Assembly (NCBI GenBank): GCA_965223255.1
Contig: CBDCWA010000004.1
Coordinates: 1,611,514-1,675,513 of the forward strand
Reading direction: 5' to 3'
Origin: Hyphomicrobiaceae bacterium
GTDB lineage: Bacteria > Pseudomonadota > Alphaproteobacteria > Rhizobiales > Hyphomicrobiaceae
DNA length: 64,000 bases
In this document: positions 1 through 64,000 of the stretch, in pieces
Numbering within the stretch: the stretch's first letter is position 1
How the letters are laid out: each line of letters opens with the position of its first letter
The notes under the pieces: generated by a model
Told to the model about the DNA's origin: nothing
Seen by the model: only the letters and a program-made list of their open reading frames with translations
Database searches by the model: none
Position numbers and translations under genes: made by a program

Positions 1-273
1 TTTCTAATGAAGGCCGCTTTCAAAAGGGGCCGGTGCTTCCGACGTCATTCTTCGAGGTCGCACTTACTCGTTTCAATGTCCGCAGCAGCTCTTGGGCGTG
101 TCAAAAGGTCATGATGCGACGGCATTAGGCTGATGGTTCAAAGTCTGCTTTGCCCCTGGCAGCAGCCCCGATGTTCACAACTTTACGGATTCTCTTCGGC
201 ATCAGACATCAAAGTGGTTGAGCCAATAGGGCGCATGGGGCATCTTGGATGAGTGTCAAACAAGTGAGCAGCC

Positions 274-1101
274 GTGAGAAGTTTCATTTCGATCATCGGC
301 ATAGGGGCCGTGGCTTATGGTCTAGTGCTCGTGTTCTTGTTCATTACTCAGTCGCGACTGATCTACTTTCCGAGCGTTCCGTCACGTGCACTTGATACAA
401 CGCCCAAAAGCATCGGTCTCGATTATGAAAATGTCAAAATAGTCACCGAAGATGGTCTCAGGCTCGACGCCTGGTATGTGCCGGCACGAAAAATGCGTGG
501 CTTCCTATTGTTCTTTCATGGCAATGCAGGCAACATTTCGCATCGGCTCGACTCACTAAAGATCTTCCATGACATAGGTCTGTCCACCCTGATAATCGAT
601 TATCGTGGCTATGGTCGAAGCGAGGGCAAACCTTCCGAGCAAGGTACCTATCGCGATGCCGAGGCCGCATGGCGATATCTTACGAAACAGCGGGGTGTCC
701 CCGCCTCACGTATTGTACTTTTTGGACGTTCTCTGGGTGCAGCCGTCGCAACCTATCTCGCAACCCGAAAGGCACCTGCCGCGCTGATTATTGAAAGCGG
801 CTTCGTGTCCGTGCCGGAGCTAGGCGCTCAGATCTATCCTTGGCTTCCGGTGAGGTGGCTCGCACGGTTTAAGTATCCGACCGGCGAATATCTTAAGACG
901 GTATCTGTCCCTGTATTAATCGTTCATGGCCGCGATGATGAGATCATTCCATTTACGCACGGCAGATCGCTCTTTGAACGCGCACGCAGGCCAAAAGAGT
1001 TCCTAGAGCTGCGGGGCGGTCATAATGATGGCTTCCTTGTCAGTGGCAGGCGCTATGTGAACGGGCTAGATGCCTTTATCGCCTCAGTGCTGGGCAAATG
1101 A
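274..1101 (+). CDS. alpha/beta-fold serine hydrolase with N-terminal membrane helix (BEM46/ABHD13-like)
   Basis: 275-aa ORF. It has an N-terminal hydrophobic helix, an HGNAGN motif, a GRSLG nucleophile elbow (GxSxG) and late acid/His residues (HGRDD, GGHND). Confidence 0.8.
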   Translation: MRSFISIIGIGAVAYGLVLVFLFITQSRLIYFPSVPSRALDTTPKSIGLDYENVKIVTEDGLRLDAWYVPARKMRGFLLFFHGNAGNISHRLDSLKIFHDIGLSTLIIDYRGYGRSEGKPSEQGTYRDAEAAWRYLTKQRGVPASRIVLFGRSLGAAVATYLATRKAPAALIIESGFVSVPELGAQIYPWLPVRWLARFKYPTGEYLKTVSVPVLIVHGRDDEIIPFTHGRSLFERARRPKEFLELRGGHNDGFLVSGRRYVNGLDAFIASVLGK

Positions 1102-1493
1102 ACCCATCAGCGATGACGTTGGCTTGAGTGGGGTCGAGATTGCCTTGGCGATCCGGCACTGACCGCAAAACCTCTCTCCGTCAGACATCAATGACAAAAA
1201 GCAGGACCTCCTTGCTGCTCGATTGACAGGACTGTGTTTGATCAGATCGGTCTACTGCGTGAACCACACATTTTGGCCATCTAGCGATGATCCCGGCTGA
1301 CAATTGAACGACCGTATTTCCTTACAGCGAGCCAAGGCACAGATTCATTCTCGCACCATCCGAATTTCATACAATGAATGGACTTGGCCTGGCGCTTGAC
1401 TGGCATCCGGTCATGTTTTTGATCCATACTCGCTTCTTGGTGAGGCTTTCTAATCTGTGGTTGCCATGCTGCCGTAGCAAAGGAGTGCTCCAC

Positions 1494-2120
1494 ATGACTG
1501 CAAGACGTATCGTATTGTTGGGTGACTCGATCATCGACAACGGCCCGTATGTCCTTCCCGGTCAGCCGGACGTTGCACAACAGTTGGCGACCCTGCTGCC
1601 AGAAGATGACATCGAGAAGCGTGCGCTAGATGGGGCGGTCTGTGCCGATGTGCTCCGCGATCAGACGACCGGACTTCGGCCAGACGATCGCGTAGTATTG
1701 AGCGTCGGGGGCAACGATGCTCTCTCCCACATTGACTTGATCTACTCTCCATCCGACACCGACACCAGAAGCTTTCTTGCTGGCCTTTGGCAAATACGAG
1801 AAACTTTTCGAAACGGCTATGCCTCGCTTCTCGATGTGCTCAATCATCCAGCCCATCGCGTCCTGGTCCTAACGATCTACAATCCGAGCTTTGTGGCCAT
1901 TGGAATGGAGGAGACTGACCAACAGGCCGCCGAAGGCGCGTTGTCGATTTACAACGATGTGATCCAGCAGGAGGCACTTCGGCGTAACCTTGAGTTACTT
2001 GACCTGCGCGCTCTGTTCAGTGACATCGAAGACTATGCCAATCCAGTCGAGCCCTCGGCAATTGGCGGCTTGAAGCTCGCAGCCGCCATTCGCGATTGGG
2101 CAAAAAATTCAAATTTCTGA
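1494..2120 (+). CDS. SGNH/GDSL-family hydrolase
   Basis: The track ORF is 1374..2120. I prefer the internal ATG at 1494 because AAGGAG lies about 8 nt upstream. The N-terminus LLGDSIIDNG is a block I GDS motif, and GGNDA is block III. Confidence 0.7.
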   Translation: MTARRIVLLGDSIIDNGPYVLPGQPDVAQQLATLLPEDDIEKRALDGAVCADVLRDQTTGLRPDDRVVLSVGGNDALSHIDLIYSPSDTDTRSFLAGLWQIRETFRNGYASLLDVLNHPAHRVLVLTIYNPSFVAIGMEETDQQAAEGALSIYNDVIQQEALRRNLELLDLRALFSDIEDYANPVEPSAIGGLKLAAAIRDWAKNSNF

Positions 2121-2352
2121 GCAGATTCTATCGCTGGGTGTTTGGATGGTTCTCATAAATCAAGCGATTTATAGACCATCATTGACGAATTCGAGCGACT
2201 GTCTGACAAATTCATGACGGCATTGCCCCTGACAGCTGAACATTGCCCGCTTTCCACCTAACTCTCCGCTGTGCCCGTGAGAGCGGCTACTACCCAGCGT
2301 TGGGTCGATGTCAGTGTAGGACTAAAATTACAAGACGCAGCAAGCACATCAA

Positions 2353-2724
2353 TTACAGCAAAGCCCAGGCCGCAATGTGAAGCGCGCCCAAGACGCCGGC
2401 CAAACAGATTAGCAGCCATGAGCTTAAATCATTGTATTCATACGCTGGATGGTTTCGGAGCAACCAGGTCAATCCCACGTGAATTATTGCAAATGCCGAC
2501 AATCCGATTGCAAAGACTGATCCTGCACCGAACTGTGAAAGCCAAAGCACCAAGAAAACAAACGGTAGGTGCATCCAGATAAAGATTTGTTCGCCAACGT
2601 CGTCTGGTAGATTCTGTAAGATGGGCAAAATCCGCCATTCATGATTCTTTATGGCATCTAATTCATGCGTTAGGAGTGCCGACACCATCAACCAATAGAA
2701 AACCTCTATCATCGCCATCTCCAT
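2353..2724 (-). CDS. small integral membrane protein, function unknown
   Basis: 123-aa ORF with about four hydrophobic helices. I recognised no catalytic motif. Confidence 0.5.
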   Translation of the reverse strand: MEMAMIEVFYWLMVSALLTHELDAIKNHEWRILPILQNLPDDVGEQIFIWMHLPFVFLVLWLSQFGAGSVFAIGLSAFAIIHVGLTWLLRNHPAYEYNDLSSWLLICLAGVLGALHIAAWALL

Positions 2725-2882
2725 ATAAATAAACGTGATATTGCTACCAGAACGCTACCTCGCAATTCATCGCTCCGATCAGTGGCAAATTGGCACTTCA
2801 TTTTCGTACTACGGCTGATTGGAGTCCTGTTTTGGAATACGCTACAAGTATGCACGTGAAATTGTAGCGACCACCAAGGATC

Positions 2883-3683
2883 ATGAGGCGACGGCAGCAT
2901 GCTCAAGCTATGCGACCATTAGCTGAGGTACCCTTTTTGACTGCCAGTCAAAATGTTCCAAAGGATACGGTCATTGTGAATATTCATTGCGCACTCAATA
3001 AATTGTTGTGCATTGTAGGCGACGCTAAAGATTACTTCATAAGCGGCTCGCTCTCATTCCTACCGTTACTCCCGGACTATCGCGAGCCGATCCATGACGT
3101 AGATGTCGCAATATCGATTGAACTCTTCCAACAGCGTAAAGCTGAATTTGAGGCGGCGGGTCAGCCGCGCGTACTGCGGATATCAGAAATTGCCATAGCG
3201 AAGGAGTCCTTACTCGCCGGTCTTCCGACACCCAAAACAAAGTTCGTGCATGTCGAGACGAACAACGGACTTATCGACATTGCGCAATACCAGCCGAGAA
3301 AGGAAAGTATCGAGCTATTCTTCGGTTGTGGCCTAACACTACGTGTCCCCAACTCAATTCTGGAGCGGGTTCGCTTGCTGGATTGGAAAGGTTTGAACTA
3401 TCGAGCCGGGCCACCCGAACTGGCGCTCTTGCCGAAAATGCTCTGTTACCACGATTGGAAGACGAGAGGGACCAAACTCAATCGCGAACAGAAAAAACAC
3501 CTTGCCGATCTTAAGAATGCATTGTCACTTGTGGACTGGCAGTTCTCTGAAATGTTAATCGCTGCGGCGGAATTTCGATACTTGGGACGCCGCTTACCTA
3601 ATGCGCTAGATCGGCAATTGAACCCATTTCGGCGGCTTCAAGTTGCGAGAATGAAAGAGGAGCTTAAGGGATTGACGCTCTAA
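2883..3683 (+). CDS. hypothetical protein (possible nucleotidyltransferase-fold protein)
   Basis: 266-aa ORF. The segment GSLSF...HDVDVAI resembles a GS...DxD nucleotidyltransferase signature. This is weak, and the start is uncertain. Confidence 0.4.
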   Translation: MRRRQHAQAMRPLAEVPFLTASQNVPKDTVIVNIHCALNKLLCIVGDAKDYFISGSLSFLPLLPDYREPIHDVDVAISIELFQQRKAEFEAAGQPRVLRISEIAIAKESLLAGLPTPKTKFVHVETNNGLIDIAQYQPRKESIELFFGCGLTLRVPNSILERVRLLDWKGLNYRAGPPELALLPKMLCYHDWKTRGTKLNREQKKHLADLKNALSLVDWQFSEMLIAAAEFRYLGRRLPNALDRQLNPFRRLQVARMKEELKGLTL

Positions 3684-4079
3684 CAGGCCGCAAGAGCAAA
3701 AGTGTTTGCGCATATTTGAGACCATTGCGCCGGACATAGGTAATCATTTTGGCTTCTCCGTTGAAAACTATGCAGAAAGGCCATGACTAAGAAGCCAAGT
3801 GCTGTGTATTCGAATGTCAATCGCGAACCTTGGAAAAAGGGCAAGTTGATCGTTGCGAAGCGAGCGACCAGACAGTCGCACGAGTAACAGGCACTGCTAT
3901 CTGAGGGACAATTAGTGGGTGTTGAGCCCCCAGACCTTGCCCCGTCTAGCCAGGGAGGTCGTTCAAAAGTTGATGCGACCATTAAAGTGATCACGAATCG
4001 TTTACTTTGAGCTTCTTGCTTCGCTGACCGAAAATACTTTGCACGTGATGCAGAATGGGATAGCGCTAGCCGGAGCGCA

Positions 4080-4787
4080 TTGGTTGATGTGAGGTTGCTT
4101 GTGAGACGCTTACTGCTGGTCGCTCTATCTGTTCTGGCCGTAGCTGGTGTAGTCTATTGGGCGATCGATTCAAATGGACTACAGCGAAGCGCCGTTATAG
4201 AGGATCCGGTCAAGAACTTAGATCGAACGGGGCTGTCAGTCGCAACGTTTGCAGGCGGGTGTTTTTGGTGTGTCGAAGCAGCTTTCGAGGCCGTGCCGGG
4301 CGTTCGCGCGGCAGTATCCGGCTATTCTGGTGGTGTTATTAAGAATCCGACATACAAAATGGTCACGCGCGGCCTGACTAAGCACGCGGAGTCGGTGCAA
4401 GTCTATTACGACCCAACGATAATAACATATAAAGGGTTACTGCAGGTGCTATGGCGCAGCTCTGATCCTACAGACGATCGGGGCCAGTTTTCTGACAGGG
4501 GCAGCCACTACCGGCCAATCATTTTCTATCACGATAAAGAACAGCAGCGCATAGCCATTCGTGCACGTGACGAACTCTCAAAATCTGGACGTTTCAGCAA
4601 ACCGATCAAGGTCGAGATCGTCGCATTCAAAGCATTCTATCCAGCCGAAGCCTATCACCAGGATTATTATCGGAAGAACCCGGGTTACTACCAGATTTAT
4701 AATATAGGGTCAGGCCGGGTCGATTTTCTGACCAAAACATGGGGCGATGATCTCAAGGTCGACTATGCTAAATACCGACCCCAATGA
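4080..4787 (+). CDS. msrA: peptide-methionine (S)-S-oxide reductase MsrA with N-terminal transmembrane anchor
   Basis: It carries the catalytic GGCFWCVEAAFE motif, YHQDYY and overall MsrA collinearity. The first ~30 aa (LLVRRLLLVALSVLAVAGVVYWAI) form a hydrophobic anchor. The start is a non-ATG codon (TTG). Confidence 0.9.
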   Translation: MVDVRLLVRRLLLVALSVLAVAGVVYWAIDSNGLQRSAVIEDPVKNLDRTGLSVATFAGGCFWCVEAAFEAVPGVRAAVSGYSGGVIKNPTYKMVTRGLTKHAESVQVYYDPTIITYKGLLQVLWRSSDPTDDRGQFSDRGSHYRPIIFYHDKEQQRIAIRARDELSKSGRFSKPIKVEIVAFKAFYPAEAYHQDYYRKNPGYYQIYNIGSGRVDFLTKTWGDDLKVDYAKYRPQ

Positions 4788-5147
4788 AATCAGCTAACAG
4801 ATTTCCACCTTTCCCTACGACACGGATTATCAAGGAACGTGGCGCCAATGGATGTGGCGAACAAACGTAACTTGACCAGGTCTCTATTGTTCCGATCGGC
4901 GATCAATCTCGCGCGGCTTTTTTCTTGCACCATTGAAATGCCCCGCCGGCTTTGCGCAGAAATGCGGTCGGACACCGCCCCATATGACAGCGTTTGCCGC
5001 TGTATTGGCTGAACAATTCCGCCTGCAGACCGAGCGCGCTGGCTGCAAGTATATCGTAACGGCCGGTTCTTGGGTGGCACACATATTGCAACAAAATGGT
5101 GGTCTTAACGTAAACCGCTAAGTTAACTGAAAGCTTTGGAGGACGAG

Positions 5148-5618
5148 ATGGGAACATGGTTGATTGATCGCCGCTTGCTGGGGGTTGTCCTTGCCAGCCT
5201 GGTATTGTTGGTCGTGCCTGGTATGAGCGCGCAGGCTAAAAATGAGGCGATGGCCTCTTACCGGGCTTCTATTATGCAGAGTCTGAATGGGCACGTTGCG
5301 GCCATCGGCGCGATTGTCGATGAAAAGGTCGCCTTTAGGCATCACCTCCTTGATCACGCGGTCGCAATCGTTGGCACAAGCCGCGGTTTGCTGGAAATTT
5401 TCCCCGAGAAGGTAAAGAAAAAGACCGCTGAAAAATCCAAGGCGAATGGCAAGAAGTCAAAGTCTTCTCCTTCCTTCGAGGCTCTGGCTACGGAATTCAA
5501 TCTGGCGGCTGCACATTTGGTTCAGGTGATTCCATCGGGGAACAAGGCAGCCATCAAACAACACTTTGCAAAACTGAAAACAGTGTACGGAAAGCTTCAG
5601 GAGCAAACGAAGAAATAG
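5148..5618 (+). CDS. secreted helical protein (four-helix-bundle / cytochrome b562-like guess), Lys-rich insert
   Basis: GGAGGA lies 5-6 nt upstream of the ATG at 5148. The signal peptide ends in SAQA. Helical heptad-like content is present and there is no CxxCH. The function is not established. Confidence 0.55.
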   Translation: MGTWLIDRRLLGVVLASLVLLVVPGMSAQAKNEAMASYRASIMQSLNGHVAAIGAIVDEKVAFRHHLLDHAVAIVGTSRGLLEIFPEKVKKKTAEKSKANGKKSKSSPSFEALATEFNLAAAHLVQVIPSGNKAAIKQHFAKLKTVYGKLQEQTKK

Positions 5619-6305
5619 GTACCCGCCAAGAGCGATGCAAAGTAGTTTCAAAGCCGATCAGGCCAAGGGACCCTACCCTTGGCCTGCCAAAATGTCGGAG
5701 TAGATTTATTGTGGGTAGAGGAATCCGTGCCGGCGAAGCTGGTAAGAACGCGGGCTGCGACAAGCCTGCAATGGAGTTGAAGCAGCTGGACACAAAGCCA
5801 GTCAATTTATCGGATCAGGCGCAGTCGCAGATTAACTTTGTCCACTCTGACAAACAACAAACAAGTGGCACGGCGGACCAATGCGTGCCGTCGCATCAAC
5901 ACAAGCTGAGCATTTAATTCCCATGGTCAACGAGCGCTTTCGAAGGGCGCTTCCATTGTGTGGCGCAGGTGTCCGATTGCTTGATTGACCGGAGCCCCAT
6001 GCGTTCCATGGGTGTGATTCAACAGCTGACAACTAACATAGATAACATAGACGAATTTTTGCCTATTCGGCTCAAGTATCCGACATGCATGGGTTTTGCC
6101 AATTTGTCAGATGTAGGCCGCCCAACCTACGCATTGATAAATAATGTGAAAGTGCGGAGGTGGCCTGATATTTCCAAGTGCACCCAGACAAGATGGCAGC
6201 ATAGCTGCCACATCTGGCCGGTGTTGCTTGAGGCCGGAGTGGCTATTGTCTTGAATTTCCGGAAAAACCGAAGTTTTCCATTGCGAATCAATCAGTTGTA
6301 GCTTC

Positions 6306-6321
6306 TGGCACAGTCCTTGCA
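6306..6321 (+). promoter_or_regulatory. sigma-54 (-24/-12) promoter TGGCAC-AGTCC-TTGCA
   Basis: This is an exact match to the TGGCAC-N5-TTGCW consensus. It lies ~180 nt upstream of the Gly-Met-X gene and on the same strand. A sigma-54 activator is encoded in the same module. Confidence 0.8.
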
Positions 6322-6498
6322 AGCGGTTAATAGAACGTGATGCATTGGGAACGTTTTGTGAGGCCAGGACGCACAGCTGGGGGGTCTCATGTTCTGTAGT
6401 CAGTCAAGAGGCATCGGATTCGCCGCGGTTGTGAAGACGTGCCGCCAACCGAAGGAGCAGGATTAGCAATGGTAACGTTTCAAAAGGAGTTTGGTCGA

Positions 6499-7425
6499 AT
6501 GCGTGGCTACATGGCCGCGGCCGCGGTTATTGCAGCGGGCGTAATAACGGGTATGAGCAGCTCGGAAAGTACCGCGCAGGGCATGCGTGGCATGTACGGA
6601 ATGCCGGGTATGTACGGCATGGGCGGCATGCGCGGCATGCCTGGTATGGGCGGTATGTACGGCATGGGCGGCATGCGCGGCATGTACGGCATGGGTGGTA
6701 TGCGCGGCATGTACGGCATGGGCGGCGTGCGCGGCATGTACGGCATGGGTGGTATGCGAGGTCCAGCCGGCAGGTGGACTTGGGTGTGGGTGCCAGCTCC
6801 TACAAGCAGAATGAGAGGCATGTACGGTATGTACGGAATGCCGGGCATGTACGGCATGGGTGGCATGCGTGGTATGTACGGCATGTACGGAATGCCGGGT
6901 ATGTACGGCATGGGTGGCATGCGCGGTATGTACGGCATGGGCGGCATGCGCGGTATGTACGGTATGCGGGGCATGCCGGGCATGTACGGCATGGGCGGCA
7001 TGCGCGGTATGTACGGCATGGGCGGCATGCGCGGTATGTACGGTATGCGGGGCATGCCGGGCATGTATGGCATGTATGGAATGCCGGGCATGTACGGCAT
7101 GGGCGGCATGCGCGGTATGTATGGCATGGGCGGTATGCGCGGTATGTACGGTATGCGTGGCATGCCCGGTATGGGTGGCATGTACGGCATGTACGGAATG
7201 CCGGGCTTGTACGGCATGGGCGGCATGCGCGGCATGCGCGGTATGTACGGCATGGGCGGCATGGGCGGTATGTACGGCATGCGCGGAATGCCAGGTATGG
7301 GCGGCATGTATGGCATGCGCGGCATGCCGGGTATGGGCGGTATGCGTGGCATGCCCGGAACGCGAAGCTGGGCTCCTCCGCAACCACCGCAGACTCCGCC
7401 ACCGGCGCAGAAGAAGCCGAGCTAA
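6499..7425 (+). CDS. secreted hyper-methionine (Gly-Met-X)n repeat protein, collagen-like Gly periodicity
   Basis: The track ORF is 6439..7425. I prefer the ATG at 6499 because AAGGAG lies 9 nt upstream; ATG 6469 is an alternative. The signal peptide is MRGYMAAAAVIAAGVITGMSSSESTA/QG. After it come 20 and then 60 G-M-X triplets, followed by a Pro-rich tail. The gene shares strand and operon context with the downstream genes. Confidence 0.7.
   Translation: MRGYMAAAAVIAAGVITGMSSSESTAQGMRGMYGMPGMYGMGGMRGMPGMGGMYGMGGMRGMYGMGGMRGMYGMGGVRGMYGMGGMRGPAGRWTWVWVPAPTSRMRGMYGMYGMPGMYGMGGMRGMYGMYGMPGMYGMGGMRGMYGMGGMRGMYGMRGMPGMYGMGGMRGMYGMGGMRGMYGMRGMPGMYGMYGMPGMYGMGGMRGMYGMGGMRGMYGMRGMPGMGGMYGMYGMPGLYGMGGMRGMRGMYGMGGMGGMYGMRGMPGMGGMYGMRGMPGMGGMRGMPGTRSWAPPQPPQTPPPAQKKPS
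6580..6759 (+). repeat. coding tandem repeat block 1: 20 x 9-nt GGN-ATG-NNN triplet units
   Basis: Hand parse gives GMR GMY GMP GMY GMG GMR GMP GMG GMY GMG GMR GMY GMG GMR GMY GMG GVR GMY GMG GMR. Confidence 0.9.
6817..7356 (+). repeat. coding tandem repeat block 2: 60 x G-M-X units with a higher-order 9-triplet (81-nt) unit
   Basis: 59 of the 60 triplets have Met at position 2 (the exception is GLY). The unit GMG GMR GMY GMG GMR GMY GMR GMP GMY recurs at 6907, 6988 and, as a variant, 7096. Confidence 0.9.
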
Positions 7426-7629
7426 GAGGGCATGGATTTTATGTGATGACAATGTGGGTGCCGGTGGGCAAAGACAGTGCACGCGCACAATGCCCCACCG
7501 GCCTCCGCAAAAACAACCCATCGCATCGTTTCGCTCGTCAACTAACAGCAGTCAAAATCACTTATACCGTGAACCGTTGATTTGATTTTGGGTGCGGTGA
7601 GATTTTCAGAATCTGTGCGGGGGAGGTGA

Positions 7630-8220
7630 ATGTCAGACAGTACTGAGAGCTACAGCGAGGCTGAAGCGTCGTCTCCAATAGAAGAGGCGCGAGCGAAGCC
7701 TATGAAACGAGAAGCATTCAACCAAATTGCTCCGTTTCTTGTCGCTGTCGCAGTCACCGCAGGCATTATAATGGTCTCCGTGGGGGTATCGAAAAAGCAG
7801 CCGGAGCTCGAGCCAGGTCCAAGCAAAGACATCGGCCGACCTGCGGCTCCGCTGTCAAGCGCGAAAGTGCCCGCCGCAAAAGGGCCGGCCGCCACTGCAC
7901 CAAAAGATCCGCAAGTGAGAACGACACCACCAAAGGAGACGGCTTCCCGGCCCTCGAAAGTAGAACCAGTAAAATCCGAATCATCATCGACTGTTAAGAG
8001 TCTTTTTGTCGGCGGTGCAGCACCGAGTAGACGTCCCTCTGATGCTCCGTCGATCAAAGACCTTGCAAAGGACGCCGATTGGTATGCGCGTGCACTTACC
8101 GGCCTCGCAAAGCCCTACCCGCGCAGCTTCAAGTTTTTGGAAGACCAAGGTGCTTGGTATACGCCCTTCAACAAGCGCGGAATGACTGGCCCTTACGACA
8201 TTAGGAGTTGGCATGAATAA
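7630..8220 (+). CDS. single-pass membrane protein with Pro/Ala/Ser/Lys-rich linker and conserved C-terminal module (unassigned)
   Basis: GGGAGG sits upstream of the ATG. The protein has an acidic N-terminus, one TM helix (IAPFLVAVAVTAGIIMVSVGV), a low-complexity linker and a C-terminal ~70 aa paralogous to the C-terminus of the next gene. Confidence 0.7.
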   Translation: MSDSTESYSEAEASSPIEEARAKPMKREAFNQIAPFLVAVAVTAGIIMVSVGVSKKQPELEPGPSKDIGRPAAPLSSAKVPAAKGPAATAPKDPQVRTTPPKETASRPSKVEPVKSESSSTVKSLFVGGAAPSRRPSDAPSIKDLAKDADWYARALTGLAKPYPRSFKFLEDQGAWYTPFNKRGMTGPYDIRSWHE

Positions 8221-9046
8221 GAACACTGGGATGCAACAAATAGCACAGCCATTCACAAATCATGCGTGGCGACCAATGGGCGTCACTGCAATCAAATCCT
8301 TGATTCCAGAAGCGTCGCTCATAGCATCTCTATTGTGGGCAAGTCTGTTCATGATCGGCGTCGCCGACGCGCGCGCTGAAGGCGATATTGAGCAGGGCAA
8401 GAGAGTATTCAGGCTCTGCATCGCCTGCCATAAGATTGGGCCAGGGGCGAGAAACCTGAGCGGGCCAAAACTCAATGGCATTGTTGGCCGAAAGGCCGGC
8501 ACCGTTGAGGGGTTCAAGTATTCTCCCGCCAACAAGAAGGCTGGCGAACAGGGATGGATTTGGACCGAACAGGCATTGGATAAATATTTGGAGAACCCGC
8601 GCAAGGCGATGCCTGGCAATCGGATGGTGTTCATCGGGATAAAAAGCGCGAAGGATAGAAAGAATCTCATCGCTTATCTCAAGTCATTCAAGTCAAGTCA
8701 GCACCGCGGGACGACCAAGACCATGGACGCCGCATCAGCACCGGTCCAGCCGGGGGCTAAAACAAAGCGTTCGGCGAAGGCCGAGCGCGGGGGCAAATCC
8801 CAACCCAAACGGACGACGTCAGTCATATGGGTCGGTGGATCAACCCCGTCCAAACGGCCACCCGCCGCACCGCGCCTGAGAAGCTTCGAGAAGACGCCTG
8901 CCTGGTACCGCCGTGCTCTGGCAGGCCTGTCGAAGCCCTATCCGCCGAGCTTCCGGTTCCTCGAGGATCAAGGTGCTTGGTACACACCATTCAATAGCTC
9001 GGGCATGACAAGCCCTTACGATCTGCGCGCTTGGCATAAAAGTTAG
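8213..9046 (+). CDS. class I c-type cytochrome (c2-like) with N-terminal signal/anchor and the same C-terminal module
   Basis: An ATGAATAA overlap links it to the previous gene. It has a CIACH haem motif and a PGNRMVF distal Met region, typical of c2/c550 cytochromes. Its C-terminus is paralogous to 8002..8217. Confidence 0.8.
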   Translation: MNKNTGMQQIAQPFTNHAWRPMGVTAIKSLIPEASLIASLLWASLFMIGVADARAEGDIEQGKRVFRLCIACHKIGPGARNLSGPKLNGIVGRKAGTVEGFKYSPANKKAGEQGWIWTEQALDKYLENPRKAMPGNRMVFIGIKSAKDRKNLIAYLKSFKSSQHRGTTKTMDAASAPVQPGAKTKRSAKAERGGKSQPKRTTSVIWVGGSTPSKRPPAAPRLRSFEKTPAWYRRALAGLSKPYPPSFRFLEDQGAWYTPFNSSGMTSPYDLRAWHKS

Positions 9047-9116
9047 CTTCGCGCAGTGGGTGCCGACGGAGCCCCGGCGCGGTGTGAGAAACAGCATAAG
9101 AATATGAGATAAGAAG

Positions 9117-9977
9117 ATGATGCACAGAACGCTAACCTTGGCAGTGAGTTGCCTGTCCGTCGTTCTTGTCACAGGCAGCATTTATTCGTTTGCATGGTCA
9201 GAGAGTGGCACACGCAAGGGCGATTATGCTGCTGCGGTATGGAACAAACTTCATTTCTCACCAGCCATTGATCGCGCAAGAGATGAGCAGTGCCTTTCAT
9301 GCCATAGCGAGATCCTCAAGCAAAAAGTGCGCACCAAGTCTCCCGCCGGGATAAAGGCGAAAGATTCAATTGCTTGGTATCAGGCAATGGATACGTACAC
9401 AGGAGATCAAGAAACGTTTCATTGGCGGCATATTTCTTCGCCTTTTGCAAAGGCTGTCATGAAGCTGTCGTGCAATTTCTGTCACCGTGGACACGATCCG
9501 CGTGAAGAGGCGCCAGGCTCGAGTGCAACCGCACCGCAAATTGGCAAAGCGACTGGGTTTGCCTTGCGCAAGACGGTTGATCCTTCGCAAACGTGCCTCA
9601 AGTGCCATGGCAGCTTTCCCTATAAGATCATGCAATTGCCGGGACCTTGGCACGAAGTGCGACCGTTAATGGAGTCACCGGAAATAAAAAACGGCTGCCT
9701 AGGCGCTTGTCACAAGGTAGCATTCCGCACCAATCGCCATAACGTGACCTATCTCAATCGCGACAAGATAGAGGAATTGTCCAAGGACAACTCGGACACG
9801 TGCTTTGGCTGTCATGGCGGAAGGGCATGGTACCGGAATTCCTACCCTTATCCGCGAAATCCCTGGCCCGGCATGGACAAAGAGATTCCAAAGTGGGCCA
9901 AGGATAGGCCCACCCAATCCGAAGCGCGCTTTCGCATTGGCGACAAACAAGGCGCCGCGGCTGGCAAGACGAAATAG
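9117..9977 (+). CDS. multihaem c-type cytochrome (4 CxxCH + 1 CxxxCH)
   Basis: The motifs are CLSCH, CNFCH, CLKCH, CFGCH and the variant CLGACH. The N-terminal hydrophobic segment could be a signal peptide or an anchor. A NapC/TorC-like quinol-dehydrogenase role is only a guess. Confidence 0.8.
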   Translation: MMHRTLTLAVSCLSVVLVTGSIYSFAWSESGTRKGDYAAAVWNKLHFSPAIDRARDEQCLSCHSEILKQKVRTKSPAGIKAKDSIAWYQAMDTYTGDQETFHWRHISSPFAKAVMKLSCNFCHRGHDPREEAPGSSATAPQIGKATGFALRKTVDPSQTCLKCHGSFPYKIMQLPGPWHEVRPLMESPEIKNGCLGACHKVAFRTNRHNVTYLNRDKIEELSKDNSDTCFGCHGGRAWYRNSYPYPRNPWPGMDKEIPKWAKDRPTQSEARFRIGDKQGAAAGKTK

Positions 9978-10012
9978 CGGGCACGGCAGCAAAGTGTTGG
10001 AGGCAAAACCAT

Positions 10013-12547
10013 ATGAGTGTGAAGATTGACGTCCTCAGATCAGCTTTAAACCTGACGCGCCGCCGTTTCGTGCAACTGTCGGCGGCAAGTGCAGCCGCCG
10101 GTGCGGCAGGGCTTAAGCCGGAGCAGGCACAGGCGTTCGCCTATGAACCATATCCGACTGACGACGAGCTGACGACGATAGTAACAAGCTGCGCGCATAA
10201 TTGCGGATCGCGTCACGCACTCGTTGCACACAAGAAAGGTGATGTAATTGTCAGGCTGTCATCGGATGACGGACGCTATCAGAAGGATGGAGAATACGGC
10301 AAGGATACAGAGGACGAGCCGCAGGTGCGCGCCTGTCTGCGCGGACGGTCGTATCGTTCGCGGCTCTACTCGGCAGAGCGCCTGCTCCATCCCATGATTC
10401 GGGTCGGAGCGCGCGGTGAAGGGAAATTCAAACGCGCCTCCTGGGATACGGCGTTGGACTACATTGCCGAGCGCATAGTGAACATTAAGAATACCTATGG
10501 GCCAACTGCAATCCTGGACCAAAGCTATGCCGGCGCCTCATGGGGCGTCTTGCATCGCTCGGATCAGATCGAGGGGCTATTAGGGCGCTTTCTCGGCATT
10601 TTCGGTTGCCGCACGACGTCCTGGTCCGTGCCTTCGTATCAGGGAACGACTTTTTCGTCAGAAACGACCTTTGGCACGATTGAGGATGGAAATGAGGATG
10701 ATACGTTTGCCCACTCCAAGCTGATGATCATGTGGGGCTGGAATCCGGCCTACACATTTCATGGCGGCAATACATTCTACTATATGCGACTTGCAAAGCA
10801 GCGCGGATGCAAATTTGTCTTGGTGGACCCGCAATACACAGATTCAGCGGCCTCCTATGATGCCTGGTGGATTCCAATTCGGCCTAATACGGATGCGGCA
10901 ATGCTCGCGGCAATGGCCCACTATATCTTTGTCAACAAACTTCAAGATCAGAGCTTCATCAATCGCTTCTGCCTTGGCATGGACGCGGGCACAATGCCGG
11001 CATTCGCCACCGACCAGGAAAATTTCAGAGACTACATTCTTGGCAGGTATGACGGTCAACCTAAGTCTCCGGAATGGGCGCAAGAGATCTGTGGTGTAAA
11101 GGCCGATGACATCAAGAAGCTCGCGCGGATGTATGCGACGACAAAGCCAGCGGCATTGAAAGCAAGCTGGGCGCCAGGGCGATGCGCATACGGCGAACAG
11201 TATAGCAGGATGGCCGCGGCCCTTCAGGCAATGACCGGAAACATCGGTGTCTTGGGCGGCAGTGCTGAAGGCGTCGGCAAGGCCTGGAAAGCACAGGCTG
11301 CTGCGGGACCGGTAGATCAATACGCCAACATACATGCCGCTGCGATCAAGTCAGATAGATGGGCCGACTGCGTCCTTAATTACCCAAATGTGCGCCGCGA
11401 AGATGTCGGCTTGTGGCCGAAGTCGGGCGCCATGGATGGGGTAATACCGAATATTCGAGCGATTTGGTGGCAAGCGTCCGACTGGTTTAACCAGCTCCCC
11501 AACATCAACAAACAAATAGAAGCGATCCAAAAGCTTGATCTCGTCGTCTGCCAAGATTCGACCATTACGCCATCTGGGATATGGGCCGATGTGCTTCTGC
11601 CGGTTGCTACCCACTTCGAGCGCCACGATGTGGCCCTGCCTTGGTACAAGGGCCACTACTATATTCATAGGCCGAAGGTGATCGAGCCGCTTGGAGAAAG
11701 CAAGACCGACTGGCAGATTTTCACCGAGCTCGCGTTCCGACTCGGATTTGGCAAGACCATGAATCCACTTGCCTCCCGCGACTATTTCCACAACGATGAT
11801 GCGACCGACGAGGCGTATCTCAGGGATTGGTGGGAAAAGCGCGTCATGGGGTATCAAGGAGTTACGATGCCCTGGGATGAGTTCAAGAAACGCGGCATCT
11901 ACAAATTCCGACTGGACAAGCCCCATGTTGCCTTTCGCGAGCAGATTGAGGAGGGCAAACCATTCAAGACCACCTCCGGCAAGATCGAGATATTCTCTAT
12001 CAAACTATCGAACATTAAGGACTTTCGCCAAACGCAGTTTGGTTATCCTATCCCCGCAATCCCAAAATGGATTGAGCCATGGGAAGGCAGGCGCGATCCA
12101 AAGGTGCGCCAATATCCATTCCAGATGATCACGCCACACCCACGTTGGCGAACGCACTCAATATTCAACAACATCGGGTGGCTTCGGGAGACCTATGAGC
12201 AGGAAGTGACAATCAATGCGGACGATGCCGAGAAGCTCGGCATTAAGACAGGGGACAACGTCTACATCTGGAATGAGCGAGGCGCGACGGTGACACCAGC
12301 CTATGTGACACAACGACTGATGCCGGGCGTCGTTGTGCTTTACGAAGGCGCTTGGATGGATCGGGACACAAAGGGTATCGACCGGTCCGGCAATCCGGAT
12401 TTCCTGACCCTGGATGCGCCCAGCCCTGCAGGGGCATTTGCATACAATACGCTGTTGGTAAACATGCAGAAGACCGATCTGCCGCATCGACCCGGCTGGG
12501 ACAAGCTCGCAACGGCACGCAGCCACGTCTTCCGGCGTGACAATTGA
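10013..12547 (+). CDS. Tat-exported molybdopterin oxidoreductase catalytic subunit, DMSO reductase family (DmsA-like)
   Basis: GGAGG RBS. The twin-arginine motif is TRRRFVQLSAASAAAGA. The N-terminal FS0-type motif is C-AHN-C-GSR-H ... QVRACLRGRS. As far as I recall E. coli DmsA, the protein is collinear with it (e.g. RVGARGEGKFKRASW). Length is 844 aa. Confidence 0.85.
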   Translation: MSVKIDVLRSALNLTRRRFVQLSAASAAAGAAGLKPEQAQAFAYEPYPTDDELTTIVTSCAHNCGSRHALVAHKKGDVIVRLSSDDGRYQKDGEYGKDTEDEPQVRACLRGRSYRSRLYSAERLLHPMIRVGARGEGKFKRASWDTALDYIAERIVNIKNTYGPTAILDQSYAGASWGVLHRSDQIEGLLGRFLGIFGCRTTSWSVPSYQGTTFSSETTFGTIEDGNEDDTFAHSKLMIMWGWNPAYTFHGGNTFYYMRLAKQRGCKFVLVDPQYTDSAASYDAWWIPIRPNTDAAMLAAMAHYIFVNKLQDQSFINRFCLGMDAGTMPAFATDQENFRDYILGRYDGQPKSPEWAQEICGVKADDIKKLARMYATTKPAALKASWAPGRCAYGEQYSRMAAALQAMTGNIGVLGGSAEGVGKAWKAQAAAGPVDQYANIHAAAIKSDRWADCVLNYPNVRREDVGLWPKSGAMDGVIPNIRAIWWQASDWFNQLPNINKQIEAIQKLDLVVCQDSTITPSGIWADVLLPVATHFERHDVALPWYKGHYYIHRPKVIEPLGESKTDWQIFTELAFRLGFGKTMNPLASRDYFHNDDATDEAYLRDWWEKRVMGYQGVTMPWDEFKKRGIYKFRLDKPHVAFREQIEEGKPFKTTSGKIEIFSIKLSNIKDFRQTQFGYPIPAIPKWIEPWEGRRDPKVRQYPFQMITPHPRWRTHSIFNNIGWLRETYEQEVTINADDAEKLGIKTGDNVYIWNERGATVTPAYVTQRLMPGVVVLYEGAWMDRDTKGIDRSGNPDFLTLDAPSPAGAFAYNTLLVNMQKTDLPHRPGWDKLATARSHVFRRDN

Positions 12548-13233
12548 TGATTGGGGACACAGATATGGCAAAGGCGCCGATTGACAAGAAGAAGATAAAG
12601 AACGCGGTAAAACGCAAGAAACAAGACGTTTACAAGCCAGTGGTTCCCCACCAACAGCTCGGGTTTATCCATAACAATGTCGATTGTATCGGGTGCAGGG
12701 CTTGCGAGATTGCTTGTAAGGATAAGAATGGGTTAGCACCCGGACCAAGATTCCGCAGAGTACAATATATCGAGGGTGGCACATATCCCGAGGTGTTTGC
12801 ATACAAGGTAAATATGTCGTGCAATCACTGCGCTGAACCTGCCTGCCTTCCCGCCTGTCCCACCGGCGCGATCTACAAACGGAAAAAGGATGGTATTGTC
12901 GACATTGACTCGACGTTGTGCATCGGATGCCGGCGCTGCGAGGCCACATGCCCCTACGGCGCACCGCAATACATCCCTGATCAAAATATCGTTTCTAAGT
13001 GTAATATGTGCGTGGATGAGATTGATGCCGGTCGTAAGCCCTATTGCGTGATGGCCTGCATGATGCGCGTGCTCGATATTGGTCCGATAGACAAATTGCG
13101 TGATGGGACTTGGGACACTAAAGCCAAGGCAAAGCAGGAGAAAGTTGTACGTCAGGTGCAGAATATGGCGGATCCGGAGCTAACCAATCCATCGATCGTA
13201 TTCGTCGCGCATAGCAAGGGCAAAGTGAAATAG
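12544..13233 (+). CDS. 4x[4Fe-4S] ferredoxin-type electron-transfer subunit (DmsB-like)
   Basis: Four Cys clusters are present (CIGCRACEIAC, CNHCAEPACLPACP, CIGCRRCEATCP, CNMCVDE...CVMAC). The start overlaps the stop of the A subunit (TTG 12544 / ATG 12547). ATG 12565 with a GGGGA RBS is an alternative start. Confidence 0.85.
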   Translation: MMIGDTDMAKAPIDKKKIKNAVKRKKQDVYKPVVPHQQLGFIHNNVDCIGCRACEIACKDKNGLAPGPRFRRVQYIEGGTYPEVFAYKVNMSCNHCAEPACLPACPTGAIYKRKKDGIVDIDSTLCIGCRRCEATCPYGAPQYIPDQNIVSKCNMCVDEIDAGRKPYCVMACMMRVLDIGPIDKLRDGTWDTKAKAKQEKVVRQVQNMADPELTNPSIVFVAHSKGKVK

Positions 13234-13302
13234 GCGGTATGCTGCCGTGTTCGTGAACCACCCTGCGCCTTTTCCAATGCGCACTCACCTAGAGCGTTTC
13301 AA

Positions 13303-14130
13303 GTGCACAAACCTATCAGAGGTGCCCACCATGCTGGCCCTAGCCAGCATGCAGGGCGGGAGAATTCATTCGTGCAAGACCATGGACAAAGCGAAGCTGA
13401 ACTTCTTGCTGCTTTCAGAGAGTCGGTCGATGATGACCTGAAGTTGATTGCAGCACTGCACGATCGCGAGATCGATGCACCTGCGATCGCGCAGCTCAAA
13501 CAACTGAGGTTTCCCAGTGGCCTCGGTTTTAATCTGTCAAAGTCGGCAGCGAAACAAGCCCAACGACAAATGATCGATGCTCTTGCGGATCTGCCGGATG
13601 TACCCGATCAAGCGCTTCTCGATGAACTCGCCGTCGATTTTGCAGCAATCTATCTGACCTATCGCTACCGGGCCGCGCCAACGGAATCCGTGTGGCTCGA
13701 TAAGGACCATCTCGAGCGCCAGCAACCTATGTTTCAGACCCGAGCCGCCTACCGCCGAAGAGGTCTGAAGGTCGTCAACTGGAACGTGAGGTCTGAAGAT
13801 CACCTGGTCACTCAACTGCTTTTTGTGGCGCATTTGATTGGCGAATGTCGCGACGAAGTGGCGCTAGCGGATGCTGCAGCGTTCCTTGACCAGCACTTGC
13901 TCCGTTGGATTGACATCTTCGCCTTGAGTGTAGCGCAACGTTGCAGCGCTCGTTTTTATAGCGCCCTCGGCTCGCTGACAGCTGCCTATTTGGACGAGCT
14001 GCGCGATGTTCTCGCAGAGATCCTGGATGAACCGCGACCCCAAATCGTAACAGCCGATCAGATTCTGCAGCCACCCGACGAAGCCGAGCAGCACACTCCA
14101 ATCGCACCGGCCGTTGGTCCAAGCTGGTGA
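13303..14130 (+). CDS. TorD/DmsD-family redox enzyme maturation chaperone
   Basis: The EDHL-type motif (SEDHLVTQLLFVAHL) and helical layout are typical of the TorD family. It sits immediately after the A and B subunits. The GTG start is uncertain. Confidence 0.65.
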   Translation: MHKPIRGAHHAGPSQHAGRENSFVQDHGQSEAELLAAFRESVDDDLKLIAALHDREIDAPAIAQLKQLRFPSGLGFNLSKSAAKQAQRQMIDALADLPDVPDQALLDELAVDFAAIYLTYRYRAAPTESVWLDKDHLERQQPMFQTRAAYRRRGLKVVNWNVRSEDHLVTQLLFVAHLIGECRDEVALADAAAFLDQHLLRWIDIFALSVAQRCSARFYSALGSLTAAYLDELRDVLAEILDEPRPQIVTADQILQPPDEAEQHTPIAPAVGPSW

Positions 14131-14151
14131 TCAACCAGCGAATGGGTGCCG

Positions 14152-15534
14152 TTAGTCGCTGCGTTCACTAACGCTAAGTCCATGCTTCTTGAGCAACCTG
14201 TACGTGTTGCGCTCGCTTATTCCCAATACTTCAGCAATCCGCGAGCGATGTCCGCCGTATTTTACGACCAATCTAGCCAGGTAATCTCGCCGGATTTCCT
14301 CTAACGTTGGCTCGTGATCAAACATGAACGCCGCCGTTTCACAACGAGACGACTGAGCGCTGGGTGGAGCACTCAACCCCAGGTGCCGTGCTCGGATAGT
14401 AACGTCGTCGCCAGATACCAGGATTGCCCGCTCTATGACGTTTCTAAGCTCGCGAACATTGCCTGGCCATGAGTATGCGGTAAGCACCTCAATGGCATCC
14501 TTGCTCAATATCTTCTGCCGGGCGCGCTGAAAAGATCTGGTATCCAAAAACAGCTCTGACAGCACCGCGATGTCCTCGCGCCGCTGTCGCAGCGGTGGTA
14601 CACTGATCACAACTGTAGCCAAGCGATAGTAAAGGTCAGATCGAAATCGTCCCTCGTCGATGGATGCTATAAGGTCACGATTAGTTGCAGCGACGATGCG
14701 CGCGTCACTGATTATCTTCTGGGTGCCGCCGACGCGCCGAAATTCTCCGGTCTCAAGCACGCGCAGTAGTTTTGCCTGCATCGACGCAGGCAATTCGCCG
14801 ATTTCGTCAAGGAACAGTGTTCCGCCCTCGGCAATTTCGATCAAGCCCTGCTTGCGCCGGTCCGCTCCTGTAAATGCCCCTTTCTCGTGACCAAACAACT
14901 CCGATTCGAACAGCGTCTCTTGTAATGTCGTTGCATCCACAGGCACAAAGTTGGAATCCGCACGATCGCTCAGCTGGTGAATGGCTTTTGCTACAAGCTC
15001 CTTGCCGACGCCACTTTCGCCCTCGATTAGAACCGTTGAATCGCTTGGTGCGACCAACTCAATAAGATGTGCCATTTCCTCAAAAGCATTGCTCCGTCCA
15101 ACCATAATCTTCTTGATGTTGGGATTTAGTTGTTCTCGGCAATACTGGTAGCTGCGCCTCAAGGAGCTGTTTTCCAATGCTCGGCCAATAGCAAACTCCA
15201 GTTCGGACGGATTGATCGGTTTCGTCAGATAGTCAACCGCACCAGACCGGATAGCTTCGACTGCATGCCGAATGCTTCCGTACGCCGTCAGAACGAGCAC
15301 AGGGCATTGAGCTGAAAGTTCCGGCAAACACTGGATACCATCGATGTCGGGAAGTCTGATATCGAGGAGAGCAAGAGCGGGATCATGAGTCTCCAGCGTC
15401 ACCTTGGCTTCCTCCCATGAATAGACGCCAGTTGGCTGATAGCCCATCGCCCGCAGTTGTTCGATCAGAAAATGATTAAGTGCCTTGTCGTCCTCTATGA
15501 CAAGAAGATGCTTACCTTTCTTTCTTTGCGTCAT
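14152..15534 (-). CDS. sigma-54-dependent response regulator (NtrC family enhancer-binding protein)
   Basis: It has a receiver domain (LDIRLPDIDG), an AAA+ Walker A (GESGVGKE), the GAFTGA sigma-54 contact loop and a C-terminal Fis-type HTH. Confidence 0.9.
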   Translation of the reverse strand: MTQRKKGKHLLVIEDDKALNHFLIEQLRAMGYQPTGVYSWEEAKVTLETHDPALALLDIRLPDIDGIQCLPELSAQCPVLVLTAYGSIRHAVEAIRSGAVDYLTKPINPSELEFAIGRALENSSLRRSYQYCREQLNPNIKKIMVGRSNAFEEMAHLIELVAPSDSTVLIEGESGVGKELVAKAIHQLSDRADSNFVPVDATTLQETLFESELFGHEKGAFTGADRRKQGLIEIAEGGTLFLDEIGELPASMQAKLLRVLETGEFRRVGGTQKIISDARIVAATNRDLIASIDEGRFRSDLYYRLATVVISVPPLRQRREDIAVLSELFLDTRSFQRARQKILSKDAIEVLTAYSWPGNVRELRNVIERAILVSGDDVTIRARHLGLSAPPSAQSSRCETAAFMFDHEPTLEEIRRDYLARLVVKYGGHRSRIAEVLGISERNTYRLLKKHGLSVSERSD

Positions 15535-17435
15535 GATAGTTCTTTCGCTACTTCTGCAGAAGGCAATGTGACAACGAATCTAGTCCCCTCACCAACCACG
15601 CTCGTCACATCTAACCTGCCGCCGCTTCGTTTGACTATTTCTTGGCATATTGAAAGCCCAAGCCCTGTTCCGTGAACGCCGTCGGCACGTTTACTCCAGA
15701 AGGGATCGAATATTTTGGCGAGATCGCTCTTCTTGATCCCCACGCCAGTGTCCTCAAAGACCAGCTCGACCACATCTTCGCAGACTGAGCCCGAAACCAG
15801 CAGGCGCCCGCCATCAGGCATGGCATGCAGAGCGTTCTGTGCGATGTTTAGCACCATCATTCTCATCTCGCTGTCGGAGCCGATTGATCTGAGTTCACTC
15901 TCAAGATCCATCGATATGTCGACCTCTGACTTCAGTGCCTCAGCGTTGAGTAGGGAGAGAACCTCGAACACGACGTTGTTGAGATTTACAAGTTCGCGGT
16001 GCTCGCTTGCTGGTGCGCTAAGCTTCAAAAGACGCGACGTAACTTCTATGCAGCGCGTTATCTGATCTTCGATAATGTCAAGATACTTGCTTGCCTTCTC
16101 GTCCCGACCCTCCCGTAGAGCTCTTTTCGCTGAGTCGAAGCCCAAAAGTATGGACGCAAGAGGGTTGTGAATCTCGTGTGCAACACCCGCGGCCAGGAAG
16201 CCAATTTCCGACAGCCGCTGCTCTTGCGATAGCCGCACGTCCTTGCTCAGGTCTCTAATGACCTCCACAACGAATTTTTTTTGCGTGTCGTCAATAGTGA
16301 TTTCAAGCAGCGCTGCTGAGACCTCGACCGGGATTTCTTTCTCATCGGCGCTCACATGAGAATGCCGACAAGTCAAGACCTGCCCTCCTTTCTGCAGTTC
16401 ATGCAGCGGACAGCTGACCAAGCTCGCTGGGCAAGGCGATTCACGAGAATGGCTGGACCAATAGCAGGGTCGCTGTACCACCTCAGACCGCGCGCGATGC
16501 TGTTGTTCGCAGAATGCGCGGTTAGCCTTGACGACCTGATAGTTCATGTCGATCACGCGCACTCCATCGGGCATTATGTCGATCAGGTCCTGCAAATACC
16601 GCTCTCTGGTCTCTATATTGTGTACAGCTTGAGCGATACGAGCGGACATGTCGTTAAAGGCACGTCCAAGCCGCCCAATCTCATCGGAGCTTTTTAGCGG
16701 CACACGGTGACCCAGTTGGCCCAGCGACATCTTATCCGCTGCCTCGGTCAGTCCTTTCACAGGTGCGAGCACGAACCAGTTAAGCAGAAATCCGATGCCA
16801 CCAATGGTAGTCAGCACGACTGCTATTCCGGCACCACTCAGCATCAATACTGCAAACATTGTGTCGCGTCTGATGTTCGTTGCGTCATAGTCAACGACGA
16901 GAATTCCGTTTATTGGGTGGGTATCAATCTGGCCATGGCATTTAGTGCATGGGCCGCGGTTGCGGACCGGGTTTATGCTGCGCAGAATGTCACCAGCAAC
17001 GGCGTCCGCAACGAAGGCCGAACGGGGCCCGTGCCCTTTTATTGTTGCCTTGCAGTCTGGGCACAACTCACCTGCTTCGAGATCAAAACGTCGGCCAAGC
17101 TGTATCTTGTTGCTCGCAAATCTGACTTCACCATTCGGCGCAAGAATCATGACACCGGAAATATTCTCCTGTTCACCCAATCGTTCGACCATTTTCCTCA
17201 GGCCAACGATGTCACGATTGAGCATCGCATTCTCAAGCCCCAGCTGCAGCAGGCGGTTGACCTCCGTGGATGCTGCGCTGCGTTCCCTCAGGATTTGATC
17301 ACGATAGGAGAGAATGACCAACGCAAGGAAACAGATCGATGCAAACGTTAGGCTTGCGACAAGGATCAGGGTTATTTTCCGCCTTAGGCTTGCAGCAGAC
17401 CACCTGGCTAGGTCATTCCATAACTGTCCCATCAT
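15531..17435 (-). CDS. sensor histidine kinase: periplasmic Cys/haem-motif domain, HAMP, PAS, HisKA, HATPase
   Basis: Two TM helices flank a ~150-aa loop containing CPDCK and CTKCH. It also has a HAMP domain, a Cys-rich PAS-like domain, the H-box GVAHEIHNPL, and G-boxes DTGVGI and GTGLGLS. There are 4-nt overlaps with both neighbouring genes. Confidence 0.9.
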   Translation of the reverse strand: MMGQLWNDLARWSAASLRRKITLILVASLTFASICFLALVILSYRDQILRERSAASTEVNRLLQLGLENAMLNRDIVGLRKMVERLGEQENISGVMILAPNGEVRFASNKIQLGRRFDLEAGELCPDCKATIKGHGPRSAFVADAVAGDILRSINPVRNRGPCTKCHGQIDTHPINGILVVDYDATNIRRDTMFAVLMLSGAGIAVVLTTIGGIGFLLNWFVLAPVKGLTEAADKMSLGQLGHRVPLKSSDEIGRLGRAFNDMSARIAQAVHNIETRERYLQDLIDIMPDGVRVIDMNYQVVKANRAFCEQQHRARSEVVQRPCYWSSHSRESPCPASLVSCPLHELQKGGQVLTCRHSHVSADEKEIPVEVSAALLEITIDDTQKKFVVEVIRDLSKDVRLSQEQRLSEIGFLAAGVAHEIHNPLASILLGFDSAKRALREGRDEKASKYLDIIEDQITRCIEVTSRLLKLSAPASEHRELVNLNNVVFEVLSLLNAEALKSEVDISMDLESELRSIGSDSEMRMMVLNIAQNALHAMPDGGRLLVSGSVCEDVVELVFEDTGVGIKKSDLAKIFDPFWSKRADGVHGTGLGLSICQEIVKRSGGRLDVTSVVGEGTRFVVTLPSAEVAKELS

Positions 17436-17908
17436 TGCGATGCCAGCCGAATGATAAAGCTCTCAGTAGGAACAAGATCCGTATCAATCCGGCAAAGCCT
17501 TTCGGTTTGGTCAGCAAGATCATCCTGGAAGACGGTGATCGGAACGACGACCGGCACCAGCCATTCCCGCGCAGCAAATGCCTTAAGCCAGTCCCGCCGC
17601 TCCTCAGAGGCCTTTGTCGCGAGAATGGATTCCGCGTTATGCACAACGAGCCCGCCACGATTCGATTTCTTTTCGATGTACGCGGTCAGAGCCGATAGTG
17701 GAACCTGGCCGGCCTCCCATCCCAGGGGGAGAAGTTTTTCCGCCCGAAAGTCTATGAAGGTGAAGTCAAGAGCATTCGTCATGGCGCGTATTAACTCTGG
17801 CCGGTACTCGGGAAAAACGACGAAGAAACCTCCACGTCCAGCAGCCTGGGCAATCATCTCGGCAACCGGCCTTATCCAAGGTAATAGAGGCTCTCGAGAC
17901 TGCATCAT
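17432..17908 (-). CDS. hypothetical protein co-transcribed with the kinase
   Basis: The track ORF starts at 17962. I prefer ATG 17908 because it forms an ATGA start/stop overlap with the upstream ferredoxin gene. The stop overlaps the kinase start. I recognised no motif. Confidence 0.55.
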   Translation of the reverse strand: MMQSREPLLPWIRPVAEMIAQAAGRGGFFVVFPEYRPELIRAMTNALDFTFIDFRAEKLLPLGWEAGQVPLSALTAYIEKKSNRGGLVVHNAESILATKASEERRDWLKAFAAREWLVPVVVPITVFQDDLADQTERLCRIDTDLVPTESFIIRLASQ

Positions 17909-18993
17909 CGCAACACTTGAAACAGTTTGTCGTAATGCTGCGTCTTCAGGCAGATCCGACATCGCAACTCGGCCGATCCCTGGCTCTCAGGCATCAAAAA
18001 CACAGTTCCGCACGAGCGGCATTGCGCAGAATCAAGTTGAATGGATGTCGGGTCGCCGCGCTGCCAGGACTTGACGGCGACTGCATCAGTATCACAAACG
18101 TCAGCGCACAGCCTGCAGCCGGTGCAATGTGACGGAGCGATCTTGTAGGCGGGCCGGCCCGCGTGATCAGTCACAAGTGTGATTGCATGAGTTGGGCATA
18201 TGCGAATACAGGCATTGCACCCGACGCAGTTCGCAGTATCAATTTCGGGAAGATAGGGGTTCAAAGGCATCCCGCTTTCGCCGGCTGGAAGTCGCTCCGC
18301 TGCCGGAACCTGACGTTGTGTCTTCAAGTTGGAATCCACGTCCACCAACCTGCTAACGGCCACAAAAAAACCGCGCCGGGATGCACGCATCGTTGTTGAA
18401 CGTATAGTATGCCATTCGCCAGGTGTGTACTCAGTGATGCTGAATTCATCCATGCCTCGGTCCGCCCAGAGACGTTGGAGGTTGATAACCGCTTGATCAA
18501 ACTGATGACTCAAACCACGCTCGCAGCTCAGGCATGCTTCGCGGCTCACGATCAGCTGTCGCAAACCTTGTGCATATAGTTGAGCCAGTTCATCTATTCC
18601 GATCGAATTCAGGCAAGGTCGTACACCAGGTCCACCTTCTTCGACGGCGACGGAACAGGCAAACAGTCCAATCTTGTCATCGTCATAAGATCTCGCAGCG
18701 TTGGCCAGTGGCAATTCAATCGCAGTCTGCGGGCAGACCGGCACACAGATGCCACATCCATCGCAAGCTTGTTCGTCAAATCCGAGAGCATCCTCCTCTA
18801 AGACCCACGCGGCACGTGGACAAGCATCAACGCAGTCTTGGCAACTAGCGTTGGACACGATCGCATGAACGCAACGATCAGCATCAATAACTGGAAGGTC
18901 TGCGGGCAGATGCGACAGCTTATCGCTTCGCGGAAGGGCAAAGCTGCGTCCTGGCAACCCAGACTCAGTCGTGTCCGAACGATTCTTCGACAT
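17905..18993 (-). CDS. polyferredoxin-like protein (two 2x[4Fe-4S] dicluster domains + C-terminal CxxC...CxxC ribbon)
   Basis: Motifs are CQDCVDACP, CDGCGICVPVCP, CVGCNACIRICP, CTGCRLCADVCD, and CRSCG...CRIC. Start is either ATG 18993 (MSKNRS) or the upstream start at 19083. Confidence 0.75.
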   Translation of the reverse strand: MSKNRSDTTESGLPGRSFALPRSDKLSHLPADLPVIDADRCVHAIVSNASCQDCVDACPRAAWVLEEDALGFDEQACDGCGICVPVCPQTAIELPLANAARSYDDDKIGLFACSVAVEEGGPGVRPCLNSIGIDELAQLYAQGLRQLIVSREACLSCERGLSHQFDQAVINLQRLWADRGMDEFSITEYTPGEWHTIRSTTMRASRRGFFVAVSRLVDVDSNLKTQRQVPAAERLPAGESGMPLNPYLPEIDTANCVGCNACIRICPTHAITLVTDHAGRPAYKIAPSHCTGCRLCADVCDTDAVAVKSWQRGDPTSIQLDSAQCRSCGTVFLMPESQGSAELRCRICLKTQHYDKLFQVLR

Positions 18994-19148
18994 CACGTTA
19001 TCGCTTCCGGCGCCCGGTTGCCCTCGCTCGCGCTCGCTGCGCGCACCTACTCGCGTGGCAGCCGACCCGGCGGGCACGGGCACTTCCGACGATTATGAAA
19101 GACAGCTATTCCAACCCGAGAAACAGCCGCCACGACACGCTGTCGTGA

Positions 19149-19164
19149 TGCAACTCCTGTGCCA
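19149..19164 (-). promoter_or_regulatory. sigma-54 (-24/-12) promoter TGGCAC-AGGAG-TTGCA (minus strand)
   Basis: This is an exact consensus match on the minus strand. It lies 66-156 nt upstream of the polyferredoxin start candidates. Confidence 0.8.
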
Positions 19165-20049
19165 TCACCAATACTCTTTGGCGTCCTGTGTCGACGGCTC
19201 GGCAGATAGCCTTTCAGCGCCGTGACTTGGGCAGGAGGAGCACTGAGGCTGACAAATTGTCATGGGTCGGAGGCGCTGAATATGCCAGTCTGTCAGGTCT
19301 GCGCCAAGCATGTTTGATGCTAGTCTCGGATCGACCATATCGAGTGTCTGGAGTCTCTCCGAAAGAGGGGTCCAATAGATCGGTCTTAGCTATGCCCGAC
19401 AACTGGAGGGCAAATATTTGGGGGCAGACCAACCATCGGATATGCGACGACATTTTGCCGAGTTAGCGAAAGCTTCGCAGCAAGAACGCACGAGCTTCTG
19501 TGCTGCCCACTGAGAGCGGACATCACCCGGCGTGGGGCTGACATCGCGGTGGGGGCAAACGAGAAAGTCACACTGAAGCATTGGCTTACAGCCATGGATG
19601 GATGAGCTGGACCGATCGGTACAATTGTAGCTAATGTCCCACTTGGCGTTCAGGACCAGTTCCATCACCAGCAAGTGCCGGCAGTTAGTCTCGATTTGAT
19701 GAGAATTCCTCGTCAATATCGATGAGCCGGCGCCAGAGCATACAAGCGCGGTGCACGAACACGACGCCAGATCAGACACTTGCACTTCCTTTCCATACGG
19801 CCCCGGCACGCTTCTTTTGATCGAGTCGGGAATCAAATGCCATACGCATCGTAGGCTTTGCTCATGGAGCGCGGGCAGTCATGCCAAGTATTTGGCAAGA
19901 TTTGACGCACATCAAAAACTACGCGCAAGACTTGCATGGAACTTGCATGGAAAGAGCAAATTGCCTGCAGAAGTGGAGAGAGCCGTTGGTCCATGATGGT
20001 GATGTGCAGGCCCGTCGCAAAGGGACGGCTCATTTTAGGAGGAAGTAAG

Positions 20050-20346
20050 ATGGCTGCAATGTTCGCGCGAATCCGTACGCCTGTCGCGGGGAAGCACGTC
20101 GACGGTTATAAGTTCGCTCAGGAGCGGGCGAAGGCGATGAAGGATGTTTTGGGAATTGACCAAGAGGTCTATGTGCGCCTGGGTGGTCCGGTCGGCCAGG
20201 TGATTGCGGTCTCGAAGCACAACAGCATCGCCGAGATCGAGGAAGTGAAGAAGAAAGTGATTAAGGCAGACGGCGAGGGAAAGTTACCGACAGCGCCGGC
20301 GGGTACCTTCTCTGAGATCGTCGATCACGTCTGGCTGCAGGAATAA
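20050..20346 (+). CDS. small hypothetical protein (98 aa)
   Basis: AGGAGG lies 7 nt upstream of the ATG at 20050, which is internal to the track ORF 19936..20346. I recognised no motif. Confidence 0.55.
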   Translation: MAAMFARIRTPVAGKHVDGYKFAQERAKAMKDVLGIDQEVYVRLGGPVGQVIAVSKHNSIAEIEEVKKKVIKADGEGKLPTAPAGTFSEIVDHVWLQE

Positions 20347-20766
20347 GGCGGATCCGCAGTGGTCTGCGCGGCCCTACGTGGAATTCAAGAGGCATGTTAG
20401 GAGTGATCCCACCGTTATGGAGAGCGGGATCGGCGGTTGATATGCAGTGTGATCATCGGCTGAAGTGACCAATACTTTGGGGCTAGAAGCTGGTCGAAGC
20501 ACACGCGCACCGCGCAATACGCAAATGGCACAAACGTGCTATTCATAAAAACTGCCTTCGACATAAGACTTGTGCCCATGTGATCCGATTTGCGGCAGCG
20601 CTGCTTCCAGCGAAGGCTCCCGCAGTTCCCGGGGGCTCCGACATCACCTAACGCTGATCCGATAAGCCGTTCAGGGCAAGCAACGACATCTTGCTTGGCA
20701 GCGCCGTGACAGGATCACCTGAGACATAGCGCCTGGCTAGAGGGGTAAGCCGAGGGGTCGTTACGC

Positions 20767-20813
20767 AAAAAATAAACGCGGCCAGCGCTTGCGCCTCTGG
20801 CCGCGTTTATTTT
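20767..20813 (-). terminator. rho-independent terminator (bidirectional hairpin)
   Basis: AAAAAATAAACGCGGCCAG / CTGGCCGCGTTTATTTT is a perfect ~16-bp stem with an 11-nt loop. A and T runs flank both sides. It lies directly downstream of the OmpW-like gene. Confidence 0.8.
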
Positions 20814-20830
20814 GAATGGATCTTAAGCTC

Positions 20831-21538
20831 CTACTTCAAAGGTTCATAAGCCGGTGCGGATCGCCGACCGAACAAGTTGAATCGGTAACCGATGTTCGCC
20901 GAAAAAATCCATGGATCGAGATCAACGTCGGCGGTGAAGGCGGATCCTACCCAGCTGGCATCGGCATCGAGCCAGGTCTTCTTAACGTCCGCGTTGAGGT
21001 ACCAGCCATCACCAATTGGAACGTCGATACCCACCTGGAGCGTAAAGCCGAAAGCGTTATCGATGCTCAATGTGGGATTCCCGGCCAAGTTGCTCCGGCC
21101 CTCAGCGAAGAAGGCGATATATTGGACACCTGCACCGACGTAAGGCTTGATCCGGCCCATGTTGGTGAAGTGGTATTGCAGCGTTATAGCTGGTGGGAAG
21201 ATCCAGGTATCGCCCAGGTTTATGCCATTAAGCACGCCTTTGCCGTCAACGTTGTGTTTGGCGAAGCAGCAGAAGAGTTCCAGGGCAAGATTCGGGCTGA
21301 CGAAATATGTGAGTGTCGCTGAGGGGATGACCTCCGTGCTGACCTCTGCGTCAGCGCCCGCTACGGGTACGCCACCTGAAAACACATCGGCACTCGAGTC
21401 CGGATGGACAACGCTGGCACCCAACCGGATCATGAAGTCACCGTTGTAATCACCGGCCGCCACCCGCTGATCCGACACAGCTATAGCGCACAGCGAAAGC
21501 GCCAGCGCAGCGGTTAGCATCTTAAGTTGTCGTAACAT
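20831..21538 (-). CDS. ompW: OmpW-family outer membrane beta-barrel protein
   Basis: It has a signal peptide (LTAALALSLCAIAVS), alternating beta-strand pattern and a GYRF-type terminal strand. Size is typical of OmpW. Confidence 0.75.
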   Translation of the reverse strand: MLRQLKMLTAALALSLCAIAVSDQRVAAGDYNGDFMIRLGASVVHPDSSADVFSGGVPVAGADAEVSTEVIPSATLTYFVSPNLALELFCCFAKHNVDGKGVLNGINLGDTWIFPPAITLQYHFTNMGRIKPYVGAGVQYIAFFAEGRSNLAGNPTLSIDNAFGFTLQVGIDVPIGDGWYLNADVKKTWLDADASWVGSAFTADVDLDPWIFSANIGYRFNLFGRRSAPAYEPLK

Positions 21539-21896
21539 TTTGGCCCCTCGAAAAGAAAAGAATTTCTGGACAAGAGGTTTGCTGATTCGCGAGGGCGGGC
21601 CAATATCCGGGATGCCACAGGCAGGGCGGAAAGGTCATAACACCTGCCAGGCCGATGAGGCTTACTGATTTGGACCACCCATAGCCCGGCGCTGGGCTGG
21701 TGCCGGCATTAGGCGTGCTCCGGCCATCGACTCGATGGTCCCAGTTGTGGAGAGTCGAACGTTTCAAGTCTTGGCGCAATAAGGCAACAAACCGACCCAA
21801 TATTATAGGGCTGATGCTCCATACACCGGAGGAATCAAAGCTGTAGGAACTCTATGCGGCACTGATCGTTCAACCGTGTGGTCACCCTAAAAGGAA

Positions 21897-22586
21897 TCAC
21901 GCCGCGACCAGTTCTTTAGCTCCTTCCACGCCGAGATTGTCGCGCAGCGTTCTTACGGTCGCCTCGGAGCGGAACACATTGCGCTTCTGCAGGATCGGCA
22001 CGACGTAGTCAACGAAATCATCAAGACCGGTTGGGAAGCAGCCGATCATTAGGTTGAATCCATCGGCCGCGCCGTCGCGCCACTGCGCCTCGACGAGATC
22101 GGCCACCTGCTCGGGCGTACCGACCAACTGCCGATGGCCGCCGACATTGTGGTATACTATTTTACGTACTGTCAGCTTTTCCACTGTCGCCAACCGGAGA
22201 GCTGCTGCCCGGACTCCTTCGGATGCGCTGAACTGATCGTTGGCGAGGGTCTTGTCGACTGGCATCGGCTCGTCAAACTTCAGGTCTTCAACCTTGCAAC
22301 CAACACGGCGTGCAAGCTTTTTCAACTCCGCCTGGCCGCCCAGTTCATCGAGCTTTTCCTTGCGCGCCCGGGCCTCCGCCTCCGTAGAGCCGATCACGGA
22401 CATCAGTCCTGGCAGAACCTTTATCCGGTCTGGATCACGACCAAATCTGGCGGCATGCCTGCGGATATCGGTGCAGAACTCCGTCGCCGCGTCTGTCGTG
22501 TTCTGCGCCGTAAACACGACGTCGGCGATGCGCGCAGCCAGATTGCGGCCCAGACCACACGAACCGTCGGCCACGAAGGGCATCAC
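21897..22586 (-). pseudogene. C-terminal half of an NtaA/SnaA/DszA-type flavin-dependent (LLM) monooxygenase; N-terminal half absent
   Basis: The 229-aa ORF matches only the distal half of a ~440-aa family. Only ~200 nt of non-coding DNA separates it from the next gene. Confidence 0.5.
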
Positions 22587-22785
22587 TATGCGGTTAAGGG
22601 GCCACTGACATTGCCTCGGACGCCACTGGGCCGCACACTTCTGTTCCAGGCCCTTTGTTAAGAGTCTTGACTTGTATCAAGTCGATGGTTTGCTCATCGC
22701 CATCGGAGGATTGACCCAAAATTAGTCGGCCTAAGCCTCTAACGTGTGAACAAGTCTCGGTCCTGGGCAAGCCTCTGGAGCCACA

Positions 22786-23625
22786 CTAACTGACGGGATC
22801 CGGGTCGCGCACGGTCACCCGCCGCATCATACGGCGCTTGTCCGGTGAAAAGTACGTCCGCGCGTGTATCGAGCAGCGATTGTCCCACATCATCATGTCG
22901 CCAACCGTCCAGACATGTTCGTAGACGAACTCAGGGCTCTCGATGTGATCAAACAGATAGTTGAGTATTTCGTCGCTCTCTTGGCGAGCCAAGCCATCAA
23001 TCGACAGCGTCATGAGGCGATTAACGAAGAGTGCCTTTCTGCCGGTCTCCGGGTGCGTGCGAACGATGGGGTGGACCCAATGCGGTGCTTCTGTGTTGAT
23101 CTCGTCCGGCCGGAGCGTTGGATTGCCGCTATAATCGTAGTAATTCAGCGCTCTTAGACCCTCCAATCGCCTCTTCCAATCTACGGACAAAGCGTCATAA
23201 GCCATGGCACAATTTGCAAATAACGTATTTCCCCCTTCATCCGGCACTTCAATCGCGTATAGCGTTGCCCCAAGGCAGGGGTGTTCGTAGTAGCACTGGT
23301 CGTAGTGGAACATCATCTCGCCGTCCTCGAGCGCGGTAGGCCGGCCAGTGTCGTTGGCATTGGTGATCATCATCACGGCAGGATGGTCTCCACCGACAGC
23401 CTGGCCGGTTCGGACGAGTTCCAAGTCTCCGAAATAGCGGCAGAACCGTTCTTGATCGTCCTCCGTGAGATCTTGCCCCGGAAATAAGATGATCACGTTG
23501 TCGAGCAGAGCCTGCTTAATCTCACGAACCGCCTCCTGGTCTAGGTCATGGCCGAGATCGACACCTTCAATTCGGGCACCGAGCGCGTCCGAGAGCCTGT
23601 CAAAGGTGATCCGTCGCCTATTCAT
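22786..23625 (-). CDS. TauD/TfdA-family Fe(II)/2-oxoglutarate dioxygenase
   Basis: It has an HxD motif (FHYDQ) and the distal WDNRCSIHAR motif. I prefer the start at MNRRR (23625). Confidence 0.8.
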   Translation of the reverse strand: MNRRRITFDRLSDALGARIEGVDLGHDLDQEAVREIKQALLDNVIILFPGQDLTEDDQERFCRYFGDLELVRTGQAVGGDHPAVMMITNANDTGRPTALEDGEMMFHYDQCYYEHPCLGATLYAIEVPDEGGNTLFANCAMAYDALSVDWKRRLEGLRALNYYDYSGNPTLRPDEINTEAPHWVHPIVRTHPETGRKALFVNRLMTLSIDGLARQESDEILNYLFDHIESPEFVYEHVWTVGDMMMWDNRCSIHARTYFSPDKRRMMRRVTVRDPDPVS

Positions 23626-23965
23626 GCCAAGCCCCTCTTCATGTGGTTCAACAGTCCGCGGTTCCAATTCCAGCAATCCTTCAAAAAGAACTACCAAATT
23701 CTCTGTGGTATGGCCCCTGAAGACGGGGCTATCGACAGAATTGCTGTGTCAGATTATGGCGCATAATGTCGTATTGCCGGCCCACAACGCACCGGCCGGC
23801 CTCCGCCCGATCCATCAACTGATAAGATACCTTGGTCGGTCGTACGTGTATCGCTTCCGCTTCCATTTGATCCGAATACATTCGCCAAAGTTTCACTCGC
23901 TGATCGGTCGCTTTTCGCAAGCTTTGCTGGCGCCGTCGATGGCTACATCTAGGCCAGGTAGTATT

Positions 23966-25144
23966 TCAGGCAGCCGGGCTGTAAGTTCGTCCAGCCTTCG
24001 TACCCGGAAGACTAGCGATCTGTGGATACACTTCTTCGGCAAACATCTTGATGTTCTTCACGGTCCGTTTGTGGTCCAGGAAGCCGGCCTGCATCATCAT
24101 AAGCAGATGATCGAAACCGCCGACACGCTCATACTGACGCTTGATCTGCTTGACGATAGAGTCGGGCGTGCCGTACATCATTGTCCCGGCTTCCCGGGCA
24201 TCCTCCATTTTCAAGCCGCGAACACTCTCGCTCCGTGAAGTGCGAGCCGATCCGGAGCCTTTTAAAGCCTCGACATTATAGGAGACAGGGACATAGCCTG
24301 GCGGATTACGGAACTGTGGCTCAACCTTCGCAGCGAGATACCATGCGAGCTCCCGGGCGCCTGCCTCTGCTTCCACTTCGGTATCCCCGACGTACATCAG
24401 CGGCATGAAGGCAACGCCTCCCCCGCCCGGTTGACCATTATCCTTGTAGTTCTCCCGATAGGCATCGAACAACTTCCGTGCCTGCTGATGGGGTTGCAAG
24501 AAGGTGGCAAATACGAAACCGGCCGCCGCCGCTCGCTTAACTGACTCGACATCACTCGATCCGGTGACCCAGACCGGTGGATGAGGAATCTGATAGGGCC
24601 GCGGCCATAGGTTCACCGATCGTTTATGCGTGAACTGCCCCTCGAAATTGAACGGGCCGGTTGTCGTTGTCCAAGCCTTCACACATAGGTCGACACCTTC
24701 CCACAGCCTACCAAGCGTTTGGGTTGGATTGGTGTTTGCTGCAAAAACCTCATAGGGCACACCGCGCACGAAACCCGCGTCAAGCCGGCCCCTGGAAATA
24801 CAGTCGACCATTGCCATCTCTTCCGCAATGCGGATGGGGTCGCCACGATTTGCAATTGGATTGCCGAGTATGCAAAGCCGCGCCTTCTTCGTCTCGCGCG
24901 CCAGTATCGCCAGCGACAAGGGCGCTGCCACATCGATGCACGTCGCGGTTTGATGGTGTTCATTGACCATCAAGTCCAGTCCAGCCTCATCAGCGATGAT
25001 GTATTCGTCCAGATACCGGTTGTAGAGATCCGCCCCAACCTTTGGGTCGAAGTGTTTGCTCGGTAGCGAGACGCGGATCGATGATACCTCCTCGAAAGGC
25101 GGCAAATGTGGGTAGGGCATTTCTGTGAAGTACCAAGCCCGCAT
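23966..25144 (-). CDS. luciferase-like (LLM class) flavin-dependent oxidoreductase
   Basis: The N-terminus MRAWYFTEMPYPHLP and the NEHH motif are typical of the LLM family. Length is 392 aa. Confidence 0.75.
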   Translation of the reverse strand: MRAWYFTEMPYPHLPPFEEVSSIRVSLPSKHFDPKVGADLYNRYLDEYIIADEAGLDLMVNEHHQTATCIDVAAPLSLAILARETKKARLCILGNPIANRGDPIRIAEEMAMVDCISRGRLDAGFVRGVPYEVFAANTNPTQTLGRLWEGVDLCVKAWTTTTGPFNFEGQFTHKRSVNLWPRPYQIPHPPVWVTGSSDVESVKRAAAAGFVFATFLQPHQQARKLFDAYRENYKDNGQPGGGGVAFMPLMYVGDTEVEAEAGARELAWYLAAKVEPQFRNPPGYVPVSYNVEALKGSGSARTSRSESVRGLKMEDAREAGTMMYGTPDSIVKQIKRQYERVGGFDHLLMMMQAGFLDHKRTVKNIKMFAEEVYPQIASLPGTKAGRTYSPAA

Positions 25145-25675
25145 CTATGCTTTTCCTCTAGGCGATACAGATTCCGTAACAATATGTTTCTAGCTGCGCC
25201 AGAATCATTGCCAGATTGATCTGGATCAAAGGGCGGCAATCGAGCGCGGTAAGGCAGCACTCATTGGACTTACGACAGCTCCTTAGACCCTGTCGTACAG
25301 ACGACTAACGCGGCCCAAAACTAGGCCGTGCCGGCTGGCTCCCGGCGTTGATGCAAACTGCTGGGCGACCAATTGAGCTCTAATCTAGCCAAGCAATATT
25401 GCACCGTGGATATTCGCGTAACCAACGTCTGGAACCGGTCAAACTCGGCCATCGCACTACGTCCCCGCCGAGGCTGCTCTAACTCCAAGAACAGACCAAA
25501 ACTAGCTGCGGCGTCGGAGATGCACCCTTGTTCTGAAATGAGGGGTAGAGCGGACATTGATTTGTGCGACGCCGATAACCGAGTTTGACCCTGAGCCGTG
25601 ATAAGATGTTCACAAAGATTTTCTGCCCCACCCGTTCTGGTTTCGAGAAGAACAACAGTCGATAGCAGCAATTCC

Positions 25676-26128
25676 CTATTTTGCTCTAGATTGCTTCAGA
25701 AGCAATTTTCCCGCCAGCTCTGAAACCACCCATTCTTCCACAATTTTCCCGTTCTCAAATCGGGTAACCACCATGTCTATCCATTGAACCTTCCTGTTGC
25801 TGGCAGGAATACCCATCATTTCTGCCTTATGGGTGCCGCCCAGTGTGCGCTGCCATATGGTGGTCTCATCCGCTTGTGCCAGGAATGCAATTTTCAGAAC
25901 CGTGATATCGGGAATCGCTGAGCGGAGTTGATTTGTCCATCGTTTGATATTTGTCCATCGTTTGATAAAGGTGTGCCCCCTAAATTCACTGTCTCCCGCA
26001 TGTGCGATGTAATCGTGTGAGAAAATTTCGTCCAAGAAATCCAAGTTTCCTTGAGTGAGTTGTTCAAGCCCGAATCTGATGTGCGCTTCTTTGTCCATAA
26101 TCGTCGTGTCCAACATAGCTCGTGGCAA
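25676..26128 (-). CDS. SnoaL-like / ester cyclase family protein
   Basis: 150 aa with a cone-like alpha+beta pattern (DYIAHAGD, VEEW). It contains an in-frame 6-aa duplication. Confidence 0.55.
   Translation of the reverse strand: MPRAMLDTTIMDKEAHIRFGLEQLTQGNLDFLDEIFSHDYIAHAGDSEFRGHTFIKRWTNIKRWTNQLRSAIPDITVLKIAFLAQADETTIWQRTLGGTHKAEMMGIPASNRKVQWIDMVVTRFENGKIVEEWVVSELAGKLLLKQSRAK
25931..25966. repeat. perfect 18-bp tandem duplication inside the CDS
   Basis: TTTGTCCATCGTTTGATA occurs twice in tandem. This gives IKRWTNIKRWTN in the protein. Confidence 0.9.
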
Positions 26129-26491
26129 GCAGTTCGTTGAATGCTGATTGTACAGATCACTTGGGCGACGGATCGGCGGGTCCGCGACGATTTCGCTGAA
26201 TTTTTCTCTGGCCTACGGGCTGATCGCAACGGAGGCAATCGCGGTAGCCATCGCCCTCGCACGTCATTTCGATGTCTCATTTGTCGGATAATCTCGTTGA
26301 TTGGCCCACTGCGTCGATCAGGTTGGCGATTACGATCGTCCGACGCTGGAAGTACCGCACCCGCGGTCCTGATCCGGAGCGCGATCGGCAGTTGCCGAAG
26401 ATTGAGCTGACATGCCCAGGGACGGGCGCTACTCACCTTCGCACCCACGTGAGACATCGCGTGATGACTCCTAAAAACGGAGACGCCAATC

Positions 26492-27157
26492 ATGGCTGAG
26501 GCACTGACATTTTACACACATCCGATGTCGCGTGGGCGAACGGTGCGCTGGATGCTTGAGGAAATCGGGCAACCCTATGAAACCGAAGTGCTGACGTACG
26601 GCGGGACGATGAAGTCACCGGGGTACCTGGCCATCAATCCGATGGGAAAGGTTCCTGCGATCAAACATGGCAACACGGTCGTTACGGAGTGCGGCGCAAT
26701 CCTCGCATATCTAGCGGATGCATTCCCCGACGCCGGTTTGGCCCCAGCGATCAACGATCCGCGGCGTGGTGCGTACTATCGGTGGCTGTTCTTCGGTGCA
26801 GGTTGTGTTGAGGGGGCCTCTGGCGCTGCCGCCATCGGCATCAAGGAATTGAACGAGCGCCAGCGGGCGATGGCTGGCTTCGGCTCGCTGCAACAGGTCG
26901 TCGACACACTCGACCAAGCACTATCACGGCCTCAGCCCTATTTGACTGGCGACACGTTCACGGCTGCCGACCTATATATTGGGTCCCAGCTTGCTTGGCT
27001 AACCAGTTTCGGCGTGTTTGATAAGCGCGACTCGTTCGTAGCCTTCATAGATCGGGTCACGTCGCGCGAGGCCGGCAAGCGAGCCGACCGAATCGATGAG
27101 CAATTGCTGGCCCAAGACCCGGGGCTGATCCCTGAAGGCATGGGTGAGGGCCCTTAG
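26492..27157 (+). CDS. glutathione S-transferase family protein
   Basis: It has an N-terminal thioredoxin-like GST fold (LTFYTHPMSRG...GKVPAI) and a helical C-terminal domain. Confidence 0.75.
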   Translation: MAEALTFYTHPMSRGRTVRWMLEEIGQPYETEVLTYGGTMKSPGYLAINPMGKVPAIKHGNTVVTECGAILAYLADAFPDAGLAPAINDPRRGAYYRWLFFGAGCVEGASGAAAIGIKELNERQRAMAGFGSLQQVVDTLDQALSRPQPYLTGDTFTAADLYIGSQLAWLTSFGVFDKRDSFVAFIDRVTSREAGKRADRIDEQLLAQDPGLIPEGMGEGP

Positions 27158-27439
27158 CAGAGGCCGACCGCTTGAGAGGAATGCAGTCAGCGCGAACTGG
27201 CAGGCCAGATTTTGCCCGTTGGCGAACTCAAGCATGCGCTTGGCGATAACCGGTGCTGGGGGTGAATCGGAATGTTGATCGAAGAAGCGGACATAGGTCC
27301 GCTGTTGGTGGCTAAGCTGTCCCAAAACCTTCAGATCACGATGGTCGCCCAATGACCCAAAGGCGGAAACAAAATAGCTTGGCGCAGTCCCCGACAAAAT
27401 CATCCACGTCAGTGTTTCTGTGAAGGGGACGGGGTCTTT

Positions 27440-28300
27440 TCAAGCTGCCTTTCTCTTCGCATTGCCGTTCATCAGAACCTGGGTGGCTGCCGCTGTATTG
27501 GAAATAGGCACGTGATAGTTGCGATGCAGCTGGCTCACTTCGCCGGTGAGTGCTCCGCGCATCGCAAGCCAGTTGAGAAGTTCAACGCCCTGTGCGCCAG
27601 CTTCCTTTATCAGCATATGAGTCGAGTATTTCGCTAGCGCATCAGGATCATCAATGAGCTTGTCCATGCTCATCTTGTCGAATGTTTTGTTGACGAAACC
27701 AGCACGTGTTCCATCGAGCTGATGGGAAAGTCCACCGGTTCCAACAACTAGAATACGTTGGTCGGATGCGTAACTGTCGAGTGCCCGTCCGACACTGCGC
27801 CCAAGCGCAAGACATCGGCGTGGAGATGGCAACGGATGTTGTACGGTATTCACTGCAATCGGGACAACTTTGACCGGCCATTCTCCTCCGCCCGGCCACA
27901 TCAGCTGCATCGGAATGGTAGATGCATGGTCGACGAGCATTTCCTGGCACATGGTAATGTCGAACTCATCGCCGACGACCGAATTGATGATATGCCAGGA
28001 CAAATCGGGATCACCGAGGAACCTTCGGGCGACCGGGATACCCCAACCCTCGTCTTCGCTATGATATTCTGCAGCAGCCCCAATCGCGAAGGTTGGAAGT
28101 TTGTCCAGAAAGAAGTTCAAGCCATGGTCATTATAGAAGATCACCACGACATCAGGCTCGTTCTCGTTAAGCCAGCTGTGCACAAAATCGAAACCGGAAA
28201 AGAAAGGTTTCCAATAGGGATCATCCTGAAGACCATCAGCAATCGCTTTGCCGATGGATGGCACATGGGTGGTGCCGACTGCCCCAATGACATTGGCCAT
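27440..28300 (-). CDS. class III extradiol dioxygenase beta subunit (LigB-like, second copy)
   Basis: THVPSIG, VVIFYNDHG and FAIG motifs are present. It is collinear with the LigB copy at 35261..36103. Confidence 0.8.
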   Translation of the reverse strand: MANVIGAVGTTHVPSIGKAIADGLQDDPYWKPFFSGFDFVHSWLNENEPDVVVIFYNDHGLNFFLDKLPTFAIGAAAEYHSEDEGWGIPVARRFLGDPDLSWHIINSVVGDEFDITMCQEMLVDHASTIPMQLMWPGGGEWPVKVVPIAVNTVQHPLPSPRRCLALGRSVGRALDSYASDQRILVVGTGGLSHQLDGTRAGFVNKTFDKMSMDKLIDDPDALAKYSTHMLIKEAGAQGVELLNWLAMRGALTGEVSQLHRNYHVPISNTAAATQVLMNGNAKRKAA

Positions 28301-28301
28301 T

Positions 28302-28679
28302 CTAAGCCCTCCCCGCTTCCAGAAGCTTGGCCTTGAACTGGTCTACGCTCATACCCGTCTGCTGTGCGCCGATGTCCTGGACGTTGAGGCCGAATATCCC
28401 CGCCAGCTTGGCCAGATAGTAGATATTGCCGCCGGCCTCGATCATCCTGAGAACATTTCTGCTGCGAACGGCTTCGCGTTGTTCATCGGTCAGGCCAAAT
28501 TTTGCGCAATAGGCATCCTCATCATCGAGGAAGGCCTGACGATTTTCCGCGCTATTAAAAGAAAAGCACATCTTGTTAAGCGCATATCCTTTCTGCGCCT
28601 GGTCCCCATCGAAGAGGGTGGTGCCGGGTATCTGTTGATCTGCCATCTCGTCCATCCGTGTATTCCGATCTCCGGTCAT
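28302..28679 (-). CDS. extradiol dioxygenase alpha subunit (LigA-like, second copy)
   Basis: GYALNKMCFSF...GGNIYYLAKL parallels the LigA copy at 34867..35268. The start is uncertain (28679 or 28727). Confidence 0.75.
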   Translation of the reverse strand: MTGDRNTRMDEMADQQIPGTTLFDGDQAQKGYALNKMCFSFNSAENRQAFLDDEDAYCAKFGLTDEQREAVRSRNVLRMIEAGGNIYYLAKLAGIFGLNVQDIGAQQTGMSVDQFKAKLLEAGRA

Positions 28680-28808
28680 TAGTTCACACTCGGAAGATGT
28701 CGAAGGTGAAACCTTGATTTGTATCAACGCAACACAAAGTGTCAGATCCTTAGCTATCTAAGTATATTCAGCGGCGCGTCATGTTGACGTTCGGCGGCGC
28801 GTGCGCGT

Positions 28809-30452
28809 ATGTCGGAGGGTGGGGACTTGAACCAAGAAGTACTGATCGTCGGGGCAGGACCTGTTGGCCTGACGCTGGCAATCGATCTGGCCAAACGTGG
28901 CGTCAAATCTGTTCTTGTCGAGATGAAGGACGCCCCCCAGTTCCTTCCCAAGATGGAACGCTGCAACGCTCGCACGATGGAGATCTACCGCAGGCTCGGG
29001 CTTGCCGATCAGATCAGGAGGGCAGGCCTGCCGGCGGACATCCCGATGGATGTCTATGTTATTCTCTCAATGAGCGAGCCACCACTACTGCGCCTTGCTT
29101 ATCCTTCCGTGAACGAAGCGCGGGCGACGATCAAAGCCACCAACGATGGTAGCGAGCCGCTTGAGCCCTATCAGCTCATCTCCCAATACACGTTGGAGCC
29201 GCTCCTGAAAGCCGTGGCCGAAGGCATGTCCAATATCGACGTGCGTTTCGGATGCGAGCTGTTGTCGTTGGAACAGGACGAGTTAGGCGTAAGTGCCAAA
29301 GTGAGAAATACCGATCGATCAACGGAAACGTTGAGAGCTCTCTATCTTGTCGGGTGTGACGGTGGCGCCAGCACGGTGCGCAAGGAACTCGACATTACGC
29401 TTCGCGGAGAGTTCAACATCCTTGAACTCTACCAAGCGCTTTATCGCTGCGACGAGCTATTCGAGAAGATACCCATTGGGAATGGCCCTGGACCCGGTCG
29501 GCACTATCACGTTGCCGATGGTCAAAGCACGTTTCTCATCATGCAGGATTCCACTCGGCATTTCACGCTCCACTCGGTGGTCGAACGGCCTGAGGACATG
29601 AAAGCCATGTTCGAGAAAACCGTTGGCATCCCAATAAAATACGAGATGTTAGCCTCAAATCCCTGGCGGCAAAATTTGGTCGTCGCGGATCGCTATCAGC
29701 TCGGCCGGGTATTCCTAGCGGGCGATGCCGTTCATCTTGTTATTCCCACCGGTGGACTTGGTATGAACACCGGAGTAGGCGATGCTATCGATCTCGGCTG
29801 GAAGCTTGCTGCCACCATAAAGGGCTGGGGAGGCCCCCGTCTACTCGCCTCGTATGAGGTCGAACGCCGCCAGATCGGCGATCGCAATGTGGGTGCATCT
29901 CGATATGCTTCGTTGGGACGGCGTAAGTGGCGCGGGCAGTGGCGGCCCGAGATCCGAGAGCGAACCCCGCAAGGCAAATGGGTGCGAGAGAACCTGACCC
30001 GTGTGGCTGACGTCGAACAACGTAAAACGAACGAAATGATCGGCGCTGAACTCGGATATCGGTATTTTGGATCGCCCATTATTTGGGATGAACCTGGGGG
30101 GCCTGAGACGCTATATCGCGTTTATGAGCCAACGACATGGCCGGGCGCACGCCTGCCGCATGTCTGGCTGAACGATGGCTCGGCATTGCAGGATAAGATC
30201 GCCTATGAAGGCTACACCATCTTAAAGCTAGGCGATGCCTCCCACGATATCGGCGGCCTAGCCGAGGCCGTGCGCGGCACCGGGGCCCACTGCGAAATCC
30301 AAGACATACCCGACGAGGTGGCGCGTGACATATATGGCTATGACTACATACTGCTACGGCCTGACATGCATGTCGCCTGGCGGGGCAATGCGCCGCCGGA
30401 GGACGCGGCGCATGTGGCAGGTGTTGTGACCGGACATCGACCATTGTTTTGA
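28809..30452 (+). CDS. FAD-dependent aromatic monooxygenase (PheA/TfdB-type hydroxylase)
   Basis: It has the GAGPVGLTLAIDLAKRG dinucleotide fold, DG and GD motifs (GCDGGAS, FLAGDAVH) and a C-terminal thioredoxin-like domain. Length is 547 aa. Confidence 0.8.
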   Translation: MSEGGDLNQEVLIVGAGPVGLTLAIDLAKRGVKSVLVEMKDAPQFLPKMERCNARTMEIYRRLGLADQIRRAGLPADIPMDVYVILSMSEPPLLRLAYPSVNEARATIKATNDGSEPLEPYQLISQYTLEPLLKAVAEGMSNIDVRFGCELLSLEQDELGVSAKVRNTDRSTETLRALYLVGCDGGASTVRKELDITLRGEFNILELYQALYRCDELFEKIPIGNGPGPGRHYHVADGQSTFLIMQDSTRHFTLHSVVERPEDMKAMFEKTVGIPIKYEMLASNPWRQNLVVADRYQLGRVFLAGDAVHLVIPTGGLGMNTGVGDAIDLGWKLAATIKGWGGPRLLASYEVERRQIGDRNVGASRYASLGRRKWRGQWRPEIRERTPQGKWVRENLTRVADVEQRKTNEMIGAELGYRYFGSPIIWDEPGGPETLYRVYEPTTWPGARLPHVWLNDGSALQDKIAYEGYTILKLGDASHDIGGLAEAVRGTGAHCEIQDIPDEVARDIYGYDYILLRPDMHVAWRGNAPPEDAAHVAGVVTGHRPLF

Positions 30453-31131
30453 TGGTGTAGCGATGCCTCTTGGCTGCAGCATTATGAACACGTCGATTGC
30501 AATAAGAAATCGTGCGCCCGCCTAGCCCCGGAAGTTCAGACCGCTAACAGATTTGCGATGTTCACTCTCGGTCCTGGGTGTTACGAAACGCGCATACTGA
30601 TAACTCGGGCTACTTCATCCTCATTGCGAACGGCAACGACTTCACGGCCACAAAGCCTACAATCGAAGGCAAGGCTGGAGAGCGCTAGATCGCGCTCTGT
30701 TCTGCGATCCGGAGTTTTGTCCTAAATGACCAATCATGGCTTGGTCGCAGGGGCGGCTTCGGTCCGACAATCTTGCCTTTGCTCTTTGGCTCGCATCGAG
30801 CGGATTCTGGCCCAATTAGAATCTGATGGTTTTACGTACCATGTCTCGTTGTCTGAGAGACCGAGAAATTTGGCCTTCTGGCAGTTTATGCTCTTGAACT
30901 GATGGCTGTTTTTGAAAGTGCGGCTGCTGTTATGCACTCGCGATCCTGCTGGGACCACAAAGAGGGGAATATCAACTGGCCCTGTTCTATGCGAAACGGG
31001 ATAGAGACTTCATAAAGTCTCAAACTGGTTGCCGCATATAGGTAGAGAGACATAGCAACAATTATTTGCGAATTGTGCTCCTTGCGGCAACGAGTAGATT
31101 GCAAAGTTTGGAGTTACAAGCCTGCCCGCAC

Positions 31132-31207
31132 TGGCTGGGGAACCAGGAGTCGAACCTAGGCTGACGGAGTCAGAGTACTCTGCTCTAACCCTGTGTGCTA
31201 GTCGTTT
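31132..31207 (-). other. chimeric pseudo-tRNA (good T-arm and CCA end; 5' half cannot pair)
   Basis: The minus strand reads AAACGAC-TA-GCAC...GAGC-A-GAGTA-CTCTGAC-TCCGT-CAGC-CTAGG-TTCGACT-CCTGG-TTCCCCA-G-CCA. The acceptor and anticodon stems do not pair. Confidence 0.5.
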
Positions 31208-31221
31208 CGGAGAAGCCGAAG
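31197..31221. repeat. 25-bp direct repeat copy A (GCTAGTCGTTTCGGAGAAGCCGAAG)
   Basis: It is identical to 32989..33013. It contains the inverted motif TTCGG-N5-CCGAA. Confidence 0.9.
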
Positions 31222-31364
31222 AGCGTAGCATTTGTGGCGAGGCAAGCATCGGCGAGGCCAAAGAACTCGTTGCAGAAGGCATTCCTGTGGTGCCGCTCGC
31301 GCGCTTACCAGAAGATGAGAACTGGAACCGACGAGACAACCGCCTTTGCGCCTTTTGAACGTCC

Positions 31365-31400
31365 AAAAAAAATGGGGTTCGCACGTGGCGTGCGAACCCC
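31365..31400 (-). terminator. rho-independent terminator of the SPFH gene
   Basis: On the minus strand, GGGGTTCGCACG-CCA-CGTGCGAACCCC is followed by T8. Confidence 0.85.
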
Positions 31401-31427
31401 AATATCCTGACCAACCAAGCGGCCGGA

Positions 31428-32573
31428 TCAATCGTCCTTGTTGGCGAGCCGGTAGAGGTTTTTCAGCATCGCATCGAAGCCGCCGGCCCCATCGCCGGTG
31501 TGCAGATCGATCCGCCCGACTTTTTCCACCAGCTTCTCCAGCGCCTCCAGCTCCTTCAGACGCAACAGCAATGGATTATCTTCCATCAGCCGTGACGTGT
31601 TCAGCAAAGAGCGTGTTGCCGCAGTCTCTTCCTGGCGCCGGATGAGGTTGGCCTTGGCGACGCGCTCAGCCTCGACGACCTTGTTCAGGAGCTCGCGCAC
31701 TTCACCCGGCAGTATCACATCCTTGATACCGATCTCTCCCACTTCGACACCAAGCTCAACGGCCCGCTTGGTGACATAGGCCCGGATTTCATTGTCGATC
31801 GCATCACGCGCTGCAAGAATGTCGTCCAGCGTGCGCGTCGCCACCGCCTCACGCACCGCGAACTGAACCAGCCGGTAGAGCGTGTTGAGTACGTCACTCG
31901 ATGCCAGCACAGACTTTTCCGGATCGACGATCTTGGTGAAGGCCGTCAACGTGACACGGATCGCAACCCGATCCTTGGTCAGGATTTCCTGTGCTGTGAC
32001 CTCCAGCGGCAACGGACGCAGATCGACCTTCTCGATCCGAACCTTGCGCCCGATTGCCCAGAACGCATGTTGACCTGGCTTCAACCGTTCGACCAGATCG
32101 CCATCGATGAACAACAGACCCGCCTCGTATGCTTGCACCACATCATGCACAACATGCGGCACACGCTGGAGATCCAGCTTGTCGAGATGGCTTTTGGCCA
32201 CCCGCATGTTCTCGTCGGTGTTGATCCGCTCGACATCGACGTCATTGAGCGTCTTCCAAAACGCCCGCGTCGTATTTGCCATCACCACATGCGTCGGCGC
32301 CCCATCTATCGAGACGATCGCAACCTCGCCGGGACCAACCTGGACGATCTCGAAATTCTCTGCGGCAAGCGCCGGATGCGTCTTGGCAAGCAACATTGCC
32401 CGCTCGCTCGCGATCTCGGCCTGCGCCACCTTCAAGACCTCCACCGAATACCGGCGAAAAGGATCGAAAGCGGTAAAGCGGCCCGGCATGAGCAGCCGCA
32501 CCAATCGGCCGTCGCGAGACAGAAAAGCACGCTCATCGTCGCGAACAACCACGCAGAATTGTGACAACCGCAT
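31428..32573 (-). CDS. SPFH/band 7 (slipin-like) domain protein
   Basis: 381 aa. A central SPFH-type region (EVTAQEILTKDRVAIRVTL...) is followed by a coiled-coil tail (LLRLKELEALEKLVEKV). Confidence 0.7.
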   Translation of the reverse strand: MRLSQFCVVVRDDERAFLSRDGRLVRLLMPGRFTAFDPFRRYSVEVLKVAQAEIASERAMLLAKTHPALAAENFEIVQVGPGEVAIVSIDGAPTHVVMANTTRAFWKTLNDVDVERINTDENMRVAKSHLDKLDLQRVPHVVHDVVQAYEAGLLFIDGDLVERLKPGQHAFWAIGRKVRIEKVDLRPLPLEVTAQEILTKDRVAIRVTLTAFTKIVDPEKSVLASSDVLNTLYRLVQFAVREAVATRTLDDILAARDAIDNEIRAYVTKRAVELGVEVGEIGIKDVILPGEVRELLNKVVEAERVAKANLIRRQEETAATRSLLNTSRLMEDNPLLLRLKELEALEKLVEKVGRIDLHTGDGAGGFDAMLKNLYRLANKDD

Positions 32574-32926
32574 TTTATTTCACTCCCATTCATACGCCTG
32601 CGCAGCTGGCAGAACATACAAACTCAATTCAATTGGGGTCCACCGACCGCCTACCCATAAGGAGCCGTGGATCCGGATTTAAGCCCCGCAGCGCCATCCC
32701 CTGGCCCTGGTTGCGTCCATCCAGACCGAAGTCTGCCATGCCGGTGCCAGGACCGCGGATTTTGCCGCACAGGCGGTATCCATCCGGATACAAAACGTCT
32801 CAATATGTGCCCGTGTTGCTTTGCCCGCCGCCGAAGCTTTGGGGGCCACAAAACGGGCTGGCAGACAGCCGGCTTTCCCCTTGGATAGGCTCTCGCCTCA
32901 CTAGCAGTGTGCTTAACAGGCACGTG

Positions 32927-32999
32927 CAAACGACGTGGGAGTTGAACCCACGACCGCAGGATTAGTAGTCCTGTGCTCTACCCTCTGAGCTAGTCGTTT
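32927..32999 (-). tRNA. tRNA, canonical 73-nt cloverleaf, anticodon loop CU-ACU-AA, isotype undetermined, no encoded CCA
   Basis: Hand fold: AAACGAC/GTCGTTT acceptor, GCTC-AGAGGGTA-GAGC D-arm, CAGGA-CTACTAA-TCCTG anticodon arm, CGGTC variable loop, GTGGG-TTCAACT-CCCAC T-arm, discriminator G. Confidence 0.65.
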
Positions 33000-33013
33000 C
33001 GGAGAAGCCGAAG
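32989..33013. repeat. 25-bp direct repeat copy B
   Basis: It is identical to 31197..31221. It spans the first 11 nt of the tRNA plus 14 nt upstream. Confidence 0.9.
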
Positions 33014-33033
33014 GGATTCGAACCCTCCCAACC
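33000..33033 (-). other. orphan tRNA 3' fragment (T-arm + acceptor 3' strand) abutting the tRNA
   Basis: The minus strand reads GGGAGGGTTCGAATCCCTTCGGCTTCTCCG. No matching 5' half occurs within 100 nt. Confidence 0.45.
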
Positions 33034-33299
33034 GTTCCCGGTCAGCAGCCAGCTTAGCCTCGACCCCAAAAAACGCGGAACACGGATGAGCGCCGCAAAG
33101 CGGCCCGCGCCAGCCGGGTCTCAGCGAGCCCGGACACATGGCGTCCCTCAGGGCCGGGTGATCTAGCCAAAGATTCTGGCGTGATGACAGCGATTATTGG
33201 AAGAAAGTTTAACTTTGTGAAAATCGCCATCGCAATTGCGCCACAATTGGTGAGCACCGCGCCGAAGAACGTTCGATGCCAGCACTTTGAAAAAGATCA

Positions 33300-33344
33300 T
33301 TGACAGCGAGATGTACACACCCTATTAGTTTGGTTATCAAACTA
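33300..33344 (+). promoter_or_regulatory. putative sigma-70 promoter (TTGACA-N17-TATTAG) overlapped by palindrome TAGTTTG-N5-CAAACTA (candidate MarR operator)
   Basis: Both elements were read directly from the sequence. They lie 70-110 nt upstream of the MarR gene. Confidence 0.45.
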
Positions 33345-33412
33345 TATTGCAAACGCTAATCACACCAGCGCAAGTGTGCTGGGGCTAAGTCCCCATCGAG
33401 GGTTCCCAAGTT

Positions 33413-33946
33413 ATGGCGAAGTCAGGGCCCGATAGCATCGCTACAGCAGTGTCAGCCGAACAACGTGCCGACTCGCTTGGCCCAGGCGGGATCGACTATG
33501 ATGAACTGCCGACCTATCTCGGATATCTCATACGCCGCGCCCACTCGCACATCCAAACAGAATTCGAAAGCGATCTCGCCTATGTCGGCATGGCGACCAG
33601 CGCATTTGGTATCCTTACACTCATTCGCGCCAACCCCGGCATTACAGCAAATCAATTGGCGCAAGCCTCCCGTCTCGACAAATCAACCTTGAGCCCAATG
33701 ATCGTGAACCTCGAAACCGCCGGCCTCATAACGCGAAAACAGCGCACCTCTGACCGCCGCTATCAATCCCTGTTCCTCGCGAAAGGTGCCGAAGCCAGTT
33801 ATATGCGCTATCGCGATAAGATCCGCACATTTGAAAGAAAAGTTGCAAACCGCTTGACGCAAGGCGAACAATCGCAGCTCGCGAAACTCCTCACAAAACT
33901 GCAGGGATTAGAGACTCCCGCACCCGATCACCAGGAGGACATATAG
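33413..33946 (+). CDS. MarR-family transcriptional regulator
   Basis: It has a winged-helix region (LTLIRANPGITANQLAQASRLDKSTLSPMIVNLETAGLITRKQRTSDRR). Confidence 0.85.
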   Translation: MAKSGPDSIATAVSAEQRADSLGPGGIDYDELPTYLGYLIRRAHSHIQTEFESDLAYVGMATSAFGILTLIRANPGITANQLAQASRLDKSTLSPMIVNLETAGLITRKQRTSDRRYQSLFLAKGAEASYMRYRDKIRTFERKVANRLTQGEQSQLAKLLTKLQGLETPAPDHQEDI

Positions 33947-33950
33947 GCCC

Positions 33951-34823
33951 ATGGACCCCAATTGGATCCCCTTCCACCCAAACCCCTCGAAGCCAAAATT
34001 CAGGGTCCCGGCCGGTGCCGTCGACGCGCATTGTCACGTGTTCGGTCCCGCCGATATTTTCCCCTACGCACCAGAGCGCAAATACACACCGTGCGATGCG
34101 CCAAAAGAGAAGTTATTCGAATTGCGCGACTATTTGGGCTTCGAAAGAAATGTCATCGTTCAAGCGAGCTGCCACAGCAAAGACAATCGCGCACTGGTCG
34201 ATGCCCTGGAAAATTCCGATGGCAAGGCACGCGGAGTCGCCTTTATCGGTGAAGAGGTCAGCGATGACGAACTCAAGTGGATGCACGATGCCGGCGTACG
34301 CGGCATCCGCTTCAACTTTCTCAAACGCCTTGTCGACATCACACCGAGCGACGTGTTGGAGCGCATTGCCGCCCGCGTAATTCCACTCGGCTGGCATATC
34401 GTGATCTACTTTGAAATGCCCGATTTGCCGGAATTCGAGGACTTCTTCAAATCTTTGAAGACAACGGTTGTTGTCGACCATATGGGGACACCCGACATTA
34501 CAAAAGGTGTCGACCATCCAGAAAATCAGCGATTTCACAAACTGATGGAAACCCATACCAACTTCTGGGTGAAGGCAACCTGTCCCGAACGGCTGACTCG
34601 CGCCGGAGCACCCTACGACGACGTCGTCCCCTTCGGCCGCGCGTTGGTTGAGAAATTTCCCGATCGTGTGATCTGGGGCACTGATTGGCCCCACCCGAAT
34701 ATGAAAGTCGAAGCACCCAACGATGGCGAGCTCGTAGACTTCATCGAAAAGATTGCGCCAACACCGGAGCAGCAGCAGAAGCTCCTGGTCGACAACCCGA
34801 TGCGCCTATATTGGGCGGATTGA
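33951..34823 (+). CDS. ligI: amidohydrolase-2 family, 2-pyrone-4,6-dicarboxylate lactonase (LigI-like)
   Basis: It has an AVDAHCHVFGP N-terminus and a DWPHPN distal motif. It sits next to ligABC. Confidence 0.7.
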   Translation: MDPNWIPFHPNPSKPKFRVPAGAVDAHCHVFGPADIFPYAPERKYTPCDAPKEKLFELRDYLGFERNVIVQASCHSKDNRALVDALENSDGKARGVAFIGEEVSDDELKWMHDAGVRGIRFNFLKRLVDITPSDVLERIAARVIPLGWHIVIYFEMPDLPEFEDFFKSLKTTVVVDHMGTPDITKGVDHPENQRFHKLMETHTNFWVKATCPERLTRAGAPYDDVVPFGRALVEKFPDRVIWGTDWPHPNMKVEAPNDGELVDFIEKIAPTPEQQQKLLVDNPMRLYWAD

Positions 34824-34866
34824 TACCCGCTCTCAGGCCCAACCAAAAAACCAAAGGAGGTGGAGT

Positions 34867-36103
<1,237 letters not shown>

Positions 36104-36137
36104 GCACAATTTACGATCCCAATTTAGGAGGACGACG

Positions 36138-37094
36138 ATGAAAATCTGCGTGGCCGGTCAAGGGGCCTTTGGACAAAAGCATCTCGATGCGCTGGCCCGC
36201 ATCGATGAAGCCGAGGTAACATCACTTGTCGGCGGCAATCAGGATGCAACGGCGGAGGTGGCAAAAAAGTATGGCATCCCGCATTACACCGGCGATTTGT
36301 CGGAAGGCATCGCCCGCGCCGACGCCGTTATCTTGACCACACCGACGAAGATGCACCATTCGCAAGCTGTGCAAGTCATGCAGGCTGGCAAACATGTGTT
36401 GGTCGAAATCCCCGTTACAGATAGCGTCGCAGACGCTGAAGACCTGGTCAAGGTTCAGCAGCAAACCGGCGTTGTCGCAATGGGCGGACACGTTCGCCGC
36501 TTCAATCCGAGCCATCAATATGTGCACAAGAAGATAAAGGCAGGTGAGCTCAAAGTTCAGCAAATGGACGTGCAGACCTACTTCTTCCGCCGTAAGAACA
36601 TCAACGCCGCCGGCAATCCACGCAGCTGGACCGACCACCTTTTGTGGCATCACGCTGCCCACACCATTGACCTGTTTCAATATCAGGCCGGTGAAGAAAT
36701 TTCTGATTGCTATGCCGTCCAAGGCCCCATCCATCCAGAACTCAACATCGCAATGGACATGGGAATTGTCTGCAAGACGCCATCGGGTCCGATGTTGACA
36801 CTCTCGCTATCGTTCAACAACGACGGACCGCTCGGATCGTTCTTCCGTTACATCTGTGACAACGGCACCTACAAGGCCTATTACGACGACTTGAGCGATG
36901 GCAAAGACAACGTCATCGATCTTTCAGGAGTTGACGTCTCGATGGACGGTATTGAACTCGAAGATCGGGAGTTTATTGCAGCCATCAAGGAGAACCGGGA
37001 GCCGAACGCCAGCCTGAAACAGGTCCTCTCCTGCATGCATGTATTGGGTAAGCTGGAACAAATTATCGATCCCGAACGCAAGGCGCATGCCTAA
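36138..37094 (+). CDS. ligC: Gfo/Idh/MocA-family dehydrogenase, 4-carboxy-2-hydroxymuconate-6-semialdehyde dehydrogenase (LigC-like)
   Basis: AGGAGG RBS. The N-terminus MKICVAGQGAFGQKH forms a Rossmann fold. It sits directly after ligAB. Confidence 0.7.
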   Translation: MKICVAGQGAFGQKHLDALARIDEAEVTSLVGGNQDATAEVAKKYGIPHYTGDLSEGIARADAVILTTPTKMHHSQAVQVMQAGKHVLVEIPVTDSVADAEDLVKVQQQTGVVAMGGHVRRFNPSHQYVHKKIKAGELKVQQMDVQTYFFRRKNINAAGNPRSWTDHLLWHHAAHTIDLFQYQAGEEISDCYAVQGPIHPELNIAMDMGIVCKTPSGPMLTLSLSFNNDGPLGSFFRYICDNGTYKAYYDDLSDGKDNVIDLSGVDVSMDGIELEDREFIAAIKENREPNASLKQVLSCMHVLGKLEQIIDPERKAHA

Positions 37095-37184
37095 TCGCAC
37101 CCAGCAGCAAGCCATCGGCAGCACAAAAGTAAAAATAACGGCGAGTGTGCAGGAATTCGATCCTGCAACTCGCCGTTACTCAAG

Positions 37185-37232
37185 CCTGGTCTATCCACCA
37201 GCGCGGATCGCCGCGCTGGTGGATAGACCAGG
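37185..37232. repeat. perfect 22-bp inverted repeat with 4-nt loop between convergent genes
   Basis: CCTGGTCTATCCACCAGCGCGG-ATCG-CCGCGCTGGTGGATAGACCAGG. No U-tract follows it. Confidence 0.85.
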
Positions 37233-37314
37233 CTGGCTAGCAAACGCATGACCTGTTGCCAGCATGCGATCATCTAGCACTATGATTATTACAAAAGTCC
37301 AAAGAAACTTATGG

Positions 37315-38079
37315 TTAACGCTGCGCACCGCATAGCCAGGCCGGTAGAAACTGCTGCAACCACCTACGAACATTCGCCGAATGTGCCAGATGCTGGGTGA
37401 AATGGTCGTCCCGGCCCTTGGCCCCAGGATAGCTCAGCGGTTCTTGATTGCGGCTCCACCGGTTAATCATCATGTAAGTTATCTCCGGGTGAAACTGCAA
37501 TCCGATGGCGCTTTCCCCAAATCTAAATGCCTGATTGGGAAATGGCCCATCAGATACCGCAAGCGGCGTAGAATGGGCCGGCAGATCAAAGCCTTCCTTA
37601 TGCCAGTGATAAACTTCACCGGGCCAACCTTCACACAACGCCTGCCCATCGTTGGTGGCGATCAAGGGGTAATAACCCCGCTCGACGAAACCATCTGGAT
37701 GCAGACTGACCTCAGCCCCTAACAGCCCGGCCAGCATTTGGCCACCAAGGCATACGCCAAGATAAGGCGTCTTGGCATCAATCAGCTTTCCGATCCACTT
37801 AGTCTCGGCGACTATGAAATCCGAGCGATCATTGGCACTATCCGGCCCGCCAAATATAATCCCACCGGCATAGGATTGCACATCATCGGGCAGCGTATCA
37901 CCAAACTTTGGCCTGCGAATATCCAGGTCATATCCCGCTTCGACAAGACACTGGCCAATCGCGCCAGTAGAGCCAGGATTGCGATGCAGTACGATAGCGA
38001 TCGTACCTCGCCGATGCACAGGCACCGGCACCGTGCTCATCGCGCCCGCATCATCGAGCTTCATGCGCTCATCATCCAT
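37315..38079 (-). CDS. class I glutamine amidotransferase-like protein
   Basis: It has the nucleophile elbow GVCLGGQ and a distal HWH/FHPE. The start is uncertain (38079 or 38064) because the track ORF start overlaps the upstream SDR gene. Confidence 0.7.
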   Translation of the reverse strand: MDDERMKLDDAGAMSTVPVPVHRRGTIAIVLHRNPGSTGAIGQCLVEAGYDLDIRRPKFGDTLPDDVQSYAGGIIFGGPDSANDRSDFIVAETKWIGKLIDAKTPYLGVCLGGQMLAGLLGAEVSLHPDGFVERGYYPLIATNDGQALCEGWPGEVYHWHKEGFDLPAHSTPLAVSDGPFPNQAFRFGESAIGLQFHPEITYMMINRWSRNQEPLSYPGAKGRDDHFTQHLAHSANVRRWLQQFLPAWLCGAQR

Positions 38080-38902
38080 TATTATCTCTAGACTTATTGC
38101 GATGTGGGCCCAGCAGAAAACCCACGATCGGCGCCAAAAGAATATTGGGCACGATACGCGAGACAACCGCTATTGCAAAACTGATCGGATCTGGAAATAT
38201 TACCGTCACACGATACTTGAAGCCGATGCGGGCGATGCGAGCAACCCACCCGGCTGACATATGCGGCAACAGCCAGCGATAACGCGCACTTCCAGCGCCC
38301 ATCTTCGCATGAAATCGAGTCTCGACCGGCCCCGGAGCGACCACCGACACCCTGACACCGCTCCCCCACACCTCCTGGTTTATCGCCTTGGTAAATGAGA
38401 TCAAGAACGCCTTGCTGGCATAGTATAGGGCTTGCCCCGGCCCCGGAACGTAGCCACCAAGCGACGCCATGTTGAGAACGCCACCCTCACCCCGCCGGCA
38501 CATGTCGGGCAGAAAAACCCGTGTCAATTGGGCAGGGACATCGACATTCAGCGCGATGATTTCAGCGACAGAATCAGCATCCTGGTGACTAAAAAGGCCG
38601 CTGTAACCGACACCGGCATTGTTCACAAGCACATCGCAATAAAGTTGGTGCGTTGCCAGGAAACGTTGAACACGCCCGCCAGCGTCTTCCTCCGTCAGAT
38701 CCATAGCCACAACATGAAACATTCTGTCATCACGCTGTGCCAAGTCCTGCTTCAAGGTCGCCAGAGCATCGCTTCTTCGCGCGATCAACACCAGGGCCCT
38801 CTTGTCTGCGCGCGCAAATTGCCGGGCGAGTTCCCGGCCAATCCCATCATTTGCGCCTGTAATCACGATGGCTGGCTGCAACTCCACACCGATATCCCTC
38901 AA
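38072..38902 (-). CDS. short-chain dehydrogenase/reductase (SDR) with hydrophobic C-terminus
   Basis: It has TGANDGIGRE cofactor motif, NNAG and YxxxK (YYASKAF). Confidence 0.8.
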   Translation of the reverse strand: MRDIGVELQPAIVITGANDGIGRELARQFARADKRALVLIARRSDALATLKQDLAQRDDRMFHVVAMDLTEEDAGGRVQRFLATHQLYCDVLVNNAGVGYSGLFSHQDADSVAEIIALNVDVPAQLTRVFLPDMCRRGEGGVLNMASLGGYVPGPGQALYYASKAFLISFTKAINQEVWGSGVRVSVVAPGPVETRFHAKMGAGSARYRWLLPHMSAGWVARIARIGFKYRVTVIFPDPISFAIAVVSRIVPNILLAPIVGFLLGPHRNKSRDNNG

Positions 38903-38991
38903 CTGTTATAAATCCCTGTGACAGTCGTGTTAGTACTTGCCACTGACACCCTAGAATGGCTCAAGGCCGGTTGGAATGGAGACCATTAAAT

Positions 38992-40602
38992 ATGTTCTCG
39001 CCGCGATTCATCACGTACACATTATCAATTCTCGCAGCGCTTAGTCTGGCATTACTCGTCTGGCAGTTTCCCGATTGGCGAACGATCCTCGCCGCACCGC
39101 TCGCTATAGCAGCATTTCTGGTCATTCTCGGCACTCGCGACAGACTTCAGACCGGCCACTCAATATTACGCAATTATCCGATCGCAGCCCATATCCGCTT
39201 TTTGCTGGAAGAAATCCGGCCCGAGCTCCGGCAATATTTCTTTGAAAGTGAAAAGGACGGCACGCCCTTCAGCCGTGACAAGCGTACGATCGTCTACCAG
39301 CGCGCCAAATCGGCACCCGACAAGCGCCCATTTGGCACACAATACGATGTTTACGAGGAAAAGTTCGAGTGGATCCAGCACTCAATGACGCCCTGTTCGC
39401 CCAAGCCGTCTGAATTCCGAGTGACCATCGGCGGGCCCGATTGCACAAAACCCTACAATGCCTCGATATATAATATTTCAGCACTCAGTTTTGGCTCCAT
39501 ATCCGCCAATGCCGTCCGAGCCTTGAATAAGGGGGCAGCAAACGCAGGCTTCGCTCACGATACCGGTGAAGGTGGCATTACCCATTATCACACGCAGTAT
39601 GGCGGTGACCTTATCTGGGAAATTGGTTCCGGGTATTTTGGGTGTCGCACAGCTGACGGCCAATTTGACCCTGAACAATTCGCAGAGAAGGCAAAACAAT
39701 CCCAAGTTAAAATGATTGAGATCAAATTGAGCCAGGGCGCCAAACCCGGTCATGGTGGCGTTCTACCGGCCGCCAAAGTAACAGCAGAGATCGCGCGCGT
39801 ACGCGGCGTGCCAATCGGCAAAGATTGTATCTCACCGCCCAGGCATCCTGCATTTTCGACACCGATCGAATTAATGCAATTTATTGGCAAACTGCGTCAA
39901 CTCTCCGATGGCAAGCCCATAGGTTTCAAGCTCTGCATCGGTCATTACTGGGAGTTCCTGGCGATCTGCAAAGCCATGCTGGCAACGGAAACCTATCCCG
40001 ATTTCATCGTTATTGACGGCAAGGAAGGCGGCACAGGTGCTGCCCCACTCGAGTTCATGGACCATATCGGCACCCCCCTGCGGGAAGGCCTGCATTTTGC
40101 ACACAATGCGCTGATCGGCATCAATGCACGCGACAGGGTCCGCATCGGCGCAGCCGGAAAAATCGTGACTGCGTTTGATATCGCGCGGGCAATTGCACTA
40201 GGCGCCGACTGGTGCAACTCCGGGCGCGCATTCATGTTCGCGCTCGGCTGCATCCAGTCTCAAAGCTGTCACACCGATCTTTGCCCGGTCGGCGTGGCAA
40301 CACAAAATAGGTCGCGCCAGCAGGCACTCGTTGTTTCCGACAAGTCGGTACGCGTTGCCAATTTCCACTCTGCCACGATGCAAGCCCTCGGCGAGCTTAT
40401 CGGTGCAGCTGGCCTGGAGCATCCCCGTGAGCTGCTTCCGGAGCATTTTTACCACCGCATGACAACGGATAACGTGGCAAGCTTCAAGCAACTCTACCCC
40501 ACATTGGAGCCAGGCGAATTGCTCGCCGGCACCCGCCACGCCGAATACGCCTTAGCCTGGCAACGCGCCAGGGCCGACAGCTTCGCCCCCCAGCCCGCCT
40601 AA
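38992..40602 (+). CDS. FMN-binding glutamate synthase-family protein with N-terminal TM helices
   Basis: It has a GltB FMN-domain-like core (KLSQGAKPGHGGVLP, DGKEGGTGAAP). The start is at MFSPRF, with GGAGA upstream. Confidence 0.7.
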   Translation: MFSPRFITYTLSILAALSLALLVWQFPDWRTILAAPLAIAAFLVILGTRDRLQTGHSILRNYPIAAHIRFLLEEIRPELRQYFFESEKDGTPFSRDKRTIVYQRAKSAPDKRPFGTQYDVYEEKFEWIQHSMTPCSPKPSEFRVTIGGPDCTKPYNASIYNISALSFGSISANAVRALNKGAANAGFAHDTGEGGITHYHTQYGGDLIWEIGSGYFGCRTADGQFDPEQFAEKAKQSQVKMIEIKLSQGAKPGHGGVLPAAKVTAEIARVRGVPIGKDCISPPRHPAFSTPIELMQFIGKLRQLSDGKPIGFKLCIGHYWEFLAICKAMLATETYPDFIVIDGKEGGTGAAPLEFMDHIGTPLREGLHFAHNALIGINARDRVRIGAAGKIVTAFDIARAIALGADWCNSGRAFMFALGCIQSQSCHTDLCPVGVATQNRSRQQALVVSDKSVRVANFHSATMQALGELIGAAGLEHPRELLPEHFYHRMTTDNVASFKQLYPTLEPGELLAGTRHAEYALAWQRARADSFAPQPA

Positions 40603-40710
40603 TCCACAACGAACCGGCAAACAAAATTTTTCATTTGGTATTTGGCTTCTGTGCAGCCCGGCCTATAATCTCGCCAGTACAATTGGACGATTGAGAATGG
40701 GGAGCTGATC

Positions 40711-41592
40711 ATGAGACTGTGCCGTTACGACAATGATAAGTTGGGTGTCATCATCAATGGAAACGTCCATGATGTGACCTCGGCTCAAGACGAAATACGC
40801 GCCAAAGCGCCATATACGATGAAGGGTGATCCGGTTATTGCCGCGCTTCCAGAGTGGCGCAACAAGCTTGAAGAAATTGCAAAGAGCGCACCAGGCAAAC
40901 CCTTGTCGGATGTGAAGTTGCTGCCCCCCGTGGCCCGTCCCAGCAAGGTGATGGCGGCCCCGACCAACTATCAAAAACACATCGAGGAAATGGCGGCGCG
41001 CAGAGCTGACAAGACGCATCAAATGCCAAATACCAGCCCCAAAATTCTTGAAGCGGGCATTTTCCTCAAGGCCAATTCGGCGGTCGTCGGCCCGTCGGAA
41101 GGCATCCCGCTGCGCTTTCCTGAGCGGCGCAATGAACACGAAGCTGAGCTTGTGGTGGTGATTGGCAAGGAAGGAACAAACATCCCTAAGGAAAAAGCGC
41201 TTGAATATGTTGCTGGCTACAGCCTTGGTCTTGATATGACAGCACGCGGCTCCGAGGACCGCTCGTTCCGCAAGTCAATCGATGGTTATGCGCCAATGGG
41301 ACCCTGGTTCGTTACAGCCGACGAAATTGCCGATCCCAATAACATTGACTTCGAGTTGACCGTCAACGGCGAGACCCAGCAAAAGGCAAACACCTCAGAC
41401 CTGATCCTAAACGTGCACCAGCTCATAGAGTTTGCCTCGAAATTCTATACGCTGTATCCAGGCGACGTATATTTTACAGGGACACCTGAGGGCGTCTCAC
41501 CAGTCAAGCCTGGCGATTGGATCAGCCTGACGTCCATCGAGCCACTCGGCGAACTGAAGATACAGTGTCGCGGTCACGGCGACGGTTGGTAG
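40711..41592 (+). CDS. fumarylacetoacetate hydrolase (FAH) family protein
   Basis: The N-terminus is MRLCRY..., and HEAELVVVIG, GYSLGLDMTAR and GDVYFTGTPEGV are FAH signatures. Confidence 0.8.
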   Translation: MRLCRYDNDKLGVIINGNVHDVTSAQDEIRAKAPYTMKGDPVIAALPEWRNKLEEIAKSAPGKPLSDVKLLPPVARPSKVMAAPTNYQKHIEEMAARRADKTHQMPNTSPKILEAGIFLKANSAVVGPSEGIPLRFPERRNEHEAELVVVIGKEGTNIPKEKALEYVAGYSLGLDMTARGSEDRSFRKSIDGYAPMGPWFVTADEIADPNNIDFELTVNGETQQKANTSDLILNVHQLIEFASKFYTLYPGDVYFTGTPEGVSPVKPGDWISLTSIEPLGELKIQCRGHGDGW

Positions 41593-41702
41593 ACCACGCC
41601 CTCGACCTCACCTGGCGTGAACGAACACTAGAGCAATATCCGATGTGCGACTTGCGATGCCAGCCCATCAGATCGGATATTGCCGTACCACTATAAAGAG
41701 GC

Positions 41703-42896
41703 CTAGGCCGCCTTTTTCATGGCGACCTCGTCTTGGCAATGGCCGAGTGCGGTCAGTGCAGCTGCCACCGCGTCACCCTTGCAGTCCCAGCTTTCGCACA
41801 ACAAAACCTTTCGTTGCGCACTGGCCTCCACCGGCGCAGTAATAGCGTTCTCAATCGCTTGGGCAAAACTGACCGGCTCATCTGCAATGCTTACAAACCG
41901 CTGCCACGCACCCAATGCCGGAAAATCGGTGGTCACCACTGGGCGCCCGACAGCCAAATACTCTTTGAGCTTGATCGGATTGCACGCCTTGATCCACTCG
42001 CTCTTATTCCAGGGCATTATCAGTACATCCATCGCCGCCATATAAGCTGCAACATCCTGATAAGGCTTGCGCCCGAGGAAATATACATTCTCATGCGGGC
42101 ACCACTTATCAGGTAAAGAACACCCGCCAACCATAACGAAATTCACATCAGGCATGGCGCCGGCAACGTTTAGAAAAAGTTCAGGGTCGAATGTGTGCGC
42201 ATCAATGCCGCCGATAAACCCAACCTTGGGACCAGGGATATGCGCCATATCACGAGGCGGTTCATAGCCAGCTTGAAAGCGCCGATTGCCAGCCTCAACA
42301 AAACGATCCAAATCCACGCCATGCGTAACGAGGAGACTTTTCTTGACCTCACCACGCTCTTCCGCTTCCAGTACCGGGCTTGCATAAATGGCAAGATCCG
42401 CAGCCGACTTAAGCGCTTCGATTTGCGCCGACAGAATCTTTGGGTCGCCTTCCGGAAAACTCTCGAATCGATCGGTCCGCTGCATCACGACGGCGACCGG
42501 ATCGAGCCATTGCTCCAGCCCGGCGCCCGCCGGACAATGAAGCCACAATAACGGCTTGCGTATGCCGAGCCGCCAGGCTGCGATTTTGATTTGTGTGGCA
42601 AGTGCCAATTTCGACAGATCCCCGCCTATGGACCCTGGCGGCACAAGCGGCGAATAGACATGAAATCCCGGAGCGGCCGTCACCAACCCACGTGACAAGC
42701 TTGTCAGCTTGCGGGCAATTTTTGCACCGAATTGCCGATTGTTCTTCAAACTCGGCATGCGCACGCCGATTGAATTTATGAACAAGACCGGCCAGCGGCG
42801 CCCCAACCGCTGCATAATCTGGAAATCAAAATGGCCGCGATTGTGATACCACCAATCTTCCCCGCCCAGGCAAATGATACCGTCGAACGCTTGCAA
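41703..42896 (-). CDS. glycosyltransferase family 1 (GT4-like)
   Basis: 397 aa. The C-terminal half has the typical GT-B pattern (FIGGID...NPIKLKEYLAVGRPVV). Confidence 0.65.
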   Translation of the reverse strand: MQAFDGIICLGGEDWWYHNRGHFDFQIMQRLGRRWPVLFINSIGVRMPSLKNNRQFGAKIARKLTSLSRGLVTAAPGFHVYSPLVPPGSIGGDLSKLALATQIKIAAWRLGIRKPLLWLHCPAGAGLEQWLDPVAVVMQRTDRFESFPEGDPKILSAQIEALKSAADLAIYASPVLEAEERGEVKKSLLVTHGVDLDRFVEAGNRRFQAGYEPPRDMAHIPGPKVGFIGGIDAHTFDPELFLNVAGAMPDVNFVMVGGCSLPDKWCPHENVYFLGRKPYQDVAAYMAAMDVLIMPWNKSEWIKACNPIKLKEYLAVGRPVVTTDFPALGAWQRFVSIADEPVSFAQAIENAITAPVEASAQRKVLLCESWDCKGDAVAAALTALGHCQDEVAMKKAA

Positions 42897-43118
42897 ATTA
42901 AGAAACCCTTAAAAAAAAAATTACGGCTCAAGCCCCAACGATCGGCGAGGCGATAAGCACCAATGCAACCATTTAAGCCAGCCCAAGGATTAAATTTCTC
43001 TTATCGTTACGCAATTCCAGCCCGTTTGTTCGCAAATAACATCTCTTCAATGCACTTAACCGACGGTTAGTTCAAAAGAATTTATAATGGACCGATTTTA
43101 AAACCTCCGCAGGGCACT

Positions 43119-44117
43119 ATGTCGGGATATTCAAACACCAAACTCACAATCATTATCGTGAGCTACAATACGCGCGACCTCACCATTGCCTGTCTCGACA
43201 GCCTTGCCGATGAGCTGGCCTCCTTGCCGGAAAATTCAGTCGAGGTGATTGTCGTCGATAACGCTTCGAAAGATGGCTCGGCCACTGCGATCGTGGCTCA
43301 CGAGGCCCCCAGCCAGGTTATACCGCTCGCTGATAACATCGGTTTTGCAGCTGCAAACAACCTCGCCGCACAATATGCATCGGGCGAGTATTTGTTGCTG
43401 CTCAATCCAGACACCGTCGTTTTGCCCGGGGCTATTATCAAAGTGTTAAAGACAGCAAGACGCAACCCAAGGAACGGCATCTGGGGTGGGCGCACGTTAT
43501 TTGGCGACAAGAGCCTCAATCCATCGTCCTGCTGGAGTGAGATTACGCTCTGGAATCTGTTCTGCCGTGCGGTTGGCCTGACGGCAGTTTTCAAGAACAC
43601 CGAGACCTTCAATGGCGAAGCTTATGGTGGCTGGACACGCGATAACGTCCGCAATGTCGATATCGTTTCCGGCTGCTTCCTACTCATTACCCGCAGCCTG
43701 TGGCGGCAGCTTAACGGCTTTGATCTGTCGTTTTGGATGTATGGCGAAGACGCAGACCTGTGTCTTCGTGCCAAGCGGCTCGGCTATCAGCCAATGATCG
43801 ATCCCAGCGCCGAGATTATCCACTACGGCGGTGCCTCGGAAAAAACGCGAACCGGCAAGATGATCCGTTTATTGGATGCCAAGGCGAAGCTGATCAGGCA
43901 CCACTGGCACCCGCGGCTCGTACCACTTGGTCTTGCCCTCCTGGCAGCCTGGCCGGCCTCCCGTTTACTGGCCCTTGCAACTCTGGCTTCCGTCTCGAAA
44001 GCGGTCGACGTCAAGACCAGTGCCCAAGCATGGCGTGAAATCTGGGCAACGCGATTACTATGGTGGCACGGTGCAAGCACGGGACGCACAACGTCCTTTG
44101 TGCCCTCACCACACTAG
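43119..44117 (+). CDS. glycosyltransferase family 2
   Basis: IIIVSYNTRDLT...VDNASKDGS and a later DADL (DxD-like) motif are present. Confidence 0.8.
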   Translation: MSGYSNTKLTIIIVSYNTRDLTIACLDSLADELASLPENSVEVIVVDNASKDGSATAIVAHEAPSQVIPLADNIGFAAANNLAAQYASGEYLLLLNPDTVVLPGAIIKVLKTARRNPRNGIWGGRTLFGDKSLNPSSCWSEITLWNLFCRAVGLTAVFKNTETFNGEAYGGWTRDNVRNVDIVSGCFLLITRSLWRQLNGFDLSFWMYGEDADLCLRAKRLGYQPMIDPSAEIIHYGGASEKTRTGKMIRLLDAKAKLIRHHWHPRLVPLGLALLAAWPASRLLALATLASVSKAVDVKTSAQAWREIWATRLLWWHGASTGRTTSFVPSPH

Positions 44118-44147
44118 GGCTGCTGCAATTAGACGAGACCTCTAGAG

Positions 44148-44960
44148 ATGTCCGAGCCAAACACACAAACCAGATCAAGCAGTCGGCCGACCTATAGCAT
44201 CGCAACACTTGTCACCGACTGGGACCAGCACACGGCAATGCGCCAATCATTCGAAGCTGCCGGCTTTACGATTGACGACTGCCAGTATCATTTCGTCGAC
44301 AATACCGGCCAACAGCAGACCTCAGCCTATTCCGGATTGAACCAACTTCTAAATGACGCCGACGGCCGCTTTATCATTCTCTGTCATCAAGACGTCCGCC
44401 TCGAATTCGATGATCGCGCAAAACTGGACAGCTGCTTGGAAGAGTTAGAGCAGCGTGATCCCAATTGGGCCTTGGCTGGCAATGCGGGCGCCACAAAACC
44501 TGGCAACCTGACAATCCGCATTACCGATCCTCATGGCGACGATCAGCGCCGCGGCCATTTTCCGGCACGCGTCATGAGCCTGGATGAGAATTTCATTGTC
44601 ATAAAGCGTCAGGCGCGACTGTCGTTCTCGCGCAATCTGGATGGATTTCACCTCTATGGTGCCGATATTTGCCTGGTTGCAGACGTTCTCGGCTATACCG
44701 CCTATGTCATAGATTTCCATTTGCATCATTTGAGTCCGGGCCGCAAATCGGCTGACTTTTTTCAGAGCAGGGCGGCATTTTCGAAGAAGTGGTCACATGC
44801 GCTCCGCCCGCGCATATTACAAACCACCTGCACATTGATACGTCTCAGCCCTCAGCGGTTCTCGCGCCGTATTTCAGATGCCGCAACGGCGATTGCCGAA
44901 AAGGTTTTGCGTCGCTATCCCCGCCTTGGCAATTTGATCTCGGATCGAAAGGTCATCTAA
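44148..44960 (+). CDS. putative GT-A-fold glycosyltransferase-like protein
   Basis: The call rests on its position in the cluster and a weak GT-A-like N-terminus (YSIATLVTDWDQ). Confidence in the function is low. Confidence 0.45.
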   Translation: MSEPNTQTRSSSRPTYSIATLVTDWDQHTAMRQSFEAAGFTIDDCQYHFVDNTGQQQTSAYSGLNQLLNDADGRFIILCHQDVRLEFDDRAKLDSCLEELEQRDPNWALAGNAGATKPGNLTIRITDPHGDDQRRGHFPARVMSLDENFIVIKRQARLSFSRNLDGFHLYGADICLVADVLGYTAYVIDFHLHHLSPGRKSADFFQSRAAFSKKWSHALRPRILQTTCTLIRLSPQRFSRRISDAATAIAEKVLRRYPRLGNLISDRKVI

Positions 44961-44963
44961 GAG

Positions 44964-46472
44964 ATGCCGACCCGGACGCAAAATGCGGCCCCCACATCGT
45001 CGAGTGTCATGGGCCAGTCGGCAATCCTATTCACCGGTTATGCGATCATGCAAGGCTGCGCCTTTGCCCGCAACATACTGCTCGCCTACTGGTTGTCCAA
45101 GGGTGATTTCGGCATTACCGCCGCACTCACCCTCGTTTTACAAGTCCTGGAAACACTAAGCGACCTCGGCGCCGATAGGTTGATCGTGCAGGCCAAGGAC
45201 GGTGACGACCCCGACTTGATGGCCAACATTCATACGATCTTGGTCGCCCGTGGTTTGCTAAGCGGCCTGATCATAGTCGCGTTAGCCTGGCCCACGGCGA
45301 TGTTCTTTAACATCGAACACGCGACCTGGGCCTTTGCCGCCGCAGCAATAGTCCCGGTGCTAAAGGGCTTTATGCACATCGACAGCCGGCGCATGCAGCG
45401 GAACTTAAACAATGCCCCGTTTATGGCTGCTGAAGCTCTCCCGCAGGTCATTACGTTGGCCGTCGCCATACCAATCCTTTATTCGTCAGGTGACTACCAC
45501 GCTGCAATCTGGCTTGCCATCGTACAGGCCGTCGTCCTGCTTGCCACCACGCATGGTCTTGCCTATCGCCCCTACAAGCTGGGCATCAATTGGCCCATTT
45601 CTAAACGCATCATCGCATTCGGTTGGCCAATATGGCTCAGCGCAATTCCACTAATGGCTGTCTATTACACCGATCGTGCGATCATTGGCCGACTGTTTGG
45701 GATGGAAGAACTCGCGACATACACCGTCGCGTTCTTGGTAACGATGGTTCCAGCAGTCATTCTGGGTCGCGGCGCAACCGCACTTATTCTACCGATGCTC
45801 TCCCATGCACGCCCGACCATGGCTCTTTATACCCGCCACTACCGTGCCATGTGTGAAATCATAATCGTGCTTGCGAGCCTGTATGCCATGGCGATGATCA
45901 CGATCGGCGACCAACTGATCTCATACGTGTTTGGCCAGCGTTACGCGGGCCTGGCCTCTCTCGTCTCCATCCTAACCATAGTGTGGACGCTACGTATAAT
46001 TCAGTGTGTGCCTGGCACAGCCATGCTGGCTAGCGCTGACACAAAAGCTCTGCTGAAGGCAGGTTCGCTACGCGCTACAGCAATCATCCCCGCGATCTTC
46101 GCGGCCCTTTACCTCGGGTCAGTTGAAGCGGTTGCCATTATGGGCATAGCCGGCGAACTCCTCTCGACCGGTTACGTATCTTGGGCGACCCGCGCCATAA
46201 GCCCGCGCATGTCTAGGATCTTTCTGATGCGATGCCTCTATCTCGCAAGCGTCATAATTGCAGCGCTCGCCATAAAATTGACCTTACCTCCAGACCTGGG
46301 CTTGTTGCCTGCCTTGCTCTTAACAACGCTGACCATTTCGGCGGCATTTGTGCTGGCGATGTTTGTCATGCCGGCCCTGCGGCGTTACCTCGAAGAGGCG
46401 TTCGAAGAAATTCAACTCTTTGGCAGAAAGCGGGGCGCCGGCAGGCAACCGCCGCAGCCCCTTAGCAGTTAG
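44964..46472 (+). CDS. polysaccharide flippase (MOP/Wzx-like, multi-pass membrane protein)
   Basis: 502 aa with ~12-14 predicted TM helices. It sits directly downstream of the GT genes. Confidence 0.7.
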   Translation: MPTRTQNAAPTSSSVMGQSAILFTGYAIMQGCAFARNILLAYWLSKGDFGITAALTLVLQVLETLSDLGADRLIVQAKDGDDPDLMANIHTILVARGLLSGLIIVALAWPTAMFFNIEHATWAFAAAAIVPVLKGFMHIDSRRMQRNLNNAPFMAAEALPQVITLAVAIPILYSSGDYHAAIWLAIVQAVVLLATTHGLAYRPYKLGINWPISKRIIAFGWPIWLSAIPLMAVYYTDRAIIGRLFGMEELATYTVAFLVTMVPAVILGRGATALILPMLSHARPTMALYTRHYRAMCEIIIVLASLYAMAMITIGDQLISYVFGQRYAGLASLVSILTIVWTLRIIQCVPGTAMLASADTKALLKAGSLRATAIIPAIFAALYLGSVEAVAIMGIAGELLSTGYVSWATRAISPRMSRIFLMRCLYLASVIIAALAIKLTLPPDLGLLPALLLTTLTISAAFVLAMFVMPALRRYLEEAFEEIQLFGRKRGAGRQPPQPLSS

Positions 46473-46894
46473 TATTCCGAAACGTCCGGATTATCGTTGA
46501 AGAATTTCTTCTTCAAGCGATCCATTTTCAATTGCTTGTGCGCGCGATCAACCAGATGCTCGTAATTGCGCTGCCACTGCATGTTCATCTTAGCGGTCAG
46601 CGACATGCTGCGCATCGAGGCGATGTCAGGGTCCAGTGTACGGCAACGCCGCGCATCTTCCCACAAATCGTCCTTTTTCCACTCGGGCATGCCAATTTCC
46701 TTAATGACATCCCAGAGACTGCGCATGTCCTCATCATCGCTATCGCCGACGAAGCCAGGATAGATCGCATCATCATAAATGCCGACATTCGCAGCCTCCA
46801 TCTGCGCGTCTTCTGCAACTTGTTTCGCAAGATCCCTGGCGGTAAACGGCGAGACAGCAGCTGCGCCAAGGAAGTTGCGGCGATTGAGTGTCAT
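46469..46894 (-). CDS. small acidic protein with Tat-like N-terminus, function unknown
   Basis: The N-terminus is MTLNRRNFLGAAAV. I saw no cofactor motif. Confidence 0.45.
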   Translation of the reverse strand: MTLNRRNFLGAAAVSPFTARDLAKQVAEDAQMEAANVGIYDDAIYPGFVGDSDDEDMRSLWDVIKEIGMPEWKKDDLWEDARRCRTLDPDIASMRSMSLTAKMNMQWQRNYEHLVDRAHKQLKMDRLKKKFFNDNPDVSEY

Positions 46895-47232
46895 TTAAAC
46901 CTCCTATGAAAATCAGCCGAAGCCGGACCATTGCCAGCATCATGACTTGAAAACCTTGTTGCTACAATTCACTGGAACGAACTGGATCACACCGCCCGCC
47001 GAGCCCGGGGATCGCCAAACGTCGCTGATCGACGTCTAAAGTTAATCCTGCCTGCGCGCTGCGCACCAGACTTAACTGGTTCGCCCGTGCATCCAATTCC
47101 ATTACCAACGCTTTGCCAATCAATGGCAACTTATAGCAACTGGCAGCCCCAATATTCGATTGAATTAAATGCTTTGCAACCACCCGATACACCCGGTTTT
47201 ATCGCCGCTCATCGCCAGAATAAGGCCATTCT

Positions 47233-48114
47233 TTGACATCTACTATGGCAGCGCCCCAACTAGAAAAGGACAACGCCGTGCCCATTGCAAAGCTACCCAC
47301 CGGGATCGATCTGCATTTCGAGACCACTGGCAATGGAGAGCCCCTGGTATTGATTCCAAGTACAGGCCTTGCCGGCAACATCTGGCACATCTATCAGGTG
47401 CCAGAGCTCGCCAAGCAGTTTCAGGTTATCACCTTCGACCCCCGCGGTTGCGGGCGCACTGCAGCACCCGACAGCCCGTTTACGATCGACCAATTGGCAA
47501 GCGACCTTGCTGCACTCTTGGATCACCTAGACATTCGTGCGGTACATTTGCTCGGCCACTCAATGGGCGGGCGCATTGCCATTGCCTTTGCCCTTGCCTT
47601 TCCGCGCCGCATCAAAAGTCTCATTCTCGCCGCCTCGGGTTCTGGTATTGCTGCCCGCCCCGGCGATGAATGCGTGCCCGGCCTTTCCATTCGCATGATG
47701 ACGCACCTGATTGAAGCGGGCTTCGACAGCTACATCCGCTCCGAATTCACCGAAAAGACAACATATTTCACACAAGCCTACCTCGACAGCCATCCCGACA
47801 AAGTCCAGGAGTTTTTTGACATCGCCTGGCGGCATCACGCCAAATTGCGTCCCTACCTGCGCCTTGTCATCGCCCGCCAAAATTGGGAGGCAACACATCG
47901 GCTAGCTGAAATCTCCGCACCCACGCTGGTTGTGATCGGCGACCATGACGCCGGCGGCTCCAATCACCTCGCCCAAGCTGAGCGCCTGCTGGAAGGCTTA
48001 CCCAACGCAGAACAACTGGTCTTGAAGGATCAGGCCCACGGCTTTTTTTGGCAGGCGCCGGACGACACCAACCGCTGGATAGCGGACTGGGTGAACCGTC
48101 ATGCACAAATTTGA
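47233..48114 (+). CDS. alpha/beta hydrolase
   Basis: It has a GHSMGG nucleophile elbow, an HG-type N-terminal region and a distal His (QAHGFF). Confidence 0.8.
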   Translation: MTSTMAAPQLEKDNAVPIAKLPTGIDLHFETTGNGEPLVLIPSTGLAGNIWHIYQVPELAKQFQVITFDPRGCGRTAAPDSPFTIDQLASDLAALLDHLDIRAVHLLGHSMGGRIAIAFALAFPRRIKSLILAASGSGIAARPGDECVPGLSIRMMTHLIEAGFDSYIRSEFTEKTTYFTQAYLDSHPDKVQEFFDIAWRHHAKLRPYLRLVIARQNWEATHRLAEISAPTLVVIGDHDAGGSNHLAQAERLLEGLPNAEQLVLKDQAHGFFWQAPDDTNRWIADWVNRHAQI

Positions 48115-48311
48115 CATCAAGAACTGAGCCGCACTGCGGTGCGCATTGGCCGCCTATTCAGGCCAGGCGATATTCGATCAGCAGTTAGCCTCTGTGGCTA
48201 TCGCTGTAAGCGCCCGCTTCCGGACAGAACACTTATTGCAAAAGCGCGCACAAGGGCCCGGTCAAGTCTTTGAACAACCCGTTATGTTGAGGCACGACCA
48301 CGTCGCCCCGA

Positions 48312-49586
48312 TCACCATTTCGCTTGAATTTCAGAGCCGAAGACATCACGCCAATGGGCGTCGCCTTCGACATAATTGTCGTGCGGACGAACATTGCGAT
48401 AGGATTCGGGGTCAAGCCCGCGCGGCTTTTCACCTTTTTCCACACTGGCGACAGCCTCCAGCATCAGGCGACGCATGGCAACGATTGCCTTGTCCGATGT
48501 ACCCAGATTCTCGGTCGAGCGATCGACAATCGGCCCGCCCATATTTTCCTGGAGCGCATAGTCCTGCGTGTTAACGCCTGGAATTCCAGAATAGCTCTTC
48601 GTCTTTTGCTCGTGACGATCGATAAAATAGTCGTTGTCACGGTTACTCTTGAGCTTGTACGTGCCCGGCACGAAGTCGGCCCGGCCGCGTCCCATTAGAG
48701 TTTCCCATTCCTCGACGTATTCGGGATCGAGAGGATGCGCCTCATCATAAGCGCACATCAAATTGAAGACATTCGTCGAGTAGTCATCGATGGGCACCCA
48801 GATATGCCCATCCATTTTTGGCGGCTTGGCACGCTTGCCATCGAAGCCCGTCGTTTGCGCCCGAAATTGCTGGTTGGGCATGAAGTATTGATAAACGCGA
48901 ACATAACGCCGGTTTGGACCGACATGTCGCGTCGACACGTAGTAGTAGCCATAGTCCGTGCGTTCTAGATCAATACTGGGAGTGGTATCGATATTGCGGA
49001 CATCGGTTTTAGAATTGATATCGAAGCGGTGCAGGAATGAGGCATGCACGGTATCCAGTCCACCTTCCAGACCTTGCAGATAATTGCAATCCTCATAGGT
49101 CTTGGACACGAAAAAATGTGTTGCCGGCATCCGCATCCATTCGTAGTCAGGGTAAGGCGGCTGCTCGCCAGGATCACCGAGATAGGCGAACACAATCCCC
49201 GCCTTCTCATAGGTCGGATACGCCTTAAGTTTGATCCGATCCTTCATTGTGCTGTCGGCCGGCTCAGACGGAAGGTCAACACAATTGCCTTCGAGATCGA
49301 ATTTCCAACCATGATAGACGCAACGAATGCCGCACGCCTCATTGCGTCCGAAATAGAGCGGCGCATGTCGATGCGGACAATAGGCATCGACGAGCCCGAC
49401 GCGCCCCTCGCTGTCACGAAAGGCGACCAGATCCTCACCCAACATGCGCACCTTGACGGGCGGCCCGTCAGCCTCCTTGACCTCTTCAGAAAGCAGTGCC
49501 GGCTGCCAATACCTGCGAAACAAAGCGCCGCCCGGCGTTCCAGGCCCAACGCGTGTCAAACGTTCGTTGTCCTCCGCTTTCAGCAT
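48312..49586 (-). CDS. Rieske [2Fe-2S] aromatic ring-hydroxylating oxygenase alpha subunit
   Basis: The Rieske motif is CPHRHAPL...CVYHGWKF. GGGAGGA RBS lies before the ATG at 49586. Confidence 0.8.
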   Translation of the reverse strand: MLKAEDNERLTRVGPGTPGGALFRRYWQPALLSEEVKEADGPPVKVRMLGEDLVAFRDSEGRVGLVDAYCPHRHAPLYFGRNEACGIRCVYHGWKFDLEGNCVDLPSEPADSTMKDRIKLKAYPTYEKAGIVFAYLGDPGEQPPYPDYEWMRMPATHFFVSKTYEDCNYLQGLEGGLDTVHASFLHRFDINSKTDVRNIDTTPSIDLERTDYGYYYVSTRHVGPNRRYVRVYQYFMPNQQFRAQTTGFDGKRAKPPKMDGHIWVPIDDYSTNVFNLMCAYDEAHPLDPEYVEEWETLMGRGRADFVPGTYKLKSNRDNDYFIDRHEQKTKSYSGIPGVNTQDYALQENMGGPIVDRSTENLGTSDKAIVAMRRLMLEAVASVEKGEKPRGLDPESYRNVRPHDNYVEGDAHWRDVFGSEIQAKW

Positions 49587-49791
49587 TGCCTCATCCTCCC
49601 AAGCAAATCTAAGATCCTGTTGCACCGGCTCCGGCGCCGCGCAGCACACCAACAATAGGCAGTTTTGGGGCTTTCGTCACTACCCGCAGAAACCCTATGT
49701 CGCGCTGTTGAAACCACCCCAATTTTTTCAACCCATTGTGGTAACTGCACCGAAACGAACCGATCCACATTACCCCAATGAAGGATATCCA

Positions 49792-50850
49792 ATGTCCCAA
49801 AAAATCGTCCAAGCGCAAACACTCAAGGCGTTCTGCCAACGGGCCTATCAGGCGGTCGGCGTACCCGAACGCGATGCTCTACTGGTCGCCGATAGCCTCG
49901 TTCAAGCCGATCTATGGGGCCATCAATCGCACGGCGTCATGCGCACATTTTGGTACGTCAAGCGGATACAATCTGGCGCAACCAACATTAGCGCACCCCC
50001 TGAATTTGTTATCGACCGTGGCGTCGTACGTGTGCTGGATGGCAATGATGGCCTGGGTCAGGTGGTGACTGAACGAGCGACGCGTGAAGCCATTCAAACT
50101 GCCAAACAACACGGTGCCGCCATCACATCAATTCGCAATTCCGGCCATTTCGGCACTGCCATGTACTATACCCGCATGGCCGCATTGGAAGGCTGCATCG
50201 CATTGTTGTTCACCAATGCGAGCCCCGCCATGGCGCCCTGGGGCGGGCGCCAAAAACTGGTGGGCACAAATCCCTGGTCGCTCGCAGCGCCCGCCGGCGC
50301 GCACCCACCAATGATCATGGATATCGCAACCAGCGCCGTTGCCCGTGGCAAAATTTATCTTGCCCGCCAACGTGGCACATCTATTCCAGAAGGCTGGGCC
50401 ATTGACAGCGATGGCCGCCCGACGATCGACCCGGTCGCCGCCATTGCCGGTAATATTATGCCAATGGCTGGCCACAAAGGGTATGCGATTTCCACCATGT
50501 TGGATGTGCTGTCCGGTGTACTAAGCGCCAGCCACTTTGGCGGCGACGTTGTTGGCCCCTACGTACCGGAAGGCAAGAGTGGTGCTGGCCATCTCCTCAT
50601 CGTGCTCGACATAGAGGCTTTTCGTCCTCTGGCGGACTTCAATAAGGACATGGAAGAATTGATCCGCCGCATCAAAACGGCCCCTAGATCACCGGATACC
50701 GAAGAAATATTTTATCCTGGCGAGATCGAGGCAAATACCGAGAAAAAATTGGCCCCTTCAGGCATCCCGATCCCTGAAGATACGTTTATTGATCTGAACA
50801 AAAACGCTGCGGCTCTATCAATTCCAACATTAGATGAAAAGACAAAATAA
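49792..50850 (+). CDS. Ldh2-family (malate/L-lactate/ureidoglycolate-type) NAD(P)H oxidoreductase
   Basis: SHGVMR, NSGHFG and GHKGYA motifs are present. GAAGGA RBS lies before the ATG at 49792. Confidence 0.75.
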   Translation: MSQKIVQAQTLKAFCQRAYQAVGVPERDALLVADSLVQADLWGHQSHGVMRTFWYVKRIQSGATNISAPPEFVIDRGVVRVLDGNDGLGQVVTERATREAIQTAKQHGAAITSIRNSGHFGTAMYYTRMAALEGCIALLFTNASPAMAPWGGRQKLVGTNPWSLAAPAGAHPPMIMDIATSAVARGKIYLARQRGTSIPEGWAIDSDGRPTIDPVAAIAGNIMPMAGHKGYAISTMLDVLSGVLSASHFGGDVVGPYVPEGKSGAGHLLIVLDIEAFRPLADFNKDMEELIRRIKTAPRSPDTEEIFYPGEIEANTEKKLAPSGIPIPEDTFIDLNKNAAALSIPTLDEKTK

Positions 50851-50897
50851 AAAGCCGGCCGCACTGGGCAGCCGACTTCAAATATCGTGATCAGAAA

Positions 50898-51380
50898 TTA
50901 CTTCGGCAGCAAAACTTTATCAATGACGTGGATCACACCATTATCCGCCATAACATTTGCCGAAACGACATTGGCACCATTTACGGTAACCCCTGCCTTG
51001 GACTTTTTAACGATCAACCGCGACGCAGTATTAAGCGGTTTCACTTTGATTGACTTGTGCGGCAGCATATCAGCTGTCAGCTTCCGCCCAACCACATGAT
51101 AAGTCAGAATACTTGCCAGCTTTTGCTTATTTTCAGGCTTCAGCAGGCTTTCTACAGTGCCAGCCGGCAACGCCTTGAACGCATCATCTGTCGGCGCAAA
51201 AACAGTGATTGGCCCTTTGCCGCTCAACGCACCGACAAGACCTGCCGCTTTTGCCGCGGCAAGAAGCGTGTTGAACTTGCCGGCAGATTTCGCCGTCTCA
51301 ACAACATTTGCTGCTTGCGCCGAAACAACACTTGCGAACAATACGCCCGCTGCAACCAAACCTGCTCTAATGATCTTCAT
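50898..51380 (-). CDS. secreted fasciclin (FAS1) domain protein
   Basis: It has a signal peptide, FTVFAPTDDAF-type motif (ITVFAPTDDAFKALP) and a VIHVIDKVLLP C-terminus. Confidence 0.85.
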   Translation of the reverse strand: MKIIRAGLVAAGVLFASVVSAQAANVVETAKSAGKFNTLLAAAKAAGLVGALSGKGPITVFAPTDDAFKALPAGTVESLLKPENKQKLASILTYHVVGRKLTADMLPHKSIKVKPLNTASRLIVKKSKAGVTVNGANVVSANVMADNGVIHVIDKVLLPK

Positions 51381-51523
51381 TATTCAGCTCCTGATTTTTC
51401 GACAAATTGAAGCTTGGCCAAGCTTGATCATAAAACGATGCCGCTCCAATAACAGATCAACAGGGCAATCAAAATTTTTGAAAAAATTATTTGCTCAAGA
51501 AAATCGTTCTGGTGCTATGCTGG

Positions 51524-52741
51524 TTACACATGACGGAGTTGAAACAAACCGACATCCGTCTGCCGATGTCGGAAACCAACTTCGCAATAGACCAAGTAGT
51601 AGCGCCACATTCTGCGAAACCTTTCATCAAAACCAAGCTCCGCGATCGCTGGCCAGGCGCGTTCGAAACGCATCCGCCATTCAAGCAGCGTCTCTGCGTA
51701 GCTGTCACCGAACCGTTGATGCTGAGTGACTTCGAGTCCGGCCCGCGTCGCCTGTTCATAGATTATCCGTTCAGTAGGCAGCATACCGCCAGGGAAGATA
51801 TATCTTTGTATGAAGTCCGGGCGCCGACGATAACTTTCGAAGATTCGTTCATTGATCGTGATCGCCTGCAAAACGGCAACGCCGCCGGGCTTCAAACAAG
51901 TCTTGAGACGTTCAAAGTATTGAGACCAATAACGTTCACCGACTGCTTCAATCATCTCGATCGACACGATCCTGTCGAACGCCTCGTCGACATCACGATA
52001 ATCGCGAAGTGCAAAGTCCGCTTGTCCGGCAGACTGCAGCTTGGCATGAGCGGTTTTGGCATGCGCCAATTGCTCTTTCGACAACGTTATCCCATAGAGC
52101 GTGCATTCGGTGTCACTGATCAACCGGCGCGCAAAGGCACCCCAACCGCATCCAATCTCTAGTACCTTATGCCCCGGCCTGACATCGAGAAGCGCCTTGA
52201 CGCGATCCAGCTTCTCGACTTGCGACGCCTCCAGCGATCGTACACCGTCACTATAGAGGCCCGAAGAATAGTTCATTTCAGGGTCGAGCCATTGCCCGTA
52301 GAAGGCGTTACCGAGATCGTAGTGCTGCGCAATATTGCGCCGACTGCCGCGGCGCGTATTGGAACGTGAAAAGTGTCCCATGCCGTTCAACGCATGCGCC
52401 AATCGCCAGCCGCTAGTCTCTTTTGTTAGCGCCTGTACATTAGCCAATCCGAAAGACATCACTTGGAATAGATCCGGTGTTGACCAATCGCCGTCGACGT
52501 AGCTTCGCGCAAGGCCATGTTCACCCTCATAAACAAGACGCCACAAGACACGCCAGCGATGAATAACAAGTGTCGCGGTCGGCCCGGGTTGAACACCGAC
52601 ATGTTCGATACTCTGGCCATTTGGCAACTCGATCATTGCGCGCCCGGCGCGAAACGACCGCAAGCGATAGCGGATGAACCAATGCACAAAATTCTGTGCT
52701 GCAAAGGAATTGTCGGCGGTCCTGGAGCGGCTGGGTATCAT
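51524..52741 (-). CDS. cyclopropane-fatty-acyl-phospholipid synthase family SAM methyltransferase
   Basis: It has the VLEIGCGWG SAM motif and a CFA-synthase-like layout. Confidence 0.8.
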   Translation of the reverse strand: MIPSRSRTADNSFAAQNFVHWFIRYRLRSFRAGRAMIELPNGQSIEHVGVQPGPTATLVIHRWRVLWRLVYEGEHGLARSYVDGDWSTPDLFQVMSFGLANVQALTKETSGWRLAHALNGMGHFSRSNTRRGSRRNIAQHYDLGNAFYGQWLDPEMNYSSGLYSDGVRSLEASQVEKLDRVKALLDVRPGHKVLEIGCGWGAFARRLISDTECTLYGITLSKEQLAHAKTAHAKLQSAGQADFALRDYRDVDEAFDRIVSIEMIEAVGERYWSQYFERLKTCLKPGGVAVLQAITINERIFESYRRRPDFIQRYIFPGGMLPTERIIYEQATRAGLEVTQHQRFGDSYAETLLEWRMRFERAWPAIAELGFDERFRRMWRYYLVYCEVGFRHRQTDVGLFQLRHV

Positions 52742-52753
52742 AGGTAGGTCTTT

Positions 52754-53530
52754 TTATTTGCTTTTTTCTATAATTGTAATGTCGTTTTCGGGCGGCGCGG
52801 GCTTTGCCATGATTTCAAAACCCTGCCACCACATGACCAATGCATGCCAATAGATTGAGGCCACCACTTTCAGCGTCAGCAGCGGATACGTCAGCAACAG
52901 GCGTGCAAGCCCGAGATCGGTGAGCGCCCGCCGTCTTCCACTGAGCCCTGTATTGATAATCAGCCCGGCATCATCATACCCGCCGACACCCAGCGCAATA
53001 TGGCCTCCAGGCTTCTTGGCACGAAAGCGATAAGACATCTTCATGCCGAGGAACGGTGAAACGTAAAAGCCTTTCTCGCAGCGTTGGCGCACGTCCCCAT
53101 CACCGTTTCCGGCCGGCACAACATAACTATGACGCTCACCATAGGTATTGTTGACCTCGTAGATCATGGCCACCAATTCGCCGTCACCGTGCGTGCAATA
53201 ATAAACGGTCAAAGGATTGAAATCGTAGCCCATCACGCGTGGCATGCATAAAACCTGCACTTTAATGCCATCGCCAGAAATACCCGCCGCCTCAAGGTGT
53301 CTGATAATCTGTAATTTTATCGATGTCTTCGAACCATCACCATGATCGCGATCAAAAAAACTCAATATGTTTGGCTTGTTATACGAGAACAACCAGAGCC
53401 TTCGGCTGAGAGCCTCAATCTCATCGAGATCCAAGAACAACCAGTAGACCCGATAGCGCAAACGATGTGCACGCGGCCTTAATCTATGATGCATCACATG
53501 GCCATAATAGAGGCAGGATCGATCGTTCAT
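52754..53530 (-). CDS. DUF1365-family protein
   Basis: The N-terminus YYGHVMHHRLRP...YRVYWLFLDLDE is typical of this family. It commonly sits between an amine-oxidase-like gene and a CFA-synthase gene. Confidence 0.7.
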   Translation of the reverse strand: MNDRSCLYYGHVMHHRLRPRAHRLRYRVYWLFLDLDEIEALSRRLWLFSYNKPNILSFFDRDHGDGSKTSIKLQIIRHLEAAGISGDGIKVQVLCMPRVMGYDFNPLTVYYCTHGDGELVAMIYEVNNTYGERHSYVVPAGNGDGDVRQRCEKGFYVSPFLGMKMSYRFRAKKPGGHIALGVGGYDDAGLIINTGLSGRRRALTDLGLARLLLTYPLLTLKVVASIYWHALVMWWQGFEIMAKPAPPENDITIIEKSK

Positions 53531-54885
53531 GCACCCGCCCCTAATTGCACCAGCGGTATTCGCGCCGGCTCAAGTGAAATACGACCAGATTCGTTTGCAA
53601 CTCGCCACGGACGCCGCACACCACCAAGCGCCTCCGCAACGGCCAACCCGGCCTGTAGTCCGTCCTCATGAAACCCGGCACCGAAATAAGCACCACAGAA
53701 CCACGTTCGCCGCCGCCCCTGCAGCGACCACAACTCGCGTTGCGCCGAAATCGCAGCTTCATCCATGACCGGATGGGTGAATGTTTCGCAATGAATTGTT
53801 TTATCAGGGTGGGGCGCGTGCTCCGGATTGAGTGTCACGAATAAGGGCGTGCTGTCTGGAATGTGCTGCAGCAAATTCATCCAGTACGTGACGGTCAACG
53901 CTTCACCCTGTGCCCGATCGCGACGCCCGATATAATTCCAGCTCGACCACACCTTGCGCCGCTTCGGCATCAACTGCACATCGCTATGGAGATAGGCAAG
54001 GTTTGTGTTGTAGCGGAAGGCACCAAGCAACCGGCGTTCATCATGATCGGCATCCGCAATCAAGCCCAATGCTTGATTGGCATGCGCCGCAATCACAACC
54101 TCATCGAACGTTTCCGTGCTCCCAGATGCATCCACCACTTCCACGCGATCCGGGAAACGGCGCACCGCACGCACCGCGCATCCGAGCTTGATGCGTTCTC
54201 GGAAGCTATGCGTTAGCTTTTCGACATAGGCGCGGCTACCGCCGGCGACCGTCCGCCAAAGCGGCCGATTAAACACCTTGAGCAGACCATGGTTCTCGTT
54301 GAATCTCAAAAACGCACGCGCTGGATAGTTCAGAATTTCGGCCCGTGGCACCGACCAGATTGCAGCCGCCATAGCCAATAGATGATCATTGATGAAGGCC
54401 TCGCCATATCGATGGCGCACGAGATATTCGCCAAGCGAAAGCCCTTGGCACTCCGGCTTCGAAATATCGCGCGGCGCATTGCGGTAGAAGCGAAGCACAT
54501 CGCGCACCATACCGAGGAACCGCTTCGAAACGATATTCTTGCGCTGCGCAAAAAGATGGTCAAGCGAGGTACCGGCATATTCTAACGCACCATCGTCGAG
54601 CGAGATGGCCAGCGACATGTTGGTCTCGCGCGATTGCACGCCCAGGTGATCAAAAAGCTGAACCAAATTGGGGTAAGCGTCAGGATTATAGACGATGAAG
54701 CCAATATCGACCGGCTGATTGCCTTCCGCACCCGGCGCATCAAAAGTGTAGGAATGACCGCCGATCCGCGGTGCCTGCTCAAAGACTGTGATAGACTGCG
54801 TCTTATCGAGCAACCAGGCAGCGCTGAGCCCGGCAATACCTGTACCGACCACGGCCACCCTTTTGCCGATAAACTGCCCATCCAT
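53527..54885 (-). CDS. FAD-dependent (amine oxidase-like) oxidoreductase
   Basis: VAVVGTGIAGLSAAW is a dinucleotide-binding fold. GGAGAA RBS lies before the ATG at 54885. Confidence 0.75.
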   Translation of the reverse strand: MDGQFIGKRVAVVGTGIAGLSAAWLLDKTQSITVFEQAPRIGGHSYTFDAPGAEGNQPVDIGFIVYNPDAYPNLVQLFDHLGVQSRETNMSLAISLDDGALEYAGTSLDHLFAQRKNIVSKRFLGMVRDVLRFYRNAPRDISKPECQGLSLGEYLVRHRYGEAFINDHLLAMAAAIWSVPRAEILNYPARAFLRFNENHGLLKVFNRPLWRTVAGGSRAYVEKLTHSFRERIKLGCAVRAVRRFPDRVEVVDASGSTETFDEVVIAAHANQALGLIADADHDERRLLGAFRYNTNLAYLHSDVQLMPKRRKVWSSWNYIGRRDRAQGEALTVTYWMNLLQHIPDSTPLFVTLNPEHAPHPDKTIHCETFTHPVMDEAAISAQRELWSLQGRRRTWFCGAYFGAGFHEDGLQAGLAVAEALGGVRRPWRVANESGRISLEPARIPLVQLGAGA

Positions 54886-54941
54886 TGCGTTTCTCCAAGA
54901 GGTAGAAGGGCCCGGTTGAGGCACCCGCCGAATTACGCAAT

Positions 54942-54970
54942 ACTTACGAACCGGTATCACTGACGGATCA
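54942..54970 (-). promoter_or_regulatory. candidate ECF (RpoE/ChrR-type) promoter TGATCC-N17-GTAAGT
   Basis: Read on the minus strand, 57 nt upstream of the FAD-oxidoreductase start. Confidence 0.55.
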
Positions 54971-54993
54971 CCGTCAATTAATGCTACCTGCAA

Positions 54994-55022
54994 TGATCCA
55001 TTGCACCCCTCTGGCCGTATTT
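54994..55022 (+). promoter_or_regulatory. candidate ECF (RpoE/ChrR-type) promoter TGATCC-N17-GTATTT
   Basis: Read on the plus strand, ~110 nt upstream of the rpoE-like start. Its architecture mirrors the divergent promoter. Confidence 0.55.
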
Positions 55023-55132
55023 GGTCCATGCAGGTAGAAATTATGATAGAACAGACAGGTTTTTCGGCGCCTCGGCCCGTTAGGTCGGATCGCGTGGTCT
55101 GGCGGCAAACACGTCTTCCCAGTGGAACATCA

Positions 55133-55708
55133 ATGCATGATCAACCCCAAATATCTCCGGCCGCCGCCGACAATCCATCAACGCTGATCAAATTGATCGC
55201 AAAGGAGCAAAACAAAGAGGCTTTCAAGCAATTGTTTGATCTTTATGCGCCACGTCTGAAGAATTTTCTGATGCGCCAAGGCACGACGCCCGAAGCGGCA
55301 GAGGATCTTGCTCAGGAAGCCATGCTGATGGTTTGGCGTAAGGCCCACTATTTCGCCGACAGCAAGGGCAGCGCCTCAACTTGGATCTTTACCATCGCGC
55401 GCAATCTGCGCATCGACGAGGCCCGTCGGGCGCAACGCGCGCAGCATTATGCCATGGTCGAAGACTTCGATGATGAGGAGCCCGAACGCCCGGATGACAT
55501 TGTGACCAACGCGCAATATGCCAGTCATGTGCATGCCGCCATGCAGGAGCTGCCGCCCGAACAGCTTGAAGTCATCAAATTATCATTCATGGAGGGGGCA
55601 GCGCACGGCGAAATTGCCGAGCGCCTCAACCTTCCGCTTGGAACAGTAAAATCACGCCTCCGGCTAGCAATCCGTCGTTTGAGGAATTCTCTTGAGGACC
55701 TTTCATGA
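55133..55708 (+). CDS. rpoE: ECF sigma factor (RpoE-like)
   Basis: It has region 2 (DLAQEAMLMVWRKA) and region 4 (GEIAERLNLPLGTVKSRL). It is translationally coupled to the ChrR-like gene. Confidence 0.8.
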   Translation: MHDQPQISPAAADNPSTLIKLIAKEQNKEAFKQLFDLYAPRLKNFLMRQGTTPEAAEDLAQEAMLMVWRKAHYFADSKGSASTWIFTIARNLRIDEARRAQRAQHYAMVEDFDDEEPERPDDIVTNAQYASHVHAAMQELPPEQLEVIKLSFMEGAAHGEIAERLNLPLGTVKSRLRLAIRRLRNSLEDLS

Positions 55709-56367
55709 CCATCTCCCATCACCCAACTGACGAAACTCTGGCAGAATTTGCTGCTGGAACCTTGGACGAAGGCAAATCATTAGTTGTCTCGGTCCATCTT
55801 ACTCACTGCCAGGCCTGCCGGCAGGCTGTAAAGCAGTTCAATTTGATTGCTGGTGCTATGCTTGAGACCCAGTCAGTGTTGGCTGGGGCAACAAGTGCTG
55901 ACCACAAGGTTCGAATGCCGAACCTTGACACCTTGCCACCGATGGATGCCGCACCAGACCGGTCTCACCACCTCGCAGAACGCCGATTCAAGGACGACGG
56001 TAAGACCTCGCCGTTGGATCTTTATAGCGCCTGCGAATGGCGTCGGATCGGTCTTGGAGTTCAGTTCAAGTCCGTTGATGTACCGTCAAATGATGGCACG
56101 CGCGTCTTTCTTTTGAAGGCAGCTCCTGGAACCCGCCTTCCTGACCATCGCCATAGCGGTTTGGAATGGACATGCGTCCTCAAGGGCGCGTTCAGCCATG
56201 ACTTTGGGCGCTTTGGCCCTGGCGATTTCGACGAAGCCGATCATACTGTCGAACATCGTCCGTTTGTCGAGCGCGAGGGCGATTGCATTTGCCTTGTTGC
56301 GCTAAATGGGCAGATTGAGCTGCGCAGTTGGGTCGGTCGGCTGATACAGCCGCTCGTAAAACTTTAA
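55705..56367 (+). CDS. chrR: ChrR-family zinc anti-sigma factor with C-terminal cupin domain
   Basis: The ZAS motif is H-x3-C-x2-C (HLTHCQAC). The C-terminal cupin carries LPDHRHSG. Confidence 0.8.
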   Translation: MTISHHPTDETLAEFAAGTLDEGKSLVVSVHLTHCQACRQAVKQFNLIAGAMLETQSVLAGATSADHKVRMPNLDTLPPMDAAPDRSHHLAERRFKDDGKTSPLDLYSACEWRRIGLGVQFKSVDVPSNDGTRVFLLKAAPGTRLPDHRHSGLEWTCVLKGAFSHDFGRFGPGDFDEADHTVEHRPFVEREGDCICLVALNGQIELRSWVGRLIQPLVKL

Positions 56368-56422
56368 ACTGGCGAAACGGCACAATTTGCATTGTATCGG
56401 CGACCAATTTTCCACACCCGAT

Positions 56423-56451
56423 AGAACCAAGCTGATCCACGAAGCGTAAGC
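56423..56451 (+). promoter_or_regulatory. tentative degenerate ECF-type promoter AGAACC-N17-GTAAGC
   Basis: It lies 41 nt upstream of the DUF1295 gene. The -35 element is a poor match. Confidence 0.3.
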
Positions 56452-56491
56452 AATTAAACGCTGAAGAGACCGTCATCACCCGGGGCTCACC

Positions 56492-57319
56492 ATGTCTTGG
56501 CTCTCGCTGCTACACCTCTCGTTCTTGATCTGGCTCGCACTCACAGCCGTGATGGCGTTTGCCTGGCTCGTCCAGCAGCGGTCCGGCAACAGCGGCTGGG
56601 TCGATGTGTTTTGGACCTTCGGTGTGGCACTCGTAGCCATCGCCACGGCAATAGTCTGGCAAGTCGCAGAAACCAACGGCGTACGGTTCATATTGGTGAT
56701 TTCAATGACCACCCTTTGGGCTTTGCGCCTTGGTGGCTACATCGTGATGCGTACCAAGGACATTGCCGACGACCCGAGATATGCCAAACTCAGCGCCGAT
56801 TGGGGCGCGCGGGCTCCGTTCAATATGTTCTGGCTATTACAATTCCAGGCGTTAGCATCCGTACCATTGTGCCTCGCCATAGTGCTGGCCGCCCTCAATC
56901 CGGCACCAACATTTGCCATTTTGGATGTGTTTGGCGTGTTGCTTTTTGTCGCCGGCATCTCCGGATCCGCCATCGCCGATCAACAGTTACGCCACTTCAA
57001 AGGGCGGCCAGACGCCAGCGGGCAAATCTGCGATGTCGGTCTTTGGTCGCTCTCGCGTCATCCAAATTACTTCTTCGAATGGTTGGTGTGGTGCGCTTAT
57101 CCGCTATTGGCAGTTTCGTTTGCCGGCGGCTGGCCCTGGGGGTGGCTGGCGTTCGCCGCACCGATCTTGATGTACGTCTTGCTCAATAACGTATCAGGAA
57201 TTCCGCCGCTTGAGGCGCATATGACCGCGAAATACGGCGAAAAGTATCTCAGCTATCAACGCCGCACCAGCGCGTTTTTTCCGATCCCGACCTCCGATTT
57301 TGAAGAAGGACAAGCCTAA
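56492..57319 (+). CDS. DUF1295 / steroid 5-alpha-reductase-like membrane protein
   Basis: It is a multi-pass membrane protein with a SRHPNYFFEWLVW motif. Confidence 0.7.
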   Translation: MSWLSLLHLSFLIWLALTAVMAFAWLVQQRSGNSGWVDVFWTFGVALVAIATAIVWQVAETNGVRFILVISMTTLWALRLGGYIVMRTKDIADDPRYAKLSADWGARAPFNMFWLLQFQALASVPLCLAIVLAALNPAPTFAILDVFGVLLFVAGISGSAIADQQLRHFKGRPDASGQICDVGLWSLSRHPNYFFEWLVWCAYPLLAVSFAGGWPWGWLAFAAPILMYVLLNNVSGIPPLEAHMTAKYGEKYLSYQRRTSAFFPIPTSDFEEGQA

Positions 57320-58347
57320 TGACCATCGTTGAAAACATTCTTTCGTTTACCGAGCGCACCAATCTGCCGGATCCGGTGACACAAGCAGGGATTACGTTTT
57401 TGGTAAGCCGGTCCAAACGGGATCGCGCCCGCCAGCCCGAAACCTTGACGGCCGAATTTGCGAGAAATATGAGCGCCTACCCTATCGCCCTGAACACCGA
57501 CGCAGCAAACCGTCAACACTATGAAGTCCCGGCGGCCTTCTTTGCCAAGTCTCTCGGCGCGCGGCGCAAGTACTCCTGCTGCTATTATGAATCGGATGAC
57601 ACGCCCCTCGATGTTGCCGAGGAAAAGGCGCTCACAATGACGTGCGGTTATGCCGACCTCCAAGACGGCCAATCGATTTTGGAATTGGGCTGCGGCTGGG
57701 GCTCACTAACGCTATGGATGGCTGAAAAATATCCCGGTTCCCACATTACAGCAGTGTCAAATTCGCAATCTCAACGCGACTATATTTTGTCTCGCGCCAA
57801 GGCCGCAGATCTGACCAACGTCGACGTCATCACCGCCGACATGAATATATTCGAAACCAACCAACGCTTCGATCGCATCGTCTCAATCGAAATGTTTGAG
57901 CATATGGCCAACTGGCGTCCCCTTTTCGAAAAGGCCCTCAAATGGCTGCAACCAGATGGCCGAATGTATATTCATATTTTTAGTCATCGAACCGCCCCTT
58001 ATCGCTTCGACATCGGCGACAAATCCGATTGGATCGCCCAACACTTTTTCACCGGCGGCATCATGCCGAGTCATTATTTGATGTTTGAATTCTCTGACCT
58101 TTTTGAGGTCGAACGCGATTGGCGCTGGAGCGGTATCCACTACGCCCGCACCGCCCGTGACTGGCTCAACAACTACGATAACAATAGCGCCGAAATCGAT
58201 CCGATTCTGCAAACCGTCTATGGACCGGAGGCTCAGATCTGGAAACGTCGCTGGCGTCTCTTTTATCTGGCAACAAGGGGTTTGTTTGGGCACAGTGACG
58301 GCCAGGAATGGGGCATCAGTCATTATCGCTTGAAGCCCCGCTCCTAA
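57319..58347 (+). CDS. CFA-synthase-like SAM-dependent methyltransferase
   Basis: It has the ILELGCGWG SAM motif. Its start abuts the previous stop. Confidence 0.8.
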   Translation: MTIVENILSFTERTNLPDPVTQAGITFLVSRSKRDRARQPETLTAEFARNMSAYPIALNTDAANRQHYEVPAAFFAKSLGARRKYSCCYYESDDTPLDVAEEKALTMTCGYADLQDGQSILELGCGWGSLTLWMAEKYPGSHITAVSNSQSQRDYILSRAKAADLTNVDVITADMNIFETNQRFDRIVSIEMFEHMANWRPLFEKALKWLQPDGRMYIHIFSHRTAPYRFDIGDKSDWIAQHFFTGGIMPSHYLMFEFSDLFEVERDWRWSGIHYARTARDWLNNYDNNSAEIDPILQTVYGPEAQIWKRRWRLFYLATRGLFGHSDGQEWGISHYRLKPRS

Positions 58348-58418
58348 AACACTTCCAGTTGCGGCTGCAAATAGAAGGGGCCAGCCGCAGAGACCGGCGC
58401 TTCTTTGCTTCAGACCAA

Positions 58419-58817
58419 TCAATAAATTGCGCGCACGGCATAAAACGCCGCTAGCGCACAAAATGCAGCCGTCAGCGCACCATAGGTAATATCGATCAAT
58501 GTCAGTTGCAGCGTCCAAGCCTTGAGCGTGGCATAATTGGTTAGATCATAAGTGGCATACGCAAGTGCCCCGTAGAGCATTGCCAGCGCCACTGCCAGGA
58601 TAGCCGAGTTCTCACGCAATGCCGGCATCACTGCGAACACCACGATCCCGACCGGATAAAACAAATAAAACACCACCGCCGGCAGTATACGGATCTGATC
58701 GAGCAGCATCGGGCCTAAAATCGGACGGTAAAGTTTGTCGGCCATGGACATCAACCATATCGCATCGATGATCCCGAAAACGATAAGGATCGTCACATAG
58801 GCCACGAGATAAGACAT
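58419..58817 (-). CDS. DUF2177-like small membrane protein
   Basis: 132 aa with four hydrophobic helices. Confidence 0.55.
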   Translation of the reverse strand: MSYLVAYVTILIVFGIIDAIWLMSMADKLYRPILGPMLLDQIRILPAVVFYLFYPVGIVVFAVMPALRENSAILAVALAMLYGALAYATYDLTNYATLKAWTLQLTLIDITYGALTAAFCALAAFYAVRAIY

Positions 58818-58850
58818 TTAAGACCTCCGTTCCGCATAGGTGAATGCACC

Positions 58851-58879
58851 AACTACGGTTCGCGCTGGCATATGGATTG
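58851..58879 (-). promoter_or_regulatory. tentative ECF-type promoter CAATCC-N17-GTAGTT
   Basis: Read on the minus strand, 34 nt upstream of the 58817 start. It has the same spacing and GTA element as the TGATCC promoters. Confidence 0.35.
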
Positions 58880-59028
58880 ATTATTGGCCGTCCGACGCCG
58901 CACCCGCAGCGGCGAAAAGTTACCATTGCTGCTACTGCTTAATGGATGTTGGCCTTATTCAGTGCTGACAGTATAACGAAAAGGGCATCACGAGGTGCCT
59001 CAACACATGCGTCGGGATAAAACCGCAA

Positions 59029-60042
59029 ATGCATAGATCGTTATCAGGATCAATTCAGTTGCCACTGCTTCTCATCGCTGGAGCAGTATTGTTGATATCT
59101 ACCGCGCCAGCCCACAGCTGCGGCCGTGTCACCATCGCTGAAATGAAGTGGGCCTCTGCGGAATTCGCTGCCAACGTCGATAAGATCATTCTTGAGAAAG
59201 GCTTCGGCTGCCGCGTGCGCCTGTTAGCTGGCGATACCATGCCGACCACCGCATCGATGACATCGAAAGGCCAACCTGATATCGCTCCCGAACTTTGGAT
59301 CAACGCGATCAAGGCGACAATCGAGCGCGCCGTCAAAGCCGGTCGACTGAAGATTGCCGGCAAAATCCTCTCTGAGGGCGGCATCGACGGCTGGTGGATA
59401 CCGGCTTACATGCTTGAGAAACACCCGGAACTCACGACACTATCCGCGGTCCTGAAGCGGCCGGACCTATTTCCCAACCCTGAAAACAATTCACGTGGCG
59501 CATTATACAATTGCCCATCGGGCTGGCATTGCCAGATCATCACGGAGAATTTGGCCCGTGCCTTCAAGCTCAAGGCAAAAGGCTTCGACCTGGTGGATAC
59601 CGGCTCGGCTGCCGGTCTCGATGGCAGCCTTGCCAAGGCCTACACCCGCCGCCAGGCATGGTTCGGATATTATTGGGCACCAACGCCATTGTCAGCGAAA
59701 TACAAAATGGTACGGCTAAAAATGGGCGTTGCGCATGACCCGGTGGAGTGGGACCGTTGTACCGGCCGCGCCGATTGCGCAAAACCAAAGAAGAACGCTT
59801 TTACCCGCGCAACGGTCAACACCGTTACATCAGCCGAATTCGCAAAGCGCGCACCCGAAGCCTTTGCTTATTTGGCCAAACGATCCTGGACCAACGCACT
59901 GATCACCCGCTACATCGCGTTCATGGAAAAGAACCAGGCCGCTGGCGATGAGGCGGCGGAAAAATTCCTAAAGTCTGCGCCAGACGTGTGGACCAACTGG
60001 CTCCCGGACCATATCGCCAAAAAAGTCAAAGCCGCGCTTTAG
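59029..60042 (+). CDS. proX: glycine betaine/proline-type ABC transporter substrate-binding protein
   Basis: It has a signal peptide and an OpuAC/ProX-like layout with aromatic-box residues (GWWIP, YYWAP). It sits upstream of the permease and ATPase genes. Confidence 0.7.
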   Translation: MHRSLSGSIQLPLLLIAGAVLLISTAPAHSCGRVTIAEMKWASAEFAANVDKIILEKGFGCRVRLLAGDTMPTTASMTSKGQPDIAPELWINAIKATIERAVKAGRLKIAGKILSEGGIDGWWIPAYMLEKHPELTTLSAVLKRPDLFPNPENNSRGALYNCPSGWHCQIITENLARAFKLKAKGFDLVDTGSAAGLDGSLAKAYTRRQAWFGYYWAPTPLSAKYKMVRLKMGVAHDPVEWDRCTGRADCAKPKKNAFTRATVNTVTSAEFAKRAPEAFAYLAKRSWTNALITRYIAFMEKNQAAGDEAAEKFLKSAPDVWTNWLPDHIAKKVKAAL

Positions 60043-60134
60043 TTCGAACTGGCGAGGCGCAGCGCTATTCGCCAACCCACTATCGCAAGCGCTCGCAATC
60101 AGATTCGAACCTAGCTGGTTTCACAGAGGTCTCC

Positions 60135-61043
60135 ATGAGCATATCGAGTGCACTGCCAAATTGGTTGTTTCAGTTTCCAGAGATGGACAAAGCTGCCTTA
60201 CGCGACCTCAAGCGATCGATTGACAGCGGCTATCGCGAGTTCTCACGTGACTGGGGCGCAAGCATCGAAGCCTTCTTCGACCCGCTCCTTGGCCTCCTGG
60301 TCAGCGTCGAATACCTGTTTCAGGCAATCCCCTGGTGGCTGGTGATTGCGATGCTCGCAAGCATTGCCTATTCGGCCTCGCGACGCTGGTCGCTGCCTCT
60401 CGGACTTGCCGTTGCACTCATCGCAATCGGTTATTTCGGGATGTGGCAGGCGATGATGTCTACAATGGCATTCATTACCGTTGCTACGGCGTTGTCGATC
60501 CTCATTGGATTTCCGATCGGCATTGCCATGGCACGCCACGATCGCGCACAATCCGTCATCACCCCCATCCTCGATGTCATGCAGACGATGCCAAACTTCG
60601 TCTACTTGATACCCGTCGTCATGTTGCTCGGGATCGGCAAGATCCCAGGTCTCATTGCCGTCGTCATCTATGCCATGCCGCCCATAATCCGCTTCACCAA
60701 CCTTGGCATTCGGCTCGTCGACAAAGAAGTCCTCGAAGCCGCCCACGCATTTGGCACGACCCATTGGCAGCGTCTTTTCAACATCGAGATTCCCATGGCC
60801 CTGCCAACGATCCTGGCCGGCGTCAATCAGACCATCATGATGGCTCTCGCCATGGTCGTGATCGCTGCAATGATCGGTGTTCAAGGACTTGGCCAACCGG
60901 TTTTAAAAGCCGTCACAAACCAGTATTTTGCGCTTGGCCTCTTTAATGGCTTGGCAATTGTCGCCCTGGCGATCATGTTCGACCGCATCACTCAGGCATT
61001 CGGGACCCGCGTGCACACTGATCGGACCGCTCCCCATGCCTGA
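60135..61043 (+). CDS. proW: ABC transporter permease (ProW-like)
   Basis: The start is at MSISSALPNW. It is a multi-pass protein with the EAA-type loop (EAAHAFGTTHWQRLFNIEIPMALP). Confidence 0.8.
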   Translation: MSISSALPNWLFQFPEMDKAALRDLKRSIDSGYREFSRDWGASIEAFFDPLLGLLVSVEYLFQAIPWWLVIAMLASIAYSASRRWSLPLGLAVALIAIGYFGMWQAMMSTMAFITVATALSILIGFPIGIAMARHDRAQSVITPILDVMQTMPNFVYLIPVVMLLGIGKIPGLIAVVIYAMPPIIRFTNLGIRLVDKEVLEAAHAFGTTHWQRLFNIEIPMALPTILAGVNQTIMMALAMVVIAAMIGVQGLGQPVLKAVTNQYFALGLFNGLAIVALAIMFDRITQAFGTRVHTDRTAPHA

Positions 61044-62091
61044 CCAATCCCAACCAGCAATTCGCATTCGCGACCTCTACAAAATCTTCGGCCCCTCACC
61101 GAACGACGCATTGGCGGAAGTAAAAGCTGGCTTGAGCAAGGCCGATCTATTGGCACGTGATGGCCATGTCCTGGCCTTGAAGGATATAGATCTCGATATT
61201 GGAGAGGGAACGATCACCGCCATAATGGGTCTTTCAGGCAGCGGCAAATCCACACTCTTACGCCACATCAACTTCCTGATCGCACCGACCGGTGGCACTG
61301 TCGAGGTCCTCGGCCATCAGCTCAACGAGCTGACGCCAGCGGAGATTCAGCATCTTCGACGCCATACCATTTCGATGGTCTTTCAGTCCTTTGCACTGTT
61401 TCCTCACAAGACCGTTCGCGCCAACATTGCCTTCGGTCTTAGTGTCCAAGGTCGGAGCCAGGCAGAAATCATCACCACCACCAACCATTGGATCGACCGC
61501 ATGGGCTTGGTCGGCTTTGCGGACCATTATCCGGTCACCCTCTCAGGCGGCATGCAGCAACGCGTCGGCCTAGCCCGGGCGCTTGCAACTGACGCTGAAG
61601 TTTTACTACTTGATGAACCCTTCAGTGCCCTCGACCCGCTGATCCGCCAAGATATGCAGACACTACTGCTGGATCTCCAGAACGATCTCCGAAAAACCAT
61701 TGTGGTGATCAGCCATGACCTCGACGAAGCACTGAAATTGGGCGATCGTGTTCTCATCCTTGCTGAGGGCGAAGTCGTCCAGGACGCACCGCCGGCAGCG
61801 CTCCTCCTCAACCCGGCCAATGCTTATGTCGAACGCTTCACGGCCAGGATAAATTCCGCTCGTGTTCTGACATTAGGTGACATCGTCAGCCGAAATGCAG
61901 CACAATCCGGCGACATTACGTTACCGGCCAGCCTAACCCTTGAGGCGGCGCTTGAGACCATGATCGGCGCAAATGCGGTAGCGACGCTTGTCACCGATAG
62001 CGCCAATCAGCCGCTAGGCCGCGCCGACTTACACACCATCATGGCCGCCATCCGCGGCCACCAAAATTTGCGCGCAAATCCTGACAGCTGA
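61036..62091 (+). CDS. proV: ABC transporter ATP-binding protein (ProV-like) with C-terminal CBS-like region
   Basis: It has Walker A (GLSGSGKST), the signature LSGGMQQR and Walker B (LLLDEP). The start overlaps the permease stop. Confidence 0.85.
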   Translation: MPDQSQPAIRIRDLYKIFGPSPNDALAEVKAGLSKADLLARDGHVLALKDIDLDIGEGTITAIMGLSGSGKSTLLRHINFLIAPTGGTVEVLGHQLNELTPAEIQHLRRHTISMVFQSFALFPHKTVRANIAFGLSVQGRSQAEIITTTNHWIDRMGLVGFADHYPVTLSGGMQQRVGLARALATDAEVLLLDEPFSALDPLIRQDMQTLLLDLQNDLRKTIVVISHDLDEALKLGDRVLILAEGEVVQDAPPAALLLNPANAYVERFTARINSARVLTLGDIVSRNAAQSGDITLPASLTLEAALETMIGANAVATLVTDSANQPLGRADLHTIMAAIRGHQNLRANPDS

Positions 62092-62406
62092 GTTGTACGA
62101 TGGCATGTCATGGACAGATCGATACGCATCACGTCCGATCAGGCACAGACTGTGGCCTTCGCGACACGCACCACACATGACCGGCTGACCTCACGAACAC
62201 CACAAGACATCAGACACAGGGAGCGTTCGTTGCTCACGACTATAGGACGAATTAACAATTTACTGCCTGTTTTTATTGGTTAATTTGAGATACATTGGCC
62301 ACAAACCGCGTTAGAGAACAAGGCCGGAACCCAGATCGCTCCCCCAGCCTCGCCGCCACATCGAACCGGATCGGCGAATCTGGCGGTTCATAGGCGGCAT
62401 TGTGAC

Positions 62407-62432
62407 GAGAATATTTCTAGTCACTGTTCGTT
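62407..62432 (+). promoter_or_regulatory. candidate ECF-type autoregulatory promoter GAGAAT-N16-CGTT
   Basis: Read directly from the sequence, 32 nt upstream of the ECF sigma start. Confidence 0.35.
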
Positions 62433-62463
62433 GTTCAATTAGACACGCGAGGAGACTTCAATA

Positions 62464-62973
62464 TTGGACGAGGTCCGAAAAGAACTTCTCGAGTTTTTGC
62501 CACGACTAAGACGTTTCGCTCTTGGACTTACCGGAAGTCAAGATTCGGCAGATGACCTCGTGCAAGAAACATGTCTGCGCGCGTTGTCTCGTATCGACCA
62601 GTTTGAAAAGGGGACCCGATTAGACAGTTGGCTTTATCGAATTGCACAGAATGTATGGATTGACGAACGCAAAAGTGCCCGCGCTCGTACGCCACACACC
62701 GACCTCGATACAGCAGCGGACGTTGCCGACACCTTAGGACAAAACGCAATCGAAGCGCGCATAACAATGCTGGAGGTTAGCAAGGCGATCAGCCAGTTAC
62801 CCGATGATCTCAAGGTCTTAGTACTCGTCGTGTGTGTTGATGGCAGCAGCTACCAGGAGGCAGCAGAAATATGTTCCATACCGGTCGGCACCGTGATGAG
62901 CCGTTTAGCCAGAGCGAGACGCATGCTGCACGGCGCATTGAATATGCCGCATAACGAGAAGGGCAACGGTTAA
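62464..62973 (+). CDS. ECF-subfamily RNA polymerase sigma factor
   Basis: It has region 2 (ADDLVQETCLRAL...WLYRIAQN) and region 4 (SYQEAAEICSIPVGTVMSRLARAR). The start is TTG. Confidence 0.8.
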   Translation: MDEVRKELLEFLPRLRRFALGLTGSQDSADDLVQETCLRALSRIDQFEKGTRLDSWLYRIAQNVWIDERKSARARTPHTDLDTAADVADTLGQNAIEARITMLEVSKAISQLPDDLKVLVLVVCVDGSSYQEAAEICSIPVGTVMSRLARARRMLHGALNMPHNEKGNG

Positions 62974-63086
62974 AGAATTGGGGTTGAGAAAAAGCGACAA
63001 AGAGGTGGCAACCCAAGATAAACCAAACTTGGGCGGCTGACTGATGGATTAAAAATTGCCAGGTTTTTTAGAATTTGAACCACAAT

Positions 63087-63133
63087 CTATATGACAAAAA
63101 TTTATATGACAAAAATCTATATGACAGCAAAAT
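63087..63133. repeat. three tandem 15-bp AT-rich direct repeats YTATATGACAAAAAT
   Basis: The copies are CTATATGACAAAAAT, TTATATGACAAAAAT and CTATATGACAGCAAAAT. They lie in the 290-bp gap between the sigma and anti-sigma genes. Confidence 0.85.
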
Positions 63134-63260
63134 TATTAAAGTGACAATTAGCAACGGAACATAAGCACAAAACCAAATTAAAGAACATTAACGCGTGACA
63201 AGAAAAACGGCCGACAGTGCATTTCCCGCGCATTATAGACTTTTGGAGCAAAGGTGACCC

Positions 63261-64000
63261 GTGACCAAACCCGACGGACAAACAATAATGGCCTACGCAG
63301 ACGGCGCATTGGATGCCGCGACGCAAGAAGCCGTTAAACAACAGATTGACCAGGACCCAGAGTCACAGGCACTGCTCCGGATTTATTTGGAGACCGGTCA
63401 GTCACTTTCTGAAGCATTTAAACCCATCTATGAAGCACCGCTTCCTGCCGCATGGATTGACTTGGTGAACAACCATGGCCGGGCTGTCTCCCGGCAAGCA
63501 GATGCGACGGCTGACGCATATATTTCCCAGCGTGGCAAATCTCTGTTCACACGCATGGTGGATCGGGCCAGGCACCTGGTATCCGGTAACTTTGATTTCA
63601 CCCCACAATTGGCAGCAGCAAGCGCGATGTTCATCTTTGCGGTCGGTGCAGGCTTTGGCTGGCTCGTGAGCATGAATCCAACGCCAACACCGGGCCATCC
63701 GGCAAACACGTCTATTGTCATGGGAGCGTTGGCGCAAGATAGTCCTATGGCCACCGCCTTGGCGCGCACGCCGAGCCGTAAGGCAGCATTTTGGAAAACG
63801 GCAGCGGGGACTGACGCCGCCTTCATGCCGATCATGAGTTTTCAAACTAAGGACCGCCGCCTTTGCCGCCAGTTTATATATCGCACTACAACACGTGCTG
63901 GCGTCAGCGGCCTCGCCTGCAAACACGCAACCGGCGGTTGGCGCATCGAAGTCGCAGGGAATGCCAACATCCCGATCCTCAACAAGGATAACGTGAAGAC
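63261..64000 (+). CDS. anti-sigma factor-like membrane protein (3' end runs off the window)
   Basis: This ORF is not in the supplied track because it has no stop inside the window. Hand translation gives VTKPDGQTIMAYADGALDAATQEAVKQQIDQDPESQALL..., followed by a TM segment AAASAMFIFAVGAGFGWLV. Start is GTG 63261 (GGAGCAAAGG upstream) or ATG 63288. Confidence 0.6.
   Translation, partial: MTKPDGQTIMAYADGALDAATQEAVKQQIDQDPESQALLRIYLETGQSLSEAFKPIYEAPLPAAWIDLVNNHGRAVSRQADATADAYISQRGKSLFTRMVDRARHLVSGNFDFTPQLAAASAMFIFAVGAGFGWLVSMNPTPTPGHPANTSIVMGALAQDSPMATALARTPSRKAAFWKTAAGTDAAFMPIMSFQTKDRRLCRQFIYRTTTRAGVSGLACKHATGGWRIEVAGNANIPILNKDNVK

What the first reader, a model, noticed from the sequence alone, without database searches (positions are those of the whole stretch)
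6194..19262. Sigma-54-wired 13-kb module: hyper-methionine protein, c-cytochromes and a DmsAB-type molybdoenzyme facing their own ferredoxin / haem-motif kinase / activator operon
Seen directly: two convergent operons, each behind a perfect TGGCAC-N5-TTGCA promoter. The forward operon encodes a secreted (Gly-Met-X)~80 protein, an anchored module protein, a cytochrome c carrying the same module, a multihaem cytochrome c, a Tat-exported DmsA-like subunit, a DmsB-like subunit and a TorD-like chaperone. The reverse operon encodes a polyferredoxin, an unknown protein, a sensor kinase and an NtrC-type activator; all four genes are joined by 4-nt overlaps. There is no DmsC-type membrane anchor, so c-type cytochromes presumably carry the electrons.

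Established knowledge: DmsA-type enzymes reduce S- and N-oxides, including methionine sulfoxide. As I recall, a periplasmic methionine-rich peptide (MrpX) paired with a YedY/MsrP-type Mo enzyme protects Azospira from hypochlorite.

Inference: this module could be an analogous but architecturally different system. In it, a huge renewable Met (and Tyr) sink would be oxidised in the envelope and re-reduced by a cytochrome-c-linked DmsAB enzyme; the same Met-SO could even serve as a respiratory acceptor. I do not know of this gene combination having been described.
Basis: partly seen in the sequence, partly recalled or inferred. Interest (0 to 1): 0.92.

Follow-up and report, generated by a model that had tools for sequence, protein, structure and literature searches.

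The report
Methionine-repeat protein plus molybdenum reductase cluster
A sigma-54-controlled gene cluster found in many Proteobacteria pairs a secreted protein made of about 80 Gly-Met-X repeats with a cytochrome-fed DMSO-reductase-type enzyme; it is most likely a rechargeable methionine/methionine-sulfoxide oxidant buffer in the cell envelope, and I found no description of it in the literature.

Summary
All eleven genes, both perfect sigma-54 promoters and the 4-nt overlaps are present.

DmsA orthologues at 74-86% identity were kept from 80 species-level genomes of Alpha-, Beta- and Gammaproteobacteria. Nearly all sit in the order pentahaem cytochrome c, DmsA, DmsB, TorD. A secreted Gly/Met-repeat protein lies just upstream in 43 of 48 informative loci, usually with a ~70-aa secreted module that has no Pfam family. 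Polyferredoxin, haem-c sensor kinase and NtrC-type activator also recur, as do sigma-54 sites and a palindromic upstream site (TGNCA-N3-TGNCA).

Domain fusions tie the module to the cytochromes and to motifs of the repeat protein. In the lucinid symbiont Ca. [quoted passage not shown]

The best explanation is a periplasmic Met/Met-sulfoxide cycle in which the DmsAB-type enzyme re-reduces the repeat protein (confidence 0.45). It works like MrpX-MsrPQ but is not a member of that system. No enzymology exists, so substrate and inducer remain inferred. The Tyr-sink idea is lineage-specific and not supported. My literature searches found no description of this cluster.

The parts
4080..4787 (+). Signal/TM-anchored MsrA (peptide Met-S-sulfoxide reductase). 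It is an associated neighbour, not a core member.
   Evidence: PF01625 E 1.7e-58, with a hydrophobic N-terminus. MsrA also lies within 10 kb in L001, L018, L031 and L071.
5075..5090 (+). Third perfect sigma-54 promoter (TGGCACACATATTGCA).
   Evidence: L002 has TGGCAC-N5-TTGC just upstream of the homologous gene.
5136..5618 (+). Secreted, Cys-less cytochrome c'/b562-like four-helix protein. It is probably part of the same sigma-54 regulon in this lineage.
   Evidence: PF01322 E 6.2e-11. Homologues lie at the same position in L001 and L002.
6097..6109 (.). Candidate activator-binding palindrome TGCCAATTTGTCA, about 200 nt upstream of the -24 element.
   Evidence: The family-wide pattern TGNCA-N3-TGNCA gives 95 hits against about 1.3 expected, mostly in pairs ~65 bp apart upstream of the operon.
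6306..6321 (+). Sigma-54 promoter of the structural operon.
   Evidence: Sigma-54-like sites are present in 35 of 44 related loci and are 4.4-fold enriched there.
6469..7425 (+). Secreted (Gly-Met-X)78 protein. It consists of a signal peptide, repeat blocks, one aromatic island (RWTWVWVP) and a C-terminal W-A-P-P tail. ATG 6499 is an alternative start.
   Evidence: AF2 predicts disorder, pLDDT 44. Orthologues are present in 43 of 48 informative loci.
7630..8220 (+). TM-anchored linker protein ending in the ~70-aa module.
   Evidence: No Pfam or NCBIfam hit.
8213..9046 (+). Class-I cytochrome c (CIACH) fused to the same module.
   Evidence: PF00034. Module alignment. Independent cytochrome c-module fusions exist in P0033, P0123 and P0149.
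9117..9977 (+). Pentahaem-type cytochrome c (4 CXXCH + 1 CX3CH), the electron partner of DmsAB.
   Evidence: Conserved in 77 loci. P0193 is a module-cytochrome fusion, 54% identical.
10013..12547 (+). Tat-exported DmsA/YnfE-family molybdopterin subunit with the FS0 variant C-x3-C-x3-H.
12544..13233 (+). DmsB-like four-cluster ferredoxin subunit.
   Evidence: TIGR02951 197 bits against a cut-off of 214. 47% identical to E. coli DmsB.
13303..14130 (+). TorD/DmsD-family maturation chaperone.
   Evidence: PF02613 E 5.8e-19; NF003442.
14152..15534 (-). NtrC-type sigma-54 activator (receiver, AAA+ and DNA-binding domains).
   Evidence: PF00158 E 2.9e-67 and PF00072.
15531..17435 (-). Sensor histidine kinase with a periplasmic domain carrying a conserved CXXCH, followed by HAMP, PAS, HisKA and HATPase domains.
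   Evidence: The CXXCH is conserved in the 45-member family. The Cache and Tll0287 hints are only weak.
17432..17908 (-). Unknown 158-aa protein. The ORF is open up to 17962.
   Evidence: No family hit. Present in only 14 loci. The ATGA overlaps are shown.
17905..18993 (-). Cytoplasmic polyferredoxin with 3 CxxCxxCxxxC motifs. GTG 19083 is an alternative start.
   Evidence: It follows TorD directly in most other loci.
19149..19164 (-). Sigma-54 promoter of the regulatory operon.
19250..19262 (.). Perfect palindrome TGACAATTTGTCA, about 86 nt upstream of the -24 element. It is the candidate site for autoregulation by the activator.

Best explanation
The cluster encodes a self-contained periplasmic methionine/methionine-sulfoxide redox cycle.

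1. Regulation (inferred signal). A haem-c-bearing sensor kinase detects an envelope oxidant or redox shift. It phosphorylates the NtrC-type activator, which binds TGNCA-N3-TGNCA palindromes. The activator then fires the sigma-54 promoters of the structural operon and of its own operon.

2. Export (shown from sequence). The cell exports a disordered polymer of about 80 exposed Met residues, (G-M-X)n, by Sec. It exports a DmsAB-type molybdoenzyme by Tat with a TorD-like chaperone. The cytoplasmic polyferredoxin may assist maturation; that role is a guess.

3. Oxidation (inferred). Oxidants such as hypohalous acids, chloramines, peroxide or peroxynitrite convert the thioethers to Met-SO.

4. Re-reduction (inferred). 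DmsA reduces Met-SO back to Met with electrons delivered through DmsB from the pentahaem cytochrome c.

5. The module (inferred from fusions). The ~70-aa module is a docking domain that holds the parts together. It occurs free, membrane-anchored, fused to class-I cytochromes c, fused to the pentahaem cytochrome, and fused to island motifs of the repeat protein.

6. MsrA (inferred). The neighbouring anchored MsrA would cover the other sulfoxide diastereomer.
For: Synteny.
- 80 loci have DmsA at 74-86% identity in Alpha-, Beta- and Gammaproteobacteria.
- The cytochrome-DmsA-DmsB-TorD core is in 73-77 of them. Polyferredoxin, kinase and activator are in 44-51. Many loci are cut by contig ends.
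- A Gly/Met-rich ORF lies on the operon strand just upstream in 43 of 48 loci with at least 2 kb of upstream DNA, and in 2 more on the other strand.

Shared regulation.
- Sigma-54 sites are enriched upstream of the operon.
- The palindromic upstream site gives 95 hits against about 1.3 expected.
- It is present before both window promoters.

Same compartment.
- The repeat proteins carry Sec signals.
- DmsA carries RRxF Tat signals.

Chemistry.
- The best family is the DMSO/selenate reductase family.
- The Ser ligand and the 'SY' motif are invariant.
- DorA reduces protein-bound MetO and prefers a G-M(O) context. E. coli DmsA and DorA have opposite stereospecificity (PMC7402097).
- E. coli DmsABC reduces MetSO and is induced by HOCl (PMC12096835).

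Rosetta-stone fusions.
- Module-pentahaem cytochrome: P0193.
- Module-cytochrome c: window 8213-9046, P0033, P0123, P0149.
- Module-GWVCT(Q/R)W islands: P0138.

Precedent. MrpX/YedY Met cycling (PMC4436054).

Accessory hints.
- MsrA lies nearby in 5 loci.
- A thioredoxin-like/NHL protein follows the polyferredoxin in 10 loci.

Expression.
- The same gene order (AtoC-type regulator, kinase, hypothetical, a 336-aa gene annotated 'SRP54' that I take to be the Met-rich gene, hypothetical, DmsA, 4Fe-4S protein, TorD, ferredoxin, 531-aa hypothetical) surrounds the 'DMSO reductase' of Ca. Thiodiazotropha endoloripes.
- That gene is among the most highly expressed in all 5 transcriptomes and all 6 proteomes, alongside aerobic oxidases (PMC6872982).
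Against: - No biochemical or genetic data exist for any member.
- No quinol dehydrogenase is encoded. Class-I cytochrome c donors are, from general knowledge, more positive than the DMSO/DMS-like couple expected for Met-SO/Met, so electron flow towards Met-SO would be uphill unless pulled.
- A simple sacrificial sink does not need strict triplet periodicity, conserved aromatic islands or a W-x-P-P tail.
- dmsB and dmsD transcripts in Thiodiazotropha peak in the upwelling season, which suggests a respiratory use.
- Three loci (Ca. Albibeggiatoa and relatives) have DmsA alone.
- Three others lack a Met-rich gene nearby.
- The FS0 Cys-to-His change shows the enzyme is not a plain DmsA.
Confidence: 0.45

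Rival explanations
1. The DmsAB-type enzyme is a respiratory or detoxifying reductase for a small oxidised molecule, such as DMSO, TMAO, free Met-SO, iodate, chlorate, bromate or selenate. The repeat protein is not its substrate. It is a co-expressed shield that mops up reactive by-products such as hypohalous acids, or it traps the product.
For: - Family membership covers DMSO and selenate reductases.
- DmsA-type enzymes are needed for iodate reduction in Shewanella (title of PMC9048795).
- Salmonella DmsA paralogues were reported with an unexpected substrate, sulfate (PMC13524816).
- Soluble AB enzymes fed by c-cytochromes typically reduce high-potential oxyanions (general knowledge).
- Expression is higher during upwelling.
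- Authors have read the gene as an anaerobic electron sink.
- MrpX itself accompanies a reductase pathway that makes HOCl.
Against: - No chlorite dismutase, peroxidase or other by-product enzyme is among the conserved ORF families of the 80 loci.
- DMSO or TMAO reduction yields harmless products, so a shield of about 80 Met per chain in about 94% of loci would be unexplained.
- The module fusions link the repeat-protein islands to the electron-transfer proteins.
Confidence: 0.2
2. The repeat protein is a structural or chaperone-like scaffold. It would be a PPII or collagen-like flexible hydrophobic polymer, akin to the GroEL (GGM)n tails or the SRP54 Met bristles. It would organise or tether the reductase complex, or bind a hydrophobic ligand, rather than act as a redox partner.
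For: - Gly sits at every third residue over hundreds of residues.
- The protein hits the Pfam Collagen family with E 3.6e-21.
- Conserved aromatic islands and a W-x-P-P tail suggest specific contacts.
- GroEL Gly-Met tails are reported to adopt PPII helices (PMC12571646).
Against: - AF2 gives no fold, pLDDT 44.
- The third repeat position is free to vary (S, G, Y, R, P, Q, N, E) while Met is fixed. This points to selection on Met itself.
- There is no trimerisation domain and few Pro or charged residues in most orthologues.
Confidence: 0.1
3. The repeat protein is a periplasmic soft-metal sponge for Cu(I), Ag(I) or Hg. It would use MxxM motifs, and its link to the molybdoenzyme would be indirect.
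For: (G-M-X)n is a continuous array of M-x-x-M, the Cu(I)-binding 'Mets' motif known from Ctr1, CopA/CopB, PcoC and CueO (general knowledge).
Against: - His and Asp, which usually accompany bacterial Met-rich Cu sites, are absent.
- No copper oxidase, Cus or Cop gene is conserved. An RND pump occurs in only 5 loci.
- Regulation is through a haem-c kinase and sigma-54, not through CusRS or CueR types.
Confidence: 0.06

Closest known systems
MrpX-YedYZ (MsrPQ) hypochlorite-scavenging system of Azospira suillum PS (PMC4436054)
   Same: Both have a secreted Met-rich protein encoded next to a periplasmic molybdoenzyme that can reduce sulfoxides. The proposed logic is the same: sacrificial Met oxidation followed by enzymatic regeneration.
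   Different: - MrpX is small, with 20% Met and 44% charged residues, and has no triplet repeat. Here the protein has about 80-130 G-M-X units.
- The enzyme there is MsrP (sulfite-oxidase family) with the haem-b membrane protein MsrQ. Here it is a bis-MGD DmsA plus FeS DmsB plus a pentahaem cytochrome c.
- The regulator there is SigF/NrsF. Here it is a haem-c kinase, an NtrC-type activator and sigma-54.
- There is no sequence relationship in any component.
E. coli / H. influenzae DmsABC S-/N-oxide reductase
   Same: - DmsA (35% identity) and DmsB (47% identity) are homologous.
- Both have a Tat signal, a Ser Mo-ligand and a TorD/DmsD-type chaperone.
- E. coli DmsABC reduces MetSO and is HOCl-inducible.
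   Different: - There is no DmsC quinol-oxidising anchor. A pentahaem cytochrome c takes its place.
- The third FS0 ligand is His, not Cys, in 80 of 80 members.
- A conserved C-terminal extension is present.
- Control is by sigma-54 rather than FNR/ModE.
- Scores are below the TIGR02166 and TIGR02951 cut-offs.
Rhodobacter DorCDA / E. coli TorCAD
   Same: Both have a periplasmic Ser-ligated S-/N-oxide reductase fed by a pentahaem c-type cytochrome. DorA reduces protein-bound MetO in vitro.
   Different: - DorA and TorA lack FS0 and have no FeS subunit.
- DorC and TorC are NapC/NirT-type membrane quinol dehydrogenases. The cytochrome here gives no such Pfam hit and no PDB sequence match.
- In several orthologues it has a cleavable signal peptide.
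Shewanella DmsEFAB extracellular DMSO (and iodate) reductase
   Same: It is a DmsAB without DmsC, wired through multihaem c-cytochromes.
   Different: - It uses the decahaem DmsE plus the outer-membrane porin DmsF, and no such porin is present here.
- It has no Met-rich protein, no module and no sigma-54 control.
GroEL C-terminal (GGM)4M tail; bacterial collagen-like proteins (Scl)
   Same: Both show tripeptide periodicity with Gly, and in GroEL with Gly and Met. Collagen profiles match the protein.
   Different: - The GroEL tail is 13 residues long and cytoplasmic.
- Scl proteins are Pro- and charge-rich, with trimerisation and anchor domains.
- All NCBIfam scores are far below cut-off (75 against 325).

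Membership tests
DmsABC-type DMSO reductase (TIGR02166 / TIGR02951 / DmsC) | The catalytic subunit scores above the family cut-off. | tested here: not met
   615 bits against a cut-off of 777.7. It is still the best-scoring family by far. Identity to E. coli DmsA is 35%.
DmsABC-type DMSO reductase (TIGR02166 / TIGR02951 / DmsC) | N-terminal FS0 motif C-x3-C-x3-C...C. | tested here: not met
   The motif is C-x3-C-x3-H in the window and in all 80 orthologues. E. coli has CTVNCGSRC.
DmsABC-type DMSO reductase (TIGR02166 / TIGR02951 / DmsC) | Ser ligand to Mo and a twin-arginine signal. | tested here: met
   Ser aligns with DorA Ser147 and is invariant. RRRF is present.
DmsABC-type DMSO reductase (TIGR02166 / TIGR02951 / DmsC) | DmsB four-cluster subunit. 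| tested here: inconclusive
   TIGR02951 scores 197 bits, just under the cut-off of 214.1. Identity to E. coli DmsB is 47%.
DmsABC-type DMSO reductase (TIGR02166 / TIGR02951 / DmsC) | DmsC/NrfD-type membrane quinol-oxidising anchor. | tested here: not met
   No such ORF is in the window cluster or among the conserved ORF families of the 80 loci.
MrpX-MsrPQ methionine-cycling system | A secreted Met-rich protein adjacent to the reductase. | tested here: met
   The mature chain has 28% Met, a Sec signal, and lies in the same operon. It is an analogue, not a homologue.
MrpX-MsrPQ methionine-cycling system | MsrP (sulfite-oxidase-family Mo enzyme) plus MsrQ (haem-b membrane protein). | tested here: not met
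   Neither family was detected in the cluster.
MrpX-MsrPQ methionine-cycling system | Oxidation of the Met-rich protein by reactive chlorine species and its enzymatic re-reduction. | not testable with these tools
   This needs biochemistry and mass spectrometry.
TorC/DorC (NapC/NirT) pentahaem quinol dehydrogenase | Cytochrom_NNT fold with an N-terminal membrane anchor. | tested here: not met
   Only weak hits to c7, c3 and paired-CXXCH families. There is no NNT hit and no PDB sequence match. Several orthologues have cleavable signal peptides.
Sigma-54 / NtrC two-component regulon | -24/-12 promoter, AAA+ activator with receiver domain, cognate kinase and upstream activator site. | tested here: met
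   Binding and rpoN dependence were not tested.
Bacterial collagen-like proteins | Gly-X-Y repeats plus a trimerisation domain and triple-helix propensity. | tested here: inconclusive
   The Gly periodicity is met and Pfam Collagen gives E 3.6e-21. NCBIfam scores 75 against a cut-off of 325. There is no flanking domain. AF2 gives pLDDT 44.
Tll0287-like / Cache haem-c sensor domains | A PAS/Cache-like periplasmic fold with covalently bound haem at CXXCH. | tested here: inconclusive
   The CXXCH is conserved in the 45 kinases. The Pfam hits are only E 0.05-0.15.

The most novel reading that the evidence does not exclude
The (Gly-Met-X)n polymer is a dedicated, protein-based periplasmic redox store. 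It would be a rechargeable thioether/sulfoxide 'battery' with its own molybdenum reductase, cytochrome wire and docking module. Bacteria living at oxic-anoxic interfaces, including sulfur-oxidising symbionts, Competibacter and Hyphomicrobiaceae, would use it both to quench envelope oxidants and as an internal electron sink when external acceptors fail. The strict triplet repeat, the aromatic islands and the W-x-P-P tail would serve processive docking of the polymer on the enzyme.
Probability: 0.15. Interest if true: 0.92.

Novelty: new variant of a known kind. Interest (0 to 1): 0.8.

Why it matters
If the model is right, it would have five consequences.

- It would be a second, architecturally unrelated invention of periplasmic methionine redox cycling, built on a DmsAB-type enzyme.
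- It would assign a physiological protein substrate to a large, uncharacterised and very conserved clade of 'DMSO reductases'. At least 80 species-level genomes carry it at 74% identity or more, and 583 candidate loci were found in the scan.
- It would reinterpret the puzzling, very high in-host expression of an 'anaerobic DMSO reductase' in lucinid clam symbionts next to aerobic oxidases.
- It would define two new protein families: the (GMX)n repeat protein with its islands, and the ~70-aa docking module, which has 266 cluster representatives and no Pfam family.
- It would give a clean, testable sigma-54 regulon with a defined upstream site and a haem-c sensor.

Genome annotations currently call these genes DMSO reductase, hypothetical, collagen-like or even SRP54. 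Metabolic reconstructions of DMSO respiration in these organisms may therefore be wrong.

Tried and rejected
- Structure of the module (AF2 with 34 sequences): pLDDT 59, too poor for a fold search.
- Structure of the repeat protein: pLDDT 44, no fold.
- Pfam, NCBIfam and PDB sequence searches gave nothing usable for the module, the 158-aa unknown protein or the pentahaem cytochrome.
- The homology search with the repeat protein was crippled by low complexity. It returned 11 weak hits.
The source organism is therefore only inferred to be a Hyphomicrobiaceae-like alphaproteobacterium, from the best locus L001.
- Rfam: no RNA family in 3500-20500.
- Sigma-70-like and terminator scans were uninformative.
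- I looked for the palindromic upstream site before the third promoter (5075) and before msrA. None is convincing.
- In L001 the palindromes next to msrA belong to the divergent regulatory operon.
- I considered perchlorate/chlorate reductase (Pcr/Clr), Arr/Arx, Ttr and Psr. They are rejected by family scores. Type-II DMSO-reductase, ArrA and TtrA models score far below DmsA/YnfE, and no cld is among the conserved ORF families.
- I considered sulfur-globule proteins. They are rejected because many host taxa do not store sulfur.
- Koch & Dahl 2018, on Hyphomicrobium dmsAB, could not be retrieved.

Full report
**1. What is in the window**

Forward strand:
- 6469-7425: a secreted repeat protein.
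- 7630-8220: a TM-anchored protein ending in a ~70-aa module.
- 8213-9046: a class-I cytochrome c ending in the same module.
- 9117-9977: a multihaem cytochrome c with 4 CXXCH and 1 CX3CH.
- 10013-12547: a Tat-signal DmsA-like subunit.
- 12544-13233: a DmsB-like subunit.
- 13303-14130: a TorD-like chaperone.

Reverse strand:
- 17905-18993: a polyferredoxin.
- 17432-17908: an unknown protein.
- 15531-17435: a HAMP-PAS histidine kinase whose periplasmic domain carries CTKCH.
- 14152-15534: an NtrC-type sigma-54 activator.
- These four genes are joined by three ATGA overlaps.

Perfect TGGCAC-N5-TTGCA sites precede both operons. About 0.03 exact matches are expected by chance in 64 kb. Sigma-70-like sites are depleted in the region, 2 against 11 expected.

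The mature repeat protein has 281 residues. They include 78 G-M-X triplets, 79 Met and 102 Gly, with X = Y, R, G or P. The coding DNA is a 27-nt tandem array of 26 copies.

**2. The enzyme**

- The catalytic subunit scores best against the DMSO/selenate reductase family. TIGR02166 gives 615 bits, under the 777.7 cut-off. ArrA, TtrA, NarG-type and type-II models score far lower.
- It is 35% identical to E. coli DmsA over the full length.
- It aligns with Rhodobacter DorA so that the Mo-ligand Ser147 and the 'SY' of the SYGW sulfoxide motif are conserved. Both are invariant in 81 family members.
- The third FS0 ligand is His, not Cys, in 80 of 80 orthologues.
- A C-terminal extension is conserved.
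- No DmsC is present.
- It is therefore a distinct clade of the Ser-ligated S-/N-oxide reductase group, not a plain DmsABC.

**3. Conservation**

A scan of one genome per species found 583 related stretches. The best 80 have 74-86% identity to the window DmsA. They come from Hyphomicrobiaceae, Methyloligellaceae, Competibacter, Thiothrix, Thiodiazotropha, Sedimenticola, Beggiatoaceae, Chromatiaceae and Rhodocyclaceae, among others.

tblastn and ORF clustering give the following counts, window included:

| Component | Loci |
|---|---|
| DmsA | 81 |
| Pentahaem cytochrome | 77 |
| DmsB | 76 |
| TorD | 73 |
| Polyferredoxin | 51 |
| Kinase | 45 |
| Activator | 44 |
| Module | 43 |

Many loci are truncated by contig ends, so these are lower bounds. 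A Gly/Met-rich ORF lies on the operon strand directly upstream in 43 of 48 loci with at least 2 kb of upstream DNA, and on the other strand in 2 more.

The usual order is: small secreted module protein, repeat protein (sometimes two), pentahaem cytochrome, DmsA, DmsB, TorD, polyferredoxin, kinase, activator. The window's convergent layout is a lineage variant. So are its Tyr/Arg/Pro-rich third repeat positions and its cytochrome-c-module and anchor-module genes.

**4. The repeat protein is a real family, not noise**

- Orthologues all start with a Sec signal peptide.
- They keep G and M fixed while the third position drifts (S, G, Q, N, E, Y, R, P).
- The repeat blocks are punctuated by short conserved aromatic islands: GWVWVPS, GYFKITPQGQIFFYP, GWVCTQWS.
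- Most of the 15 orthologues inspected end in W-x-P-P; three end in GW(R/K) and two lack the motif.
- AlphaFold predicts no fold, pLDDT 44.
- Gly at every third residue produces collagen-profile hits. The scores are far below family cut-offs and there is no trimerisation domain.

**5. The module**

- It is a ~70-aa secreted domain: AGxxPxxRPxxAP...WYxxALxGxxxPYPxSLxFLEDQGAWYTPFxxPGMTGPYDIRxWH.
- It has no Pfam, NCBIfam or PDB relative.
- A profile search of 1.84 billion representatives finds 266 proteins, mostly 95-150 aa.
- Informative fusions exist:
  - two tandem modules (P0052);
  - a membrane anchor plus linker (window, P0002, P0004, P0013, P0016, P0021);
  - at least two unrelated class-I cytochrome c types (window and P0149; P0033 and P0123);
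  - the pentahaem cytochrome itself (P0193, 54% identical to the window protein);
  - GWVCT(R/Q)W islands without repeats (P0138).
- I infer that the module is a docking domain joining the electron-transfer proteins, the membrane and the repeat protein.

**6. Regulation is conserved**

- Sigma-54-like -24/-12 sites occur upstream of the operon in 35 of 44 loci, a 4.4-fold enrichment.
- A palindrome, TGNCA-N3-TGNCA (typically TGACAATTTGTCA), occurs 95 times in the loci against about 1.3 expected. It is mostly found as pairs ~65 bp apart just upstream of the first gene.
- In the window it lies at 6097-6109 and 19250-19262, before both promoters. It is thus the likely activator site, and the regulatory operon is probably autoregulated.
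- The kinase's periplasmic CXXCH is conserved in its 45-member family. Cache and Tll0287 similarity is only hinted.
- A third perfect promoter at 5075 drives a Cys-less cytochrome-c'-like protein. An anchored MsrA lies beside it.

**7. Expression evidence from the literature**

Petersen et al. [quoted passage not shown] It was expressed together with aerobic oxidases, which puzzled the authors (PMC6872982).

Their supplementary table gives the neighbourhood:
- AtoC-type regulator (-)
- sensor kinase (-)
- hypothetical
- 'SRP54', 336 aa
- hypothetical, 251 aa
- DmsA, 2565 nt
- 4Fe-4S protein
- TorD
- ferredoxin, 354 aa
- hypothetical, 531 aa

This is the order seen in the Thiodiazotropha loci L025 and L075. 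The last gene corresponds in size to the thioredoxin-like/NHL protein found after the polyferredoxin in 10 loci. The 'SRP54' call is most likely the Met-rich gene; this is an inference from position and size.

A second study lists dmsB and dmsD among the top transcripts of Ca. Thiodiazotropha during upwelling (PMC12172469).

**8. Interpretation**

Shown:
- synteny;
- shared regulatory sites;
- a common periplasmic location;
- an S-oxide-reductase-type active site;
- domain fusions.

Established elsewhere:
- DorA reduces protein-bound MetO and prefers G-M(O) (PMC7402097).
- E. coli DmsABC reduces MetSO and responds to HOCl (PMC12096835).
- MrpX/YedY cycle Met in Azospira (PMC4436054).

Inferred: the repeat protein is oxidised in the envelope and re-reduced by this DmsAB through the pentahaem cytochrome.

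I give this 0.45. The rivals are:
- a small-molecule acceptor with the polymer acting as a shield (0.2);
- a structural or chaperone-like polymer (0.1);
- a soft-metal sponge (0.06).

Weak points are:
- the absence of any biochemistry;
- no encoded quinol dehydrogenase;
- the unexplained strict periodicity and islands;
- upwelling-linked expression;
- a few loci with DmsA alone or without a nearby repeat gene.

**9. Novelty**

Full-text searches returned no description of this cluster. The queries were methionine-rich plus DMSO reductase, molybdopterin or the host taxa; the literal repeat strings; and Gly-Met repeat terms. Papers on these organisms simply call the genes dmsAB.

The system works like MrpX-MsrPQ but fails the membership test for it, and for DmsABC, DorCDA and DmsEFAB. 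I rate it a new variant of a known kind of system. It contains two undescribed protein families.

Noticed in passing
window 5075-5618: A third perfect sigma-54 promoter (TGGCACACATATTGCA) precedes a secreted, Cys-less cytochrome c'/b562-like four-helix protein. Homologues lie at the same place in L001 and L002, and L002 also has a sigma-54 site in front. No palindromic upstream site was found before it.
   Followed up: partly
window 4080-4787: MsrA with a hydrophobic N-terminus (exported or anchored) lies next to the cluster. MsrA is also within 10 kb in L001, L018, L031 and L071. Given the opposite stereospecificities reported for DmsA-type and MsrA enzymes, it could complement the reductase.
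   Followed up: partly
window 10184-10210 (DmsA residues 58-68) and all 80 loci: The FS0 cluster motif is C-x3-C-x3-H, with His in place of the third Cys, in every member of the clade. E. coli DmsA has C-x3-C-x3-C. This implies a His-ligated or otherwise altered cluster next to the Mo cofactor.
   Followed up: partly
window 6097-6109 and 19250-19262; loci L001-L080: The palindrome TGNCA-N3-TGNCA occurs 95 times against about 1.3 expected. It is mostly found in pairs ~65 bp apart upstream of the operon, and is probably the binding site of the NtrC-type activator.
   Followed up: yes
L023, L032, L076 (Ca. Albibeggiatoa / Thiotrichaceae): DmsA of this clade stands alone, with the palindromes 210-340 nt upstream. 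No cytochrome, DmsB, TorD or Met-rich gene lies within 10 kb. Its neighbours are unrelated (Kdo transferase, MlaD, P-type ATPase, TauE).
   Followed up: partly
L063:6462-8054 and 9 other loci; T. endoloripes peg.2068: A ~530-aa thioredoxin-like (AhpC/TSA, Redoxin) plus NHL-repeat protein follows the polyferredoxin in 10 loci. It may be a thiol-based partner, for example for periplasmic Msr enzymes.
   Followed up: no
L007:22011-22544(-), L029:16914-18083(+): Additional Gly/Met-repeat ORFs lie 7-12 kb away from the main cluster in the same loci. Several loci (L002, L003, L004, L008, L012, L018) carry two repeat genes in tandem.
   Followed up: no
window 9117-9977: The fourth haem site of the window cytochrome is CLGACH (CX3CH), where orthologues have CXXCH. 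Orthologues have 5 CXXCH in 70 of 77, and 6 in three longer forms.
   Followed up: partly
window 21897-25144 (- strand): A TauD-family dioxygenase and two luciferase-like monooxygenases (organosulfonate or sulfur-scavenging type), plus an OmpW porin at 20831-21538, lie just beyond the cluster. They are not conserved with it.
   Followed up: no
PMC6872982 supplementary table (Ca. Thiodiazotropha endoloripes peg.2062): [quoted passage not shown] This is most likely a mis-annotation of the Met-rich repeat protein. Public annotations of this family are probably unreliable.
   Followed up: partly

What the first reader, a model, noticed from the sequence alone, without database searches (positions are those of the whole stretch)
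6194..6321. Perfect sigma-54 promoter plus upstream palindrome and IHF-like site in front of the Gly-Met-X operon
TGGCAC-AGTCC-TTGCA at 6306..6321 matches the -24/-12 consensus at every conserved position. About 100 bp upstream lies the palindrome TGGCAGC-ATA-GCTGCCA (6194..6210), a plausible activator-binding site. AATCAATCAGTTG (6286..6298) fits the IHF consensus WATCAANNNNTTR but sits unusually close to the -24 element. The long (~800 bp) non-coding leader region upstream is also unusual for this window.
Basis: seen in the sequence. Interest (0 to 1): 0.7.

Follow-up and report, generated by a model that had tools for sequence, protein, structure and literature searches.

The report
Real sigma-54 promoter, different enhancer sites

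Summary
All three sequence features are at the stated coordinates. The -24/-12 element (6306-6321) is well supported. Perfect TGGCAC-N5-TTGCW occurs 3 times in the window against 0.09 expected. All three copies lie around the window's only enhancer-binding protein gene. A similar element sits in front of the orthologous operon in about 40 related loci from Alpha-, Beta- and Gammaproteobacteria.

The IHF-like core (6286-6298) is also supported. It recurs with the same 7-nt gap to TGGCAC in two close relatives. Perfect cores occur in 7 of 45 family promoters against 0.5% of shuffled segments. The arrangement is common in metagenomes, so it is not unusually close.

The palindrome (6194-6210) is not supported as the activator site. 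Perfect 7-nt-arm palindromes occur about once per kb here, and none of 80+ related loci has a counterpart.

The conserved upstream site is a 13-bp inverted repeat, cTG(A/C)CA-WWW-TG(G/T)CAg. A matrix built only from relatives puts its five best hits in the window at 19250, 6097, 19283, 5685 and 6186, all upstream of the promoters at 6306 and 19164. The site at 6186-6198 overlaps the palindrome's left arm and lies 120 nt from -24, as in the closest relatives.

This is a textbook kind of circuit and a new member of it. No experiment was possible.

The parts
6306..6321 (+). Sigma-54 -24/-12 promoter element P2 (cTGGCAC-AGTCC-TTGCA). GG is at 6307-6308 and GC at 6319-6320.
   Evidence: Searches give the perfect consensus: 3 perfect hits in the window against 0.09 expected. 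It ranks 3rd of 128,000 positions with a matrix built from relatives' promoters. Elements at the equivalent position occur in about 40 related loci.
6332..6498 (+). Predicted transcription start (about 6332, inferred from -24/-12 geometry) and a 167-nt 5' untranslated leader.
   Evidence: This is an inference from the position of GG and GC. There is no Rfam match. The fold is no more stable than shuffles, z = 0.10. The RBS AAGGAG lies at 6484-6489.
6286..6298 (+). IHF-like core AATCAATCAGTTG, 7 nt upstream of TGGCAC. A-tracts lie 5' of it at 6261-6279.
   Evidence: L002 (AATCAATCAGTTA) and L184 (TTTCAACGCATTG) have the same 7-nt gap. Perfect cores occur in 7 of 45 family promoters against 0.5% of shuffles. 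The same arrangement gives 81 distinct metagenome matches whose free positions follow both consensus sequences.
6186..6198 (.). Promoter-proximal enhancer (UAS) candidate AGACA-AGA-TGGCA. It has one mismatch to TGNCA-N3-TGNCA and starts 120 nt upstream of the T of TGGCAC.
   Evidence: It is the 5th best matrix hit in the whole window. The same distance is seen in L184 (120) and L001 (121).
6097..6109 (.). Perfect enhancer (UAS) site TGCCA-ATT-TGTCA, 209 nt upstream of -24.
   Evidence: It is the 2nd best matrix hit in the window. L002 has a site at 193 and L001 one at 244.
5685..5697 (.). Distal UAS-like palindrome TGCCA-AAA-TGTCG, directly after the hairpin that follows the upstream gene. Its role is uncertain.
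   Evidence: It is the 4th best matrix hit. A palindrome of this type lies 20-80 nt after the same gene's stop codon in L184, L001 and L002.
6194..6210 (.). Best read as two abutting half-sites: the right half of the 6186-6198 site, plus a lone cTGCCA whose partner TGGCC is displaced by 1 nt.
6499..14130 (+). The operon driven by P2. In order:
- secreted Gly-Met-X repeat protein (6499-7425, 26.6% Met);
- 196-aa protein (7630-8220);
- monohaem cytochrome c (8213-9046);
- tetrahaem cytochrome (9117-9977);
- Tat-exported DmsA-like molybdoenzyme (10013-12547);
- DmsB-like 4Fe-4S subunit (12544-13233);
- TorD-like chaperone (13303-14130).
   Evidence: No + strand terminator-like site lies in the gaps between genes; the two + strand hits (9140, 12318) fall inside genes. 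No sigma-70-like promoter was found on the + strand.
14152..15534 (-). The only enhancer-binding protein gene in the window. Domains: receiver (D58), AAA+ with GAFTGA, and a C-terminal helix-turn-helix.
   Evidence: The recognition region LG(I/V)SER..YR is conserved in 44 orthologues. The EBP gene co-occurs with the UAS motif: 27 of 27 loci with the gene against 3 of 7 without.
15531..17435 (-). Partner sensor histidine kinase (HAMP-PAS-HisKA-HATPase) with a CXXCH haem-c motif in its periplasmic domain.
   Evidence: The CXXCH motif is conserved in 47 of 48 orthologues.
19149..19164 (-). A second promoter of the same regulon, P3 (TGGCAC-AGGAG-TTGCA). It lies in front of the Fe-S protein / 176-aa protein / kinase / activator operon. 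Its UAS sites are at 19250-19262 and 19283-19295, 98 and 131 nt upstream.
   Evidence: L184 carries a module with the same 98/131 spacing.

Best explanation
The region 6097..6321 is the control region of a sigma-54-dependent promoter (P2). P2 transcribes the Gly-Met-X / cytochrome / DmsAB-like operon from about 6332.

Proposed mechanism:
1. RNA polymerase with sigma-54 sits at TGGCAC-N5-TTGCA (6306-6321) as a closed complex.
2. The neighbouring two-component activator (14152..15534) is phosphorylated by the adjacent kinase, which carries a haem-c motif.
3. The activator binds 13-bp inverted repeats of the type cTG(A/C)CA-WWW-TG(G/T)CAg. Here these are 6186-6198 (one mismatch, 120 nt from -24) and 6097-6109 (perfect, 209 nt), and possibly 5685-5697.
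4. An IHF-type protein bound at 6261-6298 (core 6286-6298) bends the DNA so that the activator oligomer touches the polymerase. ATP hydrolysis then opens the promoter.

The same activator also appears to drive its own operon from the promoter at 19164(-).

Its left arm is the right half of the 6186-6198 site, and its right arm is a lone half-site.

Shown here: the sequence motifs, their statistics, their conservation and their co-occurrence with the activator gene. Inferred: every binding event, the start site, RpoN and IHF dependence, and the inducing signal.
For: **Promoter**
- The consensus is perfect, with 3 perfect sites against 0.09 expected.
- A matrix built from relatives' promoters ranks the three sites 1st to 3rd in the window.
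- A -24/-12 element with at most 2 mismatches lies about 105-260 nt upstream of the first operon gene in about 40 related loci of three proteobacterial classes. These include the closest relative L184, with 90% DmsA and 80% activator identity.

**Activator**
- It is the only EBP gene in the window.
- It has GAFTGA, a Walker A motif, a receiver domain and a helix-turn-helix.
- The helix-turn-helix is conserved in 44 orthologues.

**UAS**
- TGNCA-N3-TGNCA occurs 7 times in the window against 1.44 expected.
- It occurs, usually in pairs, upstream of the promoters in relatives.
- A matrix from 62 sites in relatives, with the window left out, places its five best window hits at 19250, 6097, 19283, 5685 and 6186. 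All lie in about 1 kb of regulatory DNA out of 64 kb.
- Distances to -24 cluster at 89-104, 120-127 and 153-171 nt. The window's 120 matches L184 (120) and L001 (121).
- The motif is present in 27 of 27 loci that hold the activator gene, and absent in 4 of 7 that do not.

**IHF**
- The consensus is perfect. L002 and L184 have the same 7-nt gap to TGGCAC. Family promoters are strongly enriched for the core.
Against: - There is no experimental datum.
- The proximal site has A in place of an otherwise invariant T, and scores 11.9 against 15-26 for typical sites.
- The perfect site sits at an uncommon distance (209 nt).
- The intergenic DNA cannot be aligned even with the 90% relative, so conservation is at the level of motif and position, not nucleotide by nucleotide.
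- The matrix was built from sites chosen by pattern near sigma-54-like sites. Its enrichment in relatives is therefore partly circular; the window test is independent.
- No rpoN or ihf gene is visible in the window, and the rest of the genome could not be searched.
- The third perfect promoter (5075) has no such site upstream, so the regulon boundary is unclear.
Confidence: 0.75

Rival explanations
1. One reading: the 17-bp palindrome TGGCAGC-ATA-GCTGCCA (6194-6210) is itself the dimer-binding site of the activator.
For: It is a perfect inverted repeat 112 nt upstream of -24, within the distance range where family sites occur. Both arms contain the family half-site sequences TGGCA and TGCCA.
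Against: - Such palindromes occur about once per kb in this window.
- It has no second copy in the window, including upstream of the co-regulated promoter at 19164.
- None of the 80 related loci has an exact copy, and matches with up to 2 mismatches fall mostly inside genes, none at the equivalent enhancer position. L184, the closest relative, has no counterpart at that position either.
- Its half-sites are in the opposite order (TGGCA...TGCCA) and 12 bp centre to centre. The conserved site has TGNCA...TGNCA 8 bp apart.
Confidence: 0.12
2. The palindrome binds a different, genome-specific regulator (a repressor or co-activator) that modulates P2.
For: The repeat is perfect and lies inside a regulatory region. 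Its lack of conservation would fit a lineage-specific addition.
Against: It is no more than chance expectation. No candidate regulator gene is evident beside the operon. It has no second copy.
Confidence: 0.08
3. The palindrome is a second, weaker sigma-54 binding site, because it reads TGGCAG-N5-CTGCC with GG-N10-GC on both strands.
For: The GG and GC spacing is kept on both strands. Some relatives use CTGC or TGGCAG variants as their main promoter.
Against: With the family promoter matrix it ranks only 156th and 362nd in the window. No gene lies at a suitable distance on the minus strand.
Confidence: 0.03
4. The -24/-12 match is a chance or non-productive sigma-54 site, and the operon is transcribed from a sigma-70-type promoter.
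For: Non-productive sigma-54 binding sites are known in E. coli (title and abstract of PMC4591121, listed).
Against: There are 3 perfect sites against 0.09 expected. The element is intergenic and correctly oriented. It is conserved in position across classes together with enhancer sites and an activator gene. The scan found no sigma-70-like promoter on the + strand between 4700 and 6600.
Confidence: 0.03

Closest known systems
NtrC-class two-component activation of sigma-54 promoters with an IHF bend (for example glnAp2/glnHp2 and nifH; named from general knowledge)
   Same: - A -24/-12 element.
- A receiver-AAA+(GAFTGA)-HTH activator.
- Inverted-repeat enhancer sites about 90-250 bp upstream, often paired.
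- An IHF consensus between enhancer and promoter.
- The activator's own operon is also under a sigma-54 promoter carrying the same sites.
   Different: - The enhancer sequence is cTG(A/C)CA-WWW-TG(G/T)CAg. The NtrC site recalled from memory is TGCACCA-N3-TGGTGCA.
- The kinase has a periplasmic CXXCH (haem-c) motif.
- The target is a periplasmic redox operon, not nitrogen assimilation.
- The activator scores below the curated cut-off of every named NCBIfam equivalog: AtoC, NtrC, ZraR and others.
AoxRS (AioSR) plus RpoN control of the arsenite oxidase operon aoxAB (PMC2848651)
   Same: The operon is transcribed from a TGGCAC...TTGC promoter. A two-component system encoded next to it supplies the sigma-54 activator. 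In both cases the promoter motif is present in genomes that carry the two-component genes and absent in those that lack them (PMC2848651, read; here). That arsenite oxidase belongs to the same molybdoenzyme superfamily as the DmsA-like enzyme here is my own knowledge.
   Different: The enzyme here is DmsA/DmsB-like with c-type cytochromes. The leader is about 167 nt against 26 nt. The enhancer motif, the sensor and the signal are unknown here, and nothing has been tested experimentally.
LuxO binding site TTGCA-WWW-TGCAA (recalled from memory, not checked here)
   Same: A 13-bp site made of two 5-bp inverted half-sites around a 3-bp A/T spacer, bound by a receiver-AAA+-HTH activator of sigma-54.
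   Different: The half-site sequences differ. The activator here scores far below the LuxO model cut-off.
MrpX / YedY1 regulon of Azospira suillum (PMC4436054)
   Same: A secreted methionine-rich protein is encoded with a periplasmic molybdenum-dependent reductase under a dedicated stress-type regulator. In this window a PF01625 methionine sulfoxide reductase gene lies beside the cluster.
   Different: Regulation there is by the SigF/NrsF sigma/anti-sigma pair, here by sigma-54 plus a two-component activator. [quoted passage not shown] The methionine-rich protein here is a long (Gly-Met-X)n repeat. A function in oxidant scavenging is only a hypothesis for this operon.

Membership tests
Sigma-54 (-24/-12) promoter | GG and GC dinucleotides exactly 10 nt apart within TGGCAC-N5-TTGCW | tested here: met
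   The match at 6306-6321 is perfect and is preceded by C, the Y of YTGGCAC. The consensus is as quoted in PMC2848651.
Sigma-54 (-24/-12) promoter | More frequent than chance, intergenic, and correctly oriented upstream of a gene | tested here: met
   There are 3 perfect sites against 0.09 expected. All three are intergenic and point at the next gene.
Sigma-54 (-24/-12) promoter | A cognate enhancer-binding protein with an AAA+ domain and the GAFTGA loop | tested here: met
   PF00158 at E = 2.9e-67. GAFTGA was read. It is the only such gene in the window.
Sigma-54 (-24/-12) promoter | Conserved at the equivalent position in orthologous operons | tested here: met
Sigma-54 (-24/-12) promoter | Start site about 12 nt downstream of GC; transcription dependent on RpoN and on the activator | not testable with these tools
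   This needs 5'-RACE or dRNA-seq and mutants. No RpoN-box peptide is encoded in the window, and the rest of the genome was not available.
   It has no other copy with fewer than 2 mismatches in the window. There is no exact copy in 80 loci. None of the near matches lies at the equivalent enhancer position, and L184 has no counterpart.
   The window holds 66 perfect 7-nt-arm palindromes.
Enhancer (UAS) of an NtrC-class activator: TGNCA-N3-TGNCA sites (6097, 6186) | An inverted repeat 80-250 bp upstream of -24 that is repeated, conserved across orthologous promoters, and co-occurs with the activator gene | tested here: met
Enhancer (UAS) of an NtrC-class activator: TGNCA-N3-TGNCA sites (6097, 6186) | Bound by the activator | not testable with these tools
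   This needs EMSA or footprinting.
IHF binding site | Core WATCAANNNNTTR located between enhancer and promoter | tested here: met
   AATCAATCAGTTG at 6286-6298.
IHF binding site | Conserved in position in related promoters | tested here: met
   L002 and L184 have the same 7-nt gap. Cores are perfect in 7 of 45 family promoters and have at most 1 mismatch in 17 of 45, against 0.5% and 7% in shuffles.
IHF binding site | An A/T-rich tract 5' of the core | tested here: inconclusive
   GGAAAAACC and AGTTTTCC lie at 6261-6279, but no scoring model was applied.
IHF binding site | IHF encoded in the genome and binding the site | not testable with these tools
   No HU/IHF-like motif was found in the window. 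The genome was not available, and binding needs EMSA.

The most novel reading that the evidence does not exclude
The promoter, its TGNCA-N3-TGNCA enhancers, the haem-c sensor kinase and the activator together form the switch of a widespread, uncharacterised periplasmic system. That system consists of a (Gly-Met-X)n protein, c-type cytochromes, a DmsAB-like reductase, and often MsrA nearby. It may act as a renewable methionine 'sponge' against oxidants, analogous to MrpX/YedY but with different proteins and a different regulator. The kinase haem would sense the oxidant or the redox state.
Probability: 0.3. Interest if true: 0.7.

Novelty: new member of a known kind. Interest (0 to 1): 0.35.

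Why it matters
The circuit itself is textbook: sigma-54 promoter, upstream enhancer, IHF bend and a two-component activator. The value lies in three things.

1. It corrects where the activator should bind, which changes how footprinting probes and reporter mutations should be designed.
2. It defines a conserved enhancer motif and spacing for an unnamed activator family found in Alpha-, Beta- and Gammaproteobacteria, including lucinid clam symbionts (Candidatus Thiodiazotropha). A preprint on those symbionts cites an earlier report that DMSO reductase is among their most highly expressed genes (bioRxiv 10.64898/2025.12.05.692423); whether that is this same enzyme was not checked.
3. It links that regulon to a kinase with a conserved periplasmic haem-c motif and to a methionine-rich repeat protein. 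This gives a concrete handle (promoter fusions) for finding the signal and function of an operon that is currently annotated only as 'DMSO reductase'.

Tried and rejected
- **RNA elements.** An Rfam scan of 4700-7000 at E<=1 found nothing. The 179-nt stretch from the predicted start into the first codons folds no better than shuffles, z = 0.10. A riboswitch or structured leader was therefore dropped.
- **Small ORFs in the intergenic region.** ORFs 5711-5917 and 5960-6301 have no tblastn match in any related locus and were treated as non-coding.
- **Nucleotide-level footprinting.** blastn of the intergenic DNA against relatives found only coding-sequence matches. A MAFFT alignment with the 90% relative L184 was essentially random. 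I switched to motif and position comparison.
- **Closer relatives.** A metagenome scan with the upstream PF01322 protein found no relative. Exact-protein look-ups of the window's own proteins were not on record. Contigs of the 85-89% relatives (L178-L183) break inside the Gly-Met repeat gene and lack the promoter.
- **Palindrome as a second sigma-54 site.** Rejected, because it ranks only 156th.
- **Enhancer for the promoter at 5075.** No TGNCA-N3-TGNCA site scores above -3 within 375 nt upstream, and no shared upstream motif is visible among four genomes.
- **Helical phasing.** Enhancer distances give Rayleigh p about 1e-5 at periods of 10.5-11.5 nt. The sites are not independent and the window's own sites are not informative, so this is not used as evidence.
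- **Literature.** Three full-text searches found no description of this regulon or of the Gly-Met repeat proteins.

Full report
**1. The observation**

- TGGCAC-AGTCC-TTGCA at 6306-6321;
- TGGCAGC-ATA-GCTGCCA at 6194-6210;
- AATCAATCAGTTG at 6286-6298.

The next gene on the + strand is the Gly-Met-X ORF. Its most likely start is ATG 6499, nine nt after AAGGAG.

Their statistical weight differs.
- A perfect TGGCACN5TTGCW occurs three times in the window (5075+, 6306+, 19164-) against 0.09 expected. No shuffle reaches three.
- The IHF consensus occurs six times against 1.87 expected. It is therefore informative only because of where it lies.
- The palindrome is not unusual. The window holds 66 perfect palindromes with 7-nt arms and 0-7 nt spacers, about one per kb. 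The pattern has no near copy elsewhere.

**2. Context**

Downstream of 6306 lie, in order:
- a secreted protein that is 26.6% methionine, built of (Gly-Met-X) repeats;
- a 196-aa protein;
- a monohaem cytochrome c;
- a tetrahaem cytochrome;
- a Tat-signal DmsA-like molybdoenzyme;
- a DmsB-like iron-sulfur subunit;
- a TorD-like chaperone.

No + strand terminator-like site lies in the gaps between these genes, and no + strand sigma-70-like promoter was found.

Convergent to this operon lie an Fe-S protein gene, a 176-aa ORF, a HAMP-PAS histidine kinase and a receiver-AAA+-HTH activator. The activator has GAFTGA and is the only enhancer-binding protein gene in the window. This second operon is preceded by the perfect promoter at 19164(-).

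The third perfect promoter (5075) precedes a PF01322 (cytochrome c'-like) gene.

**3. Related loci**

A genome-collection scan with the DmsA-like protein returned 80 loci at 74-86% identity from Alpha-, Beta- and Gammaproteobacteria. A closer one, L184, was reached through the protein cluster. It has 90% DmsA and 80% activator identity.

The block tetrahaem cytochrome / DmsA / DmsB / TorD / Fe-S protein / kinase / activator is syntenic in most of them. Proteins made of Gly-Met-X repeats are present in nearly all.

A -24/-12 element with at most 1-2 mismatches lies about 105-260 nt upstream of the first operon gene in about 40 loci. A matrix built from those promoters ranks the window's three sites first, second and third out of 128,000 positions. 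The sigma-54 promoter is therefore a conserved part of this gene cluster.

**4. The enhancer**

Its matches with up to 2 mismatches fall mostly inside genes, and none is at the equivalent enhancer position. L184 has none either.

What is conserved is a 13-bp inverted repeat, TGNCA-N3-TGNCA. Its consensus is cTG(A/C)CA-WWW-TG(G/T)CAg, and it is usually present in two copies. In the window the bare pattern occurs 7 times against 1.44 expected.

I built a weight matrix from 62 sites in relatives, leaving the window out, and scanned the whole window. The five best hits are 19250 (22.8 bits), 6097 (18.5), 19283 (18.4), 5685 (14.6) and 6186 (11.9). All lie upstream of the promoters at 6306 and 19164, in about 1 kb out of 64 kb.

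Distances from the site start to the T of TGGCAC cluster at 89-104, 120-127 and 153-171 nt.
- Upstream of 6306 the sites are at 120 (AGACAAGATGGCA, one mismatch) and 209 (TGCCAATTTGTCA).
- The three closest relatives have sites at 120 (L184), 121 and 244 (L001), and 100 and 193 (L002).
- The promoter at 19164 has sites at 98 and 131. L184 carries a module with the same 98/131 spacing.

Two further observations tie the motif to the activator.
- The motif goes with the activator gene. It is present in 27 of 27 loci of at least 20 kb that encode the activator. It is absent in 4 of the 7 where the activator was not detected.
- The activator's helix-turn-helix region LG(I/V)SER..YR is conserved in 44 orthologues.

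The right arm, cTGCCA, is a family-type half-site. Its partner, TGGCC, is displaced by one nt.

I therefore read the palindrome as two abutting half-sites. It is not the recognition unit, because its half-site order and spacing (12 bp centre to centre) are the reverse of the conserved site (8 bp). As a sigma-54 site it ranks only 156th.

**5. The IHF-like site**

The same core with the same 7-nt gap to TGGCAC is found in L002 (AATCAATCAGTTA) and, with one mismatch, in L184 (TTTCAACGCATTG).

In 45 family promoters a perfect core lies within 75 nt upstream of -24 in 7 cases, and a core with at most one mismatch in 17. Composition-matched shuffles give 0.5% and 7%.

A metagenome scan for ATCAAT-N2-GTTR-N7-TGGCNC-N5-TTGC gave 97 stretches and 81 distinct sequences. 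None belongs to this operon family. Their unconstrained positions follow both consensus sequences:
- A in TGGCAC in 54 of 81;
- W before ATCAAT in 69 of 81;
- W after TTGC in 69 of 81.

So an IHF core 7 nt from the -24 element is a common natural arrangement.

From general knowledge, the consensus occupies the 3' part of a roughly 35-bp IHF site. On that basis the site would be centred near -50, which is ordinary.

**6. Mechanism**

Shown: the motifs, their statistics, their conservation and their co-occurrence. Inferred: everything else.

The most likely mechanism is the standard one.
1. Sigma-54 holoenzyme forms a closed complex at 6306-6321.
2. The phosphorylated activator binds 6186-6198 and 6097-6109.
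3. An IHF-type bend at 6261-6298 brings the activator to the polymerase.
4. Transcription starts near 6332, giving a 167-nt leader.

The leader shows no Rfam match and no unusual structure. The activator probably also drives its own operon from 19164.

The signal is unknown. The kinase's periplasmic domain has a CXXCH motif that is conserved in 47 of 48 orthologues, which suggests a haem-c redox or ligand sensor.

Several features make an oxidant-scavenging role like MrpX/YedY (PMC4436054) a reasonable hypothesis, though an untested one:
- the methionine-rich secreted protein;
- the periplasmic DmsAB-type enzyme;
- a PF01625 methionine sulfoxide reductase gene beside the cluster here and in L001, L031, L071 and L184.

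**7. Comparison and verdict**

In kind this is an NtrC-class sigma-54 circuit. The nearest described parallel for a molybdoenzyme operon is AoxRS/RpoN control of aoxAB (PMC2848651).

The activator scores below the cut-off of every named NCBIfam equivalog. Three full-text searches found no description of this regulon. It is a new member of a known kind.

The promoter, the activator gene and the IHF site hold up. The palindrome as the binding site does not, and the 880-bp stretch is upstream regulatory DNA, not a leader.

Noticed in passing
window 15531-17435 (-), residue 163 of the kinase: The sensor kinase has a CXXCH haem-c attachment motif in its periplasmic domain. The motif, LRS(I/V)NPVxNxxxCxxCHG, is conserved in 47 of 48 orthologues. 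The promoter is therefore probably fed by a haem-based periplasmic sensor.
   Followed up: partly
window 5075-5090 (+) and 5148-5618: A third perfect sigma-54 promoter precedes a PF01322 (cytochrome c'-family) protein that has no CXXCH motif. The promoter is conserved in L184, L001 and L002, but has no TGNCA-N3-TGNCA site upstream, so its activator is unknown.
   Followed up: partly
window 5685-5697; L184 5223; L001 5638; L002 5495: A TGNCA-N3-TGNCA palindrome lies 20-80 nt after the stop codon of the PF01322 gene in all four genomes. In L184 and L001 it forms the top of a long GC-rich hairpin. Whether it is a terminator, a distant enhancer, or both is unexplained.
   Followed up: partly
window 19149-19295 (-): The operon for the Fe-S protein, the 176-aa protein, the kinase and the activator has its own perfect sigma-54 promoter, with two enhancer sites 98 and 131 nt upstream. 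This suggests autoregulation. L184 has a module with the same 98/131 spacing, but there it lies in front of a TorD-like gene.
   Followed up: partly
window 4080-4787 (+): A peptide methionine sulfoxide reductase gene (PF01625) with an N-terminal hydrophobic segment lies next to the cluster. A homologue lies near the cluster in L001, L031, L071 and L184.
   Followed up: partly
window 6499-7425 and nearly all of L001-L080: Secreted proteins made of (Gly-Met-X)n repeats, up to 20 Met per 60 residues, accompany the DmsAB-like genes in almost every related locus. They hit the Pfam collagen model. The opposite strand gives spurious long Pro-Met ORFs.
   Followed up: partly
window 7630-8220 and 8213-9046: The 196-aa protein and the 277-aa cytochrome c share a C-terminal domain of about 110 residues (51% identity) with no Pfam family. 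In most relatives a gene with this domain is the first gene after the sigma-54 promoter.
   Followed up: no
L018, L025, L041, L046, L055, L056, L071, L075 (about 1.3-1.5 kb upstream of the operon promoter where both were mapped): Gammaproteobacterial loci carry a second sigma-54 promoter in front of a secreted 250-400-aa protein with repeats of the form QGW...DGS(L/V)(I/L)(Y/F). All but L018 have a TGNCA-N3-TGNCA site 70-124 nt upstream of it. The protein's function is unknown.
   Followed up: no
L178-L183: Metagenome contigs of the closest relatives end inside the Gly-Met repeat gene. The repeats probably break short-read assemblies, which hides the promoter region in most public data.
   Followed up: no
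window 6342-6356 and 6466-6480: A direct repeat lies in the predicted leader, 124 nt apart: GCATTGGGAACGTTT and GCAATGGTAACGTTT. The second copy overlaps the alternative ATG at 6469. It is unexplained.
   Followed up: no
window 10013-12547: The DmsA-like enzyme has a Tat signal (TRRRFVQ), and no membrane-anchor subunit of the DmsC type was recognised among the operon's genes. It scores below every NCBIfam cut-off yet is 74-90% identical across three proteobacterial classes. This points to a distinct, strongly conserved and probably horizontally spread subfamily.
   Followed up: no

What the first reader, a model, noticed from the sequence alone, without database searches (positions are those of the whole stretch)
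6499..7425. Secreted protein built from ~80 Gly-Met-X triplets: collagen-like periodicity with methionine fixed in the X position
Seen directly: after a signal peptide the protein is (G-M-X)20, then the interruption GPAGRWTWVWVPAPTSRMR (6760..6816), then (G-M-X)60, then GTRSWAPPQPPQTPPPAQKKPS.

By hand count, 78 of the 80 triplets have Met at position 2. The third position is Tyr ~28, Arg ~21, Gly ~19 and Pro ~12. Glycine at every third residue over 60 uninterrupted triplets is the formal requirement for a collagen triple helix. Arg in the Y position is known to stabilise such helices. I know of no collagen-like protein with Met fixed in X.

The DNA shows a higher-order 81-nt unit (at 6907, 6988 and 7096), which implies expansion by unequal recombination. 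Possible roles, all inference: a sacrificial Met/Tyr oxidant sink, a soft-metal (Cu(I)/Ag(I)) thioether ligand array, or a structural fibre.
Basis: partly seen in the sequence, partly recalled or inferred. Interest (0 to 1): 0.9.

Follow-up and report, generated by a model that had tools for sequence, protein, structure and literature searches.

The report
Secreted Gly-Met repeat protein, reductase-linked
This is a real exported protein made almost entirely of Gly-Met-X triplets, one member of a widespread but unnamed family that always sits inside the operon of a periplasmic molybdenum sulfoxide reductase, so it is most likely a rechargeable methionine "sponge" for oxidants rather than a collagen fibre.

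Summary
ORF 6499..7425 (+) encodes a signal peptide, (G-M-X)20, the interruption GPAGRWTWVWVPAPTSRMR, (G-M-X)60 and a Pro-rich tail. Met fills position 2 in 78 of 80 triplets.

It is a real gene. Gly wobble bases vary while GG and ATG do not. Orthologues keep the frame, the signal peptide, a W-V-W-V-P interruption and a C-terminal W-x-P-P motif, although repeat numbers differ.

It is not unique. More than 50 genomic and metagenomic loci encode such proteins, all unannotated. Most carry Ser or Gly at position 3. This lineage carries Tyr, Arg, Pro and Gly.

The gene lies in a conserved module:
- a small secreted 75-aa-domain protein and the Gly-Met protein;
- c-type cytochromes;
- a Tat-exported DmsA-like molybdoenzyme (Ser ligand conserved), DmsB and a TorD chaperone;
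- a haem-motif sensor kinase with a sigma-54 activator.

A canonical sigma-54 promoter precedes the gene. All three genomes of this lineage also keep an exported MsrA beside the module.

Best reading (about 0.5): a renewable periplasmic methionine sink, re-reduced by the co-encoded S-oxide reductase. This parallels MrpX with MsrP without homology. A collagen triple helix is unproven and looks unlikely. Cu(I) binding is chemically possible but has no support from gene context.

The parts
6306..6320 (+). sigma-54 (-24/-12) promoter-like site TGGCACAGTCCTTGC, about 180 nt upstream of the Gly-Met gene
   Evidence: Exact TGGCAC-N5-TTGC. The window has 3 such sites against 0.29 expected, and all three lie in front of module transcription units. 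Equivalent sites sit at a fixed distance upstream of the operon's first gene in 16 of 38 related loci, against 4.4% of control segments. No sigma-70-like site lies upstream.
6484..6489 (+). Shine-Dalgarno AAGGAG, 9 nt before ATG 6499
   Evidence: Read directly from the sequence.
6499..7425 (+). Gene for the secreted Gly-Met-X repeat protein (308 aa; mature about 281 aa, 28% Met, 36% Gly, pI about 10.7)
   Evidence: Orthologues in L125 and L126 keep the same architecture.
6499..6579 (+). Signal-peptide-like N-terminus (MRGYMAAAAVIAAGVITGMSSSESTAQ)
   Evidence: Hydrophobic core followed by a small-residue c-region. All full-length relatives start with a comparable signal peptide. No signal-peptide predictor was available.
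6580..6759 (+). Repeat block 1: 20 Gly-Met-X triplets
6760..6816 (+). Aromatic interruption GPAGRWTWVWVPAPTSRMR (family motif G-x-W-V-W-V-P)
   Evidence: The same motif occurs in L125 (GPRGHWVWVPA), L126 (GPAGNWAWVWVPS), L072 and L013 (GQWVWVPS), L098 (GTWVWVPDQ) and P0005.
6817..7356 (+). Repeat block 2: 60 uninterrupted Gly-Met-X triplets with 27-nt and 81-nt higher-order units
7369..7380 (+). C-terminal W-A-P-P motif (family motif W-x-P-P) within the Pro-rich tail 7357..7422
   Evidence: W-x-P-P ends nearly all complete relatives, for example TWTPP, GWSPPR, SWEPPS, GWQPPR and GWAPPK.
7453..7508 (+). Stable stem-loop after the stop codon, without a T-run (possible transcript stabiliser or attenuator)
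   Evidence: MFE -44.9 kcal/mol for 7426..7540, z = -2.3. Not called as an intrinsic terminator. Function is inferred only.
7630..8220 (+). Membrane-anchored protein whose C-terminal about 75 aa (7987..8217) is the conserved uncharacterised domain that accompanies every Gly-Met gene
   Evidence: tblastn finds the domain next to the Gly-Met gene in 17 genome loci at 49-75% identity. There are 96 clusters, all 'hypothetical', 22 invariant columns and 271 representative clusters. No Pfam, NCBIfam or PDB match.
8213..9046 (+). Class I cytochrome c fused to a second copy of the same 75-aa domain
   Evidence: Pfam Cytochrom_C and NCBIfam c-550-like. The C-terminal 70 aa align with the 7630 ORF domain.
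9117..9977 (+). Membrane-anchored multihaem c-type cytochrome (probable electron donor to the reductase)
   Evidence: Pfam multihaem families. Four CXXCH motifs plus one CXXXCH (CLGACH), and an N-terminal hydrophobic segment. 47-64% identical orthologues lie directly upstream of dmsA in related loci. Faint NapC/NirT hits in relatives.
10013..12547 (+). Tat-exported DmsA-like molybdopterin S-/N-oxide reductase catalytic subunit
   Evidence: TIGR02166 dmsA_ynfE scores 615 bits, below the 777.7 cutoff. The best solved relatives are DorA (245 bits) and MtsZ (237 bits). DorA Ser147 and Tyr114 are aligned and conserved. A TRRRF twin-arginine motif is present. Orthologues in all related loci are 68-81% identical.
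12544..13233 (+). DmsB-type four-cluster Fe-S subunit
   Evidence: TIGR02951 at 197 bits; Pfam Fer4_11.
13303..14130 (+). TorD/DmsD-type maturation chaperone
   Evidence: Pfam Nitrate_red_del; NCBIfam TorD.
14152..17435 (-). Sigma-54-dependent response regulator (14152..15534) and sensor histidine kinase (15531..17435) with a CXXCH motif in its periplasmic domain
   Evidence: Pfam. CXXCH is conserved in 14 of 14 full-length orthologues. The pair is syntenic in related loci.
17432..19164 (-). Unknown 176-aa ORF, polyferredoxin (17905..19083) and their sigma-54 promoter-like site (19150..19164)
   Evidence: The polyferredoxin is syntenic in L030, L032, L102, L121-L128.
5075..5618 (+). Sigma-54 promoter-like site (5075..5089) and a cytochrome c'-fold four-helix protein without any Cys (5136..5618)
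   Evidence: Pfam Cytochrom_C_2 at 43.8 bits. No CXXCH motif. Promoter site. A homologue neighbours the Gly-Met gene in L125 and in metagenome contigs L134-L136, L144, L156 and L161.
4080..4787 (+). MsrA peptide-methionine (S)-S-oxide reductase with an N-terminal hydrophobic export or anchor segment
   Evidence: Pfam PMSR at 197.7 bits and TIGR00401. The GCFWC active site and the hydrophobic N-terminus are visible. Exported MsrA again lies beside the module in L125 and L126 despite rearrangement.

Best explanation
The ORF is a genuine, Sec-exported, probably flexible (PPII-rich) protein. Its function-bearing feature is a very dense array of solvent-exposed methionine thioethers. Gly at every third residue keeps them accessible.

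The protein belongs to an unannotated family. The family is a fixed component of a sigma-54-controlled periplasmic respiratory-type module. That module contains a small 75-aa-domain protein, the Gly-Met protein, c-type cytochromes, a DmsA-like Mo enzyme, DmsB and TorD.

Proposed mechanism (inferred, not shown):
- Periplasmic oxidants such as hypohalous acids, chloramines and peroxides oxidise the Met side chains to methionine sulfoxide. The Tyr side chains of this lineage may be oxidised as well.
- This spares essential envelope proteins.
- The co-encoded Tat-exported DmsAB-type S-oxide reductase re-reduces the sulfoxides. It draws electrons through the multihaem cytochrome.
- In this lineage an exported MsrA adds a second repair route.

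The logic matches the MrpX/MsrP(YedY) hypochlorite-scavenging system, but with unrelated parts.
For: **Shown here**
1. The gene is real. The codon wobble pattern supports the frame, and an RBS and signal peptide are present. Orthologues with more than 85% identical DmsA neighbours have different repeat numbers but keep the frame and the end motifs.
2. It is a family. A genome scan for (GMX)8 returned at least 120 loci. About 27 of them are secreted Gly-Met proteins with the same architecture. A metagenome scan for GMYGMPGMYGM returned 39 more contigs.
3. Met is 97-100% conserved at position 2 across Alpha-, Beta- and Gammaproteobacteria. Position 3 drifts among S, G, N, D, Q, A, Y, R and P. 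Selection therefore acts on Gly plus Met.
4. The gene is embedded in the same operon as a DmsA-like enzyme (68-81% identical), DmsB, TorD and a multihaem cytochrome in every locus long enough to show it.
5. The enzyme falls in the S-/N-oxide reductase group. Its best solved relatives are DorA and the methionine sulfoxide reductase MtsZ. The Ser Mo-ligand is conserved and a Tat signal is present.
6. An exported MsrA neighbours the module in 3 of 3 genomes of this lineage, despite three different gene orders.
7. A sigma-54 promoter lies directly upstream, and a dedicated sensor kinase and activator are adjacent.

**From the literature**
- MrpX is a periplasmic Met-rich protein that is oxidised by HOCl and recycled by a Mo enzyme (PMC4436054).
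- DorA reduces protein-bound MetSO (PMC7402097).
- DmsABC reduces MetSO and is induced by HOCl (PMC11024254, PMC12096835).
Against: - No experiment links this protein or this DmsA clade to methionine sulfoxide. The enzyme's substrate is unknown, and databases call it only 'molybdopterin oxidoreductase' or 'anaerobic DMSO reductase A'.
- MsrA is absent from the six extended loci of the Ser/Gly-type lineages. The three MsrA-linked genomes are related, so they are not independent.
- The signal sensed by the kinase is unknown.
- Strict Gly periodicity is kept even where Met is replaced, as in the GQK triplets of L128. This hints at a structural constraint that a simple Met sponge would not need.
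- The conserved aromatic interruptions, the W-x-P-P end and the 75-aa partner domain are not explained by a pure scavenger model.
Confidence: 0.5

Rival explanations
1. Scaffold or accessory subunit of the reductase module. The Gly-Met chain, its aromatic interruptions and its W-x-P-P end dock onto the conserved 75-aa domain. That domain occurs here on a membrane anchor and on a cytochrome c. The assembly would organise or tether the cytochromes and the DmsAB enzyme, or shield the enzyme from a reactive product of a non-sulfoxide substrate such as a halogen oxyanion. Met redox cycling by the enzyme itself would not be the point.
For: - The 75-aa-domain gene and the Gly-Met gene are adjacent in essentially every locus.
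- The domain is strongly conserved, with 22 invariant columns, and is fused to a cytochrome c here and in L126.
- The non-repeat motifs of the Gly-Met protein are conserved across classes.
- Gly periodicity is kept in the GQK triplets of L128.
Against: - No interaction can be tested with these tools.
- The domain model has low confidence, pLDDT 62.
- A scaffold role does not explain why Met in particular is invariant while position 3 is free.
- It does not explain the MsrA linkage.
- No chlorite dismutase or other halogen-oxyanion gene was seen in the window or in the extended loci.
Confidence: 0.2
2. Periplasmic Cu(I)/Ag(I) (soft-metal) buffer. The repeats form an uninterrupted M-x-x-M thioether array like the Met-rich inserts of CopA/PcoA and the Mets motifs of copper transporters.
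For: - Every Gly-Met-X-Gly-Met unit is an M-x-x-M motif.
- The same genome scan picked up a CopA-type multicopper oxidase with a (GMT)n insert, L071 in Diaphorobacter. Gly-Met triplets are therefore used in a known copper protein.
- Copper induces several E. coli Mo enzymes (PMC12096835).
Against: - No cop, pco, cus or sil gene, and no metal-sensing regulator, was found in the window or in any extended locus.
- The invariant partner is an S-oxide-reductase-type enzyme, not a copper oxidase or efflux pump.
- The repeats contain no His, Cys or Asp co-ligands.
Confidence: 0.12
3. Collagen-like triple-helical structural fibre with Met in the X position. It might be nucleated by the aromatic interruption.
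For: - There are 60 uninterrupted Gly-X-Y triplets.
- Pfam Collagen scores 75.5 bits and collagen chains are the top PDB sequence hits.
- Arg occupies Y in 21 triplets.
- Gly periodicity is retained where Met is lost in L128.
- Beta-hairpin-like interruptions (GYFKITPQGQIFFYPA) or Cys-containing ones (GWVCTQWT) in relatives could act as oligomerisation knots. This last point is inference.
Against: - No trimerisation domain was found.
- Only 7.5% of X/Y positions are Pro, and there are no acidic residues for ion pairs.
- Tyr and Gly in Y are poor helix formers (established host-guest data, recalled from memory).
- Most relatives are (GMS/GMG)n without Pro or charge.
- The AlphaFold2 monomer is unstructured, although a monomer run cannot show a trimer.
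- Gly/Met tails of GroEL are PPII as single chains (PMC12571646).
- The operon context is respiratory or redox, not envelope or adhesin.
Confidence: 0.07
4. Non-coding tandem repeat, or a gene on the other strand or in another frame.
For: Four of the other five frames are also open across the repeat. Long antisense ORFs are listed.
Against: - The wobble-specific variation fits only this frame.
- The RBS, signal peptide and stop fall right after the conserved W-x-P-P motif.
- More than 50 orthologous loci keep this frame while lengths differ by multiples of 3.
- The position within the operon is conserved.
Confidence: 0.01

Closest known systems
MrpX with YedYZ (MsrPQ), the hypochlorite-scavenging system of Azospira suillum PS (Melnyk et al. 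2015, PMC4436054)
   Same: Both are signal-peptide-bearing, Met-rich periplasmic proteins encoded in one operon with a periplasmic molybdenum enzyme of the sulfoxide-reducing kind, under a dedicated stress or respiratory regulator. The proposed logic of sacrificial Met oxidation and enzymatic regeneration is the same.
   Different: - MrpX is small, about 20% Met and 44% charged residues, with no Gly-Met-X periodicity.
- Its partner is MsrP/YedY (sulfite-oxidase fold) with YedZ, not a DmsAB-type bis-MGD enzyme with c-type cytochromes.
- Its regulation is SigF/NrsF, not a sigma-54 two-component system.
- No sequence relationship was detected, and function here is inferred only.
DmsABC, DorA and MtsZ S-/N-oxide reductases (PMC7402097, PMC11024254, PMC12096835)
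   Same: The partner enzyme here shares their family. It matches the DmsA/YnfE profile, has the Ser Mo-ligand aligned with DorA Ser147, is exported by Tat, and has a DmsB-type subunit and a TorD-type chaperone. Members of this group reduce free or protein-bound methionine sulfoxide and are induced by HOCl.
   Different: - It scores below the NCBIfam DmsA/YnfE cutoff (615 against 777.7 bits).
- It forms its own clade of at least 120 clusters at 74% identity or more.
- It has no DmsC membrane anchor and is paired with multihaem and class I cytochromes c.
- It always comes with the Gly-Met protein and the 75-aa-domain protein.
- Its substrate is untested.
Bacterial collagen-like proteins (Scl1/Scl2, Lcl, BclA; Pfam PF01391)
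   Same: Both have uninterrupted Gly-X-Y periodicity over tens of triplets and are secreted. The protein passes the Pfam Collagen threshold.
   Different: - Met occupies X in 97% of triplets.
- Pro content is very low and there are no acidic residues.
- There is no globular trimerisation domain and no cell-wall anchor.
- NCBIfam Scl/Lcl scores (57-76 bits) are far below the cutoffs of 325-500.
- The genomic context is a respiratory-type operon.
GroEL/Hsp60 C-terminal (GGM)n tails (PMC12571646)
   Same: Both are Gly/Met-only repeats. The GroEL tails were shown by CD, NMR and MD to populate PPII helix as single chains, which is the most likely conformation here.
   Different: The GroEL tails are 13-residue cytoplasmic tails on a chaperonin. 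Their register is GGM rather than GMX, and they are not a free-standing secreted protein of 80 triplets.
Met-rich Cu(I)-binding segments of CopA/PcoA multicopper oxidases and Mets motifs
   Same: Both contain tandem M-x-x-M thioether arrays. A CopA-type protein with a (GMT)n insert was recovered by the same pattern scan (L071).
   Different: Those segments are inserts in copper enzymes or transporters and lie in cop/pco/cus loci. No copper gene accompanies the Gly-Met family.

Membership tests
Collagen triple-helix repeat proteins (PF01391; bacterial collagen-like proteins) | Uninterrupted Gly-X-Y repeats | tested here: met
   20 plus 60 triplets with Gly at every third residue. Pfam Collagen scores 75.5 bits against a 27.2 cutoff.
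Collagen triple-helix repeat proteins (PF01391; bacterial collagen-like proteins) | Composition able to stabilise a triple helix without hydroxyproline (high Pro and/or paired charged residues) | tested here: not met
   Pro fills 12 of 160 X/Y positions. There are 0 acidic and 27 basic residues. Y is Tyr or Gly in 47 of 80 triplets. Relatives are mostly GMS/GMG.
Collagen triple-helix repeat proteins (PF01391; bacterial collagen-like proteins) | Adjacent trimerisation or registration domain | tested here: not met
   Outside the repeats there are only a signal peptide, a 19-aa interruption and a 22-aa Pro-rich tail. No other Pfam or NCBIfam domain was found.
Collagen triple-helix repeat proteins (PF01391; bacterial collagen-like proteins) | Formation of a trimeric triple helix | not testable with these tools
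   The AlphaFold2 monomer has pLDDT 45 and no structure. No multimer prediction or CD measurement was available.
MrpX-type periplasmic methionine-rich scavenger proteins | Signal peptide and periplasmic location | tested here: met
   Signal-like N-terminus here and in all full-length relatives. Judged by sequence inspection, not by a predictor.
MrpX-type periplasmic methionine-rich scavenger proteins | About 20% Met or more | tested here: met
   26.6% Met in the precursor and 28% in the mature protein.
MrpX-type periplasmic methionine-rich scavenger proteins | Sequence homology or compositional likeness to MrpX (Met plus 44% charged residues) | tested here: not met
   Composition differs: 36% Gly, 9% charged, all basic, against the description in PMC4436054. 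The phmmer search returned only Gly-Met repeat proteins. The MrpX sequence itself was not available for a direct alignment.
MrpX-type periplasmic methionine-rich scavenger proteins | Operon with a periplasmic Mo-dependent methionine sulfoxide reductase (YedYZ/MsrPQ) | tested here: not met
   The partner is a DmsAB-type enzyme, not YedY/MsrP. It is functionally analogous but not the same family.
MrpX-type periplasmic methionine-rich scavenger proteins | Oxidation by reactive chlorine species and enzymatic re-reduction | not testable with these tools
   This needs biochemistry.
DmsA/DorA/TorA-group S-/N-oxide reductases (partner enzyme, 10013..12547) | Profile membership in DmsA/YnfE (TIGR02166) | tested here: inconclusive
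   Best NCBIfam hit at 615 bits over the full length, but below the curated cutoff of 777.7.
DmsA/DorA/TorA-group S-/N-oxide reductases (partner enzyme, 10013..12547) | Serine ligand to Mo (DorA Ser147) and active-site Tyr114 | tested here: met
   In the pairwise HMMER alignment to 1eu1, both positions are aligned to Ser and Tyr (read). DorA Trp116 is not aligned to Trp.
DmsA/DorA/TorA-group S-/N-oxide reductases (partner enzyme, 10013..12547) | Tat export, DmsB Fe-S partner and TorD/DmsD chaperone | tested here: met
   TRRRF motif. TIGR02951 DmsB at 197 bits and a TorD-family protein.
DmsA/DorA/TorA-group S-/N-oxide reductases (partner enzyme, 10013..12547) | Sulfoxide (methionine sulfoxide) reductase activity | not testable with these tools
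   No characterised member of this clade was found. Literature searches found none.
Met-rich Cu(I)/Ag(I)-binding periplasmic proteins | Tandem M-x-x-M / M-x-M motifs | tested here: met
   The M-x-x-M array is continuous through both blocks.
Met-rich Cu(I)/Ag(I)-binding periplasmic proteins | Linkage to copper or silver homeostasis genes | tested here: not met
   None in the window or in the extended loci.

The most novel reading that the evidence does not exclude
The Gly-Met family is a new kind of redox-active periplasmic polymer. It would be a protein-bound thioether/sulfoxide pool and the physiological substrate of a dedicated, previously uncharacterised DmsAB clade. Oxidant detoxification would then be coupled to the quinol pool, in effect letting cells respire oxidants through a protein shuttle. 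The polymer might be organised as a Met-lined PPII or collagen-like assembly, nucleated by the aromatic motifs and docked through W-x-P-P to the conserved 75-aa domain.
Probability: 0.15. Interest if true: 0.9.

Novelty: new variant of a known kind. Interest (0 to 1): 0.72.

Why it matters
If the reading is right, three things follow.
- It defines a second, unrelated and much more extreme solution to periplasmic oxidant scavenging than MrpX/MsrP.
- It assigns a first plausible physiological substrate to a large uncharacterised clade of DmsA-like enzymes. That clade occurs in sulfur-oxidising animal symbionts (Thiodiazotropha, tubeworm symbionts), Sedimenticola, Competibacter, Hyphomicrobium and marine Rhodobacterales.
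- "DMSO reductase" genes are reported among the most highly expressed genes of lucinid symbionts (bioRxiv 10.64898/2025.12.05.692423, citing Petersen 2016). If those are this module, their role may be oxidative-stress handling in the host rather than DMSO respiration. That identity was not checked here.

The finding also flags three unannotated conserved components for annotation: the Gly-Met protein, the 75-aa domain and the haem-motif sensor kinase. Finally, it gives protein chemists a natural 60-triplet Gly-Met-X polymer on which to test PPII against triple-helix behaviour.

Tried and rejected
1. **(Per)chlorate or chlorite system like the perchlorate reduction island.** No chlorite dismutase or type II Pcr/Clr-like enzyme was found in the ORFs scanned across window positions 274-50,850 or in extended related loci. 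The Barnum and Coates 2020 chlorate reductase paper is not in the library. The 2022 paper describes ClrA groups only in association with Cld.
2. **Structure prediction.** The AlphaFold2 monomer of the protein has pLDDT 45. The 75-aa domain modelled with 31 sequences has pLDDT 62. Both are too poor, so no fold search was run.
3. **Public record and organism of the window.** Several window proteins exist in the collection on a 3.03-Mb NCBI/ENA contig. The Gly-Met protein is not in the collection under any of three candidate starts. The taxon therefore stays unknown. The nearest relatives are unnamed metagenome assemblies (L125, L126).
4. **Literature.** Searches for Gly-Met or Met-rich periplasmic repeat proteins, or for this DmsA clade, found nothing specific.
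5. **Other Gly-Met hits in the genome scan.** Most were unrelated: GroEL and Ffh/SRP54 C-terminal tails, planctomycete proteins, a CopA insert, and Chlorobi GMD repeats of doubtful coding status.
6. **MsrA linkage outside this lineage.** It was looked for and not found.
7. **Sigma-70 promoter or intrinsic terminator around the gene.** None was convincing.


Full report
**1. The observation**

- Window 6499..7425 (+) translates to 308 aa. The parts are a hydrophobic signal-like N-terminus, 20 Gly-[Met/Val]-X triplets (6580..6759) and GPAGRWTWVWVPAPTSRMR (6760..6816). They are followed by 60 Gly-[Met/Leu]-X triplets (6817..7356) and the tail GTRSWAPPQPPQTPPPAQKKPS.
- Met fills position 2 in 78 of 80 triplets. 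Position 3 is Tyr 28, Arg 21, Gly 19 and Pro 12.
- The DNA has a 27-nt period with 26 copies. The 81-nt units at 6907 and 6988 are 97.5% identical, and each is 89-91% identical to the unit at 7096.
- An AAGGAG lies 9 nt before the ATG at 6499. An ATG at 6469 with its own GAAGGAG is an alternative start.

**2. Is it a gene in this frame?**

ORF openness proves nothing here, because four of the other five frames are also open across the repeat.

The codon pattern does carry weight. Among the 80 nine-base units, the Gly codon's first two bases and all three bases of ATG have diversity of 0.05 or less. The Gly wobble base has diversity 0.51 (C 50, T 24, A 6). That is the signature of copies that have drifted at silent sites while Gly and Met were kept.

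Orthologues settle the question.
- A genome whose DmsA neighbour falls in the same 90% cluster (L125) encodes a 305-aa protein with the same Tyr/Gly/Pro/Arg third positions. It has a signal peptide, the interruption GPRGHWVWVPA and the end GWQPPRS. Its blocks are about 48 and 37 triplets instead of 20 and 60.
- A third relative (L126, DmsA 89% identical) has GPAGNWAWVWVPS and ends in GWSPPRG.
- Two near-identical Ectothiorhodospiraceae genomes differ in gene length, with called genes of 105 and 145 aa, and stay in frame.

**3. It is a family**

- Many hits are unrelated Gly/Met tails: GroEL, Ffh, planctomycete proteins and a CopA insert.
- About 27 are secreted proteins with one architecture: a signal peptide, (Gly-Met-X)n, one to three aromatic interruptions and a C-terminal W-x-P-P or G-W-R end.
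- The interruptions are G-x-W-V-W-V-P, G-Y-F-x-I-T-P-x-G-Q-I-F-F-Y-P or G-W-V-C-T-Q-W-T.
- Hosts include Thiodiazotropha clam symbionts, a Lamellibrachia tubeworm symbiont, Sedimenticola, Chromatiaceae, Hyphomicrobium, Phyllobacteriaceae and Rhodobacterales. Later look-ups added Candidatus Competibacter denitrificans, a Sterolibacteriaceae genome and the isolate Jhaorihella thermophila.

Met at position 2 is 97-100% conserved in all of them. Position 3 is Ser or Gly (plus Asn, Asp, Gln or Ala) in most. Among the genome-derived loci tabulated, only the window and L125 carry Tyr/Arg/Pro there. L126 and the metagenome contigs below carry Tyr and Pro as well.

A metagenome scan for GMYGMPGMYGM found 39 more contigs of the Tyr/Pro subtype, most of them family members. 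None of these proteins has a name or a curated family. The only profile hits are to collagen.

**4. Context**

tblastn of the window's proteins against the fetched loci shows a fixed module. In order it contains:
- a small secreted protein with a conserved 75-aa domain;
- the Gly-Met protein;
- sometimes a class I cytochrome c;
- a membrane-anchored multihaem cytochrome (47-64% identical);
- a DmsA-like molybdoenzyme (68-81% identical);
- DmsB (75-87% identical);
- a TorD-type chaperone;
- a polyferredoxin.

A sensor kinase and a sigma-54-dependent response regulator lie adjacent. Extended 20-kb loci show that the flanks beyond this module differ between genomes, so it behaves as a self-contained unit. 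Of the 39 Tyr/Pro-type metagenome contigs, 25 carry at least one module gene on the same short contig.

In the window the order is:
- cytochrome c'-fold protein without Cys (5136..5618);
- Gly-Met gene;
- anchored 75-aa-domain protein (7630..8220);
- cytochrome c fused to the 75-aa domain (8213..9046);
- multihaem cytochrome (9117..9977);
- dmsA (10013..12547), dmsB and torD;
- on the other strand, polyferredoxin, an unknown ORF, the kinase and the regulator.

**5. Regulation**

The exact pattern TGGCAC-N5-TTGC occurs three times in the 64-kb window, against 0.29 expected. All three sites stand in front of module units: 5075 before the c'-fold gene, 6306 before the Gly-Met gene and 19150 (-) before the polyferredoxin-kinase-regulator operon.

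Sites matching at least 9 of 10 consensus bases sit 124-194 nt upstream of the domain-coding region of the small-protein gene in 16 of 38 related loci. The same is true of only 4.4% of control segments.

The kinase's periplasmic domain carries a CXXCH motif in 14 of 14 full-length orthologues. This suggests a haem-based sensor (inference).

**6. The partner enzyme**
- Its best NCBIfam model is DmsA/YnfE (615 bits, below the 777.7 cutoff).
- Its best solved relatives are Rhodobacter DorA (245 bits) and Haemophilus TorZ/MtsZ 7l5i (237 bits).
- In the DorA alignment, Ser147 (the Mo ligand) and Tyr114 are matched by Ser and Tyr.
- It has a TRRRF Tat motif.
- The clade holds at least 120 clusters at 74% identity or more. 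They are labelled only 'molybdopterin oxidoreductase' or 'anaerobic DMSO reductase subunit A'.
- No DmsC membrane anchor was seen. The multihaem cytochrome, with faint NapC/NirT hits in relatives, is the likely link to the quinol pool (inference).

**7. MsrA**

In the window an MsrA with an N-terminal hydrophobic segment and the GCFWC active site lies 1.7 kb upstream. L125 and L126 have the module in two other arrangements. Each still has an exported MsrA within a few kb. That makes 3 of 3 genomes for this Tyr/Arg/Pro lineage, but the genomes are related. The six extended loci of Ser/Gly lineages have none.

**8. Interpretation**

The evidence points to a protein selected for a maximal density of exposed Met. 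It is made on demand together with a periplasmic S-oxide-reductase-type enzyme.

The published precedents are direct.
- MrpX is a periplasmic Met-rich protein oxidised by hypochlorite and recycled by the Mo enzyme YedY/MsrP encoded in the same operon (PMC4436054).
- DorA reduces protein-bound MetSO (PMC7402097).
- DmsABC reduces MetSO, is induced by HOCl and supports survival under chlorine stress (PMC11024254, PMC12096835).

I therefore rate a renewable Met sink recycled by the co-encoded DmsAB-like enzyme as the best explanation, at about 0.5. The chemistry steps are all inferred.

Some features do not fit a plain sponge:
- the strictly kept Gly period, even in the GQK triplets of L128;
- the conserved aromatic motifs and the W-x-P-P end;
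- the ever-present 75-aa domain, which has 22 invariant columns, 271 representative clusters and no known relatives.

These leave room for a docking or scaffold role, at about 0.2.

**9. Collagen**
- The Pfam and PDB collagen hits follow from Gly periodicity alone.
- Against a stable triple helix: no trimerisation domain, 7.5% Pro, no acidic residues, and Tyr or Gly in 47 of 80 Y positions. The relatives are Pro-free.
- The AlphaFold2 monomer is unstructured, which is uninformative about trimers.
- GroEL's Gly/Met tails are single-chain PPII (PMC12571646).
- I consider PPII-rich disorder most likely. The triple helix is possible but improbable, at about 0.07.

**10. Copper**

The repeats are continuous M-x-x-M arrays, and a CopA insert with (GMT)n turned up in the same scan. 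However, no copper or silver gene accompanies any locus. I give this about 0.12.

**11. Novelty**

The concept of a periplasmic Met-rich scavenger paired with a Mo reductase is known. This protein family, its Gly-Met-X architecture, its DmsAB-type partner clade, the 75-aa domain and the sigma-54/haem-motif regulation appear undescribed. No paper on them turned up in the library searches. I class it as a new variant of a known kind, with interest 0.72.

Noticed in passing
window 7987..8217 and 8830..9043; alignment A1: A strongly conserved domain of about 75 aa, uncharacterised. Its core motif is W-Y-x-R-A-L-T-G-x3-P-Y-P-x-S-L-R-F-L-E-D-Q-G-A-W-Y-T-P-F-x2-P-G-M-T-G-P-Y-D-I-R-G-W-H. It occurs as a small secreted protein next to every Gly-Met gene. 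In the window it is present twice, on a membrane anchor and fused to a cytochrome c. It has 22 invariant columns, 271 representative clusters, and no Pfam, NCBIfam or PDB relative.
   Followed up: partly
window 15531..17435 (-), periplasmic part of the kinase (aa about 45-200): The sensor histidine kinase of the module has a CXXCH haem-c attachment motif in its periplasmic domain. The motif is conserved in 14 of 14 full-length orthologues, which suggests a haem-based redox or ligand sensor driving a sigma-54 activator.
   Followed up: partly
window 5075..5089 (+), 6306..6320 (+), 19150..19164 (-): All three exact sigma-54 -24/-12 consensus sites in the 64-kb window (0.29 expected by chance) stand in front of transcription units of this one module.
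   Followed up: yes
window 5136..5618 (+): A cytochrome c'-fold (four-helix bundle) protein that contains no cysteine at all, so it cannot bind haem c covalently. It has its own sigma-54 site. Homologues neighbour the Gly-Met gene in L125 and in several Tyr/Pro-type metagenome contigs (L134-L136, L144, L156, L161).
   Followed up: partly
L126 1871..2356; L124 9114..9647: Secreted proteins inside or beside the module that carry only the aromatic hairpin-like motifs (for example GYFEVSPGGSLIFYPTW, GHYQVGSDRKVRFFLPPG, GSRYYFPVPP, DGWVTLIPPG) with no Gly-Met repeats. The interruption motif may therefore be a module of its own.
   Followed up: no
L128 6425..7069 (Sterolibacteriaceae MAG): A family variant built from (GMS GMS GME GQK)n. 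Met is regularly replaced by Gln-Lys triplets, yet Gly stays at every third residue and Glu/Lys pairs appear. This is the one relative whose composition looks more collagen-like.
   Followed up: no
L123 10436..10753 versus L124 10352..10789: Two otherwise near-identical Ectothiorhodospiraceae assemblies differ in the Gly-Met gene (called genes of 105 and 145 aa; 26 versus 30 repeat triplets in my own ORF trim). This is either true repeat-number polymorphism or collapse of the repeat during assembly.
   Followed up: no
window 7453..7508 (+): A stable stem-loop immediately after the Gly-Met stop codon, with no T-run (z = -2.3). It may raise the level of the Gly-Met transcript relative to the downstream genes.
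   Followed up: partly
L046 and L007 (Chlorobiaceae / Chlorobaculum MAGs): Long (GMD/GMA)n and (DRM)n repeats with no recognisable signal peptide or module genes nearby. Their coding status and any relation to the family are unclear.
   Followed up: no
window 6463..7521 (-) and 6507..7352 (-): Antisense ORFs of 352 and 281 aa (His/Ala-rich and Pro/Met/Ile-rich) span the repeat. They are by-products of the repeat composition and could mislead gene callers. The Gly-Met protein of this genome is absent from the protein collection under three candidate starts, although its neighbours are present.
   Followed up: partly
window 27440..50850: The rest of the window holds an aromatic-compound degradation cluster and a polysaccharide-synthesis cluster, both unrelated to the finding. 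The degradation cluster includes two LigB-type extradiol dioxygenases, a FAD aromatic hydroxylase, a LigXa-like Rieske oxygenase, an amidohydrolase and a MarR regulator.
   Followed up: no
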